Shown here: one piece after another, positions 1 through 64,000 of the stretch | Layout: each line of letters begins with the position of its first letter | Numbering within the stretch: position 1 is the stretch's first letter | Virus record (IMG/VR): IMGVR_UViG_3300031746_000001 | Reading direction: 5' to 3' (one strand) | DNA from: a virus | Length of the DNA: 64,000 nt | The notes under the pieces: model-generated | Databases searched by the model: none | Told to the model about the DNA's origin: nothing | The model's input: the letters and a program-made list of their open reading frames with translations, nothing else | Translations under genes and position numbers: made by a program

Positions 1-155
1 TTCAGCCGGAGGGCGTCCCCCTCGGGATCCTCCGAGTCGAACTTCTCTCTTTGGTTCCGGAATACGTCCTTTGCTAAAACTCCCCACCACTTGCGGAGGT
101 GGATTAGCAGATCCCGTTCACGCCTTTGGGAGCGGTCTGTTTTGATCAGTGACAT
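1..155 (-). CDS. Hypothetical protein, 5' part only (runs off the window)
   Basis: Read by hand: GAGGAGG RBS, then ATG at 155, giving MSLIKTDRSQRRERDLLIHLRKWWGVLAKDVF..., open to the window edge. Overlaps the end of the radical SAM gene. Not in the ORF track. Confidence 0.6.
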   Translation of the reverse strand, partial: MSLIKTDRSQRRERDLLIHLRKWWGVLAKDVFRNQREKFDSEDPEGDALRL

Positions 156-870
156 TGATCCTCCTCGCATTCTCACATGAACGACACAGTAAATCCGAGC
201 TCATGGCTCCGGATAGTTTCCGGATGCCTTCCCGGTCCAGGGACTCCCACGACTGATTCAGGAGATTCCCGATCTTGTGCTTCAGGCCGTAGTCCATGCA
301 ACACAGGTAGACGTTCCCGTTCGGTAGGACTTCGTTGTGATCGAACTGGTCCCCGCAGACCCCGCAGTGAAGGGGCCCTTCTATCGGGGTGATCCCGGCA
401 TACAGGTTTCCGGCCCGGGAGACGGGAGAGTGAACCCGATCATCGAGGTTCTTGATCTTGGCGTCCACGGCCACCATCAGGGCATCCCGCTTCTTCTTGA
501 ACCAGTCGTCCGTGAGCTCCGGGGAGGCCGTCCGGTGGATGACTATGATGTCAAACATCATCCCCTGGATGATGGCCACGTCCTTCTCGGTCATGCCGAC
601 CATCGTCGTGTAGAGGGCTACCGGATGCCCGGCCAGACCTGCGGCTCTCATCATCCGGGACCCTTCCGGATTCAGGAAGGGCTCCGAGAACCCGGAGAAG
701 TCGACCCGGACGGTCTTGGGAACCGTGGAGATGATGGTATCGAAGTCGGCAAACGCCATCTCCTTCGGTTGCTTCGCCTGCAGGTGGTAATTGTAGACCA
801 GCTTCTTCTGCGGGCAGTATTTACACCGGTTAACACAGCCGATCACTGTGGTTATTTCAAGGGTGTTCAT
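118..870 (-). CDS. Radical SAM enzyme with C-terminal SPASM/twitch domain
   Basis: CxxxCxxC motif (CVNRCKYC), FSGFSEP motif, and a C-terminal Cys cluster (CGVC...GNVYLCCMDY...IGNL...CRSC). Start set at MNTLEI (870), which forms an ATGA overlap with the upstream stop. Confidence 0.85.
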   Translation of the reverse strand: MNTLEITTVIGCVNRCKYCPQKKLVYNYHLQAKQPKEMAFADFDTIISTVPKTVRVDFSGFSEPFLNPEGSRMMRAAGLAGHPVALYTTMVGMTEKDVAIIQGMMFDIIVIHRTASPELTDDWFKKKRDALMVAVDAKIKNLDDRVHSPVSRAGNLYAGITPIEGPLHCGVCGDQFDHNEVLPNGNVYLCCMDYGLKHKIGNLLNQSWESLDREGIRKLSGAMSSDLLCRSCENARRINVTDQNRPLPKA

Positions 871-1100
871 CTCGCATCCTCCACGGGTTGGTAGGTCTCT
901 TCGAAGATCTCCTTCTTGCACGGGTACACCTCACCCCGGACCCCGATCAGCAGATAGTCTCCGGCTTCTCCCTTCATCGTTCCCTCGAGCGTCTGGACCT
1001 CGAAGGGCTCGTCGATCCGTGCCGCACTGATAGGAATCGGCTTCTTCATGAACTTCCTGAACGTCTCGTCGATCATCACCCCTTGCCTAAAATACTTCAT
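867..1100 (-). CDS. Small PGDYG-like phage protein
   Basis: KKPIPISA...QTLEGTMKGEAGDYLLIGVRGEVYPCKKEIFEETY matches the common phage TLEG...GDY...GE.YPC..DIF..TY pattern; GGAGG RBS. Confidence 0.7.
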   Translation of the reverse strand: MKYFRQGVMIDETFRKFMKKPIPISAARIDEPFEVQTLEGTMKGEAGDYLLIGVRGEVYPCKKEIFEETYQPVEDAR

Positions 1101-1111
1101 GCATCCCTCCT

Positions 1112-4100
1112 TTAGAGATATTCAACCAAAATCGTTCCATTCCAGTTCTCATTACGCTTGTCAGAAAATGAATAAGTGGTCGAAAAGACCGATTGCACGG
1201 AACCATTCTTGTGAACTTCAAGAACGGTATCCGACATCCCGACATAATTGATATAACAAGATATTTCATCCCCCTCAACAAAGTAGACGGGAGCGACATT
1301 CTTTATCGCTGTCGTTTCCCCGGTAGTAGACCCCCTGAACTGGCATCCGATAATCCTACCCGGAGAAAGCATCTGAACTGAATACTGATTTCCCACTTCA
1401 GTTCCGGCAGAGAAGTATCTACTTGACACACTCGCCGCAGTTCCAAGAGATAAGTGGTCTATGTTCTTTAGACCGTGTGCTCCAACAACCCCAATCCAAT
1501 CAAAGCTGATTCCTACGACAGTATCGCCCGAGAACACATGAACAGGCAACCAGACATTCGCTGGAATATGAGTCGTATGCGAAGCAACCAACTGACCATT
1601 GACATATAGACGACAGACATTTGGGTCCCATTGAATTTCAATCAGATTCCAAGTTCTGGCCGGGATAGCAACGGCTGTCTGTGTTACCGTCCCGTCGTAA
1701 GTTTCAAAGTTTCCGTCGTTATACCGGACATAATAGGATCCGCCGGAATCCCAAAAACCAACAGCGTTTCTGAACACACCAGACCTATCATAATCATCCT
1801 TAACGAACATAGACAATCTACCATACAGCCATGTTCTCTTCGTATACATCTCGCCATAAGAACCTCCGGCGTTCAGAATACTTATCATACTGGACGCAAC
1901 AGAATAGGTTGCACTTGCACCAACCTTAGTCCAGACATTCGTATCAAGGGCATTACCATCAAAATGGTCGATAAAACCCGGAAATCCTTCATAACTAATT
2001 ACCGGAGTTTCTATCGGAGCAATTTCAGAGAACTCAATGTCTGGATGTAGTCTTGTAGCAATATTATCAAGCAACACACCATAATACCCACCCATCGCAG
2101 TAGCATAGGCGGCAGTCGTTCCCCTCCAATAAAATTTCCCGTCACAATAAACATCGAACACATTAACTTTACTTCCGAGACTATTATACAAATAAACTTC
2201 AAGAGTATGCCATTCCCCTGTAGTCAATGTGACTGTAAAGACGCCATCTGTCAAACTACCATAACTTCCGGCATTATCATATCCTACCGTTAGATTAGCT
2301 CCCGACCCTGTGTAATACCAGAATAATCCATGAGCGGTAGCATGATTAAGAGCATCAAACCCAAAACATATCCCGTAGTTATCCGTAGAAGCATTCGGCT
2401 TGAACTTCATCCGAATACGAAGTCCACCGGATGCATTTGCATTGAGAGGAGCCTGACAAAGATAGAATCTTTCACCGGCTGTTCTCGCTACAGGAGCATA
2501 CCATCCGGCAGTATCACTTACCAGATACTCCGCATTTGTGTAGTTTCTATACAAAGCAGGAGAAGGATAACCACTATATCCCGACGCCCCACTGGCACCA
2601 GAGGCCCCTGAGGCGCCTGAAGCACCAGAAAGTCCAGATGCCCCCGTGAACCCACTGAATCCGGAGTACCCTGATAGGCCACTTGCCCCGCTAGCTCCAC
2701 TGGCGCCTGAAGCTCCTCCTGCTCCGGACAGCCCGCTGAAGCCGGATCGTCCGCTGTATCCTGAGTACCCCGACTGACCACTAGCGCCTGAAGCTCCTCC
2801 TGCTCCGGACAGCCCGGAGGCACCCGTGAATCCCGAGAAGCCAGAATATCCAGAGAGTCCGGAAGCTCCACTTGCTCCCGAAAGTCCGGATGCGCCAGTA
2901 GCCCCGGTAAATCCAGAGAAGCCGGAGTAACCTGAAAGACCAGACGCCCCGCTGGCGCCACTCGCTCCGCTGGCTCCCGAAAGCCCTGTAAATCCCGAGA
3001 ACCCGGAATATCCACTTAGACCTGAAGCACCAGACGCACCGCTCGCGCCGGAAGCCCCGCTGAGTCCTGTGAACCCACTGAAACCCGAGTAGCCGCTTAG
3101 TCCGGATGCACCACTTGCGCCTGAAAGTCCCGAAGCCCCTGAAGCTCCGGACAGGCCACTGGCTCCGGTGAAGCCGGAGAAACCCGAGTAACCGGAGAGG
3201 CCAGATGCCCCAGACGCTCCACTAGCCCCACTCGCTCCTGACAAGCCCGTGAACCCGCTGAAGCCGGAGTAACCCGATTGGCCACTAGCTCCGCTCGCCC
3301 CACTAGCCCCGCTGAGACCTGATGCCCCAGTAAATCCCGAAAAGCCGCTATAACCTGACAGTCCACTTGCCCCGGACGCGCCGGAAAGTCCGCTGGCCCC
3401 ACTGGCTCCCGTAAATCCGCTGAAACCTGAGTAGCCACTTTGTCCGGAGGCTCCCGACGCTCCGCTGGCACCGGAAAGACCGGAAGCTCCGCTGGCACCG
3501 GAAAACCCGCTGAGACCGCTATACCCAGACTGACCGGATGCTCCGCTCGCACCACTGGCTCCGCTAAGACCCGAGGCTCCGGACAGCCCTGTGAAGCCGG
3601 AAAATCCCGAGTAGCCGGAAAGTCCAGACGCCCCACTGGCACCGCTGAGCCCAGAGGCTCCCGAAGCTCCGGTGAAACCAGAGAATCCAGAGTACCCGCT
3701 CTGACCGCTGGCTCCACTCGCTCCCGAAGCCCCACTGAGTCCGGAAGCACCAGTGAAGCCAGAAAATCCGGAATATCCGGATTGTCCGCTGGCCCCGCTT
3801 GCTCCCGATGCCCCACTAAGCCCAGAGGCGCCGGTAAAACCACTGAACCCGGAGTACCCGCTTAATCCGCTGGCTCCCGATGCTCCTGAGAGTCCCGATG
3901 CTCCCGATGCGCCTGAGGCGCCAGAGAGTCCAGAAAAGCCAGAGAGTCCGCTATAGCCTGATTGTCCAACAGCCCCGGACGCTCCGCTCGCGCCGGACGC
4001 TCCCGAGAGTCCGGTAAAGCCGCTGAAGCCCGAGTAACCGGATTGGCCGCTGGCGCCGGATGCTCCCGAGGCTCCTGAGAGGCCACTAGCCCCAGTGAAT

Positions 4101-7100
4101 CCCGAAAAGCCTGAGTATCCACTTTGACCGGAAGCTCCGGAAGCACCGGAGGCGCCGGAAAGTCCCGAAGCCCCCGTAAATCCACTGAATCCGCTATACC
4201 CGCTCTGTCCGCTAGCTCCGGAAGCACCACTGGCACCAGAGGCTCCTGAAAGTCCGGAAGCTCCACTAAGCCCTGTGAAGCCGCTGAATCCGGAATAACC
4301 CGATAGACCAGAGGCCCCAGAAGCTCCGCTGGCACCACTAGCTCCGGATGCCCCAGTGAACCCACTGAACCCGGAGTAACCACTGAGGCCGCTGGCACCT
4401 AAAGCTCCACTTGCTCCACTTGCCCCGCTAAGTCCGCTAAACCCGCTGAAGCCGGAGTAGCCGCTTTGACCAGACGCCCCGCTGGCGCCAGAAGTTCCGC
4501 TAAGACCGGAAGCCCCGGTAAATCCCGAGAATCCGGAATACCCGCTGAGCCCGCTGGCTCCACTAAGGCCGCTGGCACCGGAAGCTCCTGAAGCCCCGAC
4601 AGCTCCCGAGAATCCGGAGAGCCCGGAATAACCAGACTGTCCCGAGGCGCCGGAAGTTCCGCTAAGCCCCGACGCTCCCGAAGCTCCGGTAAAGCCCGAG
4701 AAGCCAGAATATCCCGACTGCCCACTCGCTCCGCTGGCGCCGGACGCTCCACTGAGACCACTTTGTCCCGTGAAGCCAGAGAATCCTGAATAACCACTCT
4801 GTCCGCTGGCCCCACTGGCTCCGGAGGCGCCACTCGTTCCAGATAACCCCGAAAATCCGCTGTAACCACTTTGTCCGGAAGCTCCACTTGCTCCGGACGC
4901 ACCAGACGCTCCAACCGCCCCGCTGAATCCGCTAAGACCGCTGTAGCCTGAGAGTCCAGAGGCACCCGAAGATCCACTCGCACCTGAGGCTCCGGACGCT
5001 CCGGATGCTCCGGTGAAACCAGAGAATCCAGAGTACCCGCTCTGACCGCTGGCTCCAGATGCTCCACTCGCACCAGAAAGACCTGATTGCCCGATCGCAC
5101 CGCTGAACCCACTAAATCCTGAATAACCAGACGCGCCTGAAAGTCCCACCGCTCCAGAAAGACCACTGATACCTGAGTACCCACTTTGTCCACTCTCTCC
5201 CGAGGCCCCCGATGCTCCTGAAGTTCCGCTGAGTCCCGATGCTCCGGTGAATCCGGAGAATCCGGAGTAGCCCGATAGTCCCGATGCTCCGGATGCGCCG
5301 GAGGCCCCTGAGGCGCCTGAAGCACCAGTGAAACCAGAAAACCCGCTGTAGCCACTTTGTCCAGATGCCCCAGACGCGCCTGAAGCACCCGAAGCGCCAG
5401 AAAGACCTGTAAAGCCCGAGAACCCGGAATAACCGGACTGTCCGGACGCCCCGCTCGCTCCCGATAGACCAGACGCACCGCTTAGTCCACTGGCCCCGGA
5501 CAAACCCGTGAAGCCTGAAAAACCAGAATATCCGGACTGCCCTGAAGCACCAGACGCACCGCTCGCGCCTGACGCTCCGGATAGGCCGGAAAATCCTGAG
5601 AAGCCCGAATAACCCGACTGACCGCTGGCACCCGAAGCTCCACTGGCTCCCGAAAGACCCGAGGCTCCCGAAGCCCCGGATTGTCCCGTGAACCCACTGA
5701 AACCAGAATAACCGGACTGACCGGATGATCCTACGAAGGACTCTCCGGAAAACCCGCTAAGACCTGAGTAACCAGACTGGCCGGATGCGCCGGAAGCCCC
5801 GCTGGCTCCTGAAGATCCACTGGCACCTGTGAATCCGGAAAATCCGCTATAACCGGATTGACCGCTAGCTCCCGAGGTTCCCGAGGCGCCGGACGCTCCC
5901 GAGGCTCCACTCAGCCCGGAGAATCCGCTGAACCCTGAATATCCTGATTGACCGCTTGCCCCGCTTGCTCCGGAAGCTCCTCCGGCGCCGGAGGCTCCCG
6001 TGAAACCTGAGAAACCGCTGTAGCCGGATGCTCCCGATGTTCCCGACGCACCTGACGCGCCAGAAAGTCCAGAAAGTCCCGAGTAGCCCGACTGGCCAGA
6101 AGCACCCGAAAGACCACTAGCTCCGGATGCCCCTTCTGCTCCGGATTGTCCGCTGAATCCGGAGAAACCAGAGTAACCAGAAGCACCTGAAGTTCCAGAT
6201 GCTCCTGAGGCTCCTGAAGCTCCGCTAGCACCCGAGAGCCCGGTGAATCCAGAGAACCCAGAATACCCAGACTGACCGCTGGCCCCAGATGCACCAGATG
6301 CTCCTGAAGTCCCAGATAGTCCACTGAGACCTGAGAGACCGCTGTAGCCTGATTGTCCCGATGCACCCGAAGTTCCACTTGCACCTGACGCCCCGGATTC
6401 TCCGCTGAACCCGCTGAATCCGGAATACCCCGACTGTCCTGATTGGCCTGATGCACCACTCGCTCCACTCTGCCCTGATGCTCCTGTGAACCCGGAAAAC
6501 CCGCTGTAACCCGATTGTCCCGAGGCTCCGCTGGTCCCGGAGGCACCAGACGCCCCGGACTCCCCCGTGAACCCCGAGAACCCCGAGTATCCCGACTGGC
6601 CGGAGGCTCCACTGGCACCCGATGCTCCGGATAGGCCGGAAGCCCCAGTAAAGCCGGAAAAGCCGGAATACCCGCTCTGCCCACTCGCGCCTGACGTTCC
6701 TGACCCCCCAGAAGCCCCAGAAAGGCCACTCTGGCCTGAGAACCCGCTGGCTCCCGAGTAACCGGACTCCCCTGACGTCCCGGATGCACCTGAGGCCCCT
6801 GAGGCGCCTGACAGGCCGGAGGCCCCGGACTCCCCCGAGAATCCTGAGAACCCGCTGTAACCGCTGGCCCCCGATACCCCCGTAGCCTCCCCACTGAACC
6901 CCGAGAATCCCGAGTAACCCGACGCTCCACTGGGCCCCGACCCTCCCGATTCTCCGCTGTAACCAGAAAGGCCGGAATAACCGGACGCTCCGGTCCCTCC
7001 CGCCCCACTGAAGGTGATCGTCTGGCCGTCCTGGGTAACGTCGACACCGCTATACCCCTGAAAGAGAACATTCCCGGTTGCGGGAGGAGGCGCAATAGGA

Positions 7101-7315
7101 GAAACAAGCCCGATCGAGTGGACCCCCTCGTGGACGTGATCCCTCCGGCTGACCTGTCTCTCATCTCCGGAATAGCCGGACTGACCGACAGGCTCCGGGA
7201 GTCCCCGCCCGTAGATCTCGTTATTCAGGTGCCAGCTAAATACGGAAGACGGAAGAGATTTCGATATGCCATCCGGGCTCTTCCGTTCTCCGCGAATGTC
7301 TCGTGGATCAGCCAT
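1112..7315 (-). CDS. Giant Gly-X-Ser repeat (collagen-like) fibre protein with C-terminal beta-sandwich/lectin-like domains
   Basis: 2067 aa: about 100-aa N-terminus (SRRDHVH motif), about 1480 aa of Gly-every-third-residue repeat, and about 480-aa C-terminus with two ConA/LamG-like segments (WHTLEVY...FDVYCDGK; DHFDGNALDTNVW...WNLIEIQW...LYVNGQLVASH). Confidence 0.8.
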   Translation of the reverse strand: MADPRDIRGERKSPDGISKSLPSSVFSWHLNNEIYGRGLPEPVGQSGYSGDERQVSRRDHVHEGVHSIGLVSPIAPPPATGNVLFQGYSGVDVTQDGQTITFSGAGGTGASGYSGLSGYSGESGGSGPSGASGYSGFSGFSGEATGVSGASGYSGFSGFSGESGASGLSGASGASGASGTSGESGYSGASGFSGQSGLSGASGGSGTSGASGQSGYSGFSGFTGASGLSGASGASGASGQSGYSGFSGFTGESGASGASGTSGASGQSGYSGFSGFTGASGQSGASGASGQSGQSGYSGFSGFSGESGASGASGTSGASGQSGYSGLSGLSGLSGTSGASGASGASGQSGYSGFSGFTGLSGASGASGASGASGTSGASGYSGFSGFSGQSGAEGASGASGLSGASGQSGYSGLSGLSGASGASGTSGASGYSGFSGFTGASGAGGASGASGASGQSGYSGFSGFSGLSGASGASGASGTSGASGQSGYSGFSGFTGASGSSGASGASGASGQSGYSGLSGFSGESFVGSSGQSGYSGFSGFTGQSGASGASGLSGASGASGASGQSGYSGFSGFSGLSGASGASGASGASGQSGYSGFSGFTGLSGASGLSGASGLSGASGASGQSGYSGFSGFTGLSGASGASGASGASGQSGYSGFSGFTGASGASGASGASGASGLSGYSGFSGFTGASGLSGTSGASGASGESGQSGYSGISGLSGAVGLSGASGYSGFSGFSGAIGQSGLSGASGASGASGQSGYSGFSGFTGASGASGASGASGSSGASGLSGYSGLSGFSGAVGASGASGASGASGQSGYSGFSGLSGTSGASGASGASGQSGYSGFSGFTGQSGLSGASGASGASGQSGYSGFSGFTGASGASGLSGTSGASGQSGYSGLSGFSGAVGASGASGASGLSGASGLSGYSGFSGFTGASGLSGTSGASGASGQSGYSGFSGFSGLSGASGASGALGASGLSGYSGFSGFTGASGASGASGASGASGLSGYSGFSGFTGLSGASGLSGASGASGASGASGQSGYSGFSGFTGASGLSGASGASGASGQSGYSGFSGFTGASGLSGASGASGASGQSGYSGFSGFTGLSGASGASGASGAVGQSGYSGLSGFSGLSGASGASGASGLSGASGASGLSGYSGFSGFTGASGLSGASGASGASGQSGYSGFSGFTGASGLSGASGASGASGQSGYSGFSGFTGASGASGLSGASGASGLSGYSGFSGFTGLSGASGLSGASGASGASGQSGYSGLSGFSGASGASGLSGASGASGASGQSGYSGFSGFTGASGASGLSGASGASGLSGYSGFSGFTGASGLSGASGASGASGQSGYSGFSGFTGLSGASGASGASGASGLSGYSGFSGFTGASGLSGASGASGLSGASGASGLSGYSGFSGFTGLSGASGASGASGASGLSGYSGFSGFTGLSGASGASGASGASGLSGYSGFSGFTGATGASGLSGASGASGLSGYSGFSGFTGASGLSGAGGASGASGQSGYSGYSGRSGFSGLSGAGGASGASGASGASGLSGYSGFSGFTGASGLSGASGASGASGASGASGYSGYPSPALYRNYTNAEYLVSDTAGWYAPVARTAGERFYLCQAPLNANASGGLRIRMKFKPNASTDNYGICFGFDALNHATAHGLFWYYTGSGANLTVGYDNAGSYGSLTDGVFTVTLTTGEWHTLEVYLYNSLGSKVNVFDVYCDGKFYWRGTTAAYATAMGGYYGVLLDNIATRLHPDIEFSEIAPIETPVISYEGFPGFIDHFDGNALDTNVWTKVGASATYSVASSMISILNAGGSYGEMYTKRTWLYGRLSMFVKDDYDRSGVFRNAVGFWDSGGSYYVRYNDGNFETYDGTVTQTAVAIPARTWNLIEIQWDPNVCRLYVNGQLVASHTTHIPANVWLPVHVFSGDTVVGISFDWIGVVGAHGLKNIDHLSLGTAASVSSRYFSAGTEVGNQYSVQMLSPGRIIGCQFRGSTTGETTAIKNVAPVYFVEGDEISCYINYVGMSDTVLEVHKNGSVQSVFSTTYSFSDKRNENWNGTILVEYL
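2570..7006 (-). repeat. Coding 9-bp-period repeat, about 490 Gly-X-Ser/Thr triplets, with a higher-order unit (SGA/L/Q)n-SGY-SGF-SGF-TG
   Basis: Visible in the translation. One register break noticed (GESFVG, near 5730). Synonymous codons are strongly shuffled, with occasional exact DNA duplicates (e.g. 2703-2735 vs 2784-2816). Confidence 0.95.
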
Positions 7316-7326
7316 TCAAATCGGCT

Positions 7327-7725
7327 TTAGTTATGTCCGTTACCGTTCCTTGGAGTATAGATTCGCATCCCTCGACAGGATACGCACTTGAGCTTGCCGC
7401 GCCGCTTCAGCTCCGTCAAAATCGTGGAAGCCTTGGGGATCGTCAATCCCAGATGAAGGGCAAACTGGGTTGGCGTAATTCCCCCTCGCTCCGCCATCCT
7501 CAATGCGGCTACGTGGACAAAAAACTCCTTCACCCGGGAGGAGCTTTTGAGCCTTGCCCGAAGAGCCCGAGTGATCATGTCGTCGTCTACGGGTAGAATC
7601 TCGCTCCAGATCGTCTCGCGATAGCCCTTAAGGAAGTTCTTCGCCTCGCCATCATCATACCGCCCAGCTGAAATCAGAGCATTAGAAACAAGCTCGTAGG
7701 ACAACGTCTTGAAGCCGTTTCGCAT
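7327..7725 (-). CDS. Winged-helix DNA-binding protein
   Basis: C-terminal ITPTQFALHLGLTIPKASTILTELKRRGKL has a wHTH pattern. Start moved to MRNGFK (7725), after GAGGG and clear of the upstream gene. Confidence 0.6.
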   Translation of the reverse strand: MRNGFKTLSYELVSNALISAGRYDDGEAKNFLKGYRETIWSEILPVDDDMITRALRARLKSSSRVKEFFVHVAALRMAERGGITPTQFALHLGLTIPKASTILTELKRRGKLKCVSCRGMRIYTPRNGNGHN

Positions 7726-7744
7726 ATCGCATCCCTCACTTTCT

Positions 7745-8425
7745 CTAATACGAAGTGAACTTCTCTCTTCCCAACCACCTGACCGTTCCGGAATACTGTG
7801 AAATCTCTGTAAACGTAAGCTCCACAGACGCCAGTCTCGGCGTTCCGTCCTCAAACCAAGCCTTGTAGCCGATCGAGCAATTCGTCATGACACACGGCAG
7901 GATATCCGCTCCCTGCTTAGGAAGGATTCGAAGGTGGGTCTTTGGAAAGTAAAGAAGCAGGAGAGGCGGCGACTGAATGGGCAGGTTGCCGTCGCCGGTG
8001 TCGTAACGCCCCGTTTTCATCGACCGGAGAATCTTGATGTGCTGGTTAATATCTACGTTATACTTGCTCTCCTTCTCGGGAGATAGATCAAAAGAGGAAC
8101 GGTTGACCTCCCGGTACAGCACCGCAGCGAAGGAGACCGTCCGCTCCCCTCCTCCCGTCCACTGGTAGATCGGCACGGGGGCAAAAGGAACATCGATGCC
8201 AGCCCAGGTGACCCCACCGCCGTCGTCGGTCAGGGTCTCAGGGAAGAACTGAAGTTTCAAAACCAGATTGTCGGCGTTGTAGAATTTTCTCTCAAGAGCC
8301 CGGGTCATTTGAAGGGTTTGACCTCCCCCCTGCTTGCTCAGGATGTAAACATTAGCCAGCTTCCTTCTTCGCTTGAGGAAGTAACCCTTAAACGCCGAGG
8401 AAGCAATGCTACCGAGGTCAGGCAT
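7745..8425 (-). CDS. Tail tube initiator / CIS-tube-like (Afp7-type) baseplate protein
   Basis: LQFFPETL...W...PIYQWTGGGERTVSF...PPLLLLYF...CVMTNCSIGY..WFEDGTPRLASVELTFTE follows the contractile-injection-system tube/initiator pattern. Confidence 0.7.
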   Translation of the reverse strand: MPDLGSIASSAFKGYFLKRRRKLANVYILSKQGGGQTLQMTRALERKFYNADNLVLKLQFFPETLTDDGGGVTWAGIDVPFAPVPIYQWTGGGERTVSFAAVLYREVNRSSFDLSPEKESKYNVDINQHIKILRSMKTGRYDTGDGNLPIQSPPLLLLYFPKTHLRILPKQGADILPCVMTNCSIGYKAWFEDGTPRLASVELTFTEISQYSGTVRWLGREKFTSY

Positions 8426-10316
8426 TGGGTATCACCTCGTCGATACAGACCCGGAATCCCACGTCCGTACCTGGGGCATCATCAAATCCCTTCACGAACG
8501 ACAGGTAGTAGGGCGAGCGCCCGGACCCGTCACTCCACTTCATCCCCCGAATAGCCGCCCGGGATCCTGCCGGGGCGATAAAGATATCCTTCTCCGTGGA
8601 CGAGGCTCCGAGCGGAATGAGAAGCCCCTGAAGGAAGGCGTCGGTCATGAAGGACACCATCGACCCCCCGACATAAGGAGGGCTCGTGAGTGGATGGTTA
8701 GTCATCTGCGGACAGAGAGCCACGACGGGCGTACCGAGCGCATGGACAGTTCCGGTCGTCCCGTTGTAAGCCCGCTCCACGTAGAGAGTCCAAGCCCCGC
8801 CTCCCATGCCGGAAGGTGCTGTCACCAGCATCTGCTCGTTCTCCACCTGCAGGATATCGCCGGTGAGAAACTCCTGTCCGGCAGTCCTGTTCGAGATGAC
8901 GTTATTCACCCGGATAACGTCCCCGTCGATAGGCTCTTCCATTCCCCACTGGTAGAGAATCCCCCGGGATCCGCTAGGCATGCACAGGAAGGTCTCGGCG
9001 ATGTACCCCTGATCTCCTACGGAATAGCTTATTCCCAGAGGAGCAGTCGTGAACCGGAGGACCTTGCTCCCTAGGTTCTCGGCATCCGTGAAGGCCACGT
9101 TCTCCGTAGCCCCCACAGCGTTCGCAAGGGTAAGGCTTCCCGTCACCTGCAGTCCGTCGATGTAATCGAGTCGCATCGAAACCTCCGTGCCCCCCGAAGG
9201 CGCCGAGGCGACGAACCGCCCATGACGGTAGACGGTCAGAAGAGACGAGCTGATCGTAAGATCGATGAGCTCCCGCACGTTCCCGAAGAAGTCGGAGATC
9301 CCAGGAACCCGGTTGTTGTGTGCCCACTTAGTCGGTCCGGACCCGGTCAGGAGCCGGTTCATCCGGTATGCCCCTCCGGAGAACTCAAGACCGAGGGCCG
9401 CCCCGTAGGTCGGGTCGGGGATCCCGTAACTGTCCGGAACAGCCGAATCCCCGTAATCCCTCCCGTAGTAGTTCGACCCCTTCTGATCGGCTCCAAAGAT
9501 GACGTTGAGCCACAAGATCGTCGCCCACTCGTAGCCGTTCATAAGATGGCCGAACCGCCCGTTGATATTTCGTCTCGCGGCCGTCTGCCTGGCGGCATTG
9601 TAGCTGAGATTGCACCACGGCGGGACGCCCTGCCGAGAGGTTGGAACATGGATGGCCGACCCGACAGAAGCCGTCCACGGAGAAGCTGTCGGCATGCTAT
9701 TTTCGTAAGCATCCACCCAGAACCCGCCCAGGTTGAGAGTCTGCGAAGGGAAGCATGGCGATCCACTAATCAGCGACCCTGAAGGAATCGCGAACGGAGG
9801 GATATAGACCATCGTGCTCTCCACAACCGGTCCGGACTCGACCCTGGACCCCGAGGGGACCGACGTCCCATAACCGCTCACCCATAACGTCGTAGGATGT
9901 CCGTCAATGGGAAGGGGATTGTAAGCCCCTGTCCCCCAGATATGCTCGATCCGGCACACTTTCCCGTTGATAGCGATCGCTTCGCCAAACCCATATTCAG
10001 TTCTCAGGTCTTGGGTATTAATCTTAACGGACGACCACTTCATGGAGGCCTCGTAACTTCCAGAGGCATCGGTCTTCACGCACTTCGAATAGTGCGGGAA
10101 AGTCTTAATCTGGACCTCGGACAACAGCCTCTGCCGGAGCCACCGGGAATTGTCCGAGATGTTTCGTCCGACCCGGTTCAAGACGTCCGCTTCGATTCCC
10201 TCCGTCGTGCCGTCCCATGCCACCAGAGGCTCCCCGTTCATCATCCAGTAGAGAGCCATAAGAGCAGAGTCGAAAAAGTCTAAACTCCCCTTCTCGAGAA
10301 CCGATTTATCAGACAT
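8418..10316 (-). CDS. Tail fibre / receptor-binding protein with Mtd-like (FGE-sulfatase / C-type lectin) domain
   Basis: N-terminal fibre-attachment-like motif (GEP...VLNR...DNSRWLRQ); CLec hallmarks FWVDAYE, SRQGVPPW, HLMNGYEW, GISDFFGNVRE and terminal VGFRVC. Confidence 0.7.
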   Translation of the reverse strand: MSDKSVLEKGSLDFFDSALMALYWMMNGEPLVAWDGTTEGIEADVLNRVGRNISDNSRWLRQRLLSEVQIKTFPHYSKCVKTDASGSYEASMKWSSVKINTQDLRTEYGFGEAIAINGKVCRIEHIWGTGAYNPLPIDGHPTTLWVSGYGTSVPSGSRVESGPVVESTMVYIPPFAIPSGSLISGSPCFPSQTLNLGGFWVDAYENSMPTASPWTASVGSAIHVPTSRQGVPPWCNLSYNAARQTAARRNINGRFGHLMNGYEWATILWLNVIFGADQKGSNYYGRDYGDSAVPDSYGIPDPTYGAALGLEFSGGAYRMNRLLTGSGPTKWAHNNRVPGISDFFGNVRELIDLTISSSLLTVYRHGRFVASAPSGGTEVSMRLDYIDGLQVTGSLTLANAVGATENVAFTDAENLGSKVLRFTTAPLGISYSVGDQGYIAETFLCMPSGSRGILYQWGMEEPIDGDVIRVNNVISNRTAGQEFLTGDILQVENEQMLVTAPSGMGGGAWTLYVERAYNGTTGTVHALGTPVVALCPQMTNHPLTSPPYVGGSMVSFMTDAFLQGLLIPLGASSTEKDIFIAPAGSRAAIRGMKWSDGSGRSPYYLSFVKGFDDAPGTDVGFRVCIDEVIPNA

Positions 10317-10325
10317 GATGATCTC

Positions 10326-10811
10326 CTATAGCGTGAGAGTCCAGATGTAAGTAAGCGTGATGGCCCCCGTCTTGACAGGGGGAGGAACGAACACTGCCCG
10401 GGCGAACATCCTTTGACCTGACGTCCCGAAGTCTGGATCCGAAGAAACCGTATCGCTAAAAATTCCGGCCTCCCCGATGGCCTTATCGTTCAAGGCATCC
10501 GAAAGGGGAATGGTATAAGTAACCTGAACCTGCGTCCCACTCGGATACGTCGGGGAATCCACGGCCCTATTCTCTCCATAGTCTCCGGCAAGAGCGGTAT
10601 TGCTAACCCCCAGACCACTCGTAGAGCTTCCAAACCGGATATACTTAATCGCAGGCAACGCTCCCAGAGCATCGTTTCCAAGACGCCTGCGAACGAGCGT
10701 TCGTAAAACGTCCACGATCATGTTGCTGACTACCCGGCGCCACACCTCTTCGCCGGTGGCATTCCGGGCAACGACCTCAACAGTCCCCCGCATCCTCAAA
10801 TGATCTTCCAT
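10326..10811 (-). CDS. Tail-collar / fibre-attachment (DUF3751-like) protein
   Basis: YIRFGSS...TAL...IGEAGIF...MFARAVF..PVKT...YIWTLTL pattern; lies between the tail protein I-like gene and the fibre gene. Confidence 0.6.
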   Translation of the reverse strand: MEDHLRMRGTVEVVARNATGEEVWRRVVSNMIVDVLRTLVRRRLGNDALGALPAIKYIRFGSSTSGLGVSNTALAGDYGENRAVDSPTYPSGTQVQVTYTIPLSDALNDKAIGEAGIFSDTVSSDPDFGTSGQRMFARAVFVPPPVKTGAITLTYIWTLTL

Positions 10812-10823
10812 GATTCCTTCTCC

Positions 10824-11594
10824 TTATGATGGAATGGCACTGACGGTATCGGATGCCAACAGGCTGTCGTTAATCTCGTAGGTCACCCGAACCCGAGGGA
10901 TCGAAACGTGAGCGGGGTGAATCCATCCGATTAGGCGCCTCAGCATCTTGAAATCGCCCACACCCCACTCCGCCCGTTTCCGGGGACTGCGTTCCGTGAT
11001 GTCGAGCCGGATCTTGCTCAACGGGACGCCCTCCCGATCGGGAGGAAGCTCCTCGAGCGCCACCCAGTTTCCGGATCCCGCAAAGTAGATGATGTACTCG
11101 TCAAACCCTTCGTTCACTCCGGCCACAGCCTCGTAGCCCGCCCGCAGGAGATAATAAGACGCCGGATCGCCCCGCTGGACCTGAATCTCGTAGAGGTCTT
11201 TGACCGTAACGTCCAGCCCGGTCATCCGCAGGACAAAGTTATAGCACCAGATCTCCCCCTTACGGAGAGTCCAGTAACCATAGGAGTCCAGGAACGCCCG
11301 AAGGAATTCGTCTGACCACCGGACGTCTACGTCAATGGCGAACATCTCGGCCAAGTAGTGGAGGAGATCAGGTCGGACAGACGTAGGATCCCGCAGACTC
11401 ATGAAGCCGTCGGCGGCCACCTTGAGACGCTCGATAGGGGTTGCGGCTATATCGAAAAAGTCCTTGAGGACACCCCCCCGATCGTCGTCCTTGTCCCTAT
11501 AGATTCCGGGCACTCCGTTCCATAAGGCCGGAAAGCCGAAGGCCGCCCGACCAAACGGGTCCAGCCCGAACCTATCCTGACCAAACCCAGGCAT
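10824..11594 (-). CDS. Baseplate wedge / P2 gpI-like tail protein
   Basis: VPGIYRDKD...LKDF...RDP..VRPDLLHYLA.MF...RKG...IHPAH is the tail protein I pattern. Confidence 0.7.
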   Translation of the reverse strand: MPGFGQDRFGLDPFGRAAFGFPALWNGVPGIYRDKDDDRGGVLKDFFDIAATPIERLKVAADGFMSLRDPTSVRPDLLHYLAEMFAIDVDVRWSDEFLRAFLDSYGYWTLRKGEIWCYNFVLRMTGLDVTVKDLYEIQVQRGDPASYYLLRAGYEAVAGVNEGFDEYIIYFAGSGNWVALEELPPDREGVPLSKIRLDITERSPRKRAEWGVGDFKMLRRLIGWIHPAHVSIPRVRVTYEINDSLLASDTVSAIPS

Positions 11595-11618
11595 CGACCT
11601 GATCTCCTCCTGTCAAAG

Positions 11619-11927
11619 TTACTTCTTCCCGTTGTTCGGGTTCGCCTTGCTCAACAGGTCTCCTATCGTCTTGTAACCTCCGGACGCCAGGAACCCGCCG
11701 ATCAACCCGACCGCCACGATAAGCCACATCTTCGGTGGCACCCCGTAGAACGGGTCCATGAAGTAATAGGCTCGAACTGCGGCCGCTCCGACCCCTACAA
11801 TGAGATCGGCTATCACCGCCACCTGGCCGGTGATAAACTTTCCGATGTAAGGGAGGTTTTTCAGAATTGGAAGAGCTCCCAAGCAAACCCCCGTGATCAG
11901 CAACAGCTGTGCATCCCATCCGTTCAT
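11619..11927 (-). CDS. Holin-like membrane protein
   Basis: 102 aa with about three hydrophobic segments, a GFLASGGY motif and a basic C-terminus; adjacent to the spanin-like gene. Confidence 0.65.
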   Translation of the reverse strand: MNGWDAQLLLITGVCLGALPILKNLPYIGKFITGQVAVIADLIVGVGAAAVRAYYFMDPFYGVPPKMWLIVAVGLIGGFLASGGYKTIGDLLSKANPNNGKK

Positions 11928-11940
11928 TCTCTCTCACCTC

Positions 11941-12540
11941 CTATCGCAGTGGAATAGAAACCCCAGCGAAGGCGCATGGCGGGCCTTTATAAAGCCAGCC
12001 CACGCCGAACGTCGCTTCCACGTTGGGAGTCAGATGGTAGGCCGGGGCAAACCCGGCGTAGCTCTGAGTCCCGACCACTCCCCAGTTCCACTTTCGGTTG
12101 AACATAAACTTAAGCCGTCCCCCGATCCGGTACTTCGCCCTCGTGTCGAAGCCTCCGTAGACTTCCGGGATAAGACACCATCCCCTCTGCTGGACCTGAA
12201 GGGTCGGGGGCTGTTGGATGACCACCATCGTCGTCTCCTTGGTGGTCGAATTGTAGACCCAGGTCGTCTCGGCCTTGCCTGGGATGATCGTCACGTGCCC
12301 CTCGGGTGGCTTCTGGATGATCACCTGCGTTCCGTTGCTCTGAAGGGCAATCACCTTGTCGTTTAGAATCTGGATGGTCGCCAGAAGGCTATCCAGCTTC
12401 ACGGTCGAGGTTGTGTCCGGGCCGACGGTCACCACCTGCGGGCCGTTATTCCCCTTCGAGAACATCATGACGAGCATCACCAAGATTAAGGCGATGACGG
12501 CATGGTTCGAGTTAAGTTTAAGGTTTTTGAGGTCTATCAT
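11941..12540 (-). CDS. Spanin-like protein (N-terminal TM, coiled coil, C-terminal amphipathic beta strands)
   Basis: AVIALILVMLVMMF TM segment, short coiled coil, Thr/Val-rich linker, then Gly/aromatic alternating strands ending FAGVSIPLR; next to the holin-like gene. Confidence 0.5.
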   Translation of the reverse strand: MIDLKNLKLNSNHAVIALILVMLVMMFSKGNNGPQVVTVGPDTTSTVKLDSLLATIQILNDKVIALQSNGTQVIIQKPPEGHVTIIPGKAETTWVYNSTTKETTMVVIQQPPTLQVQQRGWCLIPEVYGGFDTRAKYRIGGRLKFMFNRKWNWGVVGTQSYAGFAPAYHLTPNVEATFGVGWLYKGPPCAFAGVSIPLR

Positions 12541-15500
12541 ATAGCCTCATAAAGAGCTACGCTTCCCGTGAGACTCGGGATGACCCCCCCGCCGTTAATG
12601 TAGAAACTACCATCATAGTAGTTAGCATTCTCGAACACACACTGGGTTATCCTCAGATACTGCATAGCAGACCCGAGATTTCTAAGGCAATACTGCCCAC
12701 CGCCGTATGCTCCGTAAGGGTAGCACCGAATTTTGCATCGGTAGAACCACTGCTTCTCCCAGACTCCTCCCCCGAGATCGATGTCCGTGAGCGCGTCCCA
12801 CACGATCCCATCCAACAGCCCGGAATCGGACAGGATGCCAGGATCGAACTCACAGTGTTGCCACCAGAACTTGGTAGGAGGCAAAGCATCCGGGTAGTAA
12901 ATGATCTTCAGGGCGTTGTTGTTGTAGGGGAACAGCCTCAGATACCCAGCATCGATGTCGGCAAGGATGTCCGGTATGCCCGCCGTCCCGCCCGAGCAGT
13001 AAATCAGCATGGCCTCGCAGACAGAACTCGTCTGATAAACGTCGACGTTCCGGATATACAGGCTTTGCTTCGTGGGGTAGATCGACCCCGAGGGATAGCA
13101 CACCTCGTAATCGATGCCGTAAGAAGGGTTGATATTGTAGACCTGAAGGTTTAAGAGCCCGACCTCCGGAGTGTAGACCTGGCCGGACGGCAGGCAGGTA
13201 GTCCGAAGAACCGTAACGTCCCCCTTGATAATCGTCGTCTTGGGGTCGAGCCCCACGACGTAAACTCCATCGAGGTTCTCGAGAAGCAGGTCGGACTGGT
13301 ATATCCCCGGGTACAGAATGACAACATAGGGGTTGTCTTTGGAGGCCGGAATCGACGCAGACTTAATGTCATTGATCGCCGCTTGCGGGTCAGAGAACTG
13401 TGCTCCTTCCTTCGCCACGATCCTCGTAAACCCCGGGGCAAACCCTCCCTGAGCGGCGGCGGCTTCCAAGCGTTCCCCAATCGATGCGAACGTCCCTCTG
13501 GCACTCACAACCTCAGCGGCCGCCACCTGTGTCGTCTCGAGTGATGCGACTATTTCGGTCTTCAGTTTGGCATAGATCTCGCCGTCCGCGACGTGATCCA
13601 TCGTGATGGGATCGGCCTGCAAAGTGATGACGTCCGTCTGGTCACCCGCCTGCCCTCCCGAGTCGAAAGCCCTGATTCTCGCCTTGAACGTCGGCGGGAT
13701 AGGAGACACCCCCGAGATCTGTGCAAGGTCGGCCCCCAACCAGACCCTCGTCCCGATCGTGTGCATGATGAACGAGTTGCCCGAGTTGTAATCCGGAGTC
13801 GACCCATCCTTCGTCCACGCTATCTCGTAGCCCTTCGCATTTACCACGCCGTTCCAGCTCAGGTCAACCCCGCCGACCCGCTTGATCATGTAGCCACCCG
13901 TAGGCATGGCTAGCTTAGTTTTGGCTCCAGCGATGATGCTTACCCACGAAGTCCAGGCGCTCTTCTGTGCCGGGGAGGGCCCGTTGGACGACCGGACCCG
14001 CATCCGGTACTTGACTCCAACAACCAACCCGTGCTTGGTATAATACATCGGCGTCCACTTGGCGGCATCCAGAGGGTCGCCGCTCGGATCGACCCTAAAG
14101 AGTTCCTCCTCTTCGTCTACCCCGGTAACACCCCCCGAGTTCATCGGCTGTAGCTGGACATCGTAGCCAAGAGCCCCGGGGCCCACGGAGTAAGACCCGT
14201 CCGCCCCCGTTGATCCAGACGGAACGACCAGAACGGTATCGGCGTTGTCGAGTACGCTCAACCGTTTCCCTGCAGAATCGGTCACCAGCTGTCCGATCCA
14301 GTAGTCCGGACTCCACGCCTTTCCCCCGTCCGTGAGAATATTCAAAGCCCACGTGCCGCTTCCGGTATCTCCCCACTTGAGCTTAACCCAAGCAGTCTTC
14401 GGAATTTGCTTAGACTGGGAGGACATCGGAAATTCGATCTCCGGCTGTTTCTGATCTTCATCAATCCCGGTCGTGATGGCAATGCCCTTTGGAATCGGGG
14501 GACTGTCGCTAGCCGTGGTCTTAGTGACGACATCGGAAATGTCGCTCGAGACGCTGAATCTCTGGGCGATGACGTAGACTTGGTACTTGGTATTCACCAG
14601 CAGGCCCCGGACGTAGCGCTCGTTAGATACGATTTTGGTCTGCGAGGGCGGGTAGCCATTGACCGGAAACTCGGGAGAGGGGACCGAAACAAAGGATGGA
14701 TTCTCGAAAACCTCCGTGAGCTCATCGACCGTAGTCGTCCCACCTTGACTGAACGGAGTGACGTAAACCTTCATCTGGCAGTCTTTCGGCAAGATATAGA
14801 AGGTCTTGTTCGTTCCGGAACCGCCGACTCCCTCGACGATGACCGTCGTATCGGTATTAGAAAGAATCTTGTGATAAACGTTTCCGGCTACATCATAGAG
14901 ATACCAGGCATCATCTTGACCGGAGGCCGCCCACTCGTTGGTCGAGTAAGCCCCGCACCTGGTGGTGTCGATTGTAAAGAGAGTCCCGTTCCAGTGCCCA
15001 ACACCCTTGTCCCCCCAGACCACACGGATGTAAGCATGTGGACCGACGTTCCGGTTCGTCCCTGGCTGATTGAGCTTATCAGGAGGAATATCCCGGTCTA
15101 GCCCGGTCTCCGGGACGGAAACATGTCGCGGCTTCGGGGGCTTAAATAATCCCCGACCCGTTCCCTCCCTGAACACCAGGACATTCCGGTAGCGGACATC
15201 CCGCATGGCAATAGGAGCCCCTCCGGCGATATCGACCTCCGCAAGCTGAACGACATCGGTGTCAGATGGCCCGAATGATGCGGCCACGACGATCTCATAA
15301 CTGTTGTGATTGTAGGTGTGGCCGTCCGGGCTGTAAGTCTCGTCGTAGGTCACGTCCTCGGCAGGATTGTTGTAGACCTTGTAACGCAGGGCAATGACCC
15401 ACGTCCCGTTCCCTGTGGGATAAGAATTTCCCGTTATCCCGCCCGAGGGAACGCAGATCACGTTCCCGTTCTGCGTAAGAGCATAGCCGGGCTTTATCGT

Positions 15501-15704
15501 GTAGGATGTCCACGATCCAACGTCGACCACCTGCAGGTCGGAATAGGGGGCCCCCGAGGTATCATACGACGTGATCGCCACGCCATAGGTCTTGACGTAG
15601 GCGCCGAGAAGGGCCGTGAGGTTGGCTACCTCAGCTTGCTCAATGAGAGCAACGACATCCTGGATGCTTTCGATAAACCCAGTTTTATAAGTCGCCTTCT
15701 CCAT
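12537..15704 (-). CDS. Large tail/baseplate fibre protein (FN3-like domains, coiled coil, C-terminal beta-helix-like region)
   Basis: 1055 aa. N-terminal IKPGYALTQNGNVI...LAEV...DVR baseplate-anchoring pattern; FN3-like segments (GLLVNTKYQVYV, GLVVGVKYRMRVRS, LSWNGV..AKGYEI); FSDPQAAINDI...VVILYPGIY tailspike-like cap. Confidence 0.65.
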   Translation of the reverse strand: MEKATYKTGFIESIQDVVALIEQAEVANLTALLGAYVKTYGVAITSYDTSGAPYSDLQVVDVGSWTSYTIKPGYALTQNGNVICVPSGGITGNSYPTGNGTWVIALRYKVYNNPAEDVTYDETYSPDGHTYNHNSYEIVVAASFGPSDTDVVQLAEVDIAGGAPIAMRDVRYRNVLVFREGTGRGLFKPPKPRHVSVPETGLDRDIPPDKLNQPGTNRNVGPHAYIRVVWGDKGVGHWNGTLFTIDTTRCGAYSTNEWAASGQDDAWYLYDVAGNVYHKILSNTDTTVIVEGVGGSGTNKTFYILPKDCQMKVYVTPFSQGGTTTVDELTEVFENPSFVSVPSPEFPVNGYPPSQTKIVSNERYVRGLLVNTKYQVYVIAQRFSVSSDISDVVTKTTASDSPPIPKGIAITTGIDEDQKQPEIEFPMSSQSKQIPKTAWVKLKWGDTGSGTWALNILTDGGKAWSPDYWIGQLVTDSAGKRLSVLDNADTVLVVPSGSTGADGSYSVGPGALGYDVQLQPMNSGGVTGVDEEEELFRVDPSGDPLDAAKWTPMYYTKHGLVVGVKYRMRVRSSNGPSPAQKSAWTSWVSIIAGAKTKLAMPTGGYMIKRVGGVDLSWNGVVNAKGYEIAWTKDGSTPDYNSGNSFIMHTIGTRVWLGADLAQISGVSPIPPTFKARIRAFDSGGQAGDQTDVITLQADPITMDHVADGEIYAKLKTEIVASLETTQVAAAEVVSARGTFASIGERLEAAAAQGGFAPGFTRIVAKEGAQFSDPQAAINDIKSASIPASKDNPYVVILYPGIYQSDLLLENLDGVYVVGLDPKTTIIKGDVTVLRTTCLPSGQVYTPEVGLLNLQVYNINPSYGIDYEVCYPSGSIYPTKQSLYIRNVDVYQTSSVCEAMLIYCSGGTAGIPDILADIDAGYLRLFPYNNNALKIIYYPDALPPTKFWWQHCEFDPGILSDSGLLDGIVWDALTDIDLGGGVWEKQWFYRCKIRCYPYGAYGGGQYCLRNLGSAMQYLRITQCVFENANYYDGSFYINGGGVIPSLTGSVALYEAI

Positions 15705-16257
15705 AATACACCCCCATGATTTGTTCGATGTTCGGCTCCTGGGCCTTCAGGTCGGCTCGGAACTTATCCATATCCCAGTTTACTCCGGGACATTGCTTCT
15801 CGACAGGCTTGTTGAGCATCACGAACGTCTCCCTGTGGCCGACGACGTTCTTGAATGGGATCCCGGACAGGAAGCACGTAGCGAAAACCATCTTGAGCAT
15901 CCCGTACCACACGAGATCCGGAACGAGGTTATGATCGTAATCTCCAATCACCACGAAGCCCACGCTCCGATCGTTGAACCCGAGGGCATGGCTCCCCCCA
16001 ACCCAAAAACTTCTTCCCCGGCGCCAGCAGAGCTTTCCGTCGACGAACTCCAAGCCGCCGTGGTAGCCGATATCCGACCAGGGACCCTCGACATGCTTCC
16101 CCTGCGCCTGGAGCTGTTTCCCGATCTCCGGGGTAACGATCTTCCCTTCGAATCGCCAGCTCTTGTGATACCTCCTGATCCCCTCCCAGTCGGCGGTAAT
16201 GTTGTTGTCCGGGGAGAACGAGTGATGCAGAACGATATACTCGGCAATGTTTAACAT
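15685..16257 (-). CDS. N-acetylmuramoyl-L-alanine amidase (T7-lysozyme/PGRP type endolysin)
   Basis: YIVLHHS, WSDIGYH, GSHALGFN, SVGFVVIGDY, VVGHRE and CPG motifs. Start MLNIAE (16257) follows AGGAGG. Confidence 0.9.
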   Translation of the reverse strand: MLNIAEYIVLHHSFSPDNNITADWEGIRRYHKSWRFEGKIVTPEIGKQLQAQGKHVEGPWSDIGYHGGLEFVDGKLCWRRGRSFWVGGSHALGFNDRSVGFVVIGDYDHNLVPDLVWYGMLKMVFATCFLSGIPFKNVVGHRETFVMLNKPVEKQCPGVNWDMDKFRADLKAQEPNIEQIMGVYYGEGDL

Positions 16258-16268
16258 GGCTCCTCCTG

Positions 16269-16691
16269 TTAGGGCCCGGGAAGACTTGTAACTCCCAGAC
16301 GACCTGGAAGCACGAAGAAGGTGTTCCCCCATCGGACGCCCAGAACGTAGACTGTGCTTTCGACCAGGATGACGGATCCCGCATACATGACGACGGACGT
16401 ATCGTAGACCTTAAAGTAGAGGCACTGCCCGTCCTCGACGGCAAGGCTTCCTGCGGCAAGAGTCAAGACCTGTCCGCTGAATGGATTGAACCACTTGGCC
16501 TCCGTCCACGCCACCGTTGCGGCCCCGCTCGAGTAGGTAAAGCCCCCGTCCTGAATCGGGATGAGGCCGTGATTGCGGTAACCCCCGTAGGTGAACTGGT
16601 CGAAGGCCGCAAAGAGGTTCGACAAAGTAGAATACGACGATGTGTCTCCCTCCGGGGGGTAGACGAAACTGCATTTCTGTGTAGTCGGCAT
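16269..16691 (-). CDS. Hypothetical baseplate-region protein
   Basis: 140 aa, GGGAGG RBS, directly downstream of the baseplate J-like gene. Confidence 0.6.
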   Translation of the reverse strand: MPTTQKCSFVYPPEGDTSSYSTLSNLFAAFDQFTYGGYRNHGLIPIQDGGFTYSSGAATVAWTEAKWFNPFSGQVLTLAAGSLAVEDGQCLYFKVYDTSVVMYAGSVILVESTVYVLGVRWGNTFFVLPGRLGVTSLPGP

Positions 16692-16703
16692 TCTCCCTCC
16701 CTG

Positions 16704-18479
16704 TTAGTAAGTCGCCCTGATATCCCGAGGCGGCTGGGTGTTTCGCGGCCTGGTTGTCCCGGTAATGGTGACCGTCCCCGCAACCAAGATATACTGCGGC
16801 TTAGGAACGGCGTCCCCGCTCTCCATTGTCACTCCGGTCGTCCCCGATGGAAGACTGAGTGTGACCCGAACGTAGTCCACGCCTGTAACCTCCTGGGCGA
16901 CGTCGTAAATGTGGGACGCCCGCAAGGCAACCCCGAAGTTTCTGTTCTTGAGAAGCTCCTGCACGGCGGTATTCACTGCGGAGATCACGTCCCCGGCGTT
17001 GTAGTTATCAAGCACCCCGACCTGGATGGTGATATTCACAGGACGCAGGAGGCTCGATCCGGCTACGATCTGGACCACGACCGTGGCGACTTTCTTGGTC
17101 TCGAGATGGTCGGACAGGCGGTTCATGAAGTCCGTCGATGGGTTGACGTAATTCCCGTCGCCGTCCAGGGACAGGACGTAGAGCTTAATGAGGTTCACAT
17201 CCCGACCCGAGGCAATGATCCCCGTCAGGTAGTTCGTGAGGGCCGTCTTGGTCCCGACGTCCGTGATCAAATCCAAAAGCCCCTGCAGGTAGGCGTCATC
17301 CAGAACCTGCTTGATCACCACGCCCCGGACTCTCGCCAGGCTTCCCTCTGGATCGACGTAGTTCATGGCGATGGTCTCGTAGTCCCCGATCGTGACCGCC
17401 CGGTCCTTCGTGAGGAATATCCGGGGAGCATAGACCTTGACGTGGCGGGTGTCCTCTTCGTCGGCGCCTCCCGAAGCCCCAAGAACGTTGTTGAGGGTAG
17501 CCCTAATCTCCGTTCCTTTGACGTAGACAGGGGACTTGAAGGACGTGATGGAGGCACTCTTCGCGTTGCCCAAAGCTCCGGAACAAGCCCTCCATGAGAC
17601 TTCAATCTGCGCCCCGTCCCGGGGGATAGGGGCGCTAACCCCATCTCCGAACTTGAGCGTCGGCGGTGAATCATTGTAGTCCACGATGTAATGATTCGAC
17701 CCGTCGAACGTCCAGTAGTCCTGTTCCGTCCAGGGAACGCCGTCGACCGTAACCAGCATCGTCCCCTGTGCTACAAACATTTCGGTAGGGTGATCGGAGA
17801 GAGGGAACTTCTGGTTGGAACTCTCATCCGAGATGAAAGACATGCGAACGATCTTCCCCTCGGTTACGATAGCCTTCTCCACCTCTACGGGACGGAGGGT
17901 CAGCTCCCCGGTATAGAACTTCAGATCGTCGTTGAGGGTGAACTCCAAGTCATTCGGACCCGCACAGGCCGTCCCGCTCGGAATGACCACGTCGAAGGAG
18001 TAAGGCTGAGACAGAGTGACCGTTATCGCTGTCCGGGCGGCCACAGCCCTGCCGACCCGGTAGCCAAGATTCCAAGCTCCCCGGCCAACGTTCTTGCGGA
18101 GGGTTGCCGTCCCGATAAATGCTTCCGATGCCTTGAAGTCCTGATACCACGACAGGTTGTCCCCGACGAAGGCAAACAATTGCATGAGCATCACGCCCAT
18201 GTCGCTATCCAGGAAGTCCTGGTAGGTGTCCTGATACTTCACCTTCAGCCACGCCTGCATCTCGTCGAGGATCGTCTGGTAGTCCCTCCCGTAGTAAGCG
18301 ACCCTCGTAAGGGCATCCCGCACCTGAAACGCACTCGGGAGCCGGGCGTCGAACTCCTTCTCGACCCAGCCCGTCCCCGAAACATACACGTAGGTCGTCC
18401 CGGATGGGGCAAGATAAACGATGTCGTAATCCTGGGGATTATCTGGGAGGGTATCGAGCTCTAAGACATCTATGATCAT
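16704..18479 (-). CDS. Baseplate wedge protein (baseplate J / T4 gp6-like)
   Basis: YYGRDYQTI...YQDFLDSDMGVMLMQLFAFVGDNLSWYQD...LGY; LKFGDGV...P; GGADEE...APR...DRAVTIGDYE. Confidence 0.9.
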   Translation of the reverse strand: MIIDVLELDTLPDNPQDYDIVYLAPSGTTYVYVSGTGWVEKEFDARLPSAFQVRDALTRVAYYGRDYQTILDEMQAWLKVKYQDTYQDFLDSDMGVMLMQLFAFVGDNLSWYQDFKASEAFIGTATLRKNVGRGAWNLGYRVGRAVAARTAITVTLSQPYSFDVVIPSGTACAGPNDLEFTLNDDLKFYTGELTLRPVEVEKAIVTEGKIVRMSFISDESSNQKFPLSDHPTEMFVAQGTMLVTVDGVPWTEQDYWTFDGSNHYIVDYNDSPPTLKFGDGVSAPIPRDGAQIEVSWRACSGALGNAKSASITSFKSPVYVKGTEIRATLNNVLGASGGADEEDTRHVKVYAPRIFLTKDRAVTIGDYETIAMNYVDPEGSLARVRGVVIKQVLDDAYLQGLLDLITDVGTKTALTNYLTGIIASGRDVNLIKLYVLSLDGDGNYVNPSTDFMNRLSDHLETKKVATVVVQIVAGSSLLRPVNITIQVGVLDNYNAGDVISAVNTAVQELLKNRNFGVALRASHIYDVAQEVTGVDYVRVTLSLPSGTTGVTMESGDAVPKPQYILVAGTVTITGTTRPRNTQPPRDIRATY

Positions 18480-18850
18480 ACCACCACCGACCTTTCTACG
18501 GTAAGGTTATTGCCGTATCGGTTCCCGGCGACTTCATATTCGATCACAAAATTGACGTAGCCCGTATTAGGATCGGACTTCCCTTCGACGTCGATGATAA
18601 CGATCCGAGGCTCCCACCTGGAAAGGGCTTCCTTAATCTCAAAGACCCCCAGGTCGACGGCCATGTCATCGTCGTTGTTCTCAAAGACGATATCCTGAAG
18701 GTTGGACCCGAACTCCGGGTTCATCACCCGCTCGCCTCTCCGAGTGAGAAGAATCTGCTGGATGCTTTCCCAGATGTGGCTATCCCCTTGGCTGGCCGGG
18801 GGAAACCCATCCCCGGCCTTCCGGAACGGGAACGAGATGCCATTCCACAT
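18476..18850 (-). CDS. Baseplate wedge protein, gp25/GPW-like
   Basis: GISFPF...SIQQILLTRRGERVMNPEFGSNL..IVFE...WEPRI. Confidence 0.92.
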   Translation of the reverse strand: MWNGISFPFRKAGDGFPPASQGDSHIWESIQQILLTRRGERVMNPEFGSNLQDIVFENNDDDMAVDLGVFEIKEALSRWEPRIVIIDVEGKSDPNTGYVNFVIEYEVAGNRYGNNLTVERSVVV

Positions 18851-18852
18851 TG

Positions 18853-19335
18853 CTACTTCCCTTTGCCCTCAAGCCGGTCCTTGATATCTCGCAGGACGGC
18901 GTAGAGGTGCTTACAGAGATACTTCCGCTTGCCGGGATTTCTCACGACGGGATCCGCACCGTTGCTATAGGCGATCACACTGGCATTGTCCTGCGTTAAG
19001 GCGACCTCGAGGTGGTAGGTGAAGTAAGGACAGTCACACCACACGAGGACATCCTGTGCCATGCTCTTGAGGGACTTCTCCCCCGGAGGAAAGGACATCA
19101 CCCAGCACTGGTGGGTGTTCCCGTTCGCCAGGGTAACCGTTTTGTAGATATACCGCCCGTCCCTGGTGACCGTCTGAATCATGGGAATGATATCTGCCGC
19201 CCGACCCCGGATCTTCTTCGGGGTGACGTCCCGTAGCTCCTTCAGCGATCGCTCCTCGAGCAGAAGGAACATTCTCGCCGGGTTTTCTCCGGAGAGGAGG
19301 TTCGTCATGTAACGGATATCGTTTGCCAACAGCAT
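18853..19335 (-). CDS. SWIM-type zinc-finger protein
   Basis: VWCDCPYF...RNP...LCKHLYAVL (CxC...CxH). Confidence 0.75.
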   Translation of the reverse strand: MLLANDIRYMTNLLSGENPARMFLLLEERSLKELRDVTPKKIRGRAADIIPMIQTVTRDGRYIYKTVTLANGNTHQCWVMSFPPGEKSLKSMAQDVLVWCDCPYFTYHLEVALTQDNASVIAYSNGADPVVRNPGKRKYLCKHLYAVLRDIKDRLEGKGK

Positions 19336-19610
19336 TAAATCCTCCGAATCGTTTGGGCAGTCGACGGAATTGTGCTGTTGTTATAGTCAGTCAGAAGCTG
19401 GTTATACTGGTCGACGAGCTCGTTCACTTTGTCCTTCAGGGCGATCCCATCGTTATTATGAGCGTCCACAATGGCTTCAAGAATGGCATCCATGCCCTTA
19501 TCCGTTCCCCAGGCATACCCGGAGGAACTGAGGCCGAGCCTCGTCCACTGCTCTCCCCGGGAATCGACTAACGTCTTGATCGCCTGAATGAGATCAGCCT
19601 TGATCATCAT
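19335..19610 (-). CDS. Hypothetical protein (helical)
   Basis: Coupled on both sides (ATGA and TAATG overlaps) within the baseplate operon. Confidence 0.6.
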   Translation of the reverse strand: MMIKADLIQAIKTLVDSRGEQWTRLGLSSSGYAWGTDKGMDAILEAIVDAHNNDGIALKDKVNELVDQYNQLLTDYNNSTIPSTAQTIRRI

Positions 19611-19876
19611 TTGACACATCCCTCCGGAAGAATCACCTGAGCCGGGGCAACCGTCGTCCCCTGGATCGGTCCGGGAACGCCTCCTCCGGCTCCGGTTATC
19701 GCGGCAAGCACTGTTCCGGTCGTCTGGATTTCTGCATGGGCATTGATCTCCTCAACAACAGCCTGGGCTATGGCCAATCCAAGCTGTCCAAGCACCTCTT
19801 CGATGCTTGCACCGCCGGAAACACCCACCATCTTGGTCTTCAGTGCTTCTCCGAGACGGGCGCTATTGAGTGCCAT
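19607..19876 (-). CDS. Small protein downstream of the spike gene (possible spike-tip or accessory protein)
   Basis: Start MALNSARLGEALK (19876) overlaps the spike stop (TGATG); LAIAQAVVEEINAHAEI pattern; Gly-rich C-terminus. Confidence 0.55.
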   Translation of the reverse strand: MALNSARLGEALKTKMVGVSGGASIEEVLGQLGLAIAQAVVEEINAHAEIQTTGTVLAAITGAGGGVPGPIQGTTVAPAQVILPEGCVK

Positions 19877-20682
19877 CAGTCCACCGCCTTCGCCGGTACA
19901 GACCCAACCGGAATCGGAGGAATCTGGATAGGCGCCTTGTTGTGACCCTGCTTCGTTATCGGGCACTTAAACTTATCCATGTCCTTATACCTCAGAATCC
20001 TCTCTTGGGAAGTAGCCGAGTCACCACCGAGAATGACATTGGGGCTCACGATATACGCCTTGCCGCTGGCGTGAACCGCAGAAGTCTTGCAAACCACCTT
20101 CGTTACCCCGTTGGACATCGTGAGAGTATCCCCTCCGGCATCCGTGACCGTTATCCTCTTGGCCTTATCCTCAAAGAGCATCTTCATGCCCTTAACCGTC
20201 TTGATCAGGATGGTCTCGGCAATCTCGTCCACCTGGATGATGTGGCCTTTGGACGTCCGGAGCTCGACCTTGAGCTTGGCGGGATCGTCCTCAAAGAGAA
20301 GCTGGTGCCCGGCCTTCGTCCTGATCCCCCGGGCAGTCGGCGGGCTCTTGGCAAAGTCCGCAGGCATCGCACCCTTAATCCACCATTGAAAGGCATACAG
20401 GGGGTAGTCCTTATGCCCATGCTCGAAAGTAATGTAGACGCCCTCATCGATCTCCGGCACGAAGAAGTATCCATGATCTTTCCCAGCATAGGGAGACATG
20501 GGAAGAACCCACTGCGGGAGATTGGTATTGGGATCGATATAAGGACAATTCACTTTGATCCGTCCTCTGAACTCGGGATCCTTATTGTCCACCACTCGAG
20601 CCCGGTAGTAGCTATAATACCGCCCGAAGGCTTCAAGCCCCCGATCGACAATCATGTTAAAGAATTCGCCGACTGCTCCCAT
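19876..20682 (-). CDS. Baseplate central spike (gp5/gpV/VgrG OB fold plus beta repeats)
   Basis: YRARVVDNKDPEFRGRIKV..P...W..P.SPYAGKDHGYFFVPEIDEGVYITFEHG...P; repeats TKAGH/TSKGH/TVKG. Confidence 0.92.
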   Translation of the reverse strand: MGAVGEFFNMIVDRGLEAFGRYYSYYRARVVDNKDPEFRGRIKVNCPYIDPNTNLPQWVLPMSPYAGKDHGYFFVPEIDEGVYITFEHGHKDYPLYAFQWWIKGAMPADFAKSPPTARGIRTKAGHQLLFEDDPAKLKVELRTSKGHIIQVDEIAETILIKTVKGMKMLFEDKAKRITVTDAGGDTLTMSNGVTKVVCKTSAVHASGKAYIVSPNVILGGDSATSQERILRYKDMDKFKCPITKQGHNKAPIQIPPIPVGSVPAKAVD

Positions 20683-20684
20683 TG

Positions 20685-21965
20685 CTATGGCTTCGGGGGA
20701 CCGTATTGTGGACGGTTCTCCGCAGAGATTGACTCCATCCAGGATGGCCTTGAAAGGATATGAACCCGGCTCTTAAAACCGCTCTTGGCAAGAGTATGCT
20801 CAATATTCCAAACCTGCCAGATGCCCTTTGTCCCACCGATAAAGTTATTCCCGATCATTAACCCGACCTTATCCCCAACCTGAAGGTTGGGAAGGGTCGG
20901 AATGGTCACCTTGACATTAAAAACAAGCCCGGCCTCCCCAAATTTCTGTGCGTTCTCGTCGCTTATTTTAAGTCCTGCATTATTGCGAATCGGGGATCCA
21001 GAAACCCTTATCCGAGCCGCCCGAGCTGTCGCGGCGTCTTTTTTAGCTTGGAGTAAAGTTCCCATCTCCTCGGAAATGTCGCTCGGTCCTTTAAGCATCG
21101 CGAACGCCCGGGTGTGGAAGTTCCAGTTCGTCTCGGCCTCAAAGTCTTCAATCGGCAACACAGGAGGATCGGCCTGCAGATTAATCGGCCTTCCCCAAAC
21201 GAACTCAACTTCCGGCTTCGGGATGGATTGATCTTTTTTGGATGGACGGTTAATGATCCGAAGAACGGGATTATCATCCTCTTTTTCTCCGGGTGAAATA
21301 GTATAATCGAGAGTCGAAGCAAACGTCGTAAGGAAGTTATTCATTAACGACTTAATAGTAGTCGAACCCGCTGGATAATTTCTTGGACTGATGGTTATCG
21401 TATTCGACAGGATTCCACTGTCGGCGTCTCTAAATATCGCATCTACTTTGAACATCTCGGCGATCTCCATAATACAATCATCAATCCGCTTCTCTCCCTC
21501 AAGAACCAATCCCTCATCAAGCATAATACCATCCCCCATATAGGCGAACTTAAATCCGATGTCCGGATTCAATCCAAGACTTCCAGTGGGGTGAGTGGCA
21601 AAGGCCGTAAAAGGCTTCGTAGCGGCGTTCGGGCTCGTCCCCCGATAGCCGAAGCGGATTTTGATCCCAGTCATGTATTTCCACCACGTGTCATTGTCGG
21701 TCATGAACTTCTGGGTCGTTGCGATATCTGGTCGGAGGGAAATGGACCCATCAAATATCCCCCCATATAGGCCGTCCGAGAACCTATAATTTACACGAAT
21801 TTCATCGATGAACTTCCGGAATGAAGGAAAATCATCTTTTCCTACGTTCCACCGTTCCTCGTTTTTGAACCTCCGGGGAGAATCAACCGCCTCGTTGTTC
21901 CCGATCACGGGACGGAGGAAACTAACCTCCCAGAAAGGCGTAGTGAAGTCGTAGTCAATCTTCAT
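20685..21965 (-). CDS. Baseplate hub protein (gp27/gpD-like)
   Basis: Sits between the LysM-like and spike genes; IKIRFGY and C-terminal PNLQVGDKV...GIWQVWNIEHTL..SGFKS hub-type motifs. Confidence 0.65.
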   Translation of the reverse strand: MKIDYDFTTPFWEVSFLRPVIGNNEAVDSPRRFKNEERWNVGKDDFPSFRKFIDEIRVNYRFSDGLYGGIFDGSISLRPDIATTQKFMTDNDTWWKYMTGIKIRFGYRGTSPNAATKPFTAFATHPTGSLGLNPDIGFKFAYMGDGIMLDEGLVLEGEKRIDDCIMEIAEMFKVDAIFRDADSGILSNTITISPRNYPAGSTTIKSLMNNFLTTFASTLDYTISPGEKEDDNPVLRIINRPSKKDQSIPKPEVEFVWGRPINLQADPPVLPIEDFEAETNWNFHTRAFAMLKGPSDISEEMGTLLQAKKDAATARAARIRVSGSPIRNNAGLKISDENAQKFGEAGLVFNVKVTIPTLPNLQVGDKVGLMIGNNFIGGTKGIWQVWNIEHTLAKSGFKSRVHILSRPSWMESISAENRPQYGPPKP

Positions 21966-22249
21966 AATGCCCCGAACTTCTCAAAGGACGGGATCCGCAG
22001 AAGATCTCCTGGTTGCAAATCGGTCACCGGAAGCTGAATCCTGTTTAGCGATGCGATCACCCACCAGCCGTGGACGGTCCCGTAGGCCCGGCTTGCGATA
22101 TAGTCGAGCCGGTCTCCTCCGGTGAAGGCCAGGAAGAGATCGTCCGTATTCCCGGCCACGTCGACGAAGTCTGCATCCCAGAAGGCCACGCCCCCCTCCG
22201 TCATGTAGGTCGCCTTGTTAAGCCTGGATCCGAAGGGCATGGACTTCAT
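21962..22249 (-). CDS. LysM-like baseplate wedge protein (tail X / gp53-like)
   Basis: GDRLDYIASRAYG...WWVIASLN...DLQPGDLLRIP. Confidence 0.85.
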   Translation of the reverse strand: MKSMPFGSRLNKATYMTEGGVAFWDADFVDVAGNTDDLFLAFTGGDRLDYIASRAYGTVHGWWVIASLNRIQLPVTDLQPGDLLRIPSFEKFGAL

Positions 22250-23571
22250 GCTTCCTCCACGCTCCGCAGTAGATCGTCATCGAAATAGCCGAGCTTCTTG
22301 AGCCGCTCACCGGCGTAGGTCACCCGCATGCCGATATCGTTCCGGTAGTGGCCATCGTTCACCTTGACGTAATCGAAAGCATCGAGCGCATTTCGCCGGG
22401 CCACCGGAAGCCTCTCATCTACCCCGTTCGAGCAGAGAATCCGCCCCATGCCGGGAAGGACTTTGTAGATCCCGTCCTCGAGGACGAGTCCGAAGGGTTG
22501 TATGTCACACCCGTTCTCCTCGGCCTCCGGAATCCCGTTCACGACCTCCCAGTCGTATTGCTCGAAGCACTCATCGAAGGGATAAGACCCGATGTTGAGA
22601 GTCACCCCGACCGCCCAACCCCTCATGATCTGGGGGCTGATATCTTTCTCCCCGAAGGCGCACTTCATGAGCAGATCTCCGACCCCGTCCTTATGGAGGG
22701 CCATCTGGATGAGGAGCAGGGGATACCCGAACCGTGCCGTGAACTCTATCCCGAAAATCCCGTCCTCGTTCACGATCGCATTGATATCAAAGTAGCCCCG
22801 GAAGCGATCGCCCTCAGCTAGAATCCCCTCGAGCTTTGCCAGGGTCTCGTCGAAGAACTTACCGCCCATCACGTACCGGAGGCTGGTCCCCATCTCCCCC
22901 GTGAGGGCCCCCTGCCCTCCGGCCACGAGCCTCTTCTCCTCGAAGTTTAGGCAGAGAGGTTGGATGAACTTCTTGCCGTCGAAGAATCCCCCGATCGCCA
23001 TCTCCACACCTTCGATCTTCTCCTCGAGGATAAGCTCGGCCTTGTCCCCGGCCTTCTCCTTCACTTTTTCAAGGTAATCAAGCGTGTCCTGCGGTGCCCT
23101 CCCAACATACGTCCCCTTAGCCATCATCTCGGAAACCTTGACGCAGTAGCCCACTTTGCCGTTCTGGACGGTCTGGATGGCCTTTTTGACGTCCTGGAAG
23201 GCTTCTGAGTGGGGTGTCTGGATCCCTGCGTCCCGCATTACCTGCTTCCCGACCTTCCGGTCGAGTTCTAGCCGGGCGACCCCCGCCCCGGCCCCAAAGA
23301 CCTTGATCCCGTCTTCCCGGAGGCCGTCCACGTCCTGACCGAAGCCGACGTCCGTGGAAACCACGCAGTCTACCGACTTGGCGATGTCGAGAAAACCTTC
23401 CACCTTCTTGACCCCCCACTCTTCGAAGAGGCCCTTTCCGTAGGTCGTCTCGTAAATCTCCGGGTGAGCCCGGGCCCAGTTCACCCAGTAGAAGACCTTG
23501 TGGCCTTCATCCCGAAGCCTCCTGGCGAGCGCCATCGCCAGGGCCGTGTCCATGATCAGAAAGCTAGCCAT
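22246..23571 (-). CDS. PurD-like ATP-grasp ligase, paralogue A (441 aa)
   Basis: ARLELDRKVGK.VM..AGI.TP, LEEKIEGVE, NFEEKRL.AGGQGALTGEMG, FRGYFDIN, IEFTARFGYP, YRNDIG. Lacks the canonical PurD GxGGREHA and EFN.RFGDPE signatures. Confidence 0.8.
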   Translation of the reverse strand: MASFLIMDTALAMALARRLRDEGHKVFYWVNWARAHPEIYETTYGKGLFEEWGVKKVEGFLDIAKSVDCVVSTDVGFGQDVDGLREDGIKVFGAGAGVARLELDRKVGKQVMRDAGIQTPHSEAFQDVKKAIQTVQNGKVGYCVKVSEMMAKGTYVGRAPQDTLDYLEKVKEKAGDKAELILEEKIEGVEMAIGGFFDGKKFIQPLCLNFEEKRLVAGGQGALTGEMGTSLRYVMGGKFFDETLAKLEGILAEGDRFRGYFDINAIVNEDGIFGIEFTARFGYPLLLIQMALHKDGVGDLLMKCAFGEKDISPQIMRGWAVGVTLNIGSYPFDECFEQYDWEVVNGIPEAEENGCDIQPFGLVLEDGIYKVLPGMGRILCSNGVDERLPVARRNALDAFDYVKVNDGHYRNDIGMRVTYAGERLKKLGYFDDDLLRSVEEA

Positions 23572-24011
23572 CAGAAATCAAAAAGTTTTGTTATCTTCGA
23601 GTACAAGTTAACTATTTCAACGACAACAAGGTGAACCGTTCGAGAAACAATGGAAGCCACAGCGGAAACAGATACTGAGAGCACCTGAACGAATATCCGG
23701 GCGGTCCTCAAAACCGGAATGGCTACCTCCGAAACGCTCAGCTCCTTCGATATCAATCTTTGGATGCGAGATACCGATACGGAGATGGCCCCCAGGACTT
23801 TCTGCACGAACCGACTGAGGGTGGCCTGGACAGACGAAACAGCTAATAAAGACTTCCCGGTCATCCGCCTGATCGTAGTAATGGACGTCTCGACCACCAT
23901 CATGGACTTTAAAATCCCACGATGGATGGATGGAACACTCACCTCCGTGACGGCCAAAAGTTTCCGAATTACTTCCGGCCACCACATCATGTCTATGAGC
24001 GGATGGATCAT
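23571..24011 (-). CDS. Hypothetical Ser/Val-rich protein with short internal repeats
   Basis: Repeated K.L.V.EVS/TS units of about 17 aa; coupled to both neighbours. Confidence 0.55.
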   Translation of the reverse strand: MIHPLIDMMWWPEVIRKLLAVTEVSVPSIHRGILKSMMVVETSITTIRRMTGKSLLAVSSVQATLSRFVQKVLGAISVSVSRIQRLISKELSVSEVAIPVLRTARIFVQVLSVSVSAVASIVSRTVHLVVVEIVNLYSKITKLFDF

Positions 24012-24487
24012 CTAAACGTAACATACCTTATGAAATCCAAAAGCTTCTTTCCTACCCTTTCCCCGAACGTCCCGGGGGTCTGGTGGGACGAGACCATCTG
24101 GTCCCAGACCCCCGATGCAGTTATCGCTTCAACGACAGTAGCCTGAGAGGAAACCCGGAACACAGCCTCGACATTCCCACTATCCGGCAGAACCATTAGC
24201 GGGCTCTCATCGTCCGTGATTATCGTCCCCGTAATCAAGATCTGGTAGTTTCCAGACCAGGGCTTGATCTTCCATCCATCCGATGCGTTGATGATGAAGA
24301 TCGAGTCGGAATAGACCCCGCCTCCCATCCCAAACCTCCCCACCGCAGACATCGGAGGGCCAAAAACCAAGTTAGAGAGCTCATCCCCCCAATCCATCGC
24401 CTCGCTGTATATCTCGAGAGCCGAGATATTGGTCGTCGGCGACGTGATCTTAATCCACTTATTGTAAGGATCGAACTCGACACCCAC
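24008..24487 (-). CDS. Hypothetical structural protein
   Basis: 159 aa; IYS...DW, GWKIKPW, and a C-terminal VWD....H..PGTFG motif of the kind seen in phage fibre-associated proteins. Confidence 0.6.
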   Translation of the reverse strand: MGVEFDPYNKWIKITSPTTNISALEIYSEAMDWGDELSNLVFGPPMSAVGRFGMGGGVYSDSIFIINASDGWKIKPWSGNYQILITGTIITDDESPLMVLPDSGNVEAVFRVSSQATVVEAITASGVWDQMVSSHQTPGTFGERVGKKLLDFIRYVTFR

Positions 24488-24492
24488 AAGCC

Positions 24493-24681
24493 CTATCCCT
24501 TTCCGACCAGAGCCTTCTGCTCCTCTTCGTATTTCTCATGCTGAAGGATATAACCCTCCATGAGCTTCTTACGCTCCTCCTCCTGCACGATGGCCTTCCG
24601 GAAAGCCTCAATGTTCTTCTCGCATTGGGACACGGCTTTATACAGAGCAGACAACTCGTAGGTCGGTTTCTCTGTTGCCAT
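24493..24681 (-). CDS. Small coiled-coil protein (possible fibre chaperone)
   Basis: Start MATEKP (24681), immediately after the upstream stop; charged heptad-like sequence. Confidence 0.55.
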   Translation of the reverse strand: MATEKPTYELSALYKAVSQCEKNIEAFRKAIVQEEERKKLMEGYILQHEKYEEEQKALVGKG

Positions 24682-24682
24682 G

Positions 24683-27127
24683 TTAGGTGACAATCCCGTC
24701 CGGAGTCCTGATGGCCGTGGCGGCATATCCGGTTAACCCGATGGACCCTTTCGTCCGGAACGGGAGGATACTGTCCCCGGGCGGCGTTAGCCCGTCATAG
24801 CGCCTTACGACTGCCATCACAGTTCTCGCCGCCGTATACGTCACCTGAACCGTCACGGAAGTTCCAGCGGCCGCCTCGTCGATGTAAGGAACGTAAGCAG
24901 TGTCATCGGAGTCATACGCCTGAGTCGTTGACTCATCGAGAACAAAGGTGCTATACGTTGGCTGGTCAGTGTTGTTCCAGCTCGTGTAGTGATACCTTTG
25001 CTCCGCCGTAATCACCCCACCAGTCTTCTGACAGACCCGGATATACCCCTCCAACGGAGTGTCGTTCGGGATGGCCTCGACCACTCTTACATAGGTCTGA
25101 GCAGTGATCTGACCGTAGCAGGTGAACTGGCTCTTGTCGATGATGTAGTTGTCCCCGGTCGTCTCGAACACAGCGACCTTGTCTCCCGCAACAACAGAAC
25201 CAACAACGATGTTGACCATGTTCGGCGGGTTCCTTACTTCTCCATCGGCATCGGTCAGGGAGTAGTTCTTGATGTCCCCAGAGTCCATATCCTCGATCCA
25301 GACACCTCTCGCACCGAAGTAGACACCCCCAGCGAACGCACCGAGAGGAGAAGCCTTGACGGGCGAATAACCCGGGAACGTGATGACGTATTCTGCGCCA
25401 TCCTGGGGTGCCGAACACGAAGCCCCAGTCGTTGTCCCAGCTCCAGTTCCCGAAGTGATTGTGATGGCTTCGACCTGATCGAACAGGTCATCGGAGGCTG
25501 GAACCCCGGTGCAGGCGTCCATCTTGACGTACCACTTCCGGGTGCTGTTGTTGTAAGACAACAGCTTGCCGCTGTCGGTGGTGCTTCCACCTACGACTGC
25601 CTTTCCGACATCCGACTCCACGCAGGAGACATAGCCTCCAGCCGCAAATTCCAAGATGCGGATCGAACTGTTGTAGTTGTAGAGCGCAAAGGTCTGTGCT
25701 TCTCGAGTGATATACTTCAGGTAATTGTAGAAGTCGAGAAGCAGGTCGCCATTCAGATCGATCACCACGTTATACGGAAAGGCTGTCCCCAGAGGGTAAG
25801 CCTTGTTCACCGTCGTGACAGTCGGGTCCAGCGTTCCATTGGCATCCGCAGAACCCGTACCGGTGTCCGTGATGAGCTCGTTATCCTGGAACGTCCCGAT
25901 GACGTTTCCAAGAACAAGCGTTCCAGTCACCCCAGCATCCGTGATAGCCAGGATGACCCCGGTAGCCCCGGATGTCCCGCCAGTCACGGTCAGGCCAACG
26001 GCAAAGTTTCCAGTCTCTGCGTTGTAGTCCAGCTCTCCGGAGACCGTGTAGACCAGGATCTTCCCGGAGCCGCCGTAGCCAGCGACCACGTTGACGAAGG
26101 CGGTAGAAGCATCGTTTGTGGTCTGGTCGCCCGTGTCCCCCGACGCAAGACCATTGGTCGTCTCCTTCAGGGTCTCGGAAGTCTGGAACGTCCCCTTGAC
26201 CGTTCCGAGATAGAACCTATTCGGAGTATCGGCAGTGGCCATGAGCTCCCCGTAAGCTCCACTCGTCACGCCGCGAACGAAGTTCCCTACGACAAATCCT
26301 GTCGTAGCGGCGGGAATCAGGTAAAGCTCCGACTGCGTGAGCCCATCGTCGTTGTTAAGGTCGGTCGCCGTCGCCAAAGGCACGGCGTTACGACCACCAG
26401 CAGACAGGTCGATCTCGTAATGATCGAACAAGTCTCCATACTGGCGGTTGAAGACCGCGACAACCCCGCCGGCGATCTCCGACCCAGACTCCTTGACCTT
26501 GAGGAGCACGTCGATGTGTCCCCTCGGCCACCACCCCGCCAGGAGTTCGTCATACTGGTAGACGTAGATCAACGCATAGGGATTCGTTGCGATCGTTCCA
26601 AGCGTGTAGATGTTCGACCACAGGTCTTCCCCAGACGTGCTCGGCCCAATCGTAGTCCCTGCGCCTGTCCCAGGCCCGGTGATGCCCTCAGCAACATCGA
26701 ACAGGTCATCTGCGGCATCCATCCGGACCCACCACTCCCTCGTGGTGTTGTTGTAATCCACCAAGACACCAGTGTCCCCGGTGCTACCCCCAAGAACGAC
26801 ATCACCGATATCGCCAGCAACGCAGGGCGTGTAAGCCGTGGCGGACATCTTGAGAATCCGGACAGCCCCGCTATAACCATCCGTCGTGATGGCTCCAGTC
26901 TTGAGGAACTGGAAGGACGCATCGTCCATGAACCATCCATTGATGAGCTTATAGTCATAGGGCGTCTGGGCGGACATCGGCACATCGTCGTCCATCTGCG
27001 CCTGCTCATCGAACTCATCCATCAACCATGAGTAGAAGGCATTTGCAGTATAGACGGTCGAGCCAGAAAAGTGTCTAATTCTCTTCTGGGTATAGCTTTC
27101 GACATGGAAATCGTCGTAGATAGCCAT
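24683..27127 (-). CDS. Large structural (fibre/spike-like) protein with internal domain duplications
   Basis: 814 aa, acidic and Thr/Gly-rich; two copies each of two beta-rich modules (see findings). Confidence 0.65.
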   Translation of the reverse strand: MAIYDDFHVESYTQKRIRHFSGSTVYTANAFYSWLMDEFDEQAQMDDDVPMSAQTPYDYKLINGWFMDDASFQFLKTGAITTDGYSGAVRILKMSATAYTPCVAGDIGDVVLGGSTGDTGVLVDYNNTTREWWVRMDAADDLFDVAEGITGPGTGAGTTIGPSTSGEDLWSNIYTLGTIATNPYALIYVYQYDELLAGWWPRGHIDVLLKVKESGSEIAGGVVAVFNRQYGDLFDHYEIDLSAGGRNAVPLATATDLNNDDGLTQSELYLIPAATTGFVVGNFVRGVTSGAYGELMATADTPNRFYLGTVKGTFQTSETLKETTNGLASGDTGDQTTNDASTAFVNVVAGYGGSGKILVYTVSGELDYNAETGNFAVGLTVTGGTSGATGVILAITDAGVTGTLVLGNVIGTFQDNELITDTGTGSADANGTLDPTVTTVNKAYPLGTAFPYNVVIDLNGDLLLDFYNYLKYITREAQTFALYNYNSSIRILEFAAGGYVSCVESDVGKAVVGGSTTDSGKLLSYNNSTRKWYVKMDACTGVPASDDLFDQVEAITITSGTGAGTTTGASCSAPQDGAEYVITFPGYSPVKASPLGAFAGGVYFGARGVWIEDMDSGDIKNYSLTDADGEVRNPPNMVNIVVGSVVAGDKVAVFETTGDNYIIDKSQFTCYGQITAQTYVRVVEAIPNDTPLEGYIRVCQKTGGVITAEQRYHYTSWNNTDQPTYSTFVLDESTTQAYDSDDTAYVPYIDEAAAGTSVTVQVTYTAARTVMAVVRRYDGLTPPGDSILPFRTKGSIGLTGYAATAIRTPDGIVT

Positions 27128-27129
27128 CG

Positions 27130-27363
27130 CTACTTACTCCCTTTCTTCCTTTTGATTTCAAGCCTCTCCCTTGCCACCACAGACGGAGGCAGGTCCATCA
27201 CCTCCGGGCAAGACTTTCCGGTGAGAACTCCACCATACTTGATCCTCTCTTCATCGGAAAGCCATCCTTGCTTCCGAACGAGAAACCCCCTGTCCTCCTC
27301 GGAGAGCTCCTCCATCGGCTTGGCGAGGATGGACTTCATCCGTGAGATGTTTCCACTTGGCAT
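27130..27363 (-). CDS. Hypothetical small protein
   Basis: 77 aa, AAGGAG RBS; fills the gap between two larger genes. Confidence 0.55.
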   Translation of the reverse strand: MPSGNISRMKSILAKPMEELSEEDRGFLVRKQGWLSDEERIKYGGVLTGKSCPEVMDLPPSVVARERLEIKRKKGSK

Positions 27364-27384
27364 TTCTTCTCCTTTAAGTTAACT

Positions 27385-28950
27385 TTACACTGAATAGTTC
27401 GGATCTACCTGCCAAACAGCCGTGACATCCAGACCAGTAGAAGGTATCGTCACAGTCGTTTCAAACGGCAGATAACCCTTTTCTCGTGCTTTTACCTTCA
27501 CAGCTATTCCTGTCACCGTATACGATACCGATGCCTTATAATATCCGGGGTTCTGGTCATCGGCTGTTGACGCATTAGCATTCATAAGTTCGGTCCCATC
27601 AGACACCTTGTAAATAGCACATCTGACATATTCCGAAGGCTCACTTCCGGTTTTCACATGCCGGACAACCAACGTAACGGATGTCTGAAAGGTAATCGTA
27701 TCCCCGGCAGGGTCGTATGACGAGGGTGCTGGACTACAGTATTGGTCATAGTTGACAGTAATCGCACTTCCATAGTTACTATATCCATCATAAGTGTTCC
27801 CCAGGAAATCCAAATTACTGAACGTGAATGGCCCAGCAACCGTAATATGAATCGCCCTCGGACATGAGATGAACGAGCAATCCGTAATATTATGCGAAGT
27901 GCTACTCATCCGAATCGCAGAAGACGTCGAACTGATAAAATTGCAGTTCTTGACCACTCCGGTGGAGGGTATCATCTCCGCACCGGCAATGAAGTTCGAG
28001 TTCAAAAACTCCTGGTTGGCGTTATAAGCTTGCCCCTCAATGGTGTCCGCATAAACAAAGGTGCATCCATAAAATCCGAACTTCGTTATATTCGTATCGG
28101 TCATTGTCAGCTTCCACTTTGAAGTAGACGGAGCACGAACAAAGCAACCACCAATCCCCGCCGTCCCAGACTTAGACCCGAAGTATATTTCTGTCGCTCC
28201 CGTTCCGTTCCCTTGCCCTTTTATCTCGTAAAAGCCAGTCGGGTTGCCCTTCATTGATTTGAATTGAACTACCTGATTTGAGCCCTTAAAATATGTAGCG
28301 GAAGTTCCACTTCCATCCCCCATGCGGAGTATCCCCTGAACAAAGTAGGCTCCATTATACTTTTCAACCACTCCATAGGCGAAGGTAGCCTCTGCTGTAA
28401 CAAAGTCCTCAAATGTCGCCGGAGCCCCGGAAGTTCCGGCCTTGATGTCCAAGCCGTATCCGTACCTCACAGCATCCCAGTAAATATAAACCTTTGCAGA
28501 GACTGTATCGCATCGCCAGTCCACATATCGCACAGCAGTCAAAATCAATGTTCCACTCGTCGTGTCGGGTGTCACGCTCGTATGCAGAGCCCACGGTATC
28601 CATCCCCCATGCGGTAGCGTGGATGCCGTGAACATATTCCACTCGCTATAATTTCCGGAAGTATCGGTCAACCTAATCCTCATCGGGTTTGCTCCATAAT
28701 TTTTCTTACTGAAAGCAAACCAAAAAAGAACCATCTTTCCGGACAGGCTTGTTCCGCCTGCACCCAAATCCCAGCGTGCTCCTCTGTTAGCAGAGGATGC
28801 CTTATAATCCCCAAGGCAATAAGTTCCTTCTATAGCATCAAAGACTGATGTATCATTTTGAGCCTGTGTGCCAGTCCCAACATTAGTCCAACCCGTAGTG
28901 GACTCACACATACTGATGTCGGTCATATTTGCAGTTACTGTTCCAGCCAT
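27385..28950 (-). CDS. Tailspike-like protein (carbohydrate-binding-like N-terminus, beta-helix-like middle)
   Basis: N-terminal CESTTGW...W...WD jelly-roll-like region; repeated GCTF/NSNF/NCNF/DCSF/NLDF rungs; C-terminal KAREKGYLPF Ig-like end. Confidence 0.6.
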   Translation of the reverse strand: MAGTVTANMTDISMCESTTGWTNVGTGTQAQNDTSVFDAIEGTYCLGDYKASSANRGARWDLGAGGTSLSGKMVLFWFAFSKKNYGANPMRIRLTDTSGNYSEWNMFTASTLPHGGWIPWALHTSVTPDTTSGTLILTAVRYVDWRCDTVSAKVYIYWDAVRYGYGLDIKAGTSGAPATFEDFVTAEATFAYGVVEKYNGAYFVQGILRMGDGSGTSATYFKGSNQVVQFKSMKGNPTGFYEIKGQGNGTGATEIYFGSKSGTAGIGGCFVRAPSTSKWKLTMTDTNITKFGFYGCTFVYADTIEGQAYNANQEFLNSNFIAGAEMIPSTGVVKNCNFISSTSSAIRMSSTSHNITDCSFISCPRAIHITVAGPFTFSNLDFLGNTYDGYSNYGSAITVNYDQYCSPAPSSYDPAGDTITFQTSVTLVVRHVKTGSEPSEYVRCAIYKVSDGTELMNANASTADDQNPGYYKASVSYTVTGIAVKVKAREKGYLPFETTVTIPSTGLDVTAVWQVDPNYSV

Positions 28951-28953
28951 AAC

Positions 28954-29301
28954 TTATGAATACACCACTGTGGTTGCTCTGTCGTCCCAGACGTTATCAA
29001 AGTTCTCGTTCCCATCAGCCCAAAGCACCGTAGTCACCGCCCCGGAGACAATCATCTTTCTAAGCCTCCAAGATGACGCACTTCCAGCCGTCCCGGTAGG
29101 AGCCTCGCCGATATAGGTCACGTCACTACTGGCTTCATCAACCCTCATCGCAAGACCTGCGTAGGGATCAAGACCATTCGGGCGGACTCCGATGATAAAT
29201 TGCTCGTGAACCTCGTTCCCGGAGACGTCCCGAACATTCGTCCGGGTTTTCTTCCCCGCCCCATCGGTAGGAACCTGTATGAATCCGGGGCCTTCAGCCA
29301 T
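28954..29301 (-). CDS. Hypothetical phage protein
   Basis: Start MAEGPG (29301) overlaps the upstream stop (TGATG); TYIGEA..G.......WR...WADG...FD.VWDDR motif. Confidence 0.6.
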   Translation of the reverse strand: MAEGPGFIQVPTDGAGKKTRTNVRDVSGNEVHEQFIIGVRPNGLDPYAGLAMRVDEASSDVTYIGEAPTGTAGSASSWRLRKMIVSGAVTTVLWADGNENFDNVWDDRATTVVYS

Positions 29302-29660
29302 CAGGTAATCTCCAAATCGATCGTGAACTCCATTCGGTCCCCCAAAGATAATGGAACCCCAGTAAAGTCTCCATGAACGACTAGCGTCCCTCCTGCGGCA
29401 AGAGTGAAGTTCCCCGCATTCGTAATCGTCTTTGGGGCATCGGCCTGTAGTATTCCAACCCACCGAATCTTGTTGGTCGCAGGCTGGGACCGGGAAGCCA
29501 CGACCCTAGCCTCGCTCGCTTCGACAAAGAGAGCAAGATCGTTCTTATCCGCCGTCCCAGGACCGGTTCCCCAAGCGATGTATTCAGCCGTGGTCTGAAC
29601 TACTTCGTCCAGCTTATCGACAATCCAATTCTCGCCGACATGCGTCAGAACGGTAGCCAT
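29301..29660 (-). CDS. Tail-collar / fibre-attachment-like protein (second copy)
   Basis: YIAWGTG....D.AL..E...ITNAGNF.....G....HGDF....L..GD..EFT; resembles 10326..10811. Confidence 0.6.
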   Translation of the reverse strand: MATVLTHVGENWIVDKLDEVVQTTAEYIAWGTGPGTADKNDLALFVEASEARVVASRSQPATNKIRWVGILQADAPKTITNAGNFTLAAGGTLVVHGDFTGVPLSLGDRMEFTIDLEIT

Positions 29661-29667
29661 AATTCCT

Positions 29668-29826
29668 CTACTTAGAGATTATCCCTAAATCTTCCCACTT
29701 TCCAGTGGAAGCACGATAGACCCTAGCTCTTATCACAGGCTTCTTGACCTTAGCCTTGGCACTTACCGAAAACCTAGGCTTAGATAACAGAAACCGTAAA
29801 AACCTGAAGAATAGCCTCTTCACCAT
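29668..29826 (-). CDS. Small basic protein (52 aa), missed by the ORF track
   Basis: Read by hand: MVKRLFFRFLRFLLSKPRFSVSAKAKVKKPVIRARVYRASTGKWEDLGIISK. Fills an otherwise empty gap and ends at the RBS of the next gene. Confidence 0.5.
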   Translation of the reverse strand: MVKRLFFRFLRFLLSKPRFSVSAKAKVKKPVIRARVYRASTGKWEDLGIISK

Positions 29827-30076
29827 AAGCAATCCTATCGTCGGAAAACTTCACGTAAGCCTGCACGACATAATTTCCGAACTCATTCAAATAAGTGGCA
29901 GAGGTTACATCGTAGTAGATAATCCCAGTGACCGGATCTTCCACAGTAGCAGTCTCGGTAACCCGAGATCCGTTCGGCCTCTTAATCACGATCTTTACCT
30001 CCTTCGCCCCGGCGAGACTAACTCCCGTCGTCACCCGAATCCTGAGAGCCGTCTGTCCCACATATACCTTACCCAT
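29780..30076 (-). CDS. Ig-like (BppU N-terminal-like) structural protein
   Basis: SLAGA..VKIVIKRPNG...GIIYY......LNEFGNYVVQAYVKF. Confidence 0.6.
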   Translation of the reverse strand: MGKVYVGQTALRIRVTTGVSLAGAKEVKIVIKRPNGSRVTETATVEDPVTGIIYYDVTSATYLNEFGNYVVQAYVKFSDDRIAYGEEAILQVFTVSVI

Positions 30077-30239
30077 CGTAGGGAATCCTCGAAGTTAAAA
30101 GAATTTGGCTTGAAATTGTTCCATCAAAGGCAAACCGGATTATTATCATCCCGTCAGAGTCGAAAAGATTAACGATCCCGGAACTCCCATCGAAAACCCG
30201 GTTTACGGACGAGGAAAGGGTCACTACATCTTCAAGCAT
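30069..30239 (-). CDS. Hypothetical small protein
   Basis: Start moved to MLEDVV (30239), just after the ATP-grasp stop; 56 aa. Confidence 0.4.
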   Translation of the reverse strand: MLEDVVTLSSSVNRVFDGSSGIVNLFDSDGMIIIRFAFDGTISSQILLTSRIPYDG

Positions 30240-30244
30240 TGGTC

Positions 30245-32635
30245 TTAGCGGAAGCTCTTCGCCCAGTCCTTGTCGACGTAACCCCACTCGAGAAGCTTCT
30301 GCCCCTCGGCGATCGTGCGGGCTCCGATATCGTAGCGGTAGAAGCCGTCCGGGATCCATATCTTCCGGGCGCTGTCGTTCATGTCCTGCATGGCCTGGGA
30401 GATCGTCTGCCCCTGTCCCGTGATGCAGACCGTCCGGCCATAGTCCGGGAGGGCGATATACTTACCATCCTCCTTGACCACCCCGAAGAAGCCGACCCGG
30501 GCCCCTTCCTCAATCGCCTTGTCTATGCCGTAGACGATCGACCAGTCACCGCCCCGGGCCTTCATGACCTCCGTGTAGGGGTAGCCGTTCACGCACCAGC
30601 ACGTCCCGATCGCCCAGCGGTGCTTCAAGATATCCCACTTCGGCCTGTACCGTGGATCCAGAAGGGTCCCGTAGGCGATCCCCGAGAGCACCTCCCCGAA
30701 GCGTTTGTGGAGCGTCATCTGAATCATGTAGACCGGATAGCCGAATCTGCAATTGCCAGAGAAAAACGCCTTCCCGTTTCTTCTCACCAGCATTGCGTGA
30801 TAATCCTCCACCTCTACATCCCAAACCTTACCTGTATAGTGCTCTCGACCCATCACGCGCTTGTCCACAGAATAATCAAGTTTCTTCTCTCGAACGCTCA
30901 GAGAATAACCATCACTCCTTCGAGTATAGCCGCCAATGCCTACCGTTCCCTTAACCTTGCAAGGCTTGATATTTGCCACTCGACCCGTCTTAAATAGCAC
31001 CTCCTGGAAATCATCCGCCAGAAGTTTTGAAGTCGTATAGAGACTCAGTTGGCCATTCCTCTTATGCCAGCATCCATCGCCAAGGGCAAAGCCATGAACC
31101 AGGGCTTCTAAAAGCCGAGGTGAAAAGTTCTTAAAAGCTAAGGGGATCGTCTTAAATGAAGCTGTCTTATCTAACCCGAGGGATTCGAGAAAACCACATA
31201 GTTGCCGAGAATTGATTTGATAATGACCGCCATTCTTCTGGACCGAAAAATCAAATCCAAAGTTCTTCAATATCTCCTCGATCTCGCCCCTCCTCTTGGA
31301 ACCCCAGCTTTGGGATATGGTCAGGTGATATTTCTTCCCGTTCTTTCTCCGTCCCCCAAAACATCCCTCCGACAGATACAATCCCAAAAACTGCATAAAG
31401 ACATGGGTATCAAGCTTCCGGGCTGGATGAACGAGGTATATCTTTTTCTTGGACTTTCCAAGACAATGTTCTTCAATATACTCGGGAATTTCAATATACC
31501 TTTTGTCAGTCCCAAACCACGACCCGCTCCGGACTATAGACCAATTCCACTCCGGCATCTCCCCAGCCTTGACAATCTTATTCTTCCCGCTCTTGGTAAT
31601 CAATAAATTATGGTCAGGAGTGACCAGAATATCCAAAGCCTTGTTCCCGATCCTTACCATCTCGCCATCATAGTCCCGCACCCGCTTACCCACAATTTTC
31701 TTCCACTCTATCTCCCGGCTTTGGGGATTGATAGCTAAGGCCATATCTCCAACCACAACCTCCGTATACTTCAGCCAGCCCCGTTGGGTCAGGATTTCGG
31801 TCTTCTCGTCGAAACAGGTGAACTCAATGACGTGCGTCCCGCTCTCGTTGGCGATGCAGGAGACCTCCACGTAGCCCCGGTAGCCGACCATCCGCAGGAA
31901 GGGCTCAATCTTCTGTAGGGTCTCCGCAAACGCCTTCCCTCCGGTGTCATCGTAATACATTGCCGTTCCGATCTCCGAGTTCATCGGCCCGAGATCCCCG
32001 GGGAAGGTCTTGTTATACTCAAAAGAGATCAGCTTGGGCCCCAGGAACTCCTGCCCGTTGAAAAACCCTCCGCAGGCGATCTCCACGCCCTCAATGAACT
32101 TCTCGAGCCGGATCGGAGCGGAGGAGGACAGGCCGGACAGAAACTTGATCATGGCCTCCGGAGATTTGGTCACGAAGGTCTTTTTGTTGCGGGACTCGTC
32201 CGACTTGTAGGCGTAGCCGGAAGGGTTCTGTTTGATATGCTGAACGGCGTCCTCTTTGGTGTTATGAACCGTGACCTCCGGGACCTTCACCCCGTAACCT
32301 GCCAGGGTCTCTCTGCCGAACTCCCGGTCCGTCTCGAGCCTCTCCCCGAGGAACGGGGCCCCGTAGACCAGAGTCCCCTTCTTCCGGAAGTAGTCGAGAT
32401 GCTTCCCGTAGCCGATATCCGTCGCCACGACGTAGTCGACGTAGCTTAGGATGGAATCATACATGTCGATCCGCTTGACCCCCCACTCTTCAAAGAGGCC
32501 TTTGCCGTAAAGGGCTTCGGACTCGTCCGGGTAGTTCCTGATCTTGTTGAGGTAATAGTAGACCTCATCTCCCTCCTGCGCCAGTCTCCTGGCTAGATCA
32601 AGGGCAAGACCAGTGTCGAGAATCAAGACCCTCAT
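30245..32635 (-). CDS. PurD-like ATP-grasp ligase, paralogue B, containing an intein (441 aa after splicing)
   Basis: Colinear with 22246..23571 (both have YGKGLFEEWGVK, IEGVE, GGFF.G, RGY, EFT.RFGYP, YR.DIG.R); 355-aa insertion between IEFT and CRFGYP. Confidence 0.85.
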   Translation of the reverse strand: MRVLILDTGLALDLARRLAQEGDEVYYYLNKIRNYPDESEALYGKGLFEEWGVKRIDMYDSILSYVDYVVATDIGYGKHLDYFRKKGTLVYGAPFLGERLETDREFGRETLAGYGVKVPEVTVHNTKEDAVQHIKQNPSGYAYKSDESRNKKTFVTKSPEAMIKFLSGLSSSAPIRLEKFIEGVEIACGGFFNGQEFLGPKLISFEYNKTFPGDLGPMNSEIGTAMYYDDTGGKAFAETLQKIEPFLRMVGYRGYVEVSCIANESGTHVIEFTCFDEKTEILTQRGWLKYTEVVVGDMALAINPQSREIEWKKIVGKRVRDYDGEMVRIGNKALDILVTPDHNLLITKSGKNKIVKAGEMPEWNWSIVRSGSWFGTDKRYIEIPEYIEEHCLGKSKKKIYLVHPARKLDTHVFMQFLGLYLSEGCFGGRRKNGKKYHLTISQSWGSKRRGEIEEILKNFGFDFSVQKNGGHYQINSRQLCGFLESLGLDKTASFKTIPLAFKNFSPRLLEALVHGFALGDGCWHKRNGQLSLYTTSKLLADDFQEVLFKTGRVANIKPCKVKGTVGIGGYTRRSDGYSLSVREKKLDYSVDKRVMGREHYTGKVWDVEVEDYHAMLVRRNGKAFFSGNCRFGYPVYMIQMTLHKRFGEVLSGIAYGTLLDPRYRPKWDILKHRWAIGTCWCVNGYPYTEVMKARGGDWSIVYGIDKAIEEGARVGFFGVVKEDGKYIALPDYGRTVCITGQGQTISQAMQDMNDSARKIWIPDGFYRYDIGARTIAEGQKLLEWGYVDKDWAKSFR
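30752..31816 (-). mobile_element. Intein with LAGLIDADG homing endonuclease
   Basis: Begins CFDEKTEILTQRGW; block B VTPDHNL; LAGLIDADG-like FLGLYLSEG and HGFALGDG; ends VWDVEV...FFSGN followed by +1 Cys. DNA is more AT-rich than its flanks. Confidence 0.93.
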
Positions 32636-32718
32636 CGGGGCGATCCTGGTAGCTCCCGAAACTGCCCCGGTGGAACTAACTCCCCTGAAAAATCAAAATT
32701 ATCATGACTTATGTACCC

Positions 32719-32734
32719 CTGCTGGCGCCAGCAG
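32719..32734. other. Perfect 16-bp palindrome immediately after the tape measure stop
   Basis: CTGCTGGCGCCAGCAG. No U-tract follows directly, so its function is unclear. Confidence 0.35.
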
Positions 32735-35700
32735 TTATCCACGAGTCGACACTCCTTCCCGAATCTCAGCCTCGACCTTCTCTCGGATGTTTCCCCATAC
32801 GACCTCACCGATCTTCTTACCGTCCATAAAGACATCCCCCTTGAGGCGCCGTAGGGCATCCACGATCGACCCGAGGACGCCTTCGACTTTTCCCCCAATT
32901 CCCGCCGTGATCCCTCCCCCTCCACCTGTGTATTTGATCTCCGGGGATTCATATTCGGAAAGGCCCCCGGCCTCAGTCAGTCCAACATCCCCTCCTGTCA
33001 TCAAAGAAGCTCCCTCCACCGCCGTAGTCGGAGTCGTAATAGGAACCTTTCCGTAAGACATAATGTCCTCGCCGGGAGCAACGGCGGAAACGTAATCAAC
33101 CGTCTCCTTCGGTGGAATTGGAAACGCGCCTCTAAACTTCCTTCCCGCAAGGAAGGCATCTAGTTTTCCCTCTCCCCAATTGTAAGCGGCGGCAATCAAG
33201 GCTTCATTACCGTTGTATTTTTTGTAGAGCTGATCCACAAGTCCGGCCCCAAGAGCCGTAGAAACTTTAGGGCGGGTTTTAAGGTACTCAGTCGCTTGAG
33301 CCAACTTTTGGATTATCTCTTCTTTGCCGAGCTTCTTCAAAGAAACCCCTTGCATTCCAAGAGCCACAGAAGGCAGAATCTGAGATGGACCAATCGCCCT
33401 CTCCTTAAAGTCATGCTTCCCTATCCGGGTTGTAACCTCCCTCGTACCAAGAATATTCTGTCCTCGGGATTCCCTCTGGACGATCTTTTGAAAGAGGGCT
33501 TCCTGTGGGGTTGCTCCCGGCTTGGTCATGTCTCCCCAATCCTTATAAATACCCTCACCGCCCGTCTCTTCGTAAGCCGTAAGATGCGGAGCCCGCTCTT
33601 TGAACCAGGCAACAAGGGCATCGAGGTATTGCTTCACCGGGCCAAACACCTTATCCCAGATTCCCTTGATCCACCCCAGGTTCTGTTCGATCCACTTCAT
33701 CGGGACCCGAATGATATCCTTGATCCACTCCATCGCATCTTTGGCCACCTTCTCAATCGGGCCACCTATCCATGCCAAAACCTTCGCCCCGAATCCTCCG
33801 AAAGCCTTTCCAACGGCAAACTCCCATCCCCAAACAGCCTTGTCGAGTGACCAGAGATTCTGAACAGCCCATCCGATTGCTCCCCCGATTCCCTTCAGGA
33901 TGGTCCAGACGACCTTCAGCGGCCTGGCTACGTTGACGTCCCAACCGAACTTTACAATTCTCGCCCCGATGGTTACGACGGTCTTGAGTATCTTCCCCAC
34001 CTGCCCCATGAGGTTAGAGAAGAACTTCGGAAGGAACTTGAGGAGAAAATCATCACCCAGGAATCGACGGATGTAGCCCCAGATATCGATATACTTGTAA
34101 AGACCGAAAGTGAGATCGTTCAAGACCTGAGATACTGTGTCAGCATAGGCTACTCCGGTCTTCCAACCCTTCTCCCAGATCGTCCCGCCCTCTTTCCAGA
34201 TACCGACGAATCTCGGGATCCCACGCCCGAGGAAATCCACGGCCGCGATGATCGCAGTGAGAACGACGGATATCTTACCGACGACCCCTAGGAATCCACC
34301 GAATCCACCTGCTCCTCTAGCTACTCCCAGACCAGCCCTTCCAGCTCCTGCCGCCTTGGCCGCTCCTGCTCCCGCCCTTCCAGCCCCGAGGCTAGCCTTC
34401 GTCATGCCCATTATTCCACCGGAAACATCAACCCCTCTCCCAGCTCCGGCAAGCCCAGCACCAGCCCCCAGACCTCGTGCTCCAGCCCCCGCTCCCTTCC
34501 CCATCCCAAGTAGACCCTTGAGCCATCCGAGCGGCTGGATCCCTCCCAGCTTCCCGGCCACTCCTCCGAAGAGCCCGACTCCCCGACCCATTCCCCCGAC
34601 GCCCGTCAGTAACCCAGCGATAATCGCCCCGGGGATCCCGAGGGTCGGGATAAGCCCGGCGAAACCCCCGCCACGCCTGCCCCCGGCGAACTCCATCATC
34701 TGCTTGCCGACGACGTATTTTGAAATCCACTCCATAATCTTCTTGTGAGAGGCCGCCCAACCCGTCGTCTTCCGGGCGATCTTGTCCTGAGCATCGGCAT
34801 ACTTGTTGAGCTGTTTCACATACTCCCCGACGAAAAGGGACCCTTCCTGGAAGAGCTTTATCTGCTCTGCCATTCTCGCTTTATTCTCTGCCCGGGTCGC
34901 GGTGGCCATGACGTCCTCAATGGACTTCCCCATCTCCCCGAAGTTCGCCGTCTGCGACTTGGCGGCATTCCCCATCTCCTTCTGCATCTTGTCGCCCAGG
35001 CGGACCACGGAATTAGCCACGTCCTCCCCGAAGGCATCCTCCACGGTAAACCGGAACCTCTCGACCGCAGACTTATCCCCTTCGATCGTTTTGTAGAAAC
35101 CCTGCAGTCGCTTAATGACGTTGCTCGTGTCCTGATCCATGAGCAGGGAAAAGGCGAAGTCGGCGTCCCCCACACCCCGGGAGAGCTCCGTCACCTGATC
35201 CATGACGTTATCGATGTCCCCGCCGAGGCCGAGACGAAACTTCTCCATCTCCTTCCGGCGATCCGCAGTTTTCTTGACCATGTTCTCCACGGCCCGGGAT
35301 GCGGCATCGATCCCTCCCTTGAGCACCTTGGACATGGCCGCAGTCGCCCGCATCATGCTCTTCACCATGCTCATGGACTTCTCGGGAGCCAGACCGAAGG
35401 TCATCGATATGTCCCTGGTCGTGTCCGACAGCTCCATCATCTGCTTTAGGAAATCCTTCGGAAGCCCCATCTTCTTGGTCATGGACGCCGACGTATCCAG
35501 AAGGTCGGTCATGTCCCTCTGCGTCATCCCAATGACCTCCGACGTCCCGACCCAGTTTGCATACGTCGACGGAGGAATATCAAAGGCTTCCTTCAGTCCC
35601 ACCGCCCGCTTCATCTCCCGGACTGCCTCATCGGACGTCAGGTTATCACGGAGATCTTCCCACGCCCCACTGGCCTCCCGAATGCTGATCCCCGTCCGTC

Positions 35701-36199
35701 GCATCTGCGTAACAATGGACCCGGCCATTCTTGAGACTGACTTCTCGGATATTCCCGCCGTCTCCTTGAAGCTCGAACTCCACTCCACGTTCTTGTCGAT
35801 CATGTCACCGAAGTCCCCGGCGAGACCAGTAAAAATACTGCCCCCGGCTCTACCCAAACCTTTGAGCTTTTCCCCGATGTCCTTGATATCGAAGCCGAGG
35901 AACCCGTATTTATCCCCACCACGACCGCCACGCCCCCCGTAGCGGCCACCGCCCATGCCCTCCCGGGAACTCTTCCCAGCATCCCTCCACGATCTGCCAA
36001 TATCCCGAGAGCTCCTATGAACGGCGTCGGCCATCTTCCGGGCGCCCATGACCGTCCGGTCGGCAACGTCGTCGGCTGTGTCCCCAAGACCTCGGAAGCT
36101 CTTCTTGGTGCCCTCGAGCTCACTGCGAGTGTCCTTTAGGAACTTGCCCGTCCCCCGATCGACAATTCCGAGACCAACTAGGAAATTCCAGGTGGGCAT
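32735..36199 (-). CDS. Tail tape measure protein with C-terminal lytic transglycosylase domain
   Basis: 1154 aa, helical and Gly/Ala-rich, with Trp-periodic repeats; follows the chaperone genes; SLT motifs IVQRESRG, AIGPSQILP, YNGNEALIAAAYNWGEG, ETVDYV. Confidence 0.9.
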   Translation of the reverse strand: MPTWNFLVGLGIVDRGTGKFLKDTRSELEGTKKSFRGLGDTADDVADRTVMGARKMADAVHRSSRDIGRSWRDAGKSSREGMGGGRYGGRGGRGGDKYGFLGFDIKDIGEKLKGLGRAGGSIFTGLAGDFGDMIDKNVEWSSSFKETAGISEKSVSRMAGSIVTQMRRTGISIREASGAWEDLRDNLTSDEAVREMKRAVGLKEAFDIPPSTYANWVGTSEVIGMTQRDMTDLLDTSASMTKKMGLPKDFLKQMMELSDTTRDISMTFGLAPEKSMSMVKSMMRATAAMSKVLKGGIDAASRAVENMVKKTADRRKEMEKFRLGLGGDIDNVMDQVTELSRGVGDADFAFSLLMDQDTSNVIKRLQGFYKTIEGDKSAVERFRFTVEDAFGEDVANSVVRLGDKMQKEMGNAAKSQTANFGEMGKSIEDVMATATRAENKARMAEQIKLFQEGSLFVGEYVKQLNKYADAQDKIARKTTGWAASHKKIMEWISKYVVGKQMMEFAGGRRGGGFAGLIPTLGIPGAIIAGLLTGVGGMGRGVGLFGGVAGKLGGIQPLGWLKGLLGMGKGAGAGARGLGAGAGLAGAGRGVDVSGGIMGMTKASLGAGRAGAGAAKAAGAGRAGLGVARGAGGFGGFLGVVGKISVVLTAIIAAVDFLGRGIPRFVGIWKEGGTIWEKGWKTGVAYADTVSQVLNDLTFGLYKYIDIWGYIRRFLGDDFLLKFLPKFFSNLMGQVGKILKTVVTIGARIVKFGWDVNVARPLKVVWTILKGIGGAIGWAVQNLWSLDKAVWGWEFAVGKAFGGFGAKVLAWIGGPIEKVAKDAMEWIKDIIRVPMKWIEQNLGWIKGIWDKVFGPVKQYLDALVAWFKERAPHLTAYEETGGEGIYKDWGDMTKPGATPQEALFQKIVQRESRGQNILGTREVTTRIGKHDFKERAIGPSQILPSVALGMQGVSLKKLGKEEIIQKLAQATEYLKTRPKVSTALGAGLVDQLYKKYNGNEALIAAAYNWGEGKLDAFLAGRKFRGAFPIPPKETVDYVSAVAPGEDIMSYGKVPITTPTTAVEGASLMTGGDVGLTEAGGLSEYESPEIKYTGGGGGITAGIGGKVEGVLGSIVDALRRLKGDVFMDGKKIGEVVWGNIREKVEAEIREGVSTRG

Positions 36200-36202
36200 G
36201 GG

Positions 36203-36391
36203 TTACTTCAATTCCTCTGGTAAGATGGGGAAGTCCTTTCCCTTCTTCCTCATTTCCGTTCTCAATTCGATCAAGCGTTGGCGCCTAGAGTATGGAATAG
36301 CCATAACGTCCCCGTAGGGCATCCTCCACGCTTCAAGGAAAAACATGAGATCGTGCTCGAGGTGCTCTAGGTCGCCGAGGGGAAGAAAAAA
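36203..36391 (-). CDS. Tail assembly chaperone extension (gpT-like), reached by -1 frameshift
   Basis: The -1 frame ORF FFLPLGDLEHLEHDLMFF...VMAIPYSRRQRLIE... overlaps the chaperone end at a T-TTT-TTC heptamer and stops 3 nt before the tape measure ATG. Confidence 0.75.
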   Translation of the reverse strand, partial: FFLPLGDLEHLEHDLMFFLEAWRMPYGDVMAIPYSRRQRLIELRTEMRKKGKDFPILPEELK

Positions 36392-37113
36392 TCTTTCTGC
36401 GCGATATCCAGGATGACCGTCGAGTCCCGCCCGCACTTGTCGCAGGTGATGTCGACGTCCGTGTTGACCCCGCCCTCGTGTTCCTCGAAGGCCGACCGCA
36501 GTTTGTTGCGATCCTTCAGGGACAGGGCCTTGACCTGCTGGACGTTCTTGACGGGCGCCCCGTCGATCTCCACCAGACGAAGCCCGATGGCATGGCTCAG
36601 GAAGTCCTGATCGTTCCGCTTCGCCGTCAAGAGACCCTCTTCCCGTCCGGTCATGATCTTGAGCTTCGCCTTCGATCCGGAAGGAAGCTCAACCGTGTAT
36701 TCCCGAACCATCTTGTTCGGGAGAGCCTTGATCTCGAGGTCGTCGAGGTTGACCTCGTAGTTCCCCGGCTCCCCGCACTCCGGGCAGTTTACCCGCATGG
36801 GGAATATCGGGCCGAGGGACGCCTTCCGAATGAGCAACATCAGGACGACCCGATCCCCGACCGTCATGTCCTGGACGGCCTCGAGCATCCCGTTCTGATC
36901 GAGGATTCCGTCAATCTTCTCTCCGTCCGCACTCTCCAAGCTCGTGATGCAGTGCGACATGACGAGATTCATCCGGCGACCAACCGAGATCTTCCGATCG
37001 GTCATGACGTCCTCCTCCACGCCCGTCATCTCGCGGAGAAAAACCAGGTCATACAGCTTCCCTTCTTTGATCACTCCCCCGGGAAGGATTTGTCTATCTA
37101 CCTGCGTGTCCAT
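36367..37113 (-). CDS. Tail assembly chaperone (gpG-like / T4 gp26-gp51-like, two CxxC motifs)
   Basis: LREMTGVEED, MTVGDRV.LMLLIR..SLG, CPECG, ELPSG, CDKCG, terminal DFFFP; directly upstream of the tape measure gene. Confidence 0.8.
   Translation of the reverse strand: MDTQVDRQILPGGVIKEGKLYDLVFLREMTGVEEDVMTDRKISVGRRMNLVMSHCITSLESADGEKIDGILDQNGMLEAVQDMTVGDRVVLMLLIRKASLGPIFPMRVNCPECGEPGNYEVNLDDLEIKALPNKMVREYTVELPSGSKAKLKIMTGREEGLLTAKRNDQDFLSHAIGLRLVEIDGAPVKNVQQVKALSLKDRNKLRSAFEEHEGGVNTDVDITCDKCGRDSTVILDIAQKDFFFPSAT
36385..36391 (-). promoter_or_regulatory. -1 ribosomal frameshift slippery site (T TTT TTC)
   Basis: Zero-frame codons AAA GAT TTT TTC TTC give a canonical X XXY YYZ heptamer. Confidence 0.8.
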
Positions 37114-37164
37114 TGCTCCGACTCCTTTCTGCATCGAAAGTTATGGGCCTCTTTGCTGGCGCCA

Positions 37165-37569
37165 TCATACCACCAGCGTCTTGTCCCCGTTCTCGCTAGA
37201 AACGATCCTACGAACGTCTTCCAGAAACGCATTCGGTTTGAACGCCGGAGTCCCCTTCGTGATGAACTTCCGAATGCCCATTAAAAGGCTTCGCTTCTCG
37301 GGCTTGAGATCGGCCTCCTTTAAGGCCGTCAGAACAATCACCGGCACGTTTCTCATCTCATCGTCCCGCTTCATCTGCTCGAACACTGTGAACCCGTCCA
37401 TATCCGGCATCATAAGGTCCAAAACTACGAGCTGTGGTTTGATCTCCCTGATCTTCTGCAATCCCGACACCCCTCCATCCGCCAGAGCTACAGTATACCC
37501 GTTATGCTCGAGGAGGTCTTTCAGCATCTCCCTAACGAACATGTTGTCGTCCACGATTAGGATACTCAT
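37165..37569 (-). CDS. Single-domain response regulator (CheY-like receiver)
   Basis: ILIVDD, LVVLDLMMPDMDGF (phosphoacceptor Asp), VPVIVLTA and FITK are all present; no output domain. Confidence 0.92.
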   Translation of the reverse strand: MSILIVDDNMFVREMLKDLLEHNGYTVALADGGVSGLQKIREIKPQLVVLDLMMPDMDGFTVFEQMKRDDEMRNVPVIVLTALKEADLKPEKRSLLMGIRKFITKGTPAFKPNAFLEDVRRIVSSENGDKTLVV

Positions 37570-37983
37570 TCATTGTAGCTTTTCAAGCCTGCGGTCAATA
37601 CTCACCATCCGTTCAGCGATTACTCCATGTTGCGATACAGCAGTAGCCAGAGCCTCGTCCTGCTTTCTTTGGTGAGCTAGGCACCCCTCCTCTCTTCGGT
37701 TTATGCTATCAACCAAAGACTGCAAAACCCTCGTATTCTCTATCGTCACTGCTCGGTAGTCCGAAGTTACTCTTTCCAGGGAGGCCAGAAACTTCTCGGT
37801 CAACGACTTCCTTTCCTCGGTAGCCTTATTGCTCTGATCAGTTTTATCTTCGATCAGCTTGTTGAGCGTCCTCATCGCGAACCAGAGAGCCCCGATGATG
37901 ACGACGATGGAAACGACGGTCAGAGCTCCGTATTTCGATACCGCCTCCCAGAAAGCCGGGCTGAACGGGCCGAAGGAATTCAT
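37570..37983 (-). CDS. Single-TM coiled-coil membrane protein (holin/antiholin-like)
   Basis: YGALTVVSIVVIIGALWFAM TM segment followed by a long coiled coil. Confidence 0.55.
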   Translation of the reverse strand: MNSFGPFSPAFWEAVSKYGALTVVSIVVIIGALWFAMRTLNKLIEDKTDQSNKATEERKSLTEKFLASLERVTSDYRAVTIENTRVLQSLVDSINRREEGCLAHQRKQDEALATAVSQHGVIAERMVSIDRRLEKLQ

Positions 37984-38009
37984 AAGATCATCTCATCCAG
38001 ACTAAAAGG

Positions 38010-38366
38010 TTATCTCCGAAGGTGCGCTGGTCTGAGTTCCCGGTCAAGCAGGTCCCGGATGAACTCGCTGGCGCTGATGTTCTGTGCTCGAGCAGTTTCA
38101 ATAAGAAGTTCTCTCTGCCCCCGGGAAAGCAAGAAGTTCGCCCGCACGGGGATCTTGTTCCCAAACCGCTTCCTCCCCTTTTCGCTCTCGGCGACAAAAT
38201 CGCAGTACTCGCAGAGAAGGACGTACCCAATGGCCTGTCCGTTGGCCTCCGGATCGACCTTGTGCATCACAAAGTTCCGATCTCCCCCGCAGTGCTGGCA
38301 GACCTTATCCCTAGCGACCACCTCGGCTTTGATCTGGTAAAAAGTCTCCTCATCTACATACGCCAT
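38010..38366 (-). CDS. Degenerate HNH-like Zn module fused to a ribbon-helix-helix domain
   Basis: RDKVCQHCG....MH...LLCEYC, then NFLLSRGQRELLIETARAQNISASEFIRDLLDREL; GGAGGT RBS. Confidence 0.6.
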   Translation of the reverse strand: MAYVDEETFYQIKAEVVARDKVCQHCGGDRNFVMHKVDPEANGQAIGYVLLCEYCDFVAESEKGRKRFGNKIPVRANFLLSRGQRELLIETARAQNISASEFIRDLLDRELRPAHLRR

Positions 38367-38385
38367 AAGTTACACACCTCCGTTC

Positions 38386-38415
38386 AAAAAAATTAGAGAG
38401 AAGCGATCGCTATCT
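38386..38415 (-). terminator. Possible intrinsic terminator at the end of the second tube gene
   Basis: Imperfect GAGATAGCGATCGCTTCTCTC stem followed by TAATTTTTT. Confidence 0.3.
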
Positions 38416-38974
38416 CGTCGAAGTTCTCCATCGACAGCTCAACCTCGGCTATCGATATCTCCCCAGACTGGGAGTCGAAGTCCGACCCAACCTTGTAACG
38501 GGTCGGGATCGTGTTCTCGAGCATCCACAGCTTGGCCGGGAAGATGTTTAACGCCCGATCCCAACCCCGGAAGGGAAGGAAGAACTTCATGGCGTTCGGA
38601 ACGCCCCGCAGGAACTGAATCAAGAACAGGTCTTTGCGAAACCCGCTCTTGAGCCCGAACATCCCGATATCGAGGCCGAAGGTTTTTGCGCCAACCGCCG
38701 CCCGGCTCGTCCATCGCCAGAAGTCGCTGTCGTAAAACGTGACTCCCTTTGATAAGGTCAGCGTGTTGACTGAGGCTCCGGTAATAAGCTTGCGCTTGAA
38801 TGGCCAATTCCCCTCCTTGATTTCCTCGGTGTCGAGCGTGATTTCCGGCGCGGTTACGCTCCGAAAACCAGCCTGGATGAGCTGAGCCAACATGCTCGTC
38901 TCCCCCAGGGAATAATCCAAGAGATAGAAAACGTTCGGTTGAAGGTATTCGGCAAATCTGCGCCTGCCCACCAA
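38393..38974 (-). CDS. Tail tube protein 2 (T4 gp19 / Afp-like)
   Basis: GFRSVTAPEITLDTEEIKEGNW...LTLSKGV...DFWRW...RKDL...W.LEN..PTRYK..SDFDSQSGEISIAEVEL. Confidence 0.88.
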   Translation of the reverse strand: MVGRRRFAEYLQPNVFYLLDYSLGETSMLAQLIQAGFRSVTAPEITLDTEEIKEGNWPFKRKLITGASVNTLTLSKGVTFYDSDFWRWTSRAAVGAKTFGLDIGMFGLKSGFRKDLFLIQFLRGVPNAMKFFLPFRGWDRALNIFPAKLWMLENTIPTRYKVGSDFDSQSGEISIAEVELSMENFDEIAIASL

Positions 38975-39003
38975 TCACCTCCGGCCTCTACTCGGAATGT
39001 CGA

Positions 39004-39531
39004 TTACCCGACGCTGAGCTCCATCCACTCGAAGGCGAGGTCGATGGATTCCACGGAGATCTCTCCGGACGTGGCGTCGAAGTCCGACGCCAGCTTGCAA
39101 CGGATCGGGAAGGCCTCGTGAAGCTTGATCCTCCGGTTGGCCGATCCCGTGTTAACCTGCCAAGGGTCCGGATGCTGGGCGTCGCTCTTCCAGTCATCCC
39201 GGTGGAAGTGGAAGATGACCAGATCGGTACGGTAGTCCTGGCCGTTGATCTTCTTCACGATCCAGTCATAGAACCCGTTGTTGCTCTTCACCACGCCCCG
39301 CTCGAGGGAGCAGTCCGTGACCGTCGTGTTCCCGGGGTACTTCCTCTCCATCCTCCAAATGCCTTCCTTGTAGGTCACTGCGTCCGTGTTGAACTCCGGG
39401 AAAGAGCATGTCCGGAATCCGCCGTGTGGCTCCTTGAAGGCGTTCTTGATATACGCCGGGGCCCCTTCGTCGCAGGTTACGTGGAAGCGATATGCTTGGA
39501 GGAAGTCTGTTACCTGTGCTCTTGCACCCAT
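39004..39531 (-). CDS. Tail tube protein 1 (T4 gp19 / Afp-like)
   Basis: D.LQAYRFHV, GGF..CS.PE.....YKEG....KYPG......LERGV....FYDW, YR.DL.I, EAFP....SDFDATSGEISVESIDLAFE. Confidence 0.92.
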   Translation of the reverse strand: MGARAQVTDFLQAYRFHVTCDEGAPAYIKNAFKEPHGGFRTCSFPEFNTDAVTYKEGIWRMERKYPGNTTVTDCSLERGVVKSNNGFYDWIVKKINGQDYRTDLVIFHFHRDDWKSDAQHPDPWQVNTGSANRRIKLHEAFPIRCKLASDFDATSGEISVESIDLAFEWMELSVG

Positions 39532-39543
39532 GTTTAAGTCCTC

Positions 39544-39720
39544 CTATTGATCTTCACGTTCATCGTCATCATCGGGAGTAGGAACGCGCCGTACCATAAC
39601 AATCGGAAACGGTGGAACCCCCATGTGCGGGGCAACGTTCCCTGTCGTCGTGGCGCTCTCTACCGGAGTCCACTCCGCAGGGCCACCGTCCGGCTTCTGT
39701 GCGGCGCGTCCCTTATCCAT
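39544..39720 (-). CDS. Small 58-aa protein, missed by the ORF track
   Basis: Read by hand: AGGTG RBS, MDKGRAAQKPDGGPAEWTPVESATTTGNVAPHMGVPPFPIVMVRRVPTPDDDDEREDQ; its stop overlaps the tube-gene RBS. Confidence 0.6.
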   Translation of the reverse strand: MDKGRAAQKPDGGPAEWTPVESATTTGNVAPHMGVPPFPIVMVRRVPTPDDDDEREDQ

Positions 39721-39727
39721 GATTCAC

Positions 39728-39769
39728 CTATTGGGCCTTCGTCGTCTTCTGCATGAACTGGAACACGAC
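39728..39769 (-). pseudogene. Displaced duplicate of the tail sheath 3' end (VVFQFMQKTTKAQ-stop)
   Basis: Encodes the same 13 residues plus stop as 40563..40604, but 12 of 14 codons differ synonymously. Confidence 0.9.
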
Positions 39770-40560
39770 TACGCGGCCCACTTGTAGCCGTAAAAAGGTT
39801 GAATCTCATTTGGACAACAACCAATGTAAGACAGGAAACTATTCGTCGAAGAATCTGAAATTCCTATCACATTGTTTGACTTCTGCCGAGAAGCTTTAAA
39901 TCCTAAATTATGGATTTTCCTAACGAGCAACTCGACATCATCAACAGAAAAACCCTGCGTAGACAATAGTATTTTGCGACGGCGTCCTCCTGGACGGTGA
40001 AGCAAGTATCCGTCTCCGATATACCACTGTCTTACAACCAGAGGTTTTAAGTCGACATCCAAAGGAACGATCTTTCTTCCGTTGTCGTAAAACATTTTGT
40101 GCAATGAGAGTAGCTCGGGATACCTCAGAGATGCATAGTGATGAACTACACTTATGGCTCCACTTTTCCAGACCGTTCTGGTCTTTTGTATTTTCCCAGA
40201 TCGATACAGTCCGAAGCCTCTGAAGGTCTTGTCCAACCATTGGATATACCCCAGGTGCTTAGAACCACTCTGAAATCTTGCCGATCTCTCATTATCGGAG
40301 TGAAGATGCCCATCTCCCAGAAGCTCTCCGACCAAAAATTGAATCGCTTCTTCCGAGAGGCTAACGTGTTTCTCTCTTGTAAGATAGATAGCGTCCGCAC
40401 ACGACCTTCTTGGGATGCCAAACTTCACCATCCACATTTGAATGGCGTTGCTGGTCACCCCAAGATCGACCGCGATTTGATGGAGAGACTTCCTGCCCGA
40501 TACGTATTGGCTCCGAAGCCAATCTTCAGTCATCCATTTATAGAGCGGACGCCGATCCAT
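39769..40560 (-). mobile_element. Free-standing LAGLIDADG homing endonuclease with N-terminal HTH
   Basis: SLHQIAVDLGVTSNAIQMWM (HTH), FLVGELLGDGHL and RQWYIGDGY motifs, GRKIVP, LSTQGF; AT-rich relative to the sheath gene. Confidence 0.9.
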
Positions 40561-40562
40561 TC

Positions 40563-42134
40563 TTACTGAGCCTTGGTTGTTTTTTGCATAAATTGAAAGA
40601 CCACGAACTCGGCTGGTCTCTGCGGTGCGATCCCCACCTTGATATAGAGGAATCCGGCCTCCACAGCCTCCGATGGGTTGTTGGTCTCGTCGCAGACCAC
40701 GAAGAAGGCTTCCTCCGGGGTATTCCCTGCGAAGTAGCCCTCGTTGTAGTGGAACAACAGGAAGCTCTCCATCTGGAGCTTGGCCTTCAGCCGGGTCCCG
40801 GCGTCGTTATTCTCGAACACGATCCAGTGCGTGGCATCGAACGTGCTCTTCTCGAGGTACTGGAAAGTCCGCACGACCGACACGTAACGCCACAGGGTAT
40901 CGAGGGAACCCGTCCGGGCGCCCCAGACACAGCGGCCCGTCTGAGGGGTGCTGATCAGGGGGTTGATCCGTGCGGGGTAAATCAGATCCCGCTCGGCCTT
41001 CGTCAGCGTCCGCTCGAGATCGATGATCCCGGACAATGCCCCATCCGTGATCCCGGCAGGCGCCTTCGCCACGTTCCGGTTGTTGTCCGTCGCGGCATAG
41101 ACCCCGGCGACCAGCCCGACGTTCGGGAACAGCTTCGGCCTGCCGAGGTTGAGCGGGTCCTGAATCTTCACCCAGGGATAGTAGACGGCATACCGCTGGG
41201 AGTTCTTGTTGAGGGTCGTCCGCATGAACGTCAGGGAGTCCTGCGGAGAAAGCCCGCTCGGGGTCTGGCAGATGGCGAAGACATACTTGCGGTAGTCGGC
41301 GTAGTCGATCAACGCCCCCTGCACTGCCGCCGCTGTCGCGCCATCGGTATACCACATCTGGTCCGGAGCCACGAGCATGAACATCTCGTCGATGCTGTTG
41401 AGGCTTGCGAGAGCCCCGGACTGCGATGTCCCCCAGATGGCCTGGGTGGGCGCCGTCCCCTCCGTTCCGCCCGAGCAGGACGTTCCGGAAGGAAGCGCCG
41501 CGGGCACTCCACCGATCCCCTTCTCCACCCAGATGAAGTTCGACCCGGCGTTGATCACCTCCGGGAAATACTGCGGAGAAGCGGCATCGACGAAGTCGAC
41601 TGCTGTGAACGCCTCGACCTGCAAGACCTCCGAGGCTGGGGCGTCCTGGTAGAACACAGCCACGTCATACTTGAGCGGGCTGTAGTCCTCGTTCGGGGTG
41701 ACCGTGATCACGATCCGGTTGCCCCACTTCCCGGGCTCCTTGAGAGTGGTCTTCCCGTACCACTTCCCAGCCCAGATCGTCCACTCGTTGGACGGGGTGA
41801 CGTGCTTGGCTGTTATGGCGTCCGCTCCGACCAGCCGGGCGATATAAGCCCGCAGACCGCCCTTGTTGAAGAACATGGCCACCGACTGGGGCAGGTCGAA
41901 GAACTCGTAGACCGTGCCGCCGTCGGTGTAGCGGTTCATTCTGCCGAACTTGGTCTCGTAGTCGGCATAGCCCGTGATGAACAACGGGTACGGAGCGTTG
42001 CTGATAAGAGCGTCGACCGGGCCCCGCTCAGCGATACCAGGGAACACGCAGGTGGACGTCCCGACACCAGCTATCGCCCTGGCGCCTTCGCTCTTTTCCT
42101 GGATATAGATTCCAGGCGACAGATATTCGGGCAT
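40563..42134 (-). CDS. Contractile tail sheath protein
   Basis: MPEYLSPGIYIQE, GIAERGP, FFNKGG.RAYIAR, YAVYYPWVK, VAKAPAG, RINPL, VWGART, WRYVSVVR, WIVFENN, AFFVVCDETNN, GIAPQRPAEFVVF. Confidence 0.97.
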   Translation of the reverse strand: MPEYLSPGIYIQEKSEGARAIAGVGTSTCVFPGIAERGPVDALISNAPYPLFITGYADYETKFGRMNRYTDGGTVYEFFDLPQSVAMFFNKGGLRAYIARLVGADAITAKHVTPSNEWTIWAGKWYGKTTLKEPGKWGNRIVITVTPNEDYSPLKYDVAVFYQDAPASEVLQVEAFTAVDFVDAASPQYFPEVINAGSNFIWVEKGIGGVPAALPSGTSCSGGTEGTAPTQAIWGTSQSGALASLNSIDEMFMLVAPDQMWYTDGATAAAVQGALIDYADYRKYVFAICQTPSGLSPQDSLTFMRTTLNKNSQRYAVYYPWVKIQDPLNLGRPKLFPNVGLVAGVYAATDNNRNVAKAPAGITDGALSGIIDLERTLTKAERDLIYPARINPLISTPQTGRCVWGARTGSLDTLWRYVSVVRTFQYLEKSTFDATHWIVFENNDAGTRLKAKLQMESFLLFHYNEGYFAGNTPEEAFFVVCDETNNPSEAVEAGFLYIKVGIAPQRPAEFVVFQFMQKTTKAQ

Positions 42135-42137
42135 GAC

Positions 42138-42524
42138 TTATCCTCCTCCTCTCAGTTTTCTGTTCTCGGTCTTTGTTTCATGCGGTCTGGTTGGCGGGAC
42201 TTCCACTCTCACGGTCTCCTCAGCCTTCAAGGCGCCCGGTTCGACCTTCGGCTCGGGCGGCGGTGTGGGCTTCAGAGGTGGAGGTGTTACGTCCGGCTTT
42301 CTCTCGTGCGGCACGTGTTGTGCGACGCCGACCACCAGGGTTTCGCCTTCGATCTCCCCGACATACACAAGCCGACCACAGTCGAGCAGAGGCTTGTTCG
42401 GAGCGAAGGACGGCGGCGTCGTGGTCTGGTGGTTTCCATAATGCCGGATGTAGCAAACCGTCCCGTCCTTCTCCGTAAACTTAACGACTTGTGGTGTCGT
42501 CGATGTGTATCGATATTTTTTCAT
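42138..42524 (-). CDS. Hypothetical protein with Pro-rich C-terminus
   Basis: 128 aa, coupled between the terminator-like gene and the sheath gene. Confidence 0.6.
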   Translation of the reverse strand: MKKYRYTSTTPQVVKFTEKDGTVCYIRHYGNHQTTTPPSFAPNKPLLDCGRLVYVGEIEGETLVVGVAQHVPHERKPDVTPPPLKPTPPPEPKVEPGALKAEETVRVEVPPTRPHETKTENRKLRGGG

Positions 42525-43267
42525 GACGGTTGAGCCCCCTGATCAAAGGTTAAGTCTACTTCTCCCACGCCTCTCTCCTCTCTTTCTGGATGGAGATCGA
42601 ACTCCCCCTGCACCCGAATGCTCGCACCGAAGGCAACGTCTCTCTTGGCTAACGACACGAGGTTGGTCAAATCCTCCACGCCCTCGAGGATGAAGTCGTA
42701 GCCTCGTTCCGCTCCGATGGAGTCCCACACGGAGATTGCCCCGAGGGGATGGAACTTCCTGAGCATAAAACGGAACATGATCGCCCCCTGCCCCTGATTC
42801 CGAGCATGTCCCTGGATGCTGTAGGGGATATCCCACTGATATGACGCATCCCTCTCTGCGTAATGAGAATACCCCACCCCGGAGGGCACACCCCCGGAGG
42901 CCGGGACCCGGAAGGCCAGCTTCCCGACTTCGAACCGATCCATCGCCAGAACAGGGCTTCCCCGCTTGACCACGTAGGACGGGATGATGTAATCCCGCAG
43001 GGCCGTCTCCGGGTTGGTGACGTGAATCAAAACCTCGAGGGACCCTCCCCCCTGCCCCAACCCCGGAACGACCACAGTGTAGCACGATCCCCCAGAAGGC
43101 ACGACCGGAGTCCTGGCTAGGTCGATCCCCATCGAAGTCGCCCTTGCCGGAGTCATTAAAACGACCGTCCCGCCGAGGCTCCTCGCCACGCCCTCGTCGA
43201 AGTGCCTTAGAAAAACATCCCCAATCCTGTTCCCGATGATATGCGGGTCTGTGGGCACCCACGGCAC
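42521..43267 (-). CDS. Probable tail terminator / completion protein
   Basis: Position upstream of the sheath; PSYVVKR...WDIPYSIQ..AR...IRVQGEFDL beta/alpha pattern. Confidence 0.5.
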   Translation of the reverse strand: MPWVPTDPHIIGNRIGDVFLRHFDEGVARSLGGTVVLMTPARATSMGIDLARTPVVPSGGSCYTVVVPGLGQGGGSLEVLIHVTNPETALRDYIIPSYVVKRGSPVLAMDRFEVGKLAFRVPASGGVPSGVGYSHYAERDASYQWDIPYSIQGHARNQGQGAIMFRFMLRKFHPLGAISVWDSIGAERGYDFILEGVEDLTNLVSLAKRDVAFGASIRVQGEFDLHPEREERGVGEVDLTFDQGAQPS

Positions 43268-43277
43268 GTTCTTTCTC

Positions 43278-44084
43278 CTATGCTCCGATCAGCATCTTGA
43301 CGAACTCCTCAGACTCCTCCATCAGCTCTGCCGGAACCGCATTGGAGTCGACCTTAAGGTCATGCATCGAATAGTTACCGTCTTCCAGAATCGCATCCCG
43401 AAGTTTCGGGTCCCTCGCGATGATCCTGCGAACGAGAACCGGAACCATCGAGGTCATCAGCTTCCAGTGGTCGATGTATCGCTCCCCGGCCAACCCGAAC
43501 TCGGTCTGAACAGCCTTATAGCCGAGATCCATGTAGATCGGGCGTCCCGATCCGATCAACCCCCAGCGAAGGGGGACCCCGTTAATAAACATCAGGTCGG
43601 CTACGTCTTTGGCGGTCGGGATGAGCTGTTCTCTTCGGACGACGACGTCATCAGGTGTCGTAGTGCGATAGAGAACCTTGTAGAACTCGAGGTCAGGGAT
43701 AACAGGAACCTGATCCATCGTCCACGGCTGATAATGTTCGTAGACTCCTCCCCATGCGGGGACCGTGGTTCCTTTGAGCTCGAAGTAGAGGAGGGTTGTG
43801 ACGGCGTCCTTGTCATTGATGTTCTCCTCTTTCGCCTCACCATAGATCCCGGCGGCGATGACGTTATCTTCGATCATGTCTCTGTCTGGCTTTATGTCCC
43901 GCACCGAAAAGGCATCCCGGTAAAGGTCAAACTCCCCCTCCGGAAGAGCCCGCTTCAGAACTTTGAGACATTCCCTTGCGAGCTCCCGGATGAAGTGTCT
44001 CTTGAACGCATCGAAACGCTGGTCGGCCTCCTGGAAGAAGGCCGCTATCCGAGCGTGGTCTGGACCTAAGAACTTGACAGGCAT
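43278..44084 (-). CDS. Hypothetical neck/tail-completion region protein
   Basis: 268 aa, in operon order between the neck and terminator-like genes. Confidence 0.55.
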   Translation of the reverse strand: MPVKFLGPDHARIAAFFQEADQRFDAFKRHFIRELARECLKVLKRALPEGEFDLYRDAFSVRDIKPDRDMIEDNVIAAGIYGEAKEENINDKDAVTTLLYFELKGTTVPAWGGVYEHYQPWTMDQVPVIPDLEFYKVLYRTTTPDDVVVRREQLIPTAKDVADLMFINGVPLRWGLIGSGRPIYMDLGYKAVQTEFGLAGERYIDHWKLMTSMVPVLVRRIIARDPKLRDAILEDGNYSMHDLKVDSNAVPAELMEESEEFVKMLIGA

Positions 44085-44087
44085 CGG

Positions 44088-44474
44088 TTACCTTAACTCC
44101 GGAAGACTTCCCATGAGCTCGAGTTCCTTCGCCCTATCCTGAGCACGGAGCTTGCCTTCAGCGGCCGTGATGATCATCCAAAGCTGGTAGTCCTTGAATG
44201 ATCCCTCCCGCCAATGGTATTGATTACGCTTGATCCCCTTCCAGGTCAACAGGATTCTCCCGCCGTAATTTTTAAGGTATCCATATTTCAGAAGCTGAGC
44301 AAACGTTATCTTCTGGGCCGCCTGAAGCCGATCGAGATAGGGCTCCCCTTTCAAGGCCTTCGCCGTTAAGAAGATCGCCCTGATCATGTGCGCCAGAAGA
44401 GGAGGAACCTTCCTGAGCTTCTTGAGGTAAGCGAAGGTAACGTCCGACCCTGGATACTTGATCTCTCCTGGCAC
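44088..44474 (-). CDS. Hypothetical basic protein
   Basis: 128 aa; closely packed on the coding strand. Confidence 0.55.
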   Translation of the reverse strand: MPGEIKYPGSDVTFAYLKKLRKVPPLLAHMIRAIFLTAKALKGEPYLDRLQAAQKITFAQLLKYGYLKNYGGRILLTWKGIKRNQYHWREGSFKDYQLWMIITAAEGKLRAQDRAKELELMGSLPELR

Positions 44475-44483
44475 TCACAGACC

Positions 44484-44795
44484 CTACCACTGATCGGTGA
44501 TATCGGTAAGGGCGACGATCATAACGCTGGCTCTCCGGACGGCGTCCCGGAAGTTATTCGCTATCCGGGTTACCCGCTTGACATCCACAAGGCCCCGGCC
44601 TTTCACCTGTTCGTTGTAGAGATCATTGGCGAGCTTCTTGATCTCGTCCGTGATCTTCACGAGCTTCGAGACATTCTCTGCAATCTCGGCCTGTAGCTCT
44701 TCGGGATCCCTGCTCCGGAGCCCCGCTTCCCCGGGAGAGACGGCAGACTTCAAGGTCTCCTCTGTCAATGCGACCGACTTAAGCAGGTCGTTCAT
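44484..44795 (-). CDS. Leader-bearing small protein
   Basis: True start MNDLLKSVALT at 44795 (ATGA overlap, GAGGTG RBS); coiled coil. Confidence 0.7.
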   Translation of the reverse strand: MNDLLKSVALTEETLKSAVSPGEAGLRSRDPEELQAEIAENVSKLVKITDEIKKLANDLYNEQVKGRGLVDVKRVTRIANNFRDAVRRASVMIVALTDITDQW

Positions 44796-45112
44796 TTGGT
44801 CACCTCGTTGAAAATGTCCATGAGGCCCTTCACCTGCCCGGCAAGGGTGATCCCGGACTTCATGCCCTTCCGGTGAAGCCGAGACTCCTTCTCCTTGCGG
44901 GACCTCGAGCGCATGGTGAGGCCGAGGTCGGACTTCACGACCCTCCGGGTAGCCCTGCGGGCGTCCCTGCTGAACGGGGACACAACCCTTCCTGACTGCA
45001 CCGCGACCTTCCGGTAAGGGACCCGCTTCCACTGCTTGAGATGGGTCTTCTCTCCGGAGACGACCGCAGACGTCAACGCCTGCACTCCACTCAACAAGAC
45101 TTTCATGCTCAT
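44792..45112 (-). CDS. Leader-bearing small basic protein
   Basis: MSMKVLLSGVQAL...; very Arg/Lys-rich. Confidence 0.65.
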   Translation of the reverse strand: MSMKVLLSGVQALTSAVVSGEKTHLKQWKRVPYRKVAVQSGRVVSPFSRDARRATRRVVKSDLGLTMRSRSRKEKESRLHRKGMKSGITLAGQVKGLMDIFNEVTK

Positions 45113-45591
45113 GGTATTTTCTGCTCCCCTGGCGCATCGGCATGCCGTTTAAGTTCACAAGTCCAAAACATGTGGTCACCCGTCCCCCAGTAGAACTCCG
45201 TCGGTGTGACCTTCACAATATCATACTTCGTAAATAAGGGCTGTGGTGTATTCCAAACTAACAGGATATCTCCCCGCTTCGGAAGAGGCCAGCTATTGTC
45301 CTCAATGCTCTTCCGGGGCAGGTGGGCGAGCGCATCGATCTCCCCGATCCCTCCAACCTCGTTCTCCTCCCACGACCAGGTCGGCACTTCAAGATTCCCG
45401 ATGATGTCGTAGGGTCCGGCAAAGACGAAGTCGGACTCCGTCGTGGGCTCCTGATACAGCGGGTCCTGAATCGAGGCCGCCCGATTGATCGAATAGAAGG
45501 AGATATGAAACCCGCTGAGGGCGGGAACCTCCTGGGCGACACCGTCGAACATCCTCCGATCACGTGGATTTTCAAAGAATCTATCGGCCAT
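45109..45591 (-). CDS. Head closure / neck protein (T4 gp14-like)
   Basis: Start MADRFF; E...LSG..I.FYSI......DPLYQE...PKRGDI...YDIV pattern. Confidence 0.65.
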   Translation of the reverse strand: MADRFFENPRDRRMFDGVAQEVPALSGFHISFYSINRAASIQDPLYQEPTTESDFVFAGPYDIIGNLEVPTWSWEENEVGGIGEIDALAHLPRKSIEDNSWPLPKRGDILLVWNTPQPLFTKYDIVKVTPTEFYWGTGDHMFWTCELKRHADAPGEQKIP

Positions 45592-46171
45592 GTGAAAGCA
45601 GTTCCAGGATGTGCTCGAGGTGGCTGTCAATCCCCACAGTGAAGTAAGGGCTGTCGATCGGCTTCAGGTGAACGGGGTCATCGTAAGACTGCTCCTTATC
45701 CTGCCGGATGGTCTCCCACTCCCCCGTCCCTTGAGCCTTCTCAACCTGCACGAGATAGGCGACATCGTTCAGCATCCCGAGGACCCGATTGAACTGCTCC
45801 GTGGAGGTCTCATCGGAGAGCTCCCGGGCGATCTCCAACATATCCTTCTTCGGAACGTAGTAGCGGTATCGCTTCTTGTCTGCCCGCTGAACTTCAAAGA
45901 ACGGATCGCCCGAGTCGGGCTCGATCAAACGGACGCTGAACGAATCCTCGGTCTTGAGGTGATCCCCGACTTCCTTCTGCCCACTCGCCCGTTTCTTGAG
46001 GGTCTCAATTCCCTTCGCCTTGTCGAACCGGAAATCATCGAGAAAGCTCTTAGTGAACCGCTGGCTGGGAAACCAGTATTGAGTGAGCCCGCCGTCTTTG
46101 TCCTGCAGGACGACGAACCAGCCCTTGCTGTCCGACCCGACTTCGTGAAGAGTGAGCCCTTCGGGATCCAC
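45581..46171 (-). CDS. Hypothetical protein
   Basis: 196 aa, coupled on the coding strand. Confidence 0.6.
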   Translation of the reverse strand: MDPEGLTLHEVGSDSKGWFVVLQDKDGGLTQYWFPSQRFTKSFLDDFRFDKAKGIETLKKRASGQKEVGDHLKTEDSFSVRLIEPDSGDPFFEVQRADKKRYRYYVPKKDMLEIARELSDETSTEQFNRVLGMLNDVAYLVQVEKAQGTGEWETIRQDKEQSYDDPVHLKPIDSPYFTVGIDSHLEHILELLSHGR

Positions 46172-46684
46172 TCATTTCCCCCGCTTCTCGTAGGATTCGT
46201 AGGAGATCGCTTCCAGGTTGGAATTCCCCCGAATGAACCGCTCGGCCTCAAAGCCAGTCATGATAACGGCGTCCTCGGGATCCTCCGTATAGTTACCCGG
46301 CCCCTTCGGGGTAAGCCACAGGCCCCGCCCGATCAGCCGAACCATATACTCATCCTGACCACGAAGGCGATTCCCAAAGGCATCCCTCGTCACGAGGTTC
46401 TCGAGCTTCTCATCATCCGTCACCCTCATGGCGTGGGGACGCTGTTTGATCGTGTCCAGAACCCCGAGCGTGTCGTCCACGATCTTCCTGAGATTGTCCA
46501 ACCCTAATCCTCCTCCCCCTCTACGAAACCGAACCGTGAAACCGATCCCTTGTAGATCATCATCTGCGGGCGTGTGTCCTGCTTCATCTGCCTTGTCGAC
46601 AAACCGAACAGCAGGGGCGGGGAGCTTGGCCGGGGTTTCTAGGAGCTCTCGAAGGGAGGTGAGAGCTGGAGCAATGGAACCCAT
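46172..46684 (-). CDS. Hypothetical protein
   Basis: Probable start MGSIAPALTSLRELLE (leader-like helix). Confidence 0.55.
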   Translation of the reverse strand: MGSIAPALTSLRELLETPAKLPAPAVRFVDKADEAGHTPADDDLQGIGFTVRFRRGGGGLGLDNLRKIVDDTLGVLDTIKQRPHAMRVTDDEKLENLVTRDAFGNRLRGQDEYMVRLIGRGLWLTPKGPGNYTEDPEDAVIMTGFEAERFIRGNSNLEAISYESYEKRGK

Positions 46685-46711
46685 GAAGAAGACCCCCCGC
46701 CCCAAAACTGT

Positions 46712-47056
46712 TTAGGTGATCGTAAGGTAGAAGCCCGTCATGACCAGGATGGCGATCACGAAGGACATCGTACCGGCGTAGGCATCGAGCCCCACCGTCG
46801 CGATATCACCCTGAGCCGCGATGACGGCGTCCAGGTACGTCTTGAGGGCGCCCGTCACGGTGGCGTCGATCGCCACCACGAGAGCGGCCATGTTCGCCAC
46901 GGCAACCGTGGTGTCCGGAGCCAGGTACTGCTTGACAGCCGGAACGAGATCGCCGAGACGGAAGTCCAGCGTCTCCTGCCCCACGTGGACGGCCTGGTAG
47001 GCTCCGCCTGGGGCGTATTTGCCACCGATCTGACCCTGCACTACTGTGAACGTCAT
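46712..47056 (-). CDS. Hypothetical Ala/Val/Thr-rich protein, probably structural
   Basis: Strong AAGGAGG RBS and strongly GC3-biased codons like the MCP and sheath genes. Confidence 0.65.
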   Translation of the reverse strand: MTFTVVQGQIGGKYAPGGAYQAVHVGQETLDFRLGDLVPAVKQYLAPDTTVAVANMAALVVAIDATVTGALKTYLDAVIAAQGDIATVGLDAYAGTMSFVIAILVMTGFYLTIT

Positions 47057-47080
47057 TTCATCCTCCTTTTGGTTAAGTGA

Positions 47081-47794
47081 CTACCCCGTTAAAAACGGGA
47101 TTTGTGAAGCCCTACTCAGGCTATCCTCTTCGGTCTCCTTGAGTTCTTCAGAGGATTCTTCCAACAACCTGTCGGCGTCCATCTCGACTGGACCGCCTGG
47201 CCCAGGGTACTGCTTATACTTCCCCCTGATCCTTCCGAGCATCTGCTTACATCGCGCTGTCACCCTCCGAGCGTAGAGATCAATATCTGCGGCCGCTTGA
47301 AGGTCCTCGATCTTCGTTGCCAGGATCCAGGCGTCGTAAAACAACGTGCCGATCGTCTGTGGGAGCTTCCAGGTCCGCAGAATCCTGGTCCCGGGGTCAT
47401 ACTCCCATCCGGTGCCTCCGGCGATCCGCCCGAGCGTCTCGGAGTGCTGAAGGTAGAGAACGAGAGCGGAAAACCGATGCCCCAACCTCCGGTAGTCGTG
47501 CCCGACCTGCCAGAGAACGAATCCCGGGAGATCGAACGAGAACTGACCGAGGTAATCCAAACCCGCATAGACGTTGCTCACCCCGATCGTCCCACTCGGC
47601 AGGGTATGCTCCTCATACGCCCAGTTCCCGACCGGGATTTCCAGAGACAGAACCTCCGATCCCAGCCTCGTGTTGAACCACCGCAGGGCATCCCTCAAAG
47701 CCGCCTGCCAGTGTTCCTCCTCGAGCTCGACGGCGACCTTCGTCCCGAACCCGAGCTTGGCGAATACTTCCTGCTTGAGCTCGGCCTCGGTCAT
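47081..47794 (-). CDS. Neck / head-tail adaptor protein (T4 gp13-like)
   Basis: LG...VAVEL......A..DAL..F N-terminus; A.CK.MLGRIRGKY...PGPGG.VEMDAD.L..E...E...P..TG C-terminus. Confidence 0.8.
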   Translation of the reverse strand: MTEAELKQEVFAKLGFGTKVAVELEEEHWQAALRDALRWFNTRLGSEVLSLEIPVGNWAYEEHTLPSGTIGVSNVYAGLDYLGQFSFDLPGFVLWQVGHDYRRLGHRFSALVLYLQHSETLGRIAGGTGWEYDPGTRILRTWKLPQTIGTLFYDAWILATKIEDLQAAADIDLYARRVTARCKQMLGRIRGKYKQYPGPGGPVEMDADRLLEESSEELKETEEDSLSRASQIPFLTG

Positions 47795-47815
47795 CTCTGC
47801 TGGCGCCAGCGGAGG

Positions 47816-48472
47816 TTAAACATACGCCGTACCCCGCCCGCCTTTCTTGCTGTGTGTCTTGGAGGCCACCTGGACGGGCTTCGTCCCGGGTTTGTCCGGC
47901 TTGACCGGGGAACCCGCCTTCTGACCGGGTTTGGGAGGCACGGGAGCCTCTTTCTTACCCCCCTGGGCTTCACCAGGGGCTTCTGGTGGGGTTTTGGCCC
48001 CCGACCCGGCCTCCGACCCCTCCGTCCCGGCCTTCCCCTCCTTTGGGGGCTTTCCCCCCTCAGCCTTCGGCGCCTCCGGAGCATGCGTGTGGAGTGGCGT
48101 TTCCACGGCCTCGGTCATCGCTGACTGTAGGCCATCCCCGACCCCTAAAACGACTTCCTGCGGAGGTTCGGACGCAGGCGACATGGCGGGAGCCGGAGTT
48201 ACCGGAGGCGCAGGCTGAGGTATAGGCGACGCCCCAGAGGAGCCTATCCCTTCGACAGGTCCAGGAACCGGCTCGTCGGATGCCGGAACCTGTTGCACAG
48301 GAGGTGGAGGTGCCGACAAGGGATTGCCGGAGGCGTCGCATTCTATCAAACGGTCATCCGGAGGGATCGCATAGATCGCCCAGTGGTCGCCTTCGATGAC
48401 CATGCCGGAGGAGAACATATTCCCCCCGCAGGAGATCTGGCCGTATTTTGAATTCTTCTTCCAGTATCTCAT
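47816..48472 (-). CDS. Pro/Ala/Gly-rich, largely disordered protein
   Basis: Short globular N-terminus followed by about 160 aa of low complexity and a basic tail. Confidence 0.65.
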   Translation of the reverse strand: MRYWKKNSKYGQISCGGNMFSSGMVIEGDHWAIYAIPPDDRLIECDASGNPLSAPPPPVQQVPASDEPVPGPVEGIGSSGASPIPQPAPPVTPAPAMSPASEPPQEVVLGVGDGLQSAMTEAVETPLHTHAPEAPKAEGGKPPKEGKAGTEGSEAGSGAKTPPEAPGEAQGGKKEAPVPPKPGQKAGSPVKPDKPGTKPVQVASKTHSKKGGRGTAYV

Positions 48473-48475
48473 CCC

Positions 48476-48793
48476 CTAAACCCTTTCTATCACGTCGGGA
48501 AGAATGTCTTTCACGGCATCGGCAATCGCCTGGATGTCGGATCGTGGAATCTTCTCCGCGACCCGATCCCCGATCCGTCTCGACTTTCCACGGAGCTCGT
48601 CCACGCCCTCGAGATGATAGCCGATCCCCGAGGCGATCCATATCTTCACGGAGTCGGGAGAGGCGAGCCACCGCAAGATAGAGTTAATATCCACGGCACT
48701 CTGGACCGGATTCTCCTTCACGGGATACCCCAGAAACCTTGCCCCTCCGACCATCTGATCGATCGAAGTTACTGCCAAGAGAAGTTCATTCAT
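48476..48793 (-). CDS. Leader-bearing small protein
   Basis: MNELLLAVTSI; GGAGG RBS. Confidence 0.7.
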   Translation of the reverse strand: MNELLLAVTSIDQMVGGARFLGYPVKENPVQSAVDINSILRWLASPDSVKIWIASGIGYHLEGVDELRGKSRRIGDRVAEKIPRSDIQAIADAVKDILPDVIERV

Positions 48794-48801
48794 AAGTCCT
48801 C

Positions 48802-49077
48802 CTATGCCGTCATTGAGGCCCGAACAAGGTCCAGAAGCAGGGACTGGTTATTCGCCAGATCATGGAGCTTCTGCCGAGTCCCTTCCAGGTACTGCACGTC
48901 TATAAGTGCTACCAACCGATGGGATAATTTCACGCTCACCTTCTGATCAACCCCGGCGAACCTGAGATCGTTGGAAATGCCTCCCGAAAGCATCCCCACG
49001 ATGTTGTGAAAGTCTATTCCCCGAAGGTAGTGCTCGACCTTCTGAACAACCCTTGCTTCCTCCGGTGTCATGTCCAT
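48802..49077 (-). CDS. Hypothetical small protein
   Basis: 91 aa, GAGGG RBS; no clear leader. Confidence 0.6.
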   Translation of the reverse strand: MDMTPEEARVVQKVEHYLRGIDFHNIVGMLSGGISNDLRFAGVDQKVSVKLSHRLVALIDVQYLEGTRQKLHDLANNQSLLLDLVRASMTA

Positions 49078-49086
49078 AGCACCCTC

Positions 49087-49494
49087 TCATTGGGATTTGC
49101 TCCGAAACAGCTTCTTGATCTGAGCGTCGGTGTAGTGCTTGACCTTATACATCGCGAGGTCATCGAGGGCCCCGTTGATCGAATGGTAGTTCTCGTTCTC
49201 GAGGATCTCCCACACCCGCTCCGAAAGGGAGCTAGGCTTAACCCCGAGCCTCCTAACGGCAACCTCTACGTTCTCCTTATAACCGTCCCAGTCCCCCCAG
49301 GGCCCCGAGGCGTCGTCCCAACCCTTGCTCCGCCAGATGTCCTCGTCGATCTTCATGAGCTCGGTCGCCAGCTTCTTGTCCCGCTGTGGCGTATCCTTCA
49401 GCCGGGCGTAAAACGGAGACTCCCCGAGGTCGTCCGTTGTGCGGACGCTTAGGAGCCCAGCAAGGGACCGAATCGCTTCAAGCAGGGTTCTCAT
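49087..49494 (-). CDS. Leader-bearing small protein
   Basis: MRTLLEAIRSLAGLLSVR. Confidence 0.7.
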   Translation of the reverse strand: MRTLLEAIRSLAGLLSVRTTDDLGESPFYARLKDTPQRDKKLATELMKIDEDIWRSKGWDDASGPWGDWDGYKENVEVAVRRLGVKPSSLSERVWEILENENYHSINGALDDLAMYKVKHYTDAQIKKLFRSKSQ

Positions 49495-49497
49495 GGT

Positions 49498-49938
49498 CTA
49501 CATGAAGAACTTCGTGAACTCGGGATCCTCGAGGGCGTTCGTATAGGCTCCCTCTTCCTCCGAGATCCGGCGAACTTCCTTCGGGTTGATCGCCTGCTTC
49601 TTGATGATCTGGATGGCCTGCTCTTTGGTCATGTTCTCGTCTTCCAGCATGTCACCGATGTGCCTGGCATCTCTGAAGTCCCCGTAGAGGACGATCGCCA
49701 GGTCAGAGTAACCCTTCTGCCGGAGGGCTTCGATCCACGCATCGGCGAGCTCTGGGTTCGTGGCGAGGGCCGAGTGACCCCAGAAGCCGAACCCTCCCGA
49801 GATGTAACGGCCAGCCCGCAGGAACTCCTTCGTGGAGAGCTTGTTCTTGATGTCCCAGATCGACCTCTCCCGAGCGTCAAAGAGCTCCTCCCCGCACATC
49901 GAAGCCAGAAGCTGAACGGCTCGAGTTTCCTTTTTCAT
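49498..49938 (-). CDS. Leader-bearing small protein (CGE subclass)
   Basis: MKKETRAVQLLASMCGEELFDAR. Confidence 0.7.
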   Translation of the reverse strand: MKKETRAVQLLASMCGEELFDARERSIWDIKNKLSTKEFLRAGRYISGGFGFWGHSALATNPELADAWIEALRQKGYSDLAIVLYGDFRDARHIGDMLEDENMTKEQAIQIIKKQAINPKEVRRISEEEGAYTNALEDPEFTKFFM

Positions 49939-49939
49939 G

Positions 49940-51085
49940 TCAGTCCTCCTTGTGGTGCGGTTTGTCGCCCCGGCTTTTCATCCAGTAGGAGTTATGCGAG
50001 AAAACCCCTGCGGATATGGCGAACGTATGAATTCCCTTAACAGCGACATCATACATCGGAATGATGGTATCGAGAAAATCGATCTTAACTATAAAGTGGT
50101 TCTGAGCCTCTCGAGCTTCCCGGGCCCTTCGCTTTCCTTCGCCGACCTTTTTCCCATGATCCGAACCATAGTTTCTCCGAAGATTTGCCTGCCTAATCTT
50201 CTCTATCGCATCCGCAGACTGAGAAGTTCCGAACGGACGACCGCCAAGCAAACCACTCCTGTAAGACTGATCCCTGAGAAGTCCCGACCGACGTTCTCGC
50301 TCTTCGGGAGACATTTCGGCCCATTGCTTCAACGTAGTCTCTTTGGACTTTTTCGTATGCAACCTTCTGAATTCCGGGTCCGATCTCCACTTTTTATCCC
50401 ACGCTAACCGCATCGCCTGAACCTTGTCCTTTCCATGATGCTTATTATGGAAATCCCGCAACATCCAAACTAAGTTTTCAGGGCGGTTATCTCGAGGGTC
50501 TTCATTGAGATGGTGCCCGACATGCTCGGCGGAGGGACAGCCTAAACCCATCTCCCGCATTACAGCCCAATGCGTAAGGCCATAGCACCCGAGGCCGGGA
50601 TGGTAAACCATCTCATGCCCCACAATTCCACGAGCCATTCTTGATTTTGACACACTGCTTGTCGTCCTGAATGGCATCAGAGAATCATCTACGTTCAGAG
50701 CCTTCGTTTCGACGAAAGACCCATCACGTTTGACCCAGCGGTGCTCCGGAGAACAGGTTAGAATCTCACCGTTATCAAGCGCAATTTCCACGGCAGGACG
50801 CACCCCGACATACTTTACCCGGGCAAGACCGGGAACGACTATCCCTGTCGGGTCAACGGAGTAAAGCCAGAACTCGGCATTAGCCTCTGCAAGTGCATGC
50901 AGTGACCTGATTTTTCCGTCCAAACATGGAACCTCCGTATCACCTCCTAGACACAAAGCGAAGGGGTTGTCGATGTCCTTGTGCTTCTTCATCGCCCGGA
51001 CGGTCCCGCCCCAGCCCGGGGGAGACACGTTCACGAGCTTGAAGCTCTGCGAGAGATCGACGACGGCGGTCAATAATTCCTTCAT
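49940..51085 (-). CDS. Leader-bearing 60-aa protein interrupted by an intein
   Basis: N-extein MKELLTAVVDL...VSPPGWGGTVRAMKKHKDIDNPFAL (44 aa); C-extein SYWMKSRGDKPHHKED (16 aa). Confidence 0.85.
   Translation of the reverse strand: MKELLTAVVDLSQSFKLVNVSPPGWGGTVRAMKKHKDIDNPFALCLGGDTEVPCLDGKIRSLHALAEANAEFWLYSVDPTGIVVPGLARVKYVGVRPAVEIALDNGEILTCSPEHRWVKRDGSFVETKALNVDDSLMPFRTTSSVSKSRMARGIVGHEMVYHPGLGCYGLTHWAVMREMGLGCPSAEHVGHHLNEDPRDNRPENLVWMLRDFHNKHHGKDKVQAMRLAWDKKWRSDPEFRRLHTKKSKETTLKQWAEMSPEERERRSGLLRDQSYRSGLLGGRPFGTSQSADAIEKIRQANLRRNYGSDHGKKVGEGKRRAREAREAQNHFIVKIDFLDTIIPMYDVAVKGIHTFAISAGVFSHNSYWMKSRGDKPHHKED
49991..50953 (-). mobile_element. Intein with HNH endonuclease
   Basis: Begins CLGGDTEVPCLDG; block B LDNGEILTCSPEHRW; HNH motif HHLNEDPRDNRPENL......HNKHH; ends MYDVAV.GIHTFAISAGVFSHN followed by +1 Ser. 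Confidence 0.93.
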
Positions 51086-51094
51086 GATATCCTC

Positions 51095-51724
51095 CTACGC
51101 GGCCTTCAGCCCAACCTGCCGGGCGTATTCTTTCCAGGTATCCCCGTCCACCAGAATGTCGGCCACATCGTTGTTGGCAATCATGTCCCCGTACTCGTCC
51201 TGCAGGGTCCCGAGCATCTCTTCCACGATCCCCTGGATGAACTCCGTCAGGTCGGCCCCGCCGAGGAACGGAGGGACGCAGGAGTAGCCCCGGGTCGAGA
51301 AGGCGATGCTCACAGGAGAACGACGATCGTTCAGTGCTTTCTGGACCTCTGGATCGTTCGGGTCTGCCCCGGCCTCCTTGAGAAAGAGCCTGACGTCCTT
51401 GACCACTGCGTTCTTGAGCACGAGGCGCTCGGGCCTGAAGTAGTAGTCCGGGCTGTCTCCCTCGGGATCCTTCCAGCTCATCTTCGGGCTCACCCAGAGG
51501 ACATCCTCACATTGGATCCCGTAATCCGACAGGCGGCTCCGGAAGTGCGCCTTCAGGTTGCGATCGAAGTCCCCGTAGACCCGATCTCTGCGGAAGAGCT
51601 CCATCATCATGAACTGCGTGGACAGCTCGAGGTCCTGAAAATCCTTCTCCCGGTTGGGATCGAGATAGAGCCCCAGGAAGATCCCGCTGGTTAAGGTATT
51701 CACAGCTTCGAGCAAGTCCCTCAC
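51095..51724 (-). CDS. Leader-bearing protein
   Basis: MRDLLEAVNTLTSG; GTGA overlap. Confidence 0.7.
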   Translation of the reverse strand: MRDLLEAVNTLTSGIFLGLYLDPNREKDFQDLELSTQFMMMELFRRDRVYGDFDRNLKAHFRSRLSDYGIQCEDVLWVSPKMSWKDPEGDSPDYYFRPERLVLKNAVVKDVRLFLKEAGADPNDPEVQKALNDRRSPVSIAFSTRGYSCVPPFLGGADLTEFIQGIVEEMLGTLQDEYGDMIANNDVADILVDGDTWKEYARQVGLKAA

Positions 51725-52092
51725 GGCTCCCTTAAGCCAAAGGGGTCTTCCTCTGCGAGATCACGGACGACCTCCTGCAATTTATCCGTAATCAATCCCA
51801 TGCCCTTCTGGATGTCGGAATTGTCCCGCAGGTACTGAAAGAGCACGTCCACGACCTGTGCAACGACTTTGGAATCTCCGGAATGCCCGACCGCATCCTT
51901 GATGAACTTCAGCACGTACTCGGACAGCTTCTCGGGGTCGCCCAAGACTCCCCCGTTCGCCACCTGAAGGGCAGTCTTCTGAAGGACAGCGGGATCCACG
52001 CCTTTGTAGCCCAAGACCCTGGTCCCTGTGGACAAGATCGGTTCCCCGCACAACTCGGCAAGGATTAAAACGGCTTTATTCTCTTGGCTCAT
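51721..52092 (-). CDS. Leader-bearing small protein (CGE subclass)
   Basis: True start MSQENKAVLILAELCGE at 52092, after AAAGGA. Confidence 0.7.
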   Translation of the reverse strand: MSQENKAVLILAELCGEPILSTGTRVLGYKGVDPAVLQKTALQVANGGVLGDPEKLSEYVLKFIKDAVGHSGDSKVVAQVVDVLFQYLRDNSDIQKGMGLITDKLQEVVRDLAEEDPFGLREP

Positions 52093-52093
52093 G

Positions 52094-52591
52094 CTATCCT
52101 TTCTCGCCCACGGCGGTGTAGATCGCCTCGTAGACCGCATCCGCATCGTCCCGGTCTTTGGCGGCATATTCAAAAGCCCCGACGATGATATTATAGGCCT
52201 TCGATCCATCCGAAAGGGTCTCCTCCACATACTGCAGGTTCGGCTTGCCCCGATCGTCCATCAGGGTCTTCATGAGAACCTTCGTGTTCCTAAGACCACT
52301 CTCCAACGGCTTCCCCTCCCGAGAGCTCCCCATCGGCCAACCCCTCCTCTCGAGGATCTGTGCAATCTCGGAAGTGACATCTCGGCCCTTCAGAGCCTTC
52401 TGCCGGAGCCGAACAAAGTCCCAGGCTATCTCATTGGAGACCTTCCCTTCTTTCTTGAAATGGTCTGCCATCTCGGAATCCGAGGACGCCTCATCGTTGA
52501 CCAGGATGGCGGCGACCCAATTTACTAAATCGTCCGAGGGCTTCACCGCGGCCTCGAGCTCCTGCAGGGCTTTGATTACTTGGCTTCTCAT
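52094..52591 (-). CDS. Small protein with leader-like helix
   Basis: Probable start MRSQVIKALQEL (52591; 52597 is an alternative). Confidence 0.65.
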   Translation of the reverse strand: MRSQVIKALQELEAAVKPSDDLVNWVAAILVNDEASSDSEMADHFKKEGKVSNEIAWDFVRLRQKALKGRDVTSEIAQILERRGWPMGSSREGKPLESGLRNTKVLMKTLMDDRGKPNLQYVEETLSDGSKAYNIIVGAFEYAAKDRDDADAVYEAIYTAVGEKG

Positions 52592-52598
52592 GGTCATC

Positions 52599-52949
52599 CT
52601 AAGCCCAGTCCCGGTTCTCGAGGTTCTCCTGTGACTTCTTCGCTTCGAAATACATCTCGCTAGCGGCACCAGCGGCCGTGCGGAGAGACTGCACGACCTT
52701 CTTGATCTCCTGGGTATACTTGGGATCGAACTGCTTGATGGCATACTCCACGTTCCCGGCCAGCTCGTTCAGGAACTGCTCGGCGGCTTTCCCCCACCTC
52801 ATCGTCTCCTTGAGCTTATCCATGTCATCGTCTGACATGAAAATCGCATCGGGGTCGCGGGCGGCCATCAGCCTATCCCCGATCTCCGTCCCGTCGTCCT
52901 CCCCACATAGGACACCCAGCCAGTCCACCGCTTGCTTGAGATTGTCCAT
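52599..52949 (-). CDS. Leader-bearing small protein (CGE subclass)
   Basis: True start MDNLKQAVDWLGVLCGE at 52949 (TGATG overlap). Confidence 0.7.
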   Translation of the reverse strand: MDNLKQAVDWLGVLCGEDDGTEIGDRLMAARDPDAIFMSDDDMDKLKETMRWGKAAEQFLNELAGNVEYAIKQFDPKYTQEIKKVVQSLRTAAGAASEMYFEAKKSQENLENRDWA

Positions 52950-53902
52950 CACTTCTTCCCCCATTCTCTTGCGAGAGCATGCCACACTTCATCGACGGCA
53001 TCCTGGATGGACCGAAGGGCGTTGCCGAGCTCCCCGGAAGCCGACGTCCTTCCCCCCATCGTCTCTTCGAATGCGTCTCCGGCTATCCGGGCCAAATCCT
53101 TCGGGTTACTCTTGTTGATCATCCGGGCCTTCTCATCGATCTCCGGCCACACCTTCTCCTTGATCACAGAGAGGATATCCTGCCGGAGATCGCCGGGCTT
53201 AACGGCCCCCGTCATCAGCCCGGCGAGGGTGTAGAGCTCTTCCTTGTGGGTAGCCGTCGGGTCCTCCCCGGCGTTGGTAAGCTTCTCGGCCATGACCCGG
53301 CCCCGCTTGTCGTAGCCCCAGATCTTCAGGTAGTTCCGGGCCGAGTCCGCCAGCTCTTTGTAATCCTTCCCCTGATCGCTGTTCACCCCGTAGATGTCGA
53401 CCTGCTTCTCGAGGGCGTAGATAAAGGCATACATCTTCTCCGGCTTCCCGATCTTCGTGATGCGGGTCCTGAGAGCTGGGATGCTCATGGTTTCGATCCG
53501 CATGAACTCGTGGTCGACCTCCCGGTAGGATGGGCTCTCGAGATCGCCGGTGGGACCCACCTTCGAGTAGATACCTTCGACCCCGGCGGCCCTCATCCCC
53601 CCGTGCTTCCTCGAGTAGGTGATGAAGTCGGTGTCAATGGCCTCGTTCCCGTGATCGCTCACCATCCAGACGCTCGGCCAGAACTTGTTCTTATTCATCC
53701 AGCCCAGGATTTCCTTGTAGAACTTGTCCCAGTCATCCCCGTCTAAGGTAGCGATTTCCTTCTGACTCTGATAGGCCGCAGTTCCGCCACCCCGCTCGTC
53801 CTGGATGAAGACATCTTCCTCGTCGGGCTCCAAGTCGTCCTCAAACCTCGAGAGGACGAGAACCTTGCGGAGCGAATCTAAGGATTCCAAAAGGGTATTC
53901 AT
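52949..53902 (-). CDS. Leader-bearing multi-segment protein
   Basis: True start MNTLLESLDSL at 53902 after AGGAGG; contains FWPSVWMVSDHGN and helical C-terminal segments. Confidence 0.7.
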   Translation of the reverse strand: MNTLLESLDSLRKVLVLSRFEDDLEPDEEDVFIQDERGGGTAAYQSQKEIATLDGDDWDKFYKEILGWMNKNKFWPSVWMVSDHGNEAIDTDFITYSRKHGGMRAAGVEGIYSKVGPTGDLESPSYREVDHEFMRIETMSIPALRTRITKIGKPEKMYAFIYALEKQVDIYGVNSDQGKDYKELADSARNYLKIWGYDKRGRVMAEKLTNAGEDPTATHKEELYTLAGLMTGAVKPGDLRQDILSVIKEKVWPEIDEKARMINKSNPKDLARIAGDAFEETMGGRTSASGELGNALRSIQDAVDEVWHALAREWGKK

Positions 53903-53909
53903 GATCCTC

Positions 53910-54263
53910 CTATCGGGATAACGCCTTTTTCTGGTAATACTCGGCCTTCTTCGAGAACTGATTCCACATGGCCTCCATGTTCCGCCCGAGGCTTTCGATA
54001 TCCGCCAAGACCTTCTTTGCCAGGGGATCGTTGTCCCACGCCCACCACAGGATTCCCGCAACCTCCGGAGCGGCGTCTCCCCCGATATCTTTGAAGAGTA
54101 TCTCGCTGAAGTAGCCCTCCATCATCCAATCCTTGAACCGACGAGCCTCCTCAGTAAAGGTTGCCAGCTCCCTCTGGATCTCCGGGATGGAATGATCGTC
54201 ACCCCGGGCGGAGACCACCAGACCACGATCGATGCCCTGTGTAGCTTCCAGAAGGGCTCTCAC
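53910..54263 (-). CDS. Leader-bearing small protein
   Basis: GTG start at 54263 (GTGA overlap): MRALLEATQGIDRGLVVSAR. Confidence 0.7.
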   Translation of the reverse strand: MRALLEATQGIDRGLVVSARGDDHSIPEIQRELATFTEEARRFKDWMMEGYFSEILFKDIGGDAAPEVAGILWWAWDNDPLAKKVLADIESLGRNMEAMWNQFSKKAEYYQKKALSR

Positions 54264-54523
54264 ACCTTCCTCCCCAAGTCCCCGTTGATCTGACCGATCA
54301 GCCTCGACGTGATCCGGGTGTGCTTGTCCTCGTCGGCGAAGTTCTCGATCATGTCGCCGTAGGGATCGATCTTCTCGAGTTGGTTGAGAAGCTTGTCGAT
54401 CTGGACGAGGAGGTCCCTGCACTTCTCGGCCCGGGCGGCGAAGTCTCCCCGCAACGTATCCGTTGACCGGGCGGAGACCAGTCCCGTCTCGACGGCCTGC
54501 ATAGCTTCTAGTAAGGTTCTCAT
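54260..54523 (-). CDS. Leader-bearing small protein
   Basis: MRTLLEAMQAVETGLVSAR. Confidence 0.7.
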   Translation of the reverse strand: MRTLLEAMQAVETGLVSARSTDTLRGDFAARAEKCRDLLVQIDKLLNQLEKIDPYGDMIENFADEDKHTRITSRLIGQINGDLGRKV

Positions 54524-54837
54524 CTGAGGCTCCTTTCGATTGACCGCAGAGACGTCACCAGATCGTTCATCGGCCCGCTTTCCGAGCTCTTAACGTAGGT
54601 GTCGACATCCACACCCCCGCACTTCGGGCACCCGTCATTCGCCGCCCGCTCGGCAGAAGCTGTCGTGTAGAACTTCTTCCCGCACTCCTGGCACATGAAC
54701 AAGGGCTCTCCGGCAGACTGGACGACCTGCTTGGTCTGGACCGGAACCACTGCGGCAGACACCGGATCGTGGGCGGCTATTCCAGGGAACAGAATTTGCT
54801 CCAACCGTCCAAAGGCTTCTTTGAATTCCTTGTCCAT
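54520..54837 (-). CDS. Zinc-ribbon protein with a leader-like C-terminus
   Basis: CQECGKKF...CPKCGG; ends MNDLVTSLRSIERSLR. Confidence 0.7.
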   Translation of the reverse strand: MDKEFKEAFGRLEQILFPGIAAHDPVSAAVVPVQTKQVVQSAGEPLFMCQECGKKFYTTASAERAANDGCPKCGGVDVDTYVKSSESGPMNDLVTSLRSIERSLR

Positions 54838-55715
54838 CAGCCCTCCCTCGGCTTGATAATCCCGCCCGCTTCTTCGAACATCTTTCTCGGGTTCTTGGCG
54901 ATCTGCTTGGCGTCCTCCAATTCGCCCTTAAGAAACTCCTTGATCCTGCGGAGCTGTCCGTTCTCCCCTCCCGTCTGACGGTTCAGGATATGGTAGAACA
55001 CGTCGACCAAACCCGACCATCCGATATCACCCTTCGATGGGGGCATCAGCTCATCGGCAATCTTTCCTACGGCATCGTCGTAGGCATCCTTGATGGCATC
55101 GACCATATCCGGATCGGTTAAGGCTTTGGCGTAGCCCTCAGCGTAGTTCCCGAGAGCCTTCACCTCATCGTCGGAGTCCAGCCAGATATCGCCCCGGGCC
55201 GAGTTCAGCCTCCGACCACGCATGATCCGGGAGTCCTCCAAGTCATCATCGTCCTGCTCTTCGATCCCCTCCACAAACCGCAGGAAGTCCCTCTTGATCC
55301 GGTCGCGGTTCTTGTCGTCGATGATATACTTCTCTTTGCGGAGGTTCTCGGCAATGAATTCAAGTTGCCATGAATCCCTGCCAACCGTCTTGTGGGCGAA
55401 GTATTTCTCCTGATCGGGGATCGTGATCTTATACCGTTCCCACATCTCATCATCCCCAAGTTCATGCTCGAGATAGACGTAGCTGTTGGGACCCGTGATA
55501 TCCTCCGGAACGACCCCGCCCGTGGAGACCGTAAGAGTATCCCCCTTCTTGACCCATTGATTCTCATCATACATCACCACGAAGGTGATGCCCCCGAACT
55601 GGTCGTAGAAGGAATGCGTCCACCTCCGGGCGGTGTCATCGTCTACGCCACCACGTGCAGACTGCAGGCCCACCTGGGAGGCTACGTCCTTGACCGCTTG
55701 AAGCAGGTTATTCAT
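54837..55715 (-). CDS. Leader-bearing two-segment protein
   Basis: MNNLLQAVKDVASQVGLQSAR; an internal LNSAR precedes the second segment. Confidence 0.7.
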   Translation of the reverse strand: MNNLLQAVKDVASQVGLQSARGGVDDDTARRWTHSFYDQFGGITFVVMYDENQWVKKGDTLTVSTGGVVPEDITGPNSYVYLEHELGDDEMWERYKITIPDQEKYFAHKTVGRDSWQLEFIAENLRKEKYIIDDKNRDRIKRDFLRFVEGIEEQDDDDLEDSRIMRGRRLNSARGDIWLDSDDEVKALGNYAEGYAKALTDPDMVDAIKDAYDDAVGKIADELMPPSKGDIGWSGLVDVFYHILNRQTGGENGQLRRIKEFLKGELEDAKQIAKNPRKMFEEAGGIIKPREG

Positions 55716-55716
55716 C

Positions 55717-55950
55717 TCAATTCACCCCCGCGATTTTGGTAACGAACTTGGCGATCCGGTCGAGTTCTTCGACGTTCCTCTCAAGCTCCCTTTTTATGCT
55801 ACTATCCTTCTTGAAATGGTCCTGAAGGCCAATGAGCCCGCCCGCCGCCGCTTCGGTATTGTCAAAGGCGTCCTGCGCCTTTCTTAAAAAATCAGCGTCC
55901 TCGTCCATCTTGGACTGCAGGGCTTCAACCGCAGACAGAAGGTTTCTCAT
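55717..55950 (-). CDS. Leader-bearing small helical protein
   Basis: MRNLLSAVEALQSK. Confidence 0.7.
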   Translation of the reverse strand: MRNLLSAVEALQSKMDEDADFLRKAQDAFDNTEAAAGGLIGLQDHFKKDSSIKRELERNVEELDRIAKFVTKIAGVN

Positions 55951-56333
55951 CCCTTCCTCCTTTCGATGTCTTTCATGATCGACTCGGCCCGATCCGAGAA
56001 CTCCTTCGCATGGTTAGCGAAGCCTGCGGCCTCGTCCTTGAGCTGGGCGATCAGGATAAGCTCATCGTCCGAGGCCTTCCGGGCTACGTTCGCCCCGCCG
56101 ATGTAGCCGGACGTATTTCCCCGGAGAGCTTCGACATCATAATGCCTTTCCGGTTTTGCGAACGTGAAGGACGAGGTAAGACGCCCTGACCGGACGGCGT
56201 CCTTCTTCTCATTGTCCCGCTTCTCCATCCGCTTTCGGGTCTCGTCGTCGGGCACGTCCTTCGTCGGGGAGGCGGGGGACATCGGCGCTAGGGAAGGCAT
56301 GGCGGCATTGACCAACCGAATAAGTTCTTTCAT
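55947..56333 (-). CDS. Leader-bearing small protein
   Basis: MKELIRLVNAA; internal RLTSSF. Confidence 0.65.
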   Translation of the reverse strand: MKELIRLVNAAMPSLAPMSPASPTKDVPDDETRKRMEKRDNEKKDAVRSGRLTSSFTFAKPERHYDVEALRGNTSGYIGGANVARKASDDELILIAQLKDEAAGFANHAKEFSDRAESIMKDIERRKG

Positions 56334-56566
56334 GTCAAATCTCCATATCTGGATGTGAATTGAAACTCCCCAGTCTTCCCGAGCTCCTGAAACATCTCGA
56401 GAATTTCCTCAAGCTCGCTCTTGGAATCTACTCTCGACGGGACCCGGGAGGCATTCGGATATCCGGCGACCTTCCGATCCTGCTCATCCTCCGAACGCTT
56501 CACGGTGCGGGCTTGGAACCGGAGCTCAGGTCCAACCTGTGCGATCAGTCGAAGCAGTTCGTTCAC
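56330..56566 (-). CDS. Leader-bearing small protein
   Basis: MNELLRLIAQVGPELRFQAR. Confidence 0.65.
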   Translation of the reverse strand: MNELLRLIAQVGPELRFQARTVKRSEDEQDRKVAGYPNASRVPSRVDSKSELEEILEMFQELGKTGEFQFTSRYGDLT

Positions 56567-56567
56567 C

Positions 56568-56909
56568 CTATAACCTCAACGTCAAAGAAAAGATATCTCG
56601 GGATGCCTTCTTGAACCTCTCGGGATCGATTAGCTGTCCCATCTCAGCAAGGGCATCCAAAGCCTGTCCGGTCTGGGAAAGTATGTCCTTAATGCTCTCA
56701 AGCATATCCGCTCCGGCCATCTCGCGCCTCTTAGGGTTTGGATCAGAGGCCTTCTTGACGGCTTCCAAAACATGATCAGCGAAGTGAGCTATGAGGTTAG
56801 CGCGACCCCTAAGTTCATCGAGTGCACCTAATGGATAACGATCCTCACGGTTCCATACGGCCATCAAAGAGCCTTCAACCAGAACAAGAGAAGATAGAAG
56901 CTCCCTCAT
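56568..56909 (-). CDS. Leader-bearing small protein
   Basis: MRELLSSLVLV. Confidence 0.65.
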   Translation of the reverse strand: MRELLSSLVLVEGSLMAVWNREDRYPLGALDELRGRANLIAHFADHVLEAVKKASDPNPKRREMAGADMLESIKDILSQTGQALDALAEMGQLIDPERFKKASRDIFSLTLRL

Positions 56910-57226
56910 CGGCGTGGCGACACTCCCTGAGTAGTGGACTCCCCGGGCTTGCCTGTTCGCATCATCACATCCCCTCGAGTAAGAAACTCCCCGTTCTTCA
57001 TGATAAACCCGTCGACGAAGCCCGCCTCATCGGGATCCTCCATCAGATCGTAATACCGATCCACCACGCTGGCGGGTAACCGGGCTAACAGCCGAGCATG
57101 GGTCTCCCCCGGCCTGCCCTGGTAGACCCGACCGTCTATCTCGAAGGCCACAGCGTGAACCTGCTTCGCCGGAACCAGATCGACCGCCGAGTAAACCCTC
57201 CGTGTGCATATGAGGAGACAATTCAA
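56906..57226 (-). CDS. Small protein with GF...GEFLTR motif
   Basis: MNCLLICTRRVYSAV; H...DGFIMKNGEFLTR. Confidence 0.6.
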   Translation of the reverse strand: MNCLLICTRRVYSAVDLVPAKQVHAVAFEIDGRVYQGRPGETHARLLARLPASVVDRYYDLMEDPDEAGFVDGFIMKNGEFLTRGDVMMRTGKPGESTTQGVSPRR

Positions 57227-57489
57227 TCCAATCCCGCTTGTTTGAGCCTGGTGTAGTAGTCGGGGTGATCTTTGAGATGCGCCAGGGCGATATGCCCCGT
57301 GGTCACGAGATCCCCGCCGGTGACGTCGTAGTGTTCAAGCTCGTCCGCAAGCCCCATCCGGAACTGCTCCGGATCGACGTCGAAGTCCGGGGCGATATCC
57401 TCAAGCACCTGCTGGGCGATCGCCTGCGATATCTCCTGGTTGATCAGAACCCTTCCTATGCGATTAACGGAGGCCAGAAGCAGGTCCAT
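57223..57489 (-). CDS. DUF5661-like small protein
   Basis: EQFRMGLADELEH...IALAHLKDHPDYYTRLK; start MDLLLASV at 57489 (TGATG overlap). Confidence 0.75.
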   Translation of the reverse strand: MDLLLASVNRIGRVLINQEISQAIAQQVLEDIAPDFDVDPEQFRMGLADELEHYDVTGGDLVTTGHIALAHLKDHPDYYTRLKQAGLD

Positions 57490-57917
57490 CAGTCCCACCA
57501 GAGGCGGATCTCGTTGTTCTCGGCGTTAACCTCGTCGGCCCCGACTTTCCGGGAGTCTTCGATCATCTCGGCAATTTCCTCGAGGGGTCTCTTCCCGCCA
57601 CGGACGTAAACGCACGGCGATCCCTCCCGAGCAAGCTGGACCTCGAGCTTGGGTTCGATCCGCTTCAGGGCTCGGATGCTGTTCGGGGTGAACTCGTTGT
57701 ATGAGTCGATCCCCGCATGTTCGAACTCCCGAGCGGCGTCATCGATGGAAAGCCATCTCGAGTCGCGCCACTCGTAGACCTCCTTCGTGCGCTTGAGATC
57801 GCCCCGCCCCATCCCGTAGACGTCCTTGAGGCTTGTGGCGCTCGAGAGCCGGACCCTCTTGGGCTCTCCAGCCAGGGACTCAAGGCAGGAGTTAATGACG
57901 TTCAAAAGATAGTCCAT
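57489..57917 (-). CDS. Leader-bearing small protein
   Basis: MDYLLNVINSC; AREGSPCVYV...ADEV...IRLWWD; AAGGAGG RBS. Confidence 0.7.
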   Translation of the reverse strand: MDYLLNVINSCLESLAGEPKRVRLSSATSLKDVYGMGRGDLKRTKEVYEWRDSRWLSIDDAAREFEHAGIDSYNEFTPNSIRALKRIEPKLEVQLAREGSPCVYVRGGKRPLEEIAEMIEDSRKVGADEVNAENNEIRLWWD

Positions 57918-57926
57918 GTGGCCTCC

Positions 57927-58334
57927 TTATAAGGTGACACCCGCCCGCTTCGCCATCGAGACGGGATTCTGTGCGGTAGCCTTGCAAGCCGAGATGAGCC
58001 GATCGAGGACGCCATAGAGTGCGGCCTCCATCCCTCCCTGAGTATGCTCGGCCTGCCAATCGACTATGTTCTCTGTGATCGCCAGGATATCGACATCGTC
58101 TCTAAGCCCGGCCTTCTTCATGGCTCCCTCCCACCGCTCCCCGATCGCCTCCATAAGCATCGTATAGAAGTCGCCCTTCTCGGCTTCTATTTTAGTCGCC
58201 ATCTCTGTGGCGAGCTTCGCGACGTTATCCGACATTTCCTGATCGAATCCCGATCCCCGCTGGGACTGCACGGGCGGTCTGGCATTCAGAAAACCCTCGA
58301 GCTCCGATATCGCATTCATCAGAACCTTACTCAT
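57927..58334 (-). CDS. Leader-bearing small helical protein (first gene of the array)
   Basis: True start MSKVLMNAISELEGFLNAR at 58334, after AGGAGG. Confidence 0.7.
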   Translation of the reverse strand: MSKVLMNAISELEGFLNARPPVQSQRGSGFDQEMSDNVAKLATEMATKIEAEKGDFYTMLMEAIGERWEGAMKKAGLRDDVDILAITENIVDWQAEHTQGGMEAALYGVLDRLISACKATAQNPVSMAKRAGVTL

Positions 58335-58358
58335 GAGCCCTCCTATAAAGACAAGAAT

Positions 58359-58390
58359 CCCCAAGCCCTGTTTTCGGCAGGTCTCTGGGG
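58359..58390 (-). terminator. Probable (leaky) intrinsic terminator downstream of the MCP gene
   Basis: Imperfect hairpin CCCCAGAGACCTG-ccgaaaa-CAGGGCTTGGGG followed by the U-rich ATTCTTGTCTTT. Confidence 0.5.
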
Positions 58391-58414
58391 AAGCATGATG
58401 ATGATTTCCTTAGA

Positions 58415-58472
58415 CTGGCGGGGCCGTGTTACAGGCCCCTTCTTATCGCAGAGCTTTGGACGGCCCCGCCAG
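58415..58472 (-). promoter_or_regulatory. GC-rich 13-bp inverted repeat / structured RNA element after the MCP gene
   Basis: CTGGCGGGGCCGT (58415-58427) and ACGGCCCCGCCAG (58460-58472) pair perfectly around a 32-nt loop. Confidence 0.6.
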
Positions 58473-58505
58473 GTTTCCTTGTGAGTTCTCTCTAGTCCCT
58501 CGTGA

Positions 58506-59951
58506 TTACATGTTGAGGACTGTGACGAGGGCGTAGTACTCGGTATAGATGAGCTTCGTGGCATACCGAGTACGGAGACCCTTCTTCAACCCGAAGTCCG
58601 TCGGGTCCATGAACGTCGGGGTCATCTGGATCGGGATATACGGGGCGTAAACGTAGCCCGCATCCATCCAGTAATCCCCCTTCAGGCCCAGCAGAACCTT
58701 GGTCGATGTGAAGTAGGGGTCTACGTAGACCGCCCACTTGGACTGCAGAGTCCCGGCGAAGTAGATCCCGGGTCTCCGAGGCGGGGTCACTGGGACGCCC
58801 GTCTCCGGGACGGAACCGACCGCTGGCCGGAACAGCTGGTGCGTGGCGAACTGGTCGAACAGGGCCGCCACGTCGGGCGAGGTCACGATCCAGTTCGCGG
58901 GCGAACGGAGCGTCCGCTTGTGGATCGCATTCGACGCCGTCGACAAGACGGTTAGGATCGACCGGATGTGATCGATGTCCGAGATGCCGGACGGCACGGT
59001 GCGGTCCCAGTTATACTTCACGACCGCATCGACGTGGGTGTAGATGTCGTTGATGATCTCGCGGTCGACTTCCAAGCCGATCTGGCTGGAAACCCCGGCC
59101 ACGAGTTCCGACTCCACGTCGATTCCGTGCAGGGCCCGCAGGTCTTCTGCGGACTCCGTGGACCAGACGGCCTTGAGCTTGCGGCTCCGCGCCCGAACCT
59201 CGGCGATCTCCACGGCCACGTCCACTTCCGGGACCGCCGTGTTGAGCTCGCTGTTGTATTCGTAGAACGCGGTGACCACGCCCACCTTCTGCGAGGTCAA
59301 AGACGGAATGACCATGGCGAAGGCGCCGTTGGTGTAATTGATCGACCCCGAGGCTCCGACTGCGTCACCGACCAGGGTGCCCGACCCGTTGGCGTCGGTG
59401 TAGCGGATCGTCCGGGGGGACGTCTCGTTGGTCACGACGGTGATGATCGGCCCTGCGGCTCCGGCGTCGGTCGCCTTCTTCACAGGGGTGAAATCCAGCG
59501 AAGCGGAGTAGGTCAGGTCCCCGCCGCCTCCGGCTGGGGTCGTCCCGACTGCCTCGTTGCTGATCGTCTCCGACGAGTAATACATGTCGAAGTTTGCGAT
59601 CATCTCCGTGCCCTTCGTGGTGGCGCCCTTCTCGGTCCCGTATTTGACCTTGAAGTAGGACACGGCGCCCACGGGGGCATTCATGGGCTGGACGGACACA
59701 ATCTCGTTGGAGATCAGGAACGGCCAGACCCTCCGAACCACCGGGAACACGTGCTTCGTGTAGTAGCCCGCATCTCCGGTCGTCGTGCTCCCGGCGTTAG
59801 CCAGGTAGATCAAGTGGTCCATCTCGTTCTCGAGGAGCCGGGACACGCAGAACTTCCGGTACGGCTCCTTGATCGAGCGAGTGAGACGGTGCCACTTGCT
59901 CATCAAAGCCTGGGCTTCGGGAGTTTTCCAGGCTGTCAGCAACTGTTCCAT
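58506..59951 (-). CDS. Major capsid protein (T4 gp23-like)
   Basis: LLEN, FPVVRRV, VSVQPMNAPVG, RSRKLKAVWSTESAEDLRALHGIDVESEL......EVDREII, ANWIVTSP, YAPYIP, DF..KKGLRTRY. Confidence 0.97.
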   Translation of the reverse strand: MEQLLTAWKTPEAQALMSKWHRLTRSIKEPYRKFCVSRLLENEMDHLIYLANAGSTTTGDAGYYTKHVFPVVRRVWPFLISNEIVSVQPMNAPVGAVSYFKVKYGTEKGATTKGTEMIANFDMYYSSETISNEAVGTTPAGGGGDLTYSASLDFTPVKKATDAGAAGPIITVVTNETSPRTIRYTDANGSGTLVGDAVGASGSINYTNGAFAMVIPSLTSQKVGVVTAFYEYNSELNTAVPEVDVAVEIAEVRARSRKLKAVWSTESAEDLRALHGIDVESELVAGVSSQIGLEVDREIINDIYTHVDAVVKYNWDRTVPSGISDIDHIRSILTVLSTASNAIHKRTLRSPANWIVTSPDVAALFDQFATHQLFRPAVGSVPETGVPVTPPRRPGIYFAGTLQSKWAVYVDPYFTSTKVLLGLKGDYWMDAGYVYAPYIPIQMTPTFMDPTDFGLKKGLRTRYATKLIYTEYYALVTVLNM

Positions 59952-60012
59952 GCTCTAACTCCTTATGTGTGTGCTTGTTGTGTGACGGTATCGGCCATCT
60001 TAGATAGCCGAA

Positions 60013-61536
60013 TTACTCTTCGCCCGACAATTGGGCGATTCTTTCCATCGACATCCCCGTGAGCTGTTCGATTGCCGTCCCCCGCCCGGTTCCCCGGGAT
60101 TCGAGAACGACGTCCTCGTTCAGCAACGTGGCTCCTCTCCGCATGCCCTGTTGGACACGCTGAAGAAGGGCCCCGGGGGAGTCCGGGGAACGGTCCACCC
60201 ACTCCCTTAACTGCACGGCTGTGGAGATGTCGCCGGATTCGACGAGCATCCCCAGTTTGTTTCGAAGGTTGATTACGTCAGACCGATGAGAGATCTGCCT
60301 CTCAGCTTCCAGCATTAACTGCACCCTCTTCGCACGAGCAAGGGCAGACGTGGCGCTTTCCTTCTCGATGGCCACCTGGTTCCTGAGAACATCCACCTCC
60401 CCACGAGTGATCTTCAAGTCCTTCGTCAGCTTGGCCACCTCGGACGTAAGCTCGGCTTCCTTCTCGTCGGCCTCCCCCACGCCCCGCTTGATGACCTCGA
60501 GCTGTTCCTGGGCTTTCGCGATCACGCCTTTGGCCTGCTCCAACTCGGCACTCTTGCCCGTGAGCTCGACCTCCAGCTTTTTCTTGTCATCGGCGGCTCC
60601 GGCCTTCTCCTTCTCGTCCACCTCGTCGGTCTTCTCGATCCCCATCGCTTCGGCGACCTGCTGGGCGGTCTTGGTCAGCTCGTTGATATCAGCGAATCTC
60701 CCCAGGTCACCCAGGGCGGCCATGAGAGCCCCGGCCTTCGGGCTCCGGCCATATTGCTGATTCAGGAAGAGCTTGAATCCCAGGTTCTTATACTCGTCGC
60801 GATAGGTGTTCGCGAGCTTGGTCAGGCGATCGACTTCTGCCTTCAGCGTGGCAACAGCTTTGTCCTTATCCGCTTCCAGCACGACCGCCTCCCCGACAGG
60901 CTTGATTTGAGTCAGCTTAACGCTTGCCGCGACCTCCTCGTGGAGCATCTCTTTCAGCTTGCCCGTAATCTCCTCGACCAGCTTTTTCCGAAGTTCGTCA
61001 TTTCCCATCAACATCTCCTCGTTAAAGATGATCTCTTCTGGCCAGGTAGAATCAGCGGGCTCGGAAACTGCATCAAACGTCAGGAGCCTGAAATCGTCGT
61101 TCACGTTAAATGTGTCACCCTCCTGCGCCAACGACCCGAATCCCCGGCTCGAGATCCCCACCTTCGCACCCGACTTAAGGATGCTCCGGAGGTTGTTCCC
61201 TCGCTCGGTATCCAGGACTTCGGCCTCTCCGATGACCTTCCCGCCGTCACAGCGGAGGTCCGTAATGATGTGGCTGACCTCGTTCAGGCGGGTCCGGCCA
61301 TCGGCAGGGTGGTCCAGGCATCCGAAGAGCTTCCGATCTTTCATCAACGGTCTTAGTCTCGAGATCTCACGCTCCCAGAGCGCATGGGGGTACACTCGGT
61401 TGTTCTTGTTCGGATTGTCCGCCAGAGCGAACTCCCCTCGCATGATCACCTTGCGAGCCCCACCGCCAGGCGCATCCTGCTCGACTAACTGCAAGCCTGG
61501 GGCGTCGTAGACTGTGGTTAAGAGTAACTTCTCCAT
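60013..61536 (-). CDS. Prohead protease (T4 gp21-like) fused to a coiled-coil scaffold domain
   Basis: N.N.RVYP, GCLDHP, VSHIITDL, GISSRGFGSL, FDAVSEP; followed by about 330 aa of charged coiled coil. Confidence 0.93.
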   Translation of the reverse strand: MEKLLLTTVYDAPGLQLVEQDAPGGGARKVIMRGEFALADNPNKNNRVYPHALWEREISRLRPLMKDRKLFGCLDHPADGRTRLNEVSHIITDLRCDGGKVIGEAEVLDTERGNNLRSILKSGAKVGISSRGFGSLAQEGDTFNVNDDFRLLTFDAVSEPADSTWPEEIIFNEEMLMGNDELRKKLVEEITGKLKEMLHEEVAASVKLTQIKPVGEAVVLEADKDKAVATLKAEVDRLTKLANTYRDEYKNLGFKLFLNQQYGRSPKAGALMAALGDLGRFADINELTKTAQQVAEAMGIEKTDEVDEKEKAGAADDKKKLEVELTGKSAELEQAKGVIAKAQEQLEVIKRGVGEADEKEAELTSEVAKLTKDLKITRGEVDVLRNQVAIEKESATSALARAKRVQLMLEAERQISHRSDVINLRNKLGMLVESGDISTAVQLREWVDRSPDSPGALLQRVQQGMRRGATLLNEDVVLESRGTGRGTAIEQLTGMSMERIAQLSGEE

Positions 61537-61570
61537 CCGAGCCTCTCCCTAAGACCGGGTTACTCCCGGC

Positions 61571-62293
61571 TTAGACCGGGATGTCTTCCGGATTGGGCTT
61601 CTTCTCGACCAGGGTCGGGTTGTCCGGATCGTCGGTGTCGTGGAGCTTCTTGGTCGTCCCTGCGGCCGGTCCCGGGCCGAGCGCCTGGTCGACTTCCTGG
61701 GCCACCTGCAGGAACCGATCCATCACGGCCAGCACGTCCTGGGTCGAGGACTTGATCTCCTCTTCCTCGGGCTTCTGAGCGGCCGCCTGCTTGGTGAGCT
61801 CCTTGTCCGCCGTGTCGAGATCGTCGGCGGCCATCGTCGCGTCCTTCTTGTCGATGACCCCCTCCTCCGACAGGATGCGGAACTTGCTGGACAGGACGCT
61901 GATCATCTTCTTGACGTTGACGATCACGTCTTCGGGCTTGTCCTTCACGGAGGCGCTGGACAGCCGACGTCCGAGGCGCACCCTTGCCGCCTCGAGACGC
62001 CACATCGTCTCGCGCTGTTCGCTGGACCCGAGCTCCAGCCGCTTGGCCGCACGGGCGCAGGCCACACGGCCCGTGCCGCTCGCCAGCCAGGCCTTCCGAT
62101 CGGCGCTGTTATTCAACGCCGGGCTCTTCTCGATCTCATCCCGACCTTTCGGGGGATCGTCATGTTCCTCCCCCGGGACCGGTGGATCGACGCCTGGTTC
62201 TTCTTGCCGGTCCTCTGCGACCAGCAATTTTCCCAGCCCGAGGATTTTCAAATCCTCCTCGAGCGTGGAGAGTCGTCCCGTCTTGTAAGGCAT
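61571..62293 (-). CDS. Acidic prohead core-like protein
   Basis: 240 aa, charged and helical, between portal and protease; AGGAGG RBS. Confidence 0.6.
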   Translation of the reverse strand: MPYKTGRLSTLEEDLKILGLGKLLVAEDRQEEPGVDPPVPGEEHDDPPKGRDEIEKSPALNNSADRKAWLASGTGRVACARAAKRLELGSSEQRETMWRLEAARVRLGRRLSSASVKDKPEDVIVNVKKMISVLSSKFRILSEEGVIDKKDATMAADDLDTADKELTKQAAAQKPEEEEIKSSTQDVLAVMDRFLQVAQEVDQALGPGPAAGTTKKLHDTDDPDNPTLVEKKPNPEDIPV

Positions 62294-62320
62294 TGTGGGT
62301 CCTCCTATCGTGTTAAACGG

Positions 62321-63190
62321 TTACTGAAGAAACCGGATGTCGACGGATATCGGTTTCTTGACTAACTTACTGATCAAACGCCCTACCACCTCTGCGGAGT
62401 AGAGCCAATTAACAAACTCATCGTGAAGTTTGCCAATCGCCTTTGAGGAGACCTGTTGGTTGTCCCCTTCATCATCCAGACCGAGATCACCGAAGCTTTC
62501 AATCACCTCCTCTACGTTATTCAGATAGTCGTGTCCAAACTTAGTTACCGCTTGAATCACAGTGTCCCGCTCCACGCTCATGAACGGCTTGATCGAGTAG
62601 TTCTCCTCGAAGTCCGCCGTCAGCCCGGCCACTCCGTCGTAGAGCTCCTTGAGCCGCTTCACTGCGGAGGACAAGCTCGACCGGATCTGCTTGCCCCACC
62701 AGGAAGCATAAACCTCCGGGATCCCCTCATCACAGATCGCCTGATACTTCGGACGCAGGCGATTGCTGTCGAGGTCCAGGAGGTCGTCCCGGAGATAGTC
62801 GCGAATCCTCTTCTCGTTGGTCTGAAAATACTGCACCCAGGAAACGTTCTTCTTTAATGAGCTCATGATCTTCCCGACCGACTCGACGTTGTCCTTCACG
62901 AGCTTCACTTCCTCTCCGAGCTTTTTCTGCGCCTCCGCAAGCGGCTTCACTTCCCCTAGCGTTGGTATGCCGGAGTCGTTCAACAGGATCGTTCCCTCGT
63001 AGCACAGATCGCCACTCGAGAATACCACTCTCTGAGCGGTCGTGGCCACCAGTGCGGGATCCCGATACCCCGCCTTCTCAATGGCCACCGAGACGTTCTC
63101 GAGGAGCTCTTCGATGGAGCCCTTTCCAACGCTATTCATGAGAGCAGACTGATACTCGTTTGCCGAACCTGTGAACCGTAAGATTTTCAT
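62321..63190 (-). CDS. Hypothetical head-module protein
   Basis: Probable start MKILRF (63190) after GGAG; lies between portal and protease. Confidence 0.65.
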   Translation of the reverse strand: MKILRFTGSANEYQSALMNSVGKGSIEELLENVSVAIEKAGYRDPALVATTAQRVVFSSGDLCYEGTILLNDSGIPTLGEVKPLAEAQKKLGEEVKLVKDNVESVGKIMSSLKKNVSWVQYFQTNEKRIRDYLRDDLLDLDSNRLRPKYQAICDEGIPEVYASWWGKQIRSSLSSAVKRLKELYDGVAGLTADFEENYSIKPFMSVERDTVIQAVTKFGHDYLNNVEEVIESFGDLGLDDEGDNQQVSSKAIGKLHDEFVNWLYSAEVVGRLISKLVKKPISVDIRFLQ

Positions 63191-63298
63191 CGATAACTCC
63201 GAGCTTGCGTTTTTCTCACAAAAAGACAGCCCAGGACTGTAATGCATCGTGGACTTTCGGGCTTGATCGACGGTTGGTGAGTCGGGTGCTACCTAACT

Positions 63299-63354
63299 AT
63301 TCTACCACAAAACCATTTATCGAAATCAAGAGGCTCCGATAAATCTTTATCGGA
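63299..63354 (-). promoter_or_regulatory. Candidate sigma70-like promoter with a palindromic operator
   Basis: TTGATT-N19-TAGAAT with a TGn extension; palindrome TCCGATAAA-N2-TTTATCGGA at 63335-63354; a third CGATAAA half-site lies in the spacer. Confidence 0.45.
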
Positions 63355-63357
63355 CCG

Positions 63358-64000
63358 TCATTTGCGACCCCCCTTCTTCATGTATTTACCATAGCCCCGC
63401 ACGGTCTCCCTGATCTCAAGCATGAGAGGCTTCAGTATCTTGACGGATTGCTGTAGCTCCTTGTTTTCAAGCAACGACCGGCGCATCTTGTTCTCAAGAA
63501 TGAGGTTCTGGCGGTTCGTCCCGTGAGGACCGAGAATGCGCTCGGACTGCTTCTGGAAGTCGACCTCCGTCTGCGGGGGAGTCTTGCTCTTCCACTCCTC
63601 CGGAGGAACCTCACCGGTGGCTCCGCCTTTGGCCACAGAGTAGTCCCTGATCTCCTCGTCGCTGAAGTGGAAGATGTTCTTAAGGAGCCACTCCATTGAG
63701 ACATACTCCCTCATCTGCGAGGCGACGTTCGCCCGGACGGAGAGCACGTCCATGTAGTTCTTCTCGAACACGAGCGACGGGACGGACATGTAGACGTCGA
63801 ACTCGGCGGTCTTATCCGGGTCGATCCCCCGGGCGGCCAGGTGGACCTTGCTCATGTGCTTGAAGCCTTCCCTGAGCGATCGCTGGATCCGCAGGATCGT
63901 GCGGGCAAACCGGACGTCCTCCGAGGCCAGGATGTTCTTCGCCGACACATCTTCCTCGAACCCCAAATAGCTCTTAGGAATCTTGATAGCGGCGTAGAGC
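63358..64000 (-). CDS. Portal protein (T4 gp20-like), C-terminal part
   Basis: Open from the window edge: LYAAIKIPKSYLGFEE.....LASEDVRFARTILRIQR...VHL...G...W..KNIFHFSDEE. Confidence 0.92.
   Translation of the reverse strand, partial: LYAAIKIPKSYLGFEEDVSAKNILASEDVRFARTILRIQRSLREGFKHMSKVHLAARGIDPDKTAEFDVYMSVPSLVFEKNYMDVLSVRANVASQMREYVSMEWLLKNIFHFSDEEIRDYSVAKGGATGEVPPEEWKSKTPPQTEVDFQKQSERILGPHGTNRQNLILENKMRRSLLENKELQQSVKILKPLMLEIRETVRGYGKYMKKGGRK

Follow-up and report, generated by a model that had tools for sequence, protein, structure and literature searches.

A PurD sister family in phages: two ATP-grasp ligases beside virion genes and around an exchangeable cassette

Introduction

Several described systems resemble the ligases discussed here. 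Virome studies have listed purD/GART among the purine auxiliary genes that are enriched in viruses (PMC11360552, PMC11097641, PMC12043954). The fusion of portal and MuF proteins in phages has been interpreted as the architecture of delivered effectors (PMC5512222), and no PurD-like domain is among the effectors named there. For phage ATP-grasp peptide ligases of the R2K/CDC123 family, the predicted activity is the attachment of aminoacyl groups to proteins (PMC7824862).

This report concerns two ATP-grasp ligases, A and B, encoded by a large, uncultured phage. The window is a stretch of 64,000 nucleotides (IMG/VR record IMGVR_UViG_3300031746_000001). An earlier note on this DNA proposed that the pair modifies or cross-links virion proteins or their glycans, possibly in two steps or as a heterodimer, rather than serving purine synthesis.

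The two ligases form part of a sister family of PurD

Both ligase genes lie on the minus strand between the tape measure and the LysM/hub/spike genes. Ligase A (22246..23571) has 441 aa, a PurD-fold ATP-grasp structure and an active site near the family consensus. The ligase B precursor (30245..32635) has 796 aa and, as the earlier note had it, is also exactly 441 aa once spliced. The two proteins are 38% identical over 442 columns (E 1e-101), and both have been under purifying selection (dN/dS 0.10 each against the sister phage). In line with the translational coupling noted earlier, ligase A overlaps the upstream gene by 1 nt and the LysM-like baseplate gene (21962..22249, minus strand; phrog_7145, E 3e-9), which covers its stop, by 4 nt. 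On the other side of ligase B lies the tape measure gene with an SLT domain (32735..36199, minus strand), whose position upstream of the first ligase is conserved in this lineage of phages. A 36-aa open reading frame bridging the tape measure and ligase B was considered as a substrate peptide and rejected; it is broken in the sister phage. Promoter and terminator counts were no different from those in shuffled sequence.

Ligase B is interrupted within its EFT|CRFG motif by a LAGLIDADG intein of 355 aa (30752..31816, minus strand; residues 274-628). The intein begins with Cys, ends in Gly-Asn before a +1 Cys, and matches both Hint and LAGLIDADG endonuclease domains. Archaeal and other members of the family carry inteins at this site, and these are 45-53% identical to it. 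In the sister phage, ligase B is intein-free, 441 aa long and 94% identical to that of the window, and this empty allele fixes the intein boundaries independently.

The predicted structure of ligase A (AF2, pLDDT 91) contains the four-domain PurD fold, and its top 15 PDB matches are all PurD (TM 0.69-0.76). Among Pfam profiles, GARS_A matches ligase A (E 1e-16), and neither GARS_N nor R2K matches A or B. Their TIGR00877 scores, 122 bits for A and 67 for B, fall below the cut-off of 288. Every motif quoted in the earlier note was found as written, and the GxGGRE loop of PurD is missing.

A residue map of 253 family members against Salmonella PurD, using PMC2978367 and PMC8449271, locates the changes. 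E102, K145, E194, E286 and R290 are retained across the family. The N-terminal R11/E12 loop with the PRA-binding Arg and Glu (human R13 and E14) is deleted in 99%/92% of members, including A and B, Y271 has become D, D293 has become Y/W, and E295 is lost. Of the human glycine ligands D217, Y274, R292, D295 and E297, the ligases keep the Arg alone (D to E, Y to D/E, D to Y, E to L/V). A and B have the ATP-grasp fold with the conserved ATP lysines and arginine and the metal glutamate; R105, K145, E190, E276 and R280 are common to both, and K213 of A is Asn in B. The ATP and acyl-phosphate residues have thus been kept, and the PurD substrate sites rebuilt. In two trees, each with 5-6 true PurD rows, a long branch with support 100 separates the family from PurD, so the ligases do not nest inside it. 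A and B are members of an apparently undescribed sister family of PurD. Nothing describing this family was found in the literature searched, though a 2009 amidoligase survey (PMC3268129) could hold an earlier description.

The PurD-like family comprises 249 viral loci and at least 597 cellular matches; with true PurD included, 2343 clusters at 50% identity were found at E < 1e-30. Matches in INPHARED were mostly true purD, plus one uncultured family member; two very divergent Aquificae-virus proteins were not counted. Databases label members of the family purD, but purine synthesis is probably not their function.

Differences between the copies and a predicted dimer

The substrate pockets of the two copies do differ, as had been noticed earlier. 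Ligase B alone is altered at four near-invariant positions (K213N, G225S, D262E and N264S in A numbering). The tree groups ligase A with single-copy relatives, but the AU test does not reject a clade of A and B (p-AU 0.215).

Complex prediction yielded a pseudo-symmetric A:B dimer that scored 0.90, against 0.00 for the best of 3 controls. The mark used was passed by 51 of 78 solved complexes and by 2 of 108 mismatched pairs. Contacts agreed by at least 93% between runs, the partner pLDDT was at least 87, and 27 of about 31 interface columns are common to both chains. Because this test does not separate a true partner from its close relatives, two homodimers fit the result equally well. The model suggests that A and B probably work as dimers; the dimer part of the earlier heterodimer proposal is plausible, but A:B is not favoured over two homodimers.

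Gene context and proposed function

Gene neighbourhoods were surveyed in the 80 best-scoring of the 249 viral loci, picked by one motif and thus not a random sample. In 60 of the 80 (21 of 30 clusters at 60% identity) the ligase comes after the final large gene in an ejection block of the P22/T7 type, which ties the family to virion modules in many phages, as the earlier note's neighbourhood check had asked. The order tape measure, then ligase, is found in all members of this myophage lineage, with a homologous tape measure immediately upstream in L002, L003 and L188. Other positions were seen in 19 of the 80 loci, some of them non-structural. In L056 the ligase lies between portal-MuF and the prohead protease, and in L044 it comes after a series of genes bearing leaders of the T4 internal-protein type. 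One family member, P0178, is fused between portal and MuF; A and B adjoin tape measure and baseplate genes without fusion. A search for longer fused forms returned none, which is weak evidence. Many ejection blocks have a GNAT gene at the opposite end. The ligases thus probably track injected proteins rather than swappable fibre-like genes.

The reading preferred here, to which a probability of about 40% is given, is that A and B are a virion-delivered amide ligase of the PurD sister family, working as a dimer after injection. Judging from ATP-grasp chemistry, the enzyme would phosphorylate a carboxylate, probably that of an amino acid other than glycine, since the pocket is acidic (E211/E226/D262) and also holds R280. 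The activated carboxylate would then be joined to an amine other than phosphoribosylamine, most likely on a protein or peptide; the acyl-phosphate step is suggested by the fold alone. The predicted two-fold dimer of the family could here pair A with B, A being the standard subunit and B a retuned or weakened partner. From its context, the ligase would be made late, loaded into the virion with ejected or internal proteins, and act on a host target just after injection. The cellular members have no fixed operon, which, with their number, points to a generic cellular substrate; their commonest co-oriented neighbours are GNAT (5 of 61) and SET (2 of 61, plus one SET fusion). Several observations weigh against virion delivery. 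An N-terminal leader motif, defined after its genes had been seen, occurs on 14 of the 28 small genes that follow the capsid gene of this phage; this capsid-targeting leader is absent from A and B, and T4-like members lack the leader of their own phages. The portal-MuF fusion is a single case, the 19 loci lie elsewhere, a search of the sister genome gave no GNAT, and the location in a late operon could reflect timing only.

A bolder form of this proposal is unlikely: a packaged and injected heterodimer of an enzyme and a retuned or pseudo-enzyme partner that tags a host protein or signal molecule with an amino acid at the start of infection. If true, virion delivery of an ATP-grasp amide ligase would be a first, and the family annotated purD in viromes would represent a new and widespread class of early effectors. 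The natural pairing of a consensus pocket with a retuned one, together with a predicted dimer, offers a direct biochemical handle on the substrate.

Among the alternatives, an assembly-stage enzyme survives best, though it is judged unlikely. Here a late cytoplasmic ligase that is not itself injected would act before or during packaging, tagging or cross-linking tape measure, ejection or portal proteins. The gene order fits this equally well, as do the missing leaders, the GNAT genes on the far side of many ejection blocks and the dN/dS of the ligases, which equals that of the baseplate genes. However, the neighbours (tape measure, gp16-like, portal-MuF) are mutually unrelated, cellular members have no adjoining phage genes, and no close family member was found among the INPHARED cultured phages with these architectures.

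Rather doubtful is an enzyme, expressed late, that would modify a host metabolite or the envelope in the infected cell, for example by polyamine or peptide conjugation, and whose position would reflect late expression only. Stand-alone cellular homologues exist, and some T4-like members lie among non-structural genes. At one cellular locus the gene comes after those for S-adenosylmethionine decarboxylase and an EamA transporter, but this polyamine link is a single locus without recurrence and was rejected. This alternative also leaves unexplained the portal-MuF fusion and the exact slot behind the last ejection gene.

The enclosed cassette is a passenger

Eleven structural-looking, swappable genes lie between the ligases (23571..30239, minus strand). 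From B to A they encode 56, 98, 52, 119, 115, 521, 77, 814, 62, 159 and 146 aa. The earlier count of about eleven was right, but for the description as fibre-like there are only below-cut-off matches, to beta-helix (E 3e-4), BppU_N (E 4e-4) and the Gp80 fibre (E 0.06), and this phage's clear collagen fibre is encoded at 1112-7315, away from the cassette. The 521-aa protein (27385..28950, minus strand) matches beta-helix PF13229 below cut-off (E 2.7e-4) and folds poorly from its single sequence (pLDDT 36). The 814-aa protein (24683..27127, minus strand) belongs to a large unnamed family with 565 homologues and no Pfam match, some in loci without the ligase. The BppU_N-like edge gene (98 aa; 29780..30076, minus strand) has diverged in the sister phage (48%).

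DNA identity with the sister phage ends at 30249 and restarts at 23562. GC3 is 0.39-0.69 in the cassette and 0.79-0.83 in the ligases. The conserved ligase genes may serve as homology anchors that allow an appendage cassette to be exchanged between them.

A two-step modification or cross-linking of the enclosed fibre-like proteins, or of their glycans, by the pair of ligases has become improbable. In its favour, a cassette lies between the copies in both two-copy phages, the edge genes of the two cassettes are homologous, and the sister cassette holds a collagen fibre, a radical SAM-methyltransferase and an NAD epimerase. Against this, the ligases of the sister phages are 92-94% identical around unrelated cassette cores, no sugar enzymes can be recognised in the cassette of the window, and three relatives have one ligase each at the locus and no cassette. 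The block 115-521-77-814-62-159 also occurs elsewhere at 57-92% identity and is followed there by a glucosaminidase, not A; its upstream end is cut and uninformative on B. The 521-aa protein has a 92% identical copy in L187, where no ligase A follows the block. These comparisons show that the cassette is a passenger.

That A and B are true PurD, and hence purine auxiliary genes, is scarcely credible: their top structural and sequence matches are all PurD and the database name of family members is phosphoribosylamine-glycine ligase, but the ligases score far under the TIGR00877 cut-off without GARS_N, have lost the substrate residues and fall outside PurD in both trees, the Pfam annotation covering most of the window holds no further purine gene, and the complete sister genome, standing in for that of the window's phage, has no purF, purM or purN although the PurD substrate has a half-life of 5 s.

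Comparison with known systems

The peptide ligases of the R2K/CDC123 family are phage ATP-grasp enzymes likewise, but belong to another ATP-grasp clade, occur sporadically in jumbo phages and have not been reported with virion modules. With MuF/portal-fused and capsid-packaged effectors (T4 Alt; polyvalent proteins) the ligase family may be compared through the one portal-MuF-fused member and others beside genes for ejected or internal proteins, whereas A and B stand alone with no visible packaging leader. PurD is the closest in structure. Its whole four-domain fold (EC 6.3.4.13; TIGR00877; PDB 2QK4, 2YW2 and 1GSO; glycinamide ribonucleotide synthetase) matches the ligases at TM 0.75 and 20-23% identity, and the ATP-binding residues, the catalytic Arg (R290) and the C-terminal YRxDIG motif are common to both. 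The PRA-binding Arg-Glu loop, the GLAAGK loop and the glycine ligands Y271, D293 and E295 of PurD are lost in the ligases, and ExN of PurD is ExT. A dimer is predicted for the ligases, in contrast to the monomeric PurD of E. coli; the C. neoformans enzyme is about 20% dimer (PMC8449271). Unlike PurD, the ligase family is found in virion-gene context and frequently carries inteins.

Ligases A and B and their phage

The window is the late region of a T4-like myophage that occurs in sediment metagenomes. It encodes the Gp23 capsid protein (58506-59951), an S77 protease, sheath, two tubes, tape measure, baseplate genes and a collagen-repeat fibre of 2067 aa whose C-terminal domain resembles 3-keto-disaccharide hydrolase (1112-7315, minus strand). 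A stand-alone response regulator receiver gene (37165-37569, minus strand) has the tube genes on one side and the tape measure chaperone on the other; a second is found near the cassette block common to the window and locus L187. Both PurD-like ATP-grasp ligases, A (22246..23571, minus strand) and B (30245..32635, minus strand), are also carried by a sister phage with a complete genome of 160 kb (L001/G001).

A has 441 aa. Of the 796 aa of B, residues 274-628 form a 355-aa intein; 441 aa remain once it is removed, the equal length reported in the earlier note, and the spliced proteins align at 38% identity. That note was also right about A being coupled to its two neighbours, about the A and B motifs it quotes and about the number of genes between the ligases, eleven. 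Against the sister phage, dN/dS is 0.10 for A and for B, equal to the baseplate genes, and their GC3 resembles that of the sheath gene. A and B are real genes, and these values mark both as long-resident and maintained.

The sister-phage B has no intein, and its empty site reads EFT-N-RFGYP. Inteins 45-53% identical occupy the same site in archaeal and other family members, and the family uses two further intein sites, both in the active-site loop. Identity to sister DNA is 95% just 3' of B's intein (30249-30745) versus 86% before it, a pattern expected from a homing co-conversion tract or from recent recombination. A LAGLIDADG gene between sheath and tube (39769-40560) and an intein with HNH inside a leader-bearing head-region gene (49940-51085), both on the minus strand, are missing from the alignment to the sister phage.

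Association with ejected and internal proteins

Across many unrelated phages, the family of A and B comes after the ejected and internal proteins, and the association with structural modules raised in the earlier note was found well beyond the window. In 60 of the 80 best viral loci, the ligase gene comes directly after the final large gene in a podophage ejection block, as called from PHROG matches of cluster representatives and P22/T7-like gene order, with not every gene having a named match. At locus L056 the order is portal-MuF, ligase, protease, capsid. The single protein P0178 is a portal-ligase-MuF fusion, and portal/MuF-type fusion architecture has been taken to mark a delivered effector (PMC5512222). 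In pmoC-carrying T4-like phages the ligase, itself leaderless, follows genes with internal-protein-type leaders. These loci also encode what we take to be a PmoC-like protein (L044:3309-4088), which suggests methanotroph hosts.

Cellular members occur in DPANN archaea, Nitrososphaerales, CPR and Bacteroidota. They have no fixed operon and their commonest neighbours are GNAT and SET genes, suggesting that the acceptor is a generic one in the cell, probably a protein or peptide amine. One family member is fused to a SET domain (P0157; Pfam E 1e-4), and another has a HAD-like tail recognised by motif only (P0102).

The most likely reading (probability about 0.4) is a putative dimeric amide ligase that would be produced late, be packed together with the ejected proteins and, after injection, form an amide on a host amine in an ATP-dependent manner. 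The main objection to delivery concerns a leader. Between capsid and neck (44484-57489, minus strand) lie fourteen small acidic genes with an N-terminal amphipathic leader, MxxLLxAVxxL, which is found on 14/28 small genes of this phage's head region and 0/41 others. The capsid and protease N-termini resemble it, and it is a candidate capsid-cargo signal. Neither A nor B has this leader. It is rather unlikely that the ligases modify the ejected proteins at assembly, the family's place beside ejection blocks notwithstanding. Slightly less likely still is a late cytoplasmic enzyme acting on a host metabolite; one cellular member (L189:2547-5218) does lie behind S-adenosylmethionine decarboxylase and EamA transporter genes.

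A DLxxLG helix stands at the N-terminus of the gene before the protease (61571-62293) and of L002:11537-15199, the large gene that follows the single ligase at loci L002 and L003. The P0002 and P0003 ligases have an acidic C-terminal tail with a similar ExDLxxL helix. These motifs, too short to test, are a possible prohead-docking signal.

The cassette between the ligases

The earlier note saw the ligases bracketing a cassette of fibre-like genes (23571..30239, minus strand) and proposed that they modify or cross-link virion proteins or their glycans. DNA identity to the sister phage stops at B's stop and picks up again at A's start. The sister core differs (a collagen fibre accompanied by putative transferase, radical SAM-methyltransferase and epimerase genes), and only small edge genes are common to both cassettes, at 32-48%. 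The window's core block was found in another phage (57-92% identity), followed by a glucosaminidase with no A after the block. In three more distant myophages the tape measure is followed directly by one ligase, then one large unrelated gene and LysM; these single-ligase relatives do without the cassette. The cassette is therefore a passenger, and the ligases are not tied to the genes enclosed. The two conserved ligase genes may instead serve as recombination anchors for cassette exchange. Eleven genes are indeed present, but the matches that would make them fibre genes are all sub-threshold, and modification of fibres or glycans by the ligases is improbable. The 814-aa cassette protein (24683-27127, minus strand) belongs to a nameless family of at least 565 members, CPR bacterial genomes included.

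Relationship to PurD

A and B are not PurD, the glycinamide ribonucleotide synthetase, but members of a large sister family. The A model (pLDDT 91) best matches solved PurD (TM 0.75, 20-23% identity). Substrate-contact residues of PurD (PMC2978367; PMC8449271) were located in the Salmonella enzyme and compared across 253 family members. The family has a deletion where PurD binds phosphoribosylamine through an Arg-Glu pair, and of five glycine ligands it keeps one, the Arg; the ATP residues and metal Glu are retained. TIGR00877 scores of A and B are far under the cut-off, two trees divide the family from PurD by a long branch with full support, and purF, purM and purN are all missing from the complete sister-phage genome. 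The earlier view that these are not purine auxiliary genes is upheld, and true PurD function can be set aside as very improbable.

Across 18 key columns scored in the 253 members, 231 deviate at none or one. A deviates at none and B at four: K213N, G225S, D262E and N264S (A numbering). K213 aligns with a lysine ascribed to the Mg/ATP site, and D262 with the residue that faces the ammonium group of glycine. B may therefore have been retuned to another donor, or else be weakened and A-dependent. The cellular member at L189 has K213N and G225S, as B does.

A literature search on the family found no description, one relevant survey being outside the search; this is a large, undescribed ATP-grasp ligase variant. 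What is added here is that the ligases lie next to the tape measure in myophages, that ligases and cassette come apart in both directions, that B has a pocket of its own and that a dimer is predicted. Co-folding of sister-phage A and B scored 0.90 versus 0.00 for the best control, with contact agreement of at least 93% and partner pLDDT of at least 87; the mark applied was reached by 51/78 solved complexes and 2/108 mismatched pairs. The predicted interface is pseudo-symmetric, each chain's 215-223 loop packing against its partner's 405-412 motif, and 27 interface columns are common to A and B. Of the heterodimer suggested in the earlier note, dimerisation is thus predicted, but the co-fold fits a heterodimer or two homodimers alike. 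Since E. coli PurD is monomeric and so, for the most part, is the fungal PurD (GARs) domain (PMC8449271), a solved PurD dimer is not an obvious source of the A:B prediction.

Follow-up and report, generated by a model that had tools for sequence, protein, structure and literature searches.

The tail sheath locus of the viral DNA examined here, a window of 64,000 nt, very probably houses a homing element that has no intron and substitutes its own version of the target gene's 3' end. An 835-bp insertion after codon 510 of the sheath gene carries a synonymous version of the gene end together with an intact LAGLIDADG endonuclease gene, and the native end of the sheath gene has been pushed downstream. 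Judged from sequence, the nuclease is predicted to cut at the junction interrupted by the insertion, the recoded end (the patch) may render the filled allele immune, and the recoding would act to destroy the target or to limit excision. The locus is a real and unusually well-documented phage variant of a known selfish strategy.

All features of the locus lie on the minus strand, in the order sheath gene, 2-nt gap, nuclease gene, second 42-nt copy of the sheath end, a 58-aa gene and the tail tube gene. The sheath gene (40563-42134; 523 aa; Pfam PF04984/PF17482, Phage_sheath_1/1C), whose product is 91% identical to the sheath of the relative L003, is a hybrid of host codons 1-510 and 14 final codons supplied by the element. 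The element itself (39768-40602), delimited by the joints in runs X6 and X7 and by blastn with L003, comprises the patch (40563-40604; 13 codons plus stop, synonymous with the displaced end), a 2-nt spacer and the gene of a free-standing double-motif LAGLIDADG endonuclease (39769-40560; 263 aa; PF03161, LAGLIDADG_2, E 1e-21); a 2-nt GT ambiguity at its limits makes 39770-40604 also possible. The displaced original 3' end (39728-39769) is joined to no long ORF and is identical to the coding end of L003 at 41 of 42 nt. The flank outside the element contains the 58-aa gene (39544-39720), which is open in both L003 and the second relative, L072, and the tail tube gene (39004-39531; PF06841). In empty alleles the 58-aa gene directly follows the sheath gene; 25 of 37 differences in it occupy third codon positions, and it had neither a prior gene call nor a PHROG match. 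An assembly artifact is ruled out, because JGI contig L070 is identical to the window over 3900 nt and five further Logan/ENA records show the same gene order.

The overlap of the downstream copy with the nuclease stop, described earlier from the letters of the window, amounts to one shared base: the final G of the nuclease TAG also opens the copy. The TAG of the stranded end is in turn part of AGGTGA, a Shine-Dalgarno-like site of the 58-aa gene. A GTG occurs 2 nt past the nuclease stop (39766-39728, minus strand), the same spacing as at the nuclease start; it has no good ribosome site, and it could allow translation to resume and yield a 12-residue peptide from the stranded end, which would keep the coupling to the 58-aa gene. 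The last codons of the nuclease, GCC GCG TA-G (39770-39778), resemble sheath codons GCC GAG TTC (40605-40613) at 6 of 7 bases on the minus strand with a 1-nt shift. The initial breakpoint may have lain three codons earlier, with the remnant mutated into the nuclease stop, although chance is also possible. Elsewhere in the window, the tail operon includes genes for a stand-alone response-regulator receiver and for a small membrane protein (37165-37983, minus strand), an arrangement also present in the relative. A 2067-aa ORF (1112-7315, minus strand) has very high GC2 and a long repeat with a 9-nt period and is collagen-like by composition, and a 381-aa ORF (49940-51085, minus strand) has a GC3 of 0.58, below that of its neighbors.

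The two copies of the sheath end were located on the minus strand at 40604-40563 and 39769-39728, as the sequence-only reading had placed them. As first noticed, they encode the same 13 residues and a stop and differ in 12 of 14 codons; 30 of 42 nt match, and the only codons in common are those of Met and the second Lys. The longest identical run between them is 5 nt. Among the matches listed in a window-wide scan, this is the only stop-to-stop peptide duplication with 12/12 identity. The proposed contrast in codon style stood in one half: the downstream copy is sheath-like (GC3 12/13, against 410/491, or 0.83, in the sheath body), whereas the supposedly AT-rich patch is only moderately so (GC3 5/13, or 0.38, against 116/252 in the nuclease). 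The patch nevertheless ties for the lowest GC3 among all 14-codon windows of the sheath gene. The one Lys codon left without respelling is taken in by the AAGG that precedes the nuclease start. When the two junctions of the split target were compared with the empty 22-mer, they showed 4 and 6 mismatches, and nothing in the window was closer; these mismatches are suggestive of, and would fit, immunity of the patch to the nuclease.

Natural empty alleles link the downstream copy to the ancestral gene end. Two relatives with sheaths about 91% identical to that of the window lack the element. One of them is a complete 160-kb genome (L003; G001), collinear on both sides, in which the nuclease is absent and no LAGLIDADG_2 match was found. 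The sheath gene of this genome finishes with the downstream codons (41/42 nt) and continues into the same intergenic DNA. In L072, the second empty allele, the downstream spelling occurs at 10/10 recodable codons that specify the same residue, and the patch spelling at 0/10. It had been predicted that relatives without the endonuclease would end their sheath genes in the downstream codons; this is the case in L003 (with L073 and L074) and L072. Empty alleles ending in the upstream AT-rich codons, the outcome named at the time as contrary, were checked for, and L003 and L072 show the opposite.

The reconstructed empty junction also occurs in nature. A joint that skips exactly 835 nt (39768-40602) was detected in run X7, of the L003 type, and in run X6, which belongs to a separate study. 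The X6 contig is short and shallow (151 nt, depth 2.4), and it matches the window with zero mismatches over 59 nt upstream and 92 nt downstream, across the junction. Foreign sequence thus begins at codon 511 and not before, because the X6 joint matches the window up to that point; recoding that reaches upstream of codon 511 was considered and rejected, since X6 is identical to the window over 40603-40661. A contig of run X5 (40603-40886) starts exactly at breakpoint 40603, with other pieces of that run covering the nuclease gene; this hints weakly at the coexistence of empty and filled alleles within one sample. Annotated phages offer only distant relatives, with nuclease identities of 33% or less and best-covered sheath matches of about 30%.

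Signs of spread come from comparisons among filled alleles. A single contig of run X4 covers the whole stretch and carries the filled allele with 32 substitutions and 3 gaps relative to the window. These differences are confined to positions up to 39734 and from 40626 onward; the 891 nt in between, element included, contain none. Rates in the flanks predict 14-20 SNPs for those 891 nt, and the next longest SNP-free gap measures 240 nt; the corresponding Poisson probability (1e-6 to 3e-9) overstates the case, since SNPs cluster in recombination tracts, and the comparison of diversity between element and flanks is based on few contigs. Variation resumes 23 nt from the upstream end of the element and 34 nt from its downstream end. 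Furthermore, contigs with as many as 6 residue differences between their sheaths encode a nuclease protein without a single change. The filled alleles of X4 and X5 differ inside the stranded end at the synonymous position 39734, a polymorphism that is expected because the stranded end would be taken from each recipient. An identical element in two divergent backgrounds is the pattern expected of homing with short co-conversion; a single insertion followed by recombination of the flanks could produce the same SNP pattern.

In the predicted enzyme, both LAGLIDADG motifs are intact and retain their catalytic residues (D83 and D183), which are invariant among 51 homologues and align with the catalytic motifs of I-SceI. 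The structure model (pLDDT 94.8) has I-SceI and I-WcaI as its closest folds, with I-SceI (1r7m) as the best Foldseek match (E 7e-14, TM 0.65/0.76). Taken together, sequence and model identify the protein as a double-motif LAGLIDADG homing endonuclease of PF03161 that is I-SceI-like and predicted to cleave a long site in the empty allele. I-SceI and I-WcaI are its best matches in both sequence and fold, with both catalytic motifs aligned; however, they are intron-encoded, are only about 20% identical to it and lack its N-terminal helical domain of about 60 aa. This HTH-like domain (approximately aa 8-60) resembles the HTH domains of phage HNH nucleases. The nuclease gene starts 2 nt past the patch stop, with a weak AAGG 10 nt upstream. 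As initially supposed, the locus holds neither an intron nor an intein: the sheath stops before the nuclease starts, each with its own stop or start, an Rfam search gave no match at E 1, and the 835 bp hold no spare sequence.

In the proposed mechanism, the nuclease would be produced from the late tail transcript and coupled translationally to the sheath stop. Such late expression is suggested because no promoter-like site was found in 39400-40800 (terminator-like matches being at chance level), the spacing is 2 nt and the AAGG is weak. During mixed infection, the nuclease would cut the empty allele near the Glu-Phe/Val-Val junction, a target site deduced from the breakpoint. Repair of the break on a filled genome would use the sheath body as homology on one side and the stranded old end with the intergenic DNA on the other, and the recipient would retain a full-length sheath. 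Division of the target between two junctions, which carry 4 and 6 mismatches per 22 nt, would probably make it immune. A mismatch at almost every third base should also slow recombinational loss of the element. The old end looks fresh, in this scheme, because each homing event would renew it from the recipient.

Explanations diverge on how the patch acquired its spelling. One possibility, to which we give an even chance, is that the patch started out as the sheath end of this same lineage. Selection acting on the element would then have made its synonymous sites diverge, close to the cut for self-immunity and farther away for resistance to excision, with the protein kept constant by selection on the sheath. 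The patch differs from the downstream copy at 12 of 13 recodable codons and from L003 at 13 of 13 with zero amino-acid changes, whereas synonymous codons across the sheath body differ at only 12-19%, with a maximum of 7 differences in any 14-codon window. Moreover, a variable tail has been kept exactly: L072 has TASAK where the window has TTKAQ, and among 115 more distant sheaths none exceeds 8/13 identity. Four of the 12 patch changes, three G/C transversions and one A to G (two against L003), are not towards A/T and run contrary to AT drift. Under full randomization of codons, the probability of 13/13 against L003 is at most 0.007 at any tested GC3. Against the window's own old end, however, the probability of at least 12/13 is only 0.02-0.04 at GC3 0.38-0.46 and rises to 0.2-0.4 for a very AT-rich source; a Fisher test against the sheath C-terminal domain gives P 0.08, the locus was chosen for its cleanness out of very many windows, and the element's own nuclease would have cut a duplicate that was exact at the outset. 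A foreign resistant allele is therefore nearly as likely, because randomized codons give 12/13 at P 0.02-0.04, the locus was picked and the duplicate would not be immune. On this second explanation, the nuclease gene was first located downstream of the sheath stop in a diverged relative of lower GC content and, on invading, brought the sheath end of that relative with it, which would solve the start-up immunity problem. A comparable origin has been argued for Allomyces and Glomus; in the latter, the inserted ends are 64-81% identical in DNA while 94-100% protein identity is reported for the C-termini (PMC3630166). The GC3 of the patch (0.38) resembles that of the nuclease (0.46), and other cases in the nuclease family show amino-acid changes between copies. 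Against it, a donor whose synonymous sites are saturated should also have diverged in the variable tail, and no donor was found in IMG/VR or JGI metagenomes: a degenerate peptide pattern matched only the L003 contig in IMG/VR and nothing in the JGI metagenomes, a scan that missed known carriers and is thus weak, and further alleles were likewise absent from the degenerate-pattern scans of these two collections. Recoding in place by positive selection on synonymous sites, which would make the locus a natural 'recoded-rescue' homing drive in a phage and one member of a broader phage HTH-LAGLIDADG class replacing 3' or 5' gene ends, is put forward tentatively. If true, the element pushes every wobble base off the host spelling, both for immunity and against recombining out.

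Two further explanations were weighed. The nuclease may be free-standing and either cut some other gene or be inactive, the duplication being a one-off scar of illegitimate recombination that was spread by ordinary recombination. This is improbable, even though T4 seg/mob nucleases often cut far from their own genes and the majority of family loci have no duplication, for the breakpoint comes immediately after the best-conserved motif of the sheath end, which reads PAEF in most homologues, variation begins again just 23 and 34 nt from the element, the ORF and active sites are intact, and a scar leaves the fully synonymous, element-borne end without explanation. It is far less credible still that the downstream copy continues to serve as the coding end, brought into place by splicing of the RNA, by ribosomal bypass or by a phase switch through DNA excision. 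That copy is indeed undamaged and keeps the codon usage of the host, and the X6 empty contig could in principle represent an excision product; however, the upstream copy already finishes the protein with a stop, no Rfam match was obtained, and the X6 joint falls exactly at the ancestral L003/L072 breakpoint rather than at a random point in the repeat.

Replacement of a gene end probably extends beyond this window to other members of the nuclease family, which is large (228 clusters at E 1e-30 or better). A duplicated gene end was detected at approximately 5 distinct loci among 89 other testable ones, where the criterion was a score at or above the 99th percentile of a shuffled-pair null and several scores were marginal. 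Because only about 5 of 89 loci show one, a duplicated end is not a fixed trait of the family, and these comparisons point to end replacement as a recurring but minority habit. Diverged duplicate 3' ends, with amino-acid changes between copies, flank family nucleases in L089 (2393-2470 and 3593-3670), L075 (2366-2416 and 3249-3290; the stranded end overlaps the last nuclease codons) and L186 (2253-2315 and 3290-3343; an endolysin-like peptidase gene). L116 (122-172 and from 975) and the group of L119, L120 (1176-1283 and from 2160), L122 and L125 look like 5' cases, in which the nuclease is preceded by a truncated gene start and followed by a complete gene whose start has diverged. No significant duplicated end was found at L001 or at P0002, the locus of the closest nuclease homologue (47%), which lies behind a Mu_F head gene. 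High duplication scores at L137, L139, L103 and L104 were traced to internal nuclease repeats rather than gene ends and were discarded. By eye, the nuclease of L002 apparently lies inside an interrupted reductase-like gene.

Among phage systems, the T4 seg and mob nucleases are mostly encoded by GIY-YIG or HNH genes located between genes, with immunity provided by natural divergence of the whole target. To our knowledge, these free-standing phage nucleases carry no duplicate gene end. T4 SegB (PMC2330249) and the other seg/mob genes share with the present element that they are phage-encoded, lack an intron or intein and spread in mixed infection. A published phage case of the present layout was not found by title or abstract in a limited search.

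The layout and the proposed mechanism have parallels in eukaryotes. The comparison with 3'-end replacement by organellar endonucleases, already drawn in the sequence-only reading, proved apt: mobile ORFs of fungal mitochondria have the same layout and make gene hybrids in Allomyces macrogynus (atp6) and Glomus (atp6, atp9, cox2 and nad3) (PMC3630166). They share with the phage locus an inserted C-terminus, a LAGLIDADG ORF, a displaced native C-terminus that matches uninvaded relatives, and DNA divergence far above protein divergence. However, they are mitochondrial, have inserts of 51-238 bp and are in some cases in frame with the nuclease, whereas the phage replacement spans 14 codons, is fully synonymous and is documented by empty and filled alleles in near-identical backgrounds. 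WHO elements at FBA1 of Torulaspora and Lachancea, for which the homing model has experimental support (Coughlan et al. 2020, PMC7282813), likewise have an intron-less nuclease gene, with a complete gene whose 3' end has been exchanged on one side and a stranded piece of the former end on the other. In both systems the element would consist of a resistant 3' end plus a nuclease, with the stranded fragment acting as a homology arm. WHO proteins, which are intein-like fusions with zinc fingers, are encoded in a eukaryotic nuclear genome, where the fragments measure about 400 bp and the clusters are stacked; by contrast, the phage locus has an I-SceI-like protein with an HTH-like domain and predicted cleavage, a 42-bp end and one copy in a structural gene. 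The phage element shows the 3'-end-replacement layout common to mobile ORFs and WHO elements, namely an intact gene with an inserted end, a nuclease and a displaced native end. It would work like a WHO element but is not a member of that family in the strict sense, because its 263-aa protein consists of HTH-like and LAGLIDADG_2 parts only, with no intein or zinc-finger part, and its target is the sheath gene rather than FBA1. The synthetic Cleave and Rescue design (PMC6442612), a drive with recoded rescue, also links a nuclease to a recoded, protein-identical version of its target; the phage element is natural, would home into the cut site and rescues only the last 14 codons.

The locus illustrates a way for a homing nuclease to enter an essential phage gene with no need of a splicing element, as has been published for yeasts and fungal mitochondria. 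It also yields an I-SceI-like nuclease with a predictable target and forms a compact test case, in which the empty junction has been located to the nucleotide and 0.9 kb accommodates target, patch and enzyme, allowing one to ask which synonymous changes confer immunity and which guard against excision. Empty alleles that are known exactly, indications of recent spread and synonymous recoding of nearly every codon make it a good experimental model.

Follow-up and report, generated by a model that had tools for sequence, protein, structure and literature searches.

A leader-tagged gene block with a putative non-glutamate processing motif in the head region of an uncultured sediment phage

Introduction

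In phage T4, an internal protein is injected into the host together with the DNA and inhibits the host defence GmrSD. The T4 internal proteins (Ips) are the precedent for the type of locus described here (PMC9026906, PMC9958956, PMC12373910), with targeting resting mainly on residues 4 and 7 of the capsid targeting sequence (CTS; PMC9026906) and cleavage by the head protease gp21 taking place after I/L-x-E (PMC12991175). The proteases of phiKZ and SPN3US cleave after Glu as well (S/A-x-E, A-x-E; PMC9026906, PMC10052503), and all measured gp21-type head proteases that we found (T4, phiKZ, SPN3US) thus share cleavage after glutamate.

In this study, we analysed a 64,000-nt stretch (the window) of the uncultured sediment phage IMGVR_UViG_3300031746_000001, which carries a block of small genes at 44484-58334. 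The locus resembles T4 Ip1-Ip3 and their CTS in its unrelated small bodies, its common N-terminal propeptide of 10-19 residues, its strain variability and the presence of gp20, gp21 and gp23 homologues, all three of which lie in the window. It differs in number and arrangement, with 23-24 genes instead of three in a single run between capsid and tail genes, and in the leader itself, a longer Leu-rich helix in which residues 4, 5 and 7 are conserved, compared to the key residues 4 and 7 of the CTS. Moreover, the putative processing motif ends in Ser/Asn instead of (I/L)-x-E, and the bodies, for which no sequence similarity to T4 Ips was found, are mostly acidic, whereas mature T-even Ips are basic. 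phiKZ gp175 and SPN3US gp245 likewise act on a large number of head proteins that lose an N-terminal propeptide and whose sites are redundant, as proposed here; the ejection proteins of these phages, however, are large and conserved, while the proteins of this block are small and strain-variable.

Results

Minus-strand genes were called independently of the motif, giving 30 genes in the block and 52 elsewhere in the window, and the complete 160-kb sister genome (32 block genes and 174 elsewhere, non-structural genes included) served as background for the window. A sequence-only reading had proposed that the block genes share an N-terminal leader, to be checked by its enrichment in the block. 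This is borne out: its strict pattern is present at 10/30 block gene starts vs 0/52 other window genes (Fisher p=1e-5), and at 10/32 vs 0/174 in the sister genome (p=2e-9), while a profile built from all genes of the block and scored by leave-one-out sets these apart from background with p=2e-11. The leader is an 11-residue amphipathic, helix-like pattern; M-x-x-L-L-x-[AS] occurs in 12 block genes and a variant leader or an offset of 1-2 residues in about 11-12 further ones, so that 23-24 of the 30 co-oriented, tightly coupled genes carry it. Within the proposed block, five genes lack the leader (Table 1), and one of the originally listed examples, the gene at 56566, deviates from the [AS]7 position of the very pattern it was meant to illustrate. 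The observation that major capsid protein (MCP) and protease start similarly held up, both showing L-L-x-[AT], and tail and baseplate genes have no such start. Matches in a sigma-70 promoter scan were fewer than in shuffles.

The leader is real and conserved as protein, not as DNA. Codons for L4, L5 and A7 are diverse across the leader genes and no long DNA repeat was found underneath the leader, which rules out a DNA-level repeat or recombination site. Between window and sister orthologues, amino acid changes number 4 in 51 at positions 4, 5 and 7, compared to 14 in 51 at positions 2, 3 and 6 (p=0.018), with residue 6 being the most variable leader position. The leader scored 0.00 in co-folds with the scaffold, with the protease tail and with the 289-aa core protein, which we take neither for nor against docking.

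The main novelty of the locus is a putative non-glutamate processing motif, which the sequence-only reading had missed. Hydrophobic-x-[SN]-small is found within residues 13-32 in 14/24 leader genes vs 30/160 in the background (p=1e-4); 10/24 leader genes have no clear [SN] site in residues 9-34. At homologous positions, the MCP site carries N here and S in the sister, but E in 146/146 relatives, the N-terminal protease site carries T compared to D/E in 98/104, and the residue preceding a shared 60-aa module is N compared to E in 129/147 homologues. Two more homologous positions, at the C-terminus of the protease domain and at the scaffold N-terminus, can be aligned with or without a retained Glu. 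Leaders in the same register end in L-x-E in four relatives (L006, L049, L035, L097). The same shift is visible in motif counts: in non-core head-region genes, [LIV]-x-E is enriched in relatives (135 vs 92) and the Ser form is not, while in the window [LIV]-x-S is enriched (32 vs 16.2, p=0.001) and [LIV]-x-E is not (16 vs 17.3). Protease tails show an [LI]-x-E excess in relatives (284 vs 173, 23 genomes) and none here (7 vs 7.1), and the scaffold-like protein is likewise enriched in [LIV]-x-S but not in [LI]-x-E (Table 1). As an out-of-sample observation, both modules newly acquired by a sister strain start with hydrophobic-x-S-A, at a background of 0.4% per 8-residue window.

The best reading of this covariation is that a gp21-family protease moved from Glu to Ser/Asn and that its substrates co-evolved. 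Since the sampled lineage comprises only two sister genomes and close strains, the shift represents one evolutionary event and not a repeated correlation; a search of metagenome and genome contigs returned no intermediate relatives. L147, which has Ala ahead of the shared module, was considered as a possible second gp21 lineage; a search of its incomplete record gave no S77 or gp23.

The protease matches PF03420 with 61 bits, shows invariant H76, S129 and D155, and superimposes on T4 gp21 (PDB 5JBL) with a TM of 0.80 and an rmsd of 1.9 A. It thus shares family (MEROPS S77) and fold with T4 gp21, including intact His/Ser catalytic positions and an N-terminal strand at the self-cleavage position, but it continues into a scaffold-like tail of 340 residues, the loop that follows the catalytic Asp is altered and the equivalent cleavage sites are N, S or T. 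No protease residue could be linked to the putative new specificity: the foremost candidate, E73C with R86E, was ruled out, as Glu sites in leaders and capsid protein are retained at four related loci that carry T73 and E/D86, three of them falling in the sister clade. N114 and the loop 156-165 are candidates for S1 residues. A scan for the pattern GCLDHP had the sister genome as sole match among head proteases. Herpesvirus assemblin (clan SH, family S21) is a distant fold match and cleaves (V/L)-x-A↓S, with a hydrophobic P3 and small P1 and P1', which resembles the motif proposed here; with a different family and about 12% identity, this likeness would be convergent.

The bodies were described previously as diverse, which is correct in that they are unrelated and include DUF5661; basic bodies, however, number only three, and most are acidic (pI 4.5-5.5). 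They are mostly helical, with zinc-binding and globular modules among them. Searches for body function in Pfam, PHROGs, NCBIfam, PDB and the ESM Atlas gave DUF5661, a zinc ribbon and an intein as the only usable matches, and the bodies tested against Pfam, PHROG, NCBIfam and PDB matched no known effectors or T-even Ip families. The 60-aa module has no match among cultured phages; in other phages (P0276, P0287) it sits behind canonical T4-type 10-residue tags. Entire genes are gained or lost between strains, resulting in a repertoire that varies among close relatives, and gains and losses of genes or modules fall at the cut motif, within a leader or at a start codon.

Table 1. Features of the head region and the leader block (↓, candidate or equivalent cleavage position)
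Feature	Position	Strand	Remarks
Portal (gp20-like), 3' part	63358..64000	-	PF07230
289-aa conserved head-module protein, putative core	62321..63190	-	portal-scaffold position also in relatives; no Pfam
240-aa scaffold-like protein	61571..62293	-	[LI]-x-E 3 vs 3.2; [LIV]-x-S 7 vs 3.0, p=0.014
Prohead protease (S77/gp21), long C-terminal scaffold-like tail	60013..61536	-	protease domain 60997-61536; catalytic H76, S129, D155 intact; T7 at N-terminal self-cleavage position
MCP (gp23-like), starts L-L-x-A	58506..59951	-	PF07068
MCP maturation-site equivalent L50-A51-N52↓A53	59793..59804	-	sister L-A-S↓A; anchored relatives all hydrophobic-x-E
Leader gene (offset +1), 135 aa	57927..58334	-	candidate site F-L-N↓A at 17
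Leader gene, 142 aa, orphan body	57489..57917	-	site L-S-S↓A at 26
Leader gene, 88 aa, DUF5661 body	57223..57489	-	
Weak-leader gene, 106 aa, TTG start	56906..57226	-	
Leader gene, 113 aa	56568..56909	-	not present in sister; indel bounded by start codons
Leader gene, 78 aa	56330..56566	-	155 aa in sister: additional C-terminal module
Leader gene, 128 aa	55947..56333	-	internal L-T-S↓S
Leader gene, 77 aa	55717..55950	-	
Leader gene, 292 aa, two modules	54837..55715	-	L-x-S↓A-R ahead of each (residues 19, 172)
Offset-leader gene, 105 aa	54520..54837	-	zinc ribbon behind V-Q-S↓A; leader-like helix at end
Leader gene, 87 aa	54260..54523	-	site L-V-S↓A
Leader gene, 117 aa	53910..54263	-	leader paralogous to that of 54260..54523, body unrelated
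Leader gene, 317 aa	52949..53902	-	first module also within 2350-aa head-region protein of relative L038
Leader-variant gene, 116 aa	52599..52949	-	
Offset-leader gene, 165 aa	52094..52591	-	internal L-E-S↓G
Leader subfamily gene (A7-V8-x-x-L11 retained), 123 aa	51721..52092	-	
Leader gene, 209 aa	51095..51724	-	site L-T-S↓G
Leader gene, 60-aa widespread module split by intein	49940..51085	-	L-V-N ahead of module; Glu in 129/147 homologues
Intein with HNH endonuclease	49991..50953	-	sister genome allele empty
Leader subfamily gene, 146 aa	49498..49938	-	5' end resembles crossover between two paralogous sister-genome leaders
Leader gene, 135 aa	49087..49494	-	site L-L-S↓V
Doubtful-leader gene, 91 aa	48802..49077	-	
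Leader gene, 105 aa	48476..48793	-	cleanly absent from co-occurring strain
Gene without leader	47816-48472	-	
Neck protein (gp13-like), without leader, conserved core gene	47081..47794	-	PF26809
Gene without leader	46712-47056	-	
170-aa gene, leader-like start	46172..46684	-	second leader-like helix at 46501
Gene without leader	45581-46171	-	
Conserved core gene without leader	45109..45552	-	follows neck gene in relatives
Offset-leader gene, 106 aa, basic pI 11.7	44792..45112	-	site of two modules gained by a sister strain, both beginning with hydrophobic-x-S↓A
Leader gene, 103 aa	44484..44795	-	site L-K-S↓A

Discussion

We consider it most likely, and with good confidence, that the block functions in the manner of internal-protein targeting in T4, since same-register leaders of relatives end in L-x-E and one cargo module is found behind T4-type tags elsewhere. 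We propose a model in which the leader helix, like the T4 CTS, would dock its protein onto the core of the assembling prohead, and the gp21-family protease, judging from sequence covariation, would cleave after Ser/Asn, sometimes Thr/Ala, but not Glu. Cleavage would remove the leaders, split multi-module precursors and process the capsid protein as well as the protease itself. Taken as a whole, the reading of the block as an internal-protein locus of the T4 style, with its protease code re-tuned, is probable. The freed modules may then remain in the head, enter the host with the DNA and act early, possibly against defence systems, which is the weakest part of the model and to which we give somewhat less than an even chance. 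Of the cargo-loading system proposed previously, a T4-like propeptide that directs a variable payload to the head is supported by the gp20/gp21/gp23 homologues, the leaders of relatives, the T4-tagged module and the gene turnover, while the ejected effector or anti-defence role of the bodies is only an analogy to T4 Ip1-3, with no effector match and mostly acidic bodies. That the Glu to Ser/Asn switch, with co-evolved sites in capsid protein, protease and about two dozen cargo proteins, forms together with leader and cut motif an orthogonal modular loading code for strain-variable injected effectors is possible but rather doubtful.

The proteins could alternatively be head-targeted and processed, yet serve as structural or dispensable components of the core or inner body, comparable to T4 gp67 and gp68 or to scaffold fillers, and be degraded or kept in the ghost instead of acting in the host. 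The mostly acidic and helical bodies, the missing matches to known effectors and the occurrence of one module in the giant protein that occupies the scaffold position of L038 agree with such a role. However, the bodies are mutually unrelated, include zinc-binding and globular modules, vary between strains and show no excess of internal cut motifs (31 vs 27). These traits point to cargo more than to scaffold and render the structural role unlikely. Even less probable is that gene duplication and recombination at 5' ends simply left the genes with a common start, or that this start is a translation-coupling or oligomerisation element without capsid targeting. While the loss of one gene can be traced to a crossover between paralogous leaders and many genes overlap by 1-4 nt, tail genes that are equally coupled carry no leader, residues 4, 5 and 7 are under purifying selection with synonymous codon diversity, and the motif follows the head protease site across phages; we therefore regard this explanation as highly improbable.

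A further question is whether the protease was broadened and not switched, so that Glu would still be cut in addition to small residues, or whether Glu sites were lost as cleavage there became unneeded. Several L-x-E persist in the protease tail and in the leaders (L4-L5-E6), the two homologous sites mentioned above are ambiguous, and T4 gp21 tolerates non-canonical sites (PMC12991175). On the other hand, no leader position varies more than residue 6, nothing of the Glu excess is left, and many unrelated proteins as well as new module joints converge on hydrophobic-x-[SN]↓small as the replacement, while simple loss would not make a new conserved motif. Broadening or loss is consequently improbable, and a switch from Glu to Ser/Asn is preferred.

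If this switch is true, natural re-coding of the site in all substrates of one lineage would show a joint specificity change of an essential protease and its substrates, and L-x-E-based searches for packaged phage proteins would miss whole lineages. The array itself offers about 25 orphans as candidate early-acting phage proteins, and with its leader a second tag for head loading that is possibly orthogonal. T4 gp21 activity has been found to trigger CBASS via Glu sites (PMC12991175); a specificity change could therefore matter for immune detection and, as a speculation, the switch may alter how the phage is detected by protease-sensing CBASS.

Results

The window, whose DNA occurs in sediment metagenomes, corresponds to the structural-gene region of a T4-like myovirus, with all genes on the minus strand in the order portal, 289-aa core gene, 240-aa scaffold-like gene, gp21-family protease, gp23-family capsid protein, block, neck, sheath and tail genes. 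As comparator we used the entire sister genome IMGVR_UViG_3300035660_000001, which is complete, 160 kb in size and has a capsid protein 91% identical to that of the window; every other relative shows at most 49% capsid identity. Amid the tail genes lie two paralogous ATP-grasp (GARS-like) genes, and a free-standing LAGLIDADG endonuclease gene sits between the sheath and the tube genes. The sister genome carries 33 tRNA genes, an almost full set, and also codes for sugar-nucleotide enzymes, glycosyltransferases and DNA methylases.

With start codons picked without reference to the leader motif, the strict pattern M-[RKND]-x-L4-L5-x-[AS]7-[VILM]8-x-x-[LVI]11 was found in 10 of 30 block genes versus 0 of 52 other window genes, and in the sister genome in 10/32 versus 0/174, confirming the common fixed-register leader that the sequence-only reading had proposed for the small block genes. 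Once variants and offsets of one or two residues are included, 23–24 genes carry it; its extension over the whole interval did not hold, since five conserved core genes inside it are leaderless. The Leu, Ala and Ser codons of the leader are mixed, and nucleotide changes at positions 4, 5 and 7 are mostly silent between window and sister orthologues (amino-acid changes: 4/51 at these positions, 14/51 at positions 2, 3 and 6), so the signal lies at the protein level. A baseplate/tail-region gene is among the best background scores of the leader profile. A full leader-like helix, with no body following, closes the zinc-ribbon gene; it may be the vestige of a lost gene or a C-terminal targeting element.

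T4 gp21 cleaves after I/L-x-E (PMC12991175), and the phiKZ and SPN3US enzymes likewise cleave after Glu (PMC9026906, PMC10052503). At three homologous positions the window lineage is without Glu. At the capsid maturation position, 142 anchored relatives carry hydrophobic-x-E, as do 4 further flagged ones when inspected; the window reads L-A-N↓A and the sister genome L-A-S↓A (↓, predicted cut). The N-terminal position of the protease that corresponds to T4 L-I-E9 is D/E in 98 of 104 relatives and T in the window, and the residue before the shared module, the 60-aa extein of an intein-containing leader gene, is E in 46/48 loci and 129/147 representatives, with L-V-N in the window. Protease tails of relatives (23 genomes) hold [LI]-x-E in excess (284 observed, 173 expected), an excess absent from the window tail (7 versus 7.1) and from its scaffold; two more homologous positions, the protease domain C-terminal site and the scaffold N-terminal site, are alignable with or without a retained Glu. 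A capsid tree made without the tested region places window and sister genome as sister group (support 0.997) of a clade retaining Glu. The loss is therefore derived, on one long branch, and, as a single event, has no replicate.

Leader genes are enriched in [LIV]-x-S (32 versus 16, p=0.001), with no such excess in the remainder of the sister genome. Hydrophobic-x-[SN]-small stands at residues 13-32 in 14 of 24 leader genes, a clear cut site being wanting in 10, and recurs at module joints within longer proteins. In a co-occurring strain recovered by read mapping, one block gene has acquired insertions at the predicted post-leader site and at the 3' end, and the new modules start I-T-S↓A and L-K-S↓A, both hydrophobic-x-S-A; in the background proteome, 0.4% of 8-residue windows contain this motif. 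The window protease keeps the gp21 fold with its catalytic residues unaltered and, judged from these motifs, is likely Ser/Asn-specific or Ser/Asn-preferring. Comparison with relatives revealed no protease residue causing the shift; E73C/R86E was rejected, since relatives with T73 and E/D86 retain Glu sites. Ala precedes the shared module in 14 other proteins, so the window lineage is not alone in processing such cargo at non-Glu sites. These proteins and locus L147, from another phage group, are of K/R/E/Q-x-A type, pointing to a putative third processing code. Upstream of the sister portal, outside the array, two genes with paralogous leaders, which may form a second cargo locus, bear I-S-S↓R and L-S-S↓R.

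Features and their coordinates (window unless a locus is named)
Feature	Location	Strand	Remark
Block	44484-58334	minus	
Gene with two strain insertions	44792-45112	minus	
Gene precisely missing in another strain	48476-48793	minus	
Strain frameshifts or replaced segments	51806-51813; 44591-44651		
Intein-containing leader gene	49940..51085	minus	60-aa extein
HNH-bearing intein	49991-50953	minus	
Zinc-ribbon gene end	54520-54570	minus	
Baseplate/tail-region gene	7327-7725	minus	L-I-S↓A near start, also in sister genome
ATP-grasp gene	30245-32635	minus	LAGLIDADG intein, absent from sister genome
ATP-grasp paralogue	22246-23571	minus	
LAGLIDADG endonuclease gene	39769-40560	minus	absent from sister genome
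Common-leader genes	L035 12794-17481		
Giant proteins before protease	L098 5267-9985; L100 6507-9989; L038 879-7931		1,100-2,350 aa
Ala before shared module	L147 2866-3471		
Genes upstream of sister portal	L083 15201-15900		sister genome 35201 and 35445
Sister tRNA genes	L089 14592-19692; L082 9-166		

Discussion

In T4, propeptides of this kind guide the internal proteins to the prohead core, mainly through residues 4 and 7, and gp21 cleaves them off (PMC9026906, PMC9958956). The sequence-only reading had taken the leader for a T4-like head-targeting tag, a claim that stands on genome context, the shared module and the T4 precedent and falls short at the sequence level, where the block differs from T4 internal proteins in Glu site, basic cargo and body homology. 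By analogy, we consider it quite probable that the block works like the T4 system. The bodies are unrelated to one another, mostly acidic and orphan in the databases tried; the shared module has more than 1,100 relatives, some of which (P0276, P0287) carry it behind a 10-residue T4-type tag.

T-even ip loci behave as hotspots, and the proteins they encode act as inhibitors of specific GmrSD enzymes (PMC12373910). The hotspot behaviour is matched by gene gain and loss in the block: the sister genome has two additional leader genes and misses one, indels end at start codons, one loss traces to a crossover within two paralogous leaders, and another strain lacks one gene precisely. Array genes of co-occurring strains also contain short frameshifts with compensation, or segments that have been replaced. 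The databases tried gave no link of the bodies to defence, and injection with an anti-defence role, drawn from the T-even parallel, is plausible if somewhat doubtful. The 60-aa cargo module is an unusually small intein host, presumably non-essential; the intein resembles those of relatives' terminase and portal genes, and the empty sister allele has Gly in place of the +1 Ser.

Related phages also encode small non-core genes of their own at this place in the genome. The helical leaders of these genes are specific to each phage and end in L-x-E, some (L006, L035, L049, L097) in the register of the window's, and N-termini of their non-core head-region genes are enriched in [LIV]-x-E (135 observed, 92 expected). 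At locus L035, at least seven genes share a single 19-residue leader with tandem Glu sites and, by sequence, represent the Glu-type counterpart of the array. The gene preceding the protease in several relatives encodes a giant protein, which in L038 contains a module that the window has as a separate leader gene, suggesting that cargo may be fused to scaffold.

Follow-up and report, generated by a model that had tools for sequence, protein, structure and literature searches.

A T4-type prohead protease that may cut after serine and asparagine as well as glutamate in an uncultured phage

Introduction

All measured sites of the T4 prohead protease gp21 follow Glu (PMC9026906), and P1 is Glu for the gp21-type head proteases characterised so far, i.e., those of T4, phiKZ, 201phi2-1 and SPN3US (PMC10052503, PMC9026906). 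The enzymes of the last three phages (including phiKZ gp175 and SPN3US gp245) are diverged relatives of gp21 with (S/A/G)-x-E sites (PMC10052503, PMC9026906). Hence, phiKZ-type proteases differ from T4 at P3, with P1 always Glu; they remove N-terminal propeptides from many head-internal and ejection proteins. The family, S77, uses a His/Ser/Asp catalytic triad (PMC5694885), and the catalytic centre of T4 gp21 is blocked by its first nine residues, which the enzyme cleaves off itself (PMC9958956). The Glu rule serves to predict which proteins are processed and packaged in new phages. The motif of another viral maturation enzyme, the herpesvirus assemblin (S21), is (V/L/I)-x-A/S, with the cut between A and S.

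Here, we analyse a window of 64,000 nucleotides from an uncultured T4-superfamily phage with a genome of ~160 kb. The window encodes on its minus strand a head-assembly module in which a fusion of S77 protease and scaffold is followed by a Gp23-type major capsid protein (MCP) and then by about 20 small genes sharing a leader. Its protease resembles T4 gp21 in family, catalytic His/Ser/Asp, hydrophobic P3 and an N-terminal L-x-E site of the self-cleavage type. Its predicted substrates (MCP propeptide, scaffold and small tagged proteins) are also like those of gp21, which have (L/I)-x-E in gp23, gp22 and the internal proteins, and propeptide removal from many such proteins would match the role of the phiKZ-type enzymes. 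Unlike T4, the window phage has a protease-scaffold fusion, its complete relative genome has no gp24-type vertex paralogue, and its MCP and most of its leaders have Ser/Asn as the predicted P1. The predicted change is thus at P1, whereas phiKZ-type proteases differ from T4 at P3. By motif, assemblin is the closest known specificity to h-x-S/A (h, hydrophobic; cut between S and A), as it pairs a hydrophobic P3 with a small P1 that carries no charge, but it has no detectable sequence relationship to the window protease and has P1 Ala and P1' Ser, against a predicted P1 Ser/Asn and P1' Ala here.

The small genes recall the T4 capsid-targeting sequence (CTS), a tag of ~10 residues on IPI-III and Alt. 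Both are short tags on unrelated small proteins beside head genes, both end in a protease-type site, and both are retained while payloads swap between related genomes. Unlike the CTS, the window tag has 15-19 residues, is a predicted amphipathic helix without sequence similarity to it, and stands on ~20 genes instead of 4-5, whose cargo role we predict from sequence.

Results

Re-reading the window sequence placed the genes and motifs where a first-pass annotation had put them (Table 1). The protease scores 61.1 bits (E=1.3e-16) against Pfam Peptidase_S77 (PF03420), above the curated cut-off of 27, and matches the PHROG 207 head maturation protease (E=1e-42). The T4 gp21 structure 5JBL, in which the N-terminus of gp21 fills the active site, aligns with it (E=6e-10), pairing the catalytic His76 and Ser129 with T4 His85 and Ser140. 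Asp155 completes the triad and is invariant among 58 relatives, so that both the family score and the catalytic residues assign the protein to S77. The retained L17-V-E19/Q20 corresponds in position to LIE9/T, the self-activation site of T4 gp21. The complete relative genome has a single S77 gene and only one Gp23-family gene; a non-exhaustive search of that genome for a second head protease family found no S78, ClpP, S49 or Trypsin_2.

Table 1. Features of the head-assembly module, in window coordinates
Feature	Position	Strand	Basis or comparison
Array of ~22 small genes, 20 with common N-terminal leader	44484..58334	-	Between MCP and head-adaptor genes
Leader (GTG start) ending V-V-S18/A19	54210..54263	-	blastn boundary against L001 genome
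Example cargo gene, 87 aa, leader ending L-V-S17/A-R	54260..54523	-	AF2 single-sequence model
MCP, Gp23 family, 481 aa	58506..59951	-	Pfam PF07068, 233 bits, E=1e-68
Predicted MCP maturation site L50-A-N52/A53	59793..59804	-	Aligned column Glu in relatives
L-L-E41/N42 in MCP propeptide	59826..59837	-	E41 and N42 invariant across family (alignment)
Prohead protease (S77, gp21-type) with coiled-coil scaffold domain, 507 aa	60013..61536	-	Pfam, PHROG, 5JBL alignment
F-L-N259/Q, scaffold domain	60757..60768	-	Relatives (F/Y)-(Y/H/F)-L-E/R, 93% Glu
I-F-N172/E, end of protease domain	61018..61029	-	Relatives h-h-E/E, 90% Glu
GCLDHP, residues 72-77	61306..61323	-	Cys73 in place of Glu of GE[LIM]DHP
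L17-V-E19/Q20, kept Glu-type site near protease N-terminus	61477..61488	-	Glu in 93% of relatives

We searched 5.8 billion proteins with the MCP and the protease. Full-length identity above 50% occurred only in the window and in L001, its only close relative, whose MCP is 91% identical; local matches to the protease domain reached 55% identity. In the tree, this lineage is sister to a Glu-type lineage (support 99/98) that shares ~32% identity with it across the entire protease-scaffold fusion; the window lineage stands on a long branch (0.71 changes per column). Its sister position makes Glu ancestral, and the restriction of the Glu-to-Asn/Ser change to two genomes makes it count as a single evolutionary event.

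At its predicted MCP maturation site, the window lineage has swapped an otherwise invariant P1 Glu for Asn or Ser, the very residues that end most leaders. The first-pass annotation had read the site as lacking Glu, and indeed we find L-A-N/A in the window and L-A-S/A in L001. The aligned column is Glu in 65/65 non-redundant relatives from metagenomic loci and in 119/119 database homologues (41-49% identity), overlapping sets that amount to ~140 distinct L-x-E MCPs. The P3 Leu and the P1' Ala are retained despite the loss of Glu, and the propeptide of this Gp23-family protein can be aligned to its relatives as far as the site column. The equivalence proposed earlier with the L-x-E-A of T4-type capsid proteins holds through the 41-49% relatives and not through T4 itself, whose mature N-arm begins ~14 residues further out than the site in the window MCP. 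An AF2 model (helix 30-53, coil 54-57) puts the site where the last propeptide helix ends. Cleavage there would remove a 52-residue propeptide at L-A-N52/A53 and leave the mature N-terminus AGSTTTG; the peptide predicted from a cut after N52 (Ser in L001) is AGSTTTGDAGYYTK. An alignment of the 308-aa head protein had no conserved cleavage motif.

The leaders are 15-19 residues long and predicted to form amphipathic helices. At the P1 position, 7 of the 20 carry Ser, 3-4 Asn and four Glu (at position 17/18), with 5 left unassigned. Most of the leader ends listed in the first-pass annotation do carry Ser/Asn; its 'LMA-AR' actually reads LMA/VW. The 17 main-class leaders share the pattern M-x-x-L-L-x-A-V-x-x-L-x-x-x-h15, with a hydrophobic position 15 in 17/17, and their conservation is periodic (positions 4, 5, 8, 11, 15, then 17). 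A hydrophobic-x-[S/N] motif with its Ser/Asn at 15-20 occurs in 11 of them, against 2.5 expected from its frequency in these proteins' mature parts (binomial P = 4e-6) and a mean of 4.0 after shuffling residues 2-30 (P = 4e-4), P values that overstate independence because the leaders are paralogues. The motif is thus enriched over shuffled sequence, and within the first 25 residues h-x-[SN]-[AG] reaches 5.6 times its density in mature parts. The internal copies once taken for segment borders of mini-polyproteins are at chance level (56 vs 47.6 +/- 5.8, P = 0.09), and strict h-x-[SN]-A-R in mature parts is found once, against 0.32 expected (P = 0.28). We rejected polyprotein cargo because internal cleavage motifs do not exceed chance.

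The payloads behind the leaders show no mutual similarity. We found no payload homologues in relatives, except for one domain match in L018 and intein/HNH matches; aligning the acidic post-MCP proteins revealed no real homology, and L001 genes upstream of the portal had no BLASTP match in L011. In the gene with the GTG-start leader, homology to the L001 genome ends at 54208, i.e., at codon 19 (blastn, window against G001). The payloads beyond this boundary are unrelated between the two genomes, and the swap starts exactly at VVS/A. The model of the example cargo protein has a helix at 2-17, coil at 18-21 and a helix at 22-52 (mean pLDDT 78); as in the MCP, the leader site coincides with a predicted helix end that gives way to a short coil. 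Leaders of this kind are confined, in the complete relative genome, to a syntenic block (44.5-58 kb, plus strand), and the sister locus L092 has no array. The leader-like N-termini of Glu-type relatives finish in h-x-E at positions 14-16, as illustrated by ..DSLDRLSE/RY in L077:5014 versus ..DSLRKVLVLS/RF in the window. The array thus has what marks T4-type CTS cargo: an N-terminal tag shared by unrelated proteins beside head genes.

The GCLDHP motif does depart from the usual form, as noted in the first-pass annotation: GE[LIM]DHP is present in 66/70 relatives with a readable motif. Column 86, Arg in relatives, is Glu in the window protease. This Arg is missing too in 7/7 of the other proteases without the GE[LIM]DHP Glu, which belong to at least two separate clades, so the joint loss of Glu73 and Arg86 looks like that of an internal ion pair. 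GCLDHP is ruled out as a specificity marker by L076 (GHLNHP), L077 (GMLEHP) and the sister lineage (GTLDHP), all of which retain h-x-E at the MCP site. Since these three protease groups keep Glu-type MCP sites without that Glu, GCLDHP is not the cause of the change. Comparison with Glu-type relatives and T4 revealed no protease substitution attributable to the P1 change: Cys73/Glu86 have parallels in Glu-site lineages, and Asn43, Asn146 and Ala156 are lineage-specific, yet shared with the Glu-specific T4, like most such residues.

Glu has also been lost elsewhere. Relatives have a Glu content of 85% or more in sixteen columns; six are replaced here, three of them by Asn, all in an h-x-E context, a repetition with P = 0.0035 under a BLOSUM62-based model. 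In the protease-scaffold protein, h-x-N now stands at two sites where 90% or more of relatives have Glu. The first, I-F-N172, is ambiguous because F-N-E173/E, one residue on, is also h-x-E. The second, F-L-N259, has no Glu close by, and the sister lineage has FLT/G or FLD/S in this column, i.e., Thr/Asp, though its MCP keeps Glu. The scaffold has not exchanged h-x-E for h-x-[SN] wholesale, an idea we reject: the density of h-x-E is 4.7 per 100 aa, against 4.9 in relatives, in line with an earlier caveat that L-x-E persists there, and that of h-x-[SN] is also ordinary.

Discussion

Our study found Ser/Asn motifs that are enriched at a fixed position of the leaders, and a lineage-specific replacement of Glu by Asn/Ser at sites conserved in relatives. 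From these patterns we infer scissile bonds, cutting by the S77 protease and packaging of the tagged proteins. The scaffold-fused protease would recognise hydrophobic(P3)-x-P1 like T4 gp21. It probably also cuts after Ser/Asn, because these residues stand in the MCP and leaders where the MCPs of relatives have Glu. We consider it somewhat better than an even bet that this single enzyme accepts Ser/Asn besides Glu at P1, in both the MCP and the leaders. It would then cleave an amphipathic helix of 16-19 residues off ~20 unrelated small proteins, a leader that may be the counterpart of the T4 capsid-targeting sequence. Cutting after Ser/Asn was probably added to cutting after Glu, and Glu sites are probably still functional, since L-V-E19, the scaffold h-x-E density and four Glu leaders argue for a broadening and not for a switch. 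The earlier proposal of an altered or broadened P1 specificity is thus partly supported in its second form, and fits less well in its first.

It is possible, but rather unlikely, that the protease has kept a strict Glu specificity. The MCP would then be trimmed at L-L-E41/N42, leaving 11 extra residues and an expected peptide NEMDHLIYLANAGSTTTGDAGYYTK, whereas leaders would be permanent helices or be cut only at Glu, with Ser/Asn17 as a cap or hinge. This would fit the invariance of E41-N42 throughout the MCP family, the persistence of L-V-E19, of L-V-E433 and, in the scaffold, of 16 h-x-E motifs at the density of relatives, the four leaders with Glu at 17/18, and our failure to identify a change in the protease pocket. 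Ser and Asn are also frequent helix-capping residues, so their position at the helix end could be structural. Yet, in at least four leaders the first 20 residues contain no Glu beyond residue 3, and such an enzyme would be unable to cut them. Furthermore, strict specificity does not account for MCP replacements that are exactly the two leader-end residues with the P3 Leu kept, for Asn taking the place of conserved Glu three times, or for a payload-swap boundary at S/A.

We regard as improbable that the motif has no function, the leader Ser/Asn descending from one duplicated ancestor and the MCP and scaffold changes having drifted neutrally along a long branch. Paralogy of the leaders is clear, the branch is indeed long, and the sister lineage has also lost the Glu of the scaffold FYLE site. 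Nevertheless, periodic conservation of leaders in front of unrelated payloads indicates selection, and drift would have replaced an MCP Glu invariant in ~140 distinct relatives while 9/11 other conserved Glu were kept. Least probable of all is that another protease, supplied by the host or by a phage gene not recognised as such, cuts the Ser/Asn sites while S77 stays Glu-cutting: the two site types coexist and the majority of the phage's genes have no assigned function, but the complete relative genome offers one S77 and no match to the other four families, host proteases do not normally reach prohead interiors, and the Ser/Asn sites are homologous in position to h-x-E sites with the hydrophobic P3 kept, as expected for the same enzyme.

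If a single broadened enzyme is at work, its P1 pocket may have widened to admit Ser/Asn beside Glu along the stem of a single lineage, the 10-kb array of leader-tagged cargo genes arising on the same stem; we give this scenario an even chance. The window lineage and its Glu-type sister would then form a natural pair for locating the determinants of P1 specificity.

The Glu rule may not always hold: the lineage's own MCP has Asn/Ser at an otherwise invariant Glu. Shifts in protease specificity may also bear on phage-host conflict, because a bacterial CBASS sensor detects T4 gp21 via a loop with Glu (L-x-E) sites (PMC12991175). This link is speculative, and particularly so for the window phage, which probably retains Glu cutting. 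The leader motif flags about 20 candidate capsid-delivered proteins. If our reading is correct, the sequence of an uncultured phage would reveal which proteins it packages and presumably injects, and the specificity of S77 proteases would be evolutionarily labile instead of fixed on Glu.

Results

The minus strand of the window between 44.4 and 63.3 kb is a phage head module (table), whose protease aligns with the crystal structure of T4 gp21 (5JBL), catalytic His and Ser coinciding. The nearest genome, G001 (locus L001), comes from IMG/VR; it measures 160,139 bp, carries direct terminal repeats and is rated complete. Its major capsid protein (MCP) is 91% identical to that of the window; among named or deposited phage records the top match reaches only 33%. 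The 10-kb array of leader genes is specific to this pair, because only one gene separates MCP and adaptor in the sister locus L092, and one to a few do so in other relatives.

Features of the head module and associated reading frames
Feature	Position	Strand	Remarks
Protease-scaffold protein, 507 aa	60013..61536	-	~170 N-terminal residues Peptidase_S77 (T4 gp21) domain; remainder coiled-coil scaffold
Protease motif Glu/Arg pair, residues 73 and 86	61318..61320 and 61279..61281	-	Cys73, Glu86 in the window
Gp23-family MCP	58506..59951	-	Family match
~22 small genes, 20 with a related N-terminal leader	58334 down to 44484	-	
Head-tail adaptor gene	47081..47794	-	
Second leader subclass	49498..49938 and 51721..52092	-	..AV-x-L-L-A-x-x-C-G-E17; main class has Ser/Asn there
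Intein, ~975 bp, with HNH endonuclease	49984..50958		Inside gene 49940..51085 (-), host a 60-aa leader-tagged protein; L001 counterpart intein-free (60 aa, G001 52082..52264)
105-aa ORF	54520..54837	-	Cys-x2-Cys...Cys-x2-Cys; C-terminus leader-like (MNDLVTSLRSIERSLR, then stop), no payload after
58-aa ORF	39544..39720	-	Like the mature MCP N-arm (common stretch TTTG...F-P-x-V-x-V-R-R-V), preceded by P-V-E-S↓A-T-T-T-G, so candidate Glu and Ser sites are both present

The first-pass annotation held that the MCP lacks Glu where T4-type capsid proteins carry L-x-E, and this is confirmed: the site reads L-A-N52↓A53 in the window (↓, predicted cut) and L-A-S52↓A53 in L001, against Glu in ~140 distinct relatives. 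These combine two overlapping sets, the 119 next-closest MCPs (41-49% identity) of a 5.8-billion-protein collection, whose propeptides all end in L-x-E-(E/D)-T, and a non-redundant set of 65 MCPs taken from metagenomic viral contigs, with Glu in the aligned column in 65/65. At 12 MCP columns, Glu is found in 85% or more of the relatives; nine of these are Glu in the window too, two are Gln and Asp, and the site column alone is Asn. Homology of the site rests on these closer relatives, because T4 MCP does not align at the exact point, its mature arm starting ~14 residues further out. An AF2 model, of low confidence there, has its last propeptide helix at residues 30-53, with the site at the helix end and coil at 54-57.

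In the protease-scaffold protein, four positions (19, 73, 172 and 259) carry Glu in 85% or more of the relatives. L-V-E19↓Q is retained; its T4 gp21 counterpart is the N-terminal segment, an active-site block that undergoes self-cleavage at LIE9 (PMC9958956). Just past the domain, I-F-N172↓E stands against (V/F)-F-x-E↓E in relatives, an ambiguous site in that the adjacent F-N-E173↓E is also Glu-type; the relatives' scaffold motif GYKFYLE↓R has become GFKLFLN259↓Q, with no Glu close by, and their 72%-Glu column (LAE↓R) aligns beside K-L-A-N243↓T. In both proteins together, six conserved Glu are substituted, three by Asn (P = 0.0035, BLOSUM62-based expectation). L-x-E motifs persist in the scaffold, as previously annotated: its 338 residues hold 16 h-x-E and 11 h-x-(S/N) motifs (h, hydrophobic), or 4.7 and 3.3 per 100, within the range of 57 relatives (4.9 +/- 1.1 and 2.7 +/- 0.9), and L-V-E433↓S is kept. 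At the end of the protease domain, L015/L018 reads YPEFSNAN↓SEDSE, versus h-h-x-E↓E in others; the MCP there still has L-T-E↓E.

The 20 leaders (15-19 residues) have the consensus M-x-(E/D/N)-L-L-x-A-V-x-x-L-x-x-x-h, with periodic conservation (positions 4, 5, 8, 11, 15, 17) and mutually unrelated payloads. Position 15 is hydrophobic in 17/17 main-class leaders, and 11 of these carry hydrophobic-x-(S/N) with S/N at positions 15-20. The background in the same proteins' mature parts (0.026 per residue) predicts 2.5 leaders (P = 4e-6) and shuffling residues 2-30 gives 4.0 +/- 1.7 (P = 4e-4), an enrichment whose P values overstate independence, the leaders being paralogues. The motif instances originally quoted were all found in place, apart from 'LMA-AR', which is actually LMA↓VW. 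Four leaders have Glu instead of Ser/Asn (M-D-E17, two C-G-E17, A-G-E18). The leader profile has 17 matches in G001, all in the syntenic block on the plus strand (44.5-58 kb), with none of comparable score on the opposite strand. The proposal that some cargo genes are mini-polyproteins is unsupported: internal motifs in the mature parts of leader-tagged proteins are no more numerous than chance.

A few N-termini in Glu-type relatives are leader-like, with a terminal h-x-E at positions 14-16 (L077:5014, resembling window gene 53902; L077:6296, resembling 57917; L065:12949), the likeness covering short stretches, with non-homologous payloads. In L018, a 157-kb relative, two adjacent small genes downstream of the head module (19413-20171) have the common N-terminus M-R-E/N-Q-Y-L-x-E, which may represent an independent leader family.

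The leader array evolves via cassette gain and loss: entire cassettes differ between the window and G001, with breakpoints at start codons. Whole leader-tagged genes found in one genome and missing from the other lie at 56568..56909 in the window and 45381..45743 in G001. In one payload replacement, homology ends at 54208, beyond which the proteins are unrelated; this point falls in codon 19 (Ala19) of the gene that starts at 54263, directly after V-V-S18. For the 87-aa cargo at 54260..54523, AF2 predicts helix 2-17, coil 18-21 and helix 22-52. Together, swap boundary and model indicate that a helical, separable unit ends at the motif. Such a leader is compatible with a removable targeting peptide, and also with an uncleaved targeting helix.

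Discussion

Could the protease motif explain these sites? GE[LIM]DHP is present in 66/70 relatives and Glu73 is Cys in the window, giving the GCLDHP noted earlier. Its link to changed specificity is refuted by relatives without that Glu that keep Glu MCP sites: L076 (GHLNHP) and L077 (GMLEHP), with I/L-G-E↓D, and the sister lineage (proteases P0124-126, GTLDHP), with L-x-E↓D in MCPs P0002/P0006/P0007 and VVVE↓E following its protease domain. An Arg 13 residues after the motif Glu (14 after the motif Gly), 95% conserved, is also absent in 7/7 other Glu-less proteases; wherever either residue is lost, both are (C/E, T/E, H/E, M/K, A/N, H/Q, L/G). The pair was lost at least twice, because in the maximum-likelihood MCP tree the window and L001 are sister to P0002/6/7 (99/98 support) and L076/L077 sit elsewhere. 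The joint losses suggest an internal ion pair beside the catalytic His; the two residues do not behave as a P1 determinant. Among other lineage-specific domain residues, Asn43, Asn146 and Ala156 also occur in Glu-specific T4; the others are Ser158 and Trp165 with its one-residue deletion. Complete G001 has one S77 gene, and a non-exhaustive search of it for S78, ClpP, S49 and Trypsin_2 gave no match.

T4 gp21 cuts after (L/I)-x-E, and the phiKZ, 201phi2-1 and SPN3US proteases after (S/A/G)-x-E (PMC9026906, PMC10052503). All of these have Glu at P1, whereas the predicted window sites include Ser/Asn too. The literature searched yielded no measured P1 other than Glu for a gp21-type protease. Herpesvirus assemblin cuts (V/L/I)-x-A↓S, the nearest known preference to the predicted h-x-S↓A.

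The earlier suggestion of altered or broadened specificity is thus plausible as broadening, stripped of its GCLDHP link. The best reading of the sequences is that P1 preference would have broadened with Glu cutting retained, rather than switched, because L-V-E433↓S, an ordinary scaffold h-x-E density and four Glu leaders are kept. From the comparison of two genomes, representing one evolutionary event, we consider it somewhat probable that the S77 protease of this virus has a broadened P1 specificity.
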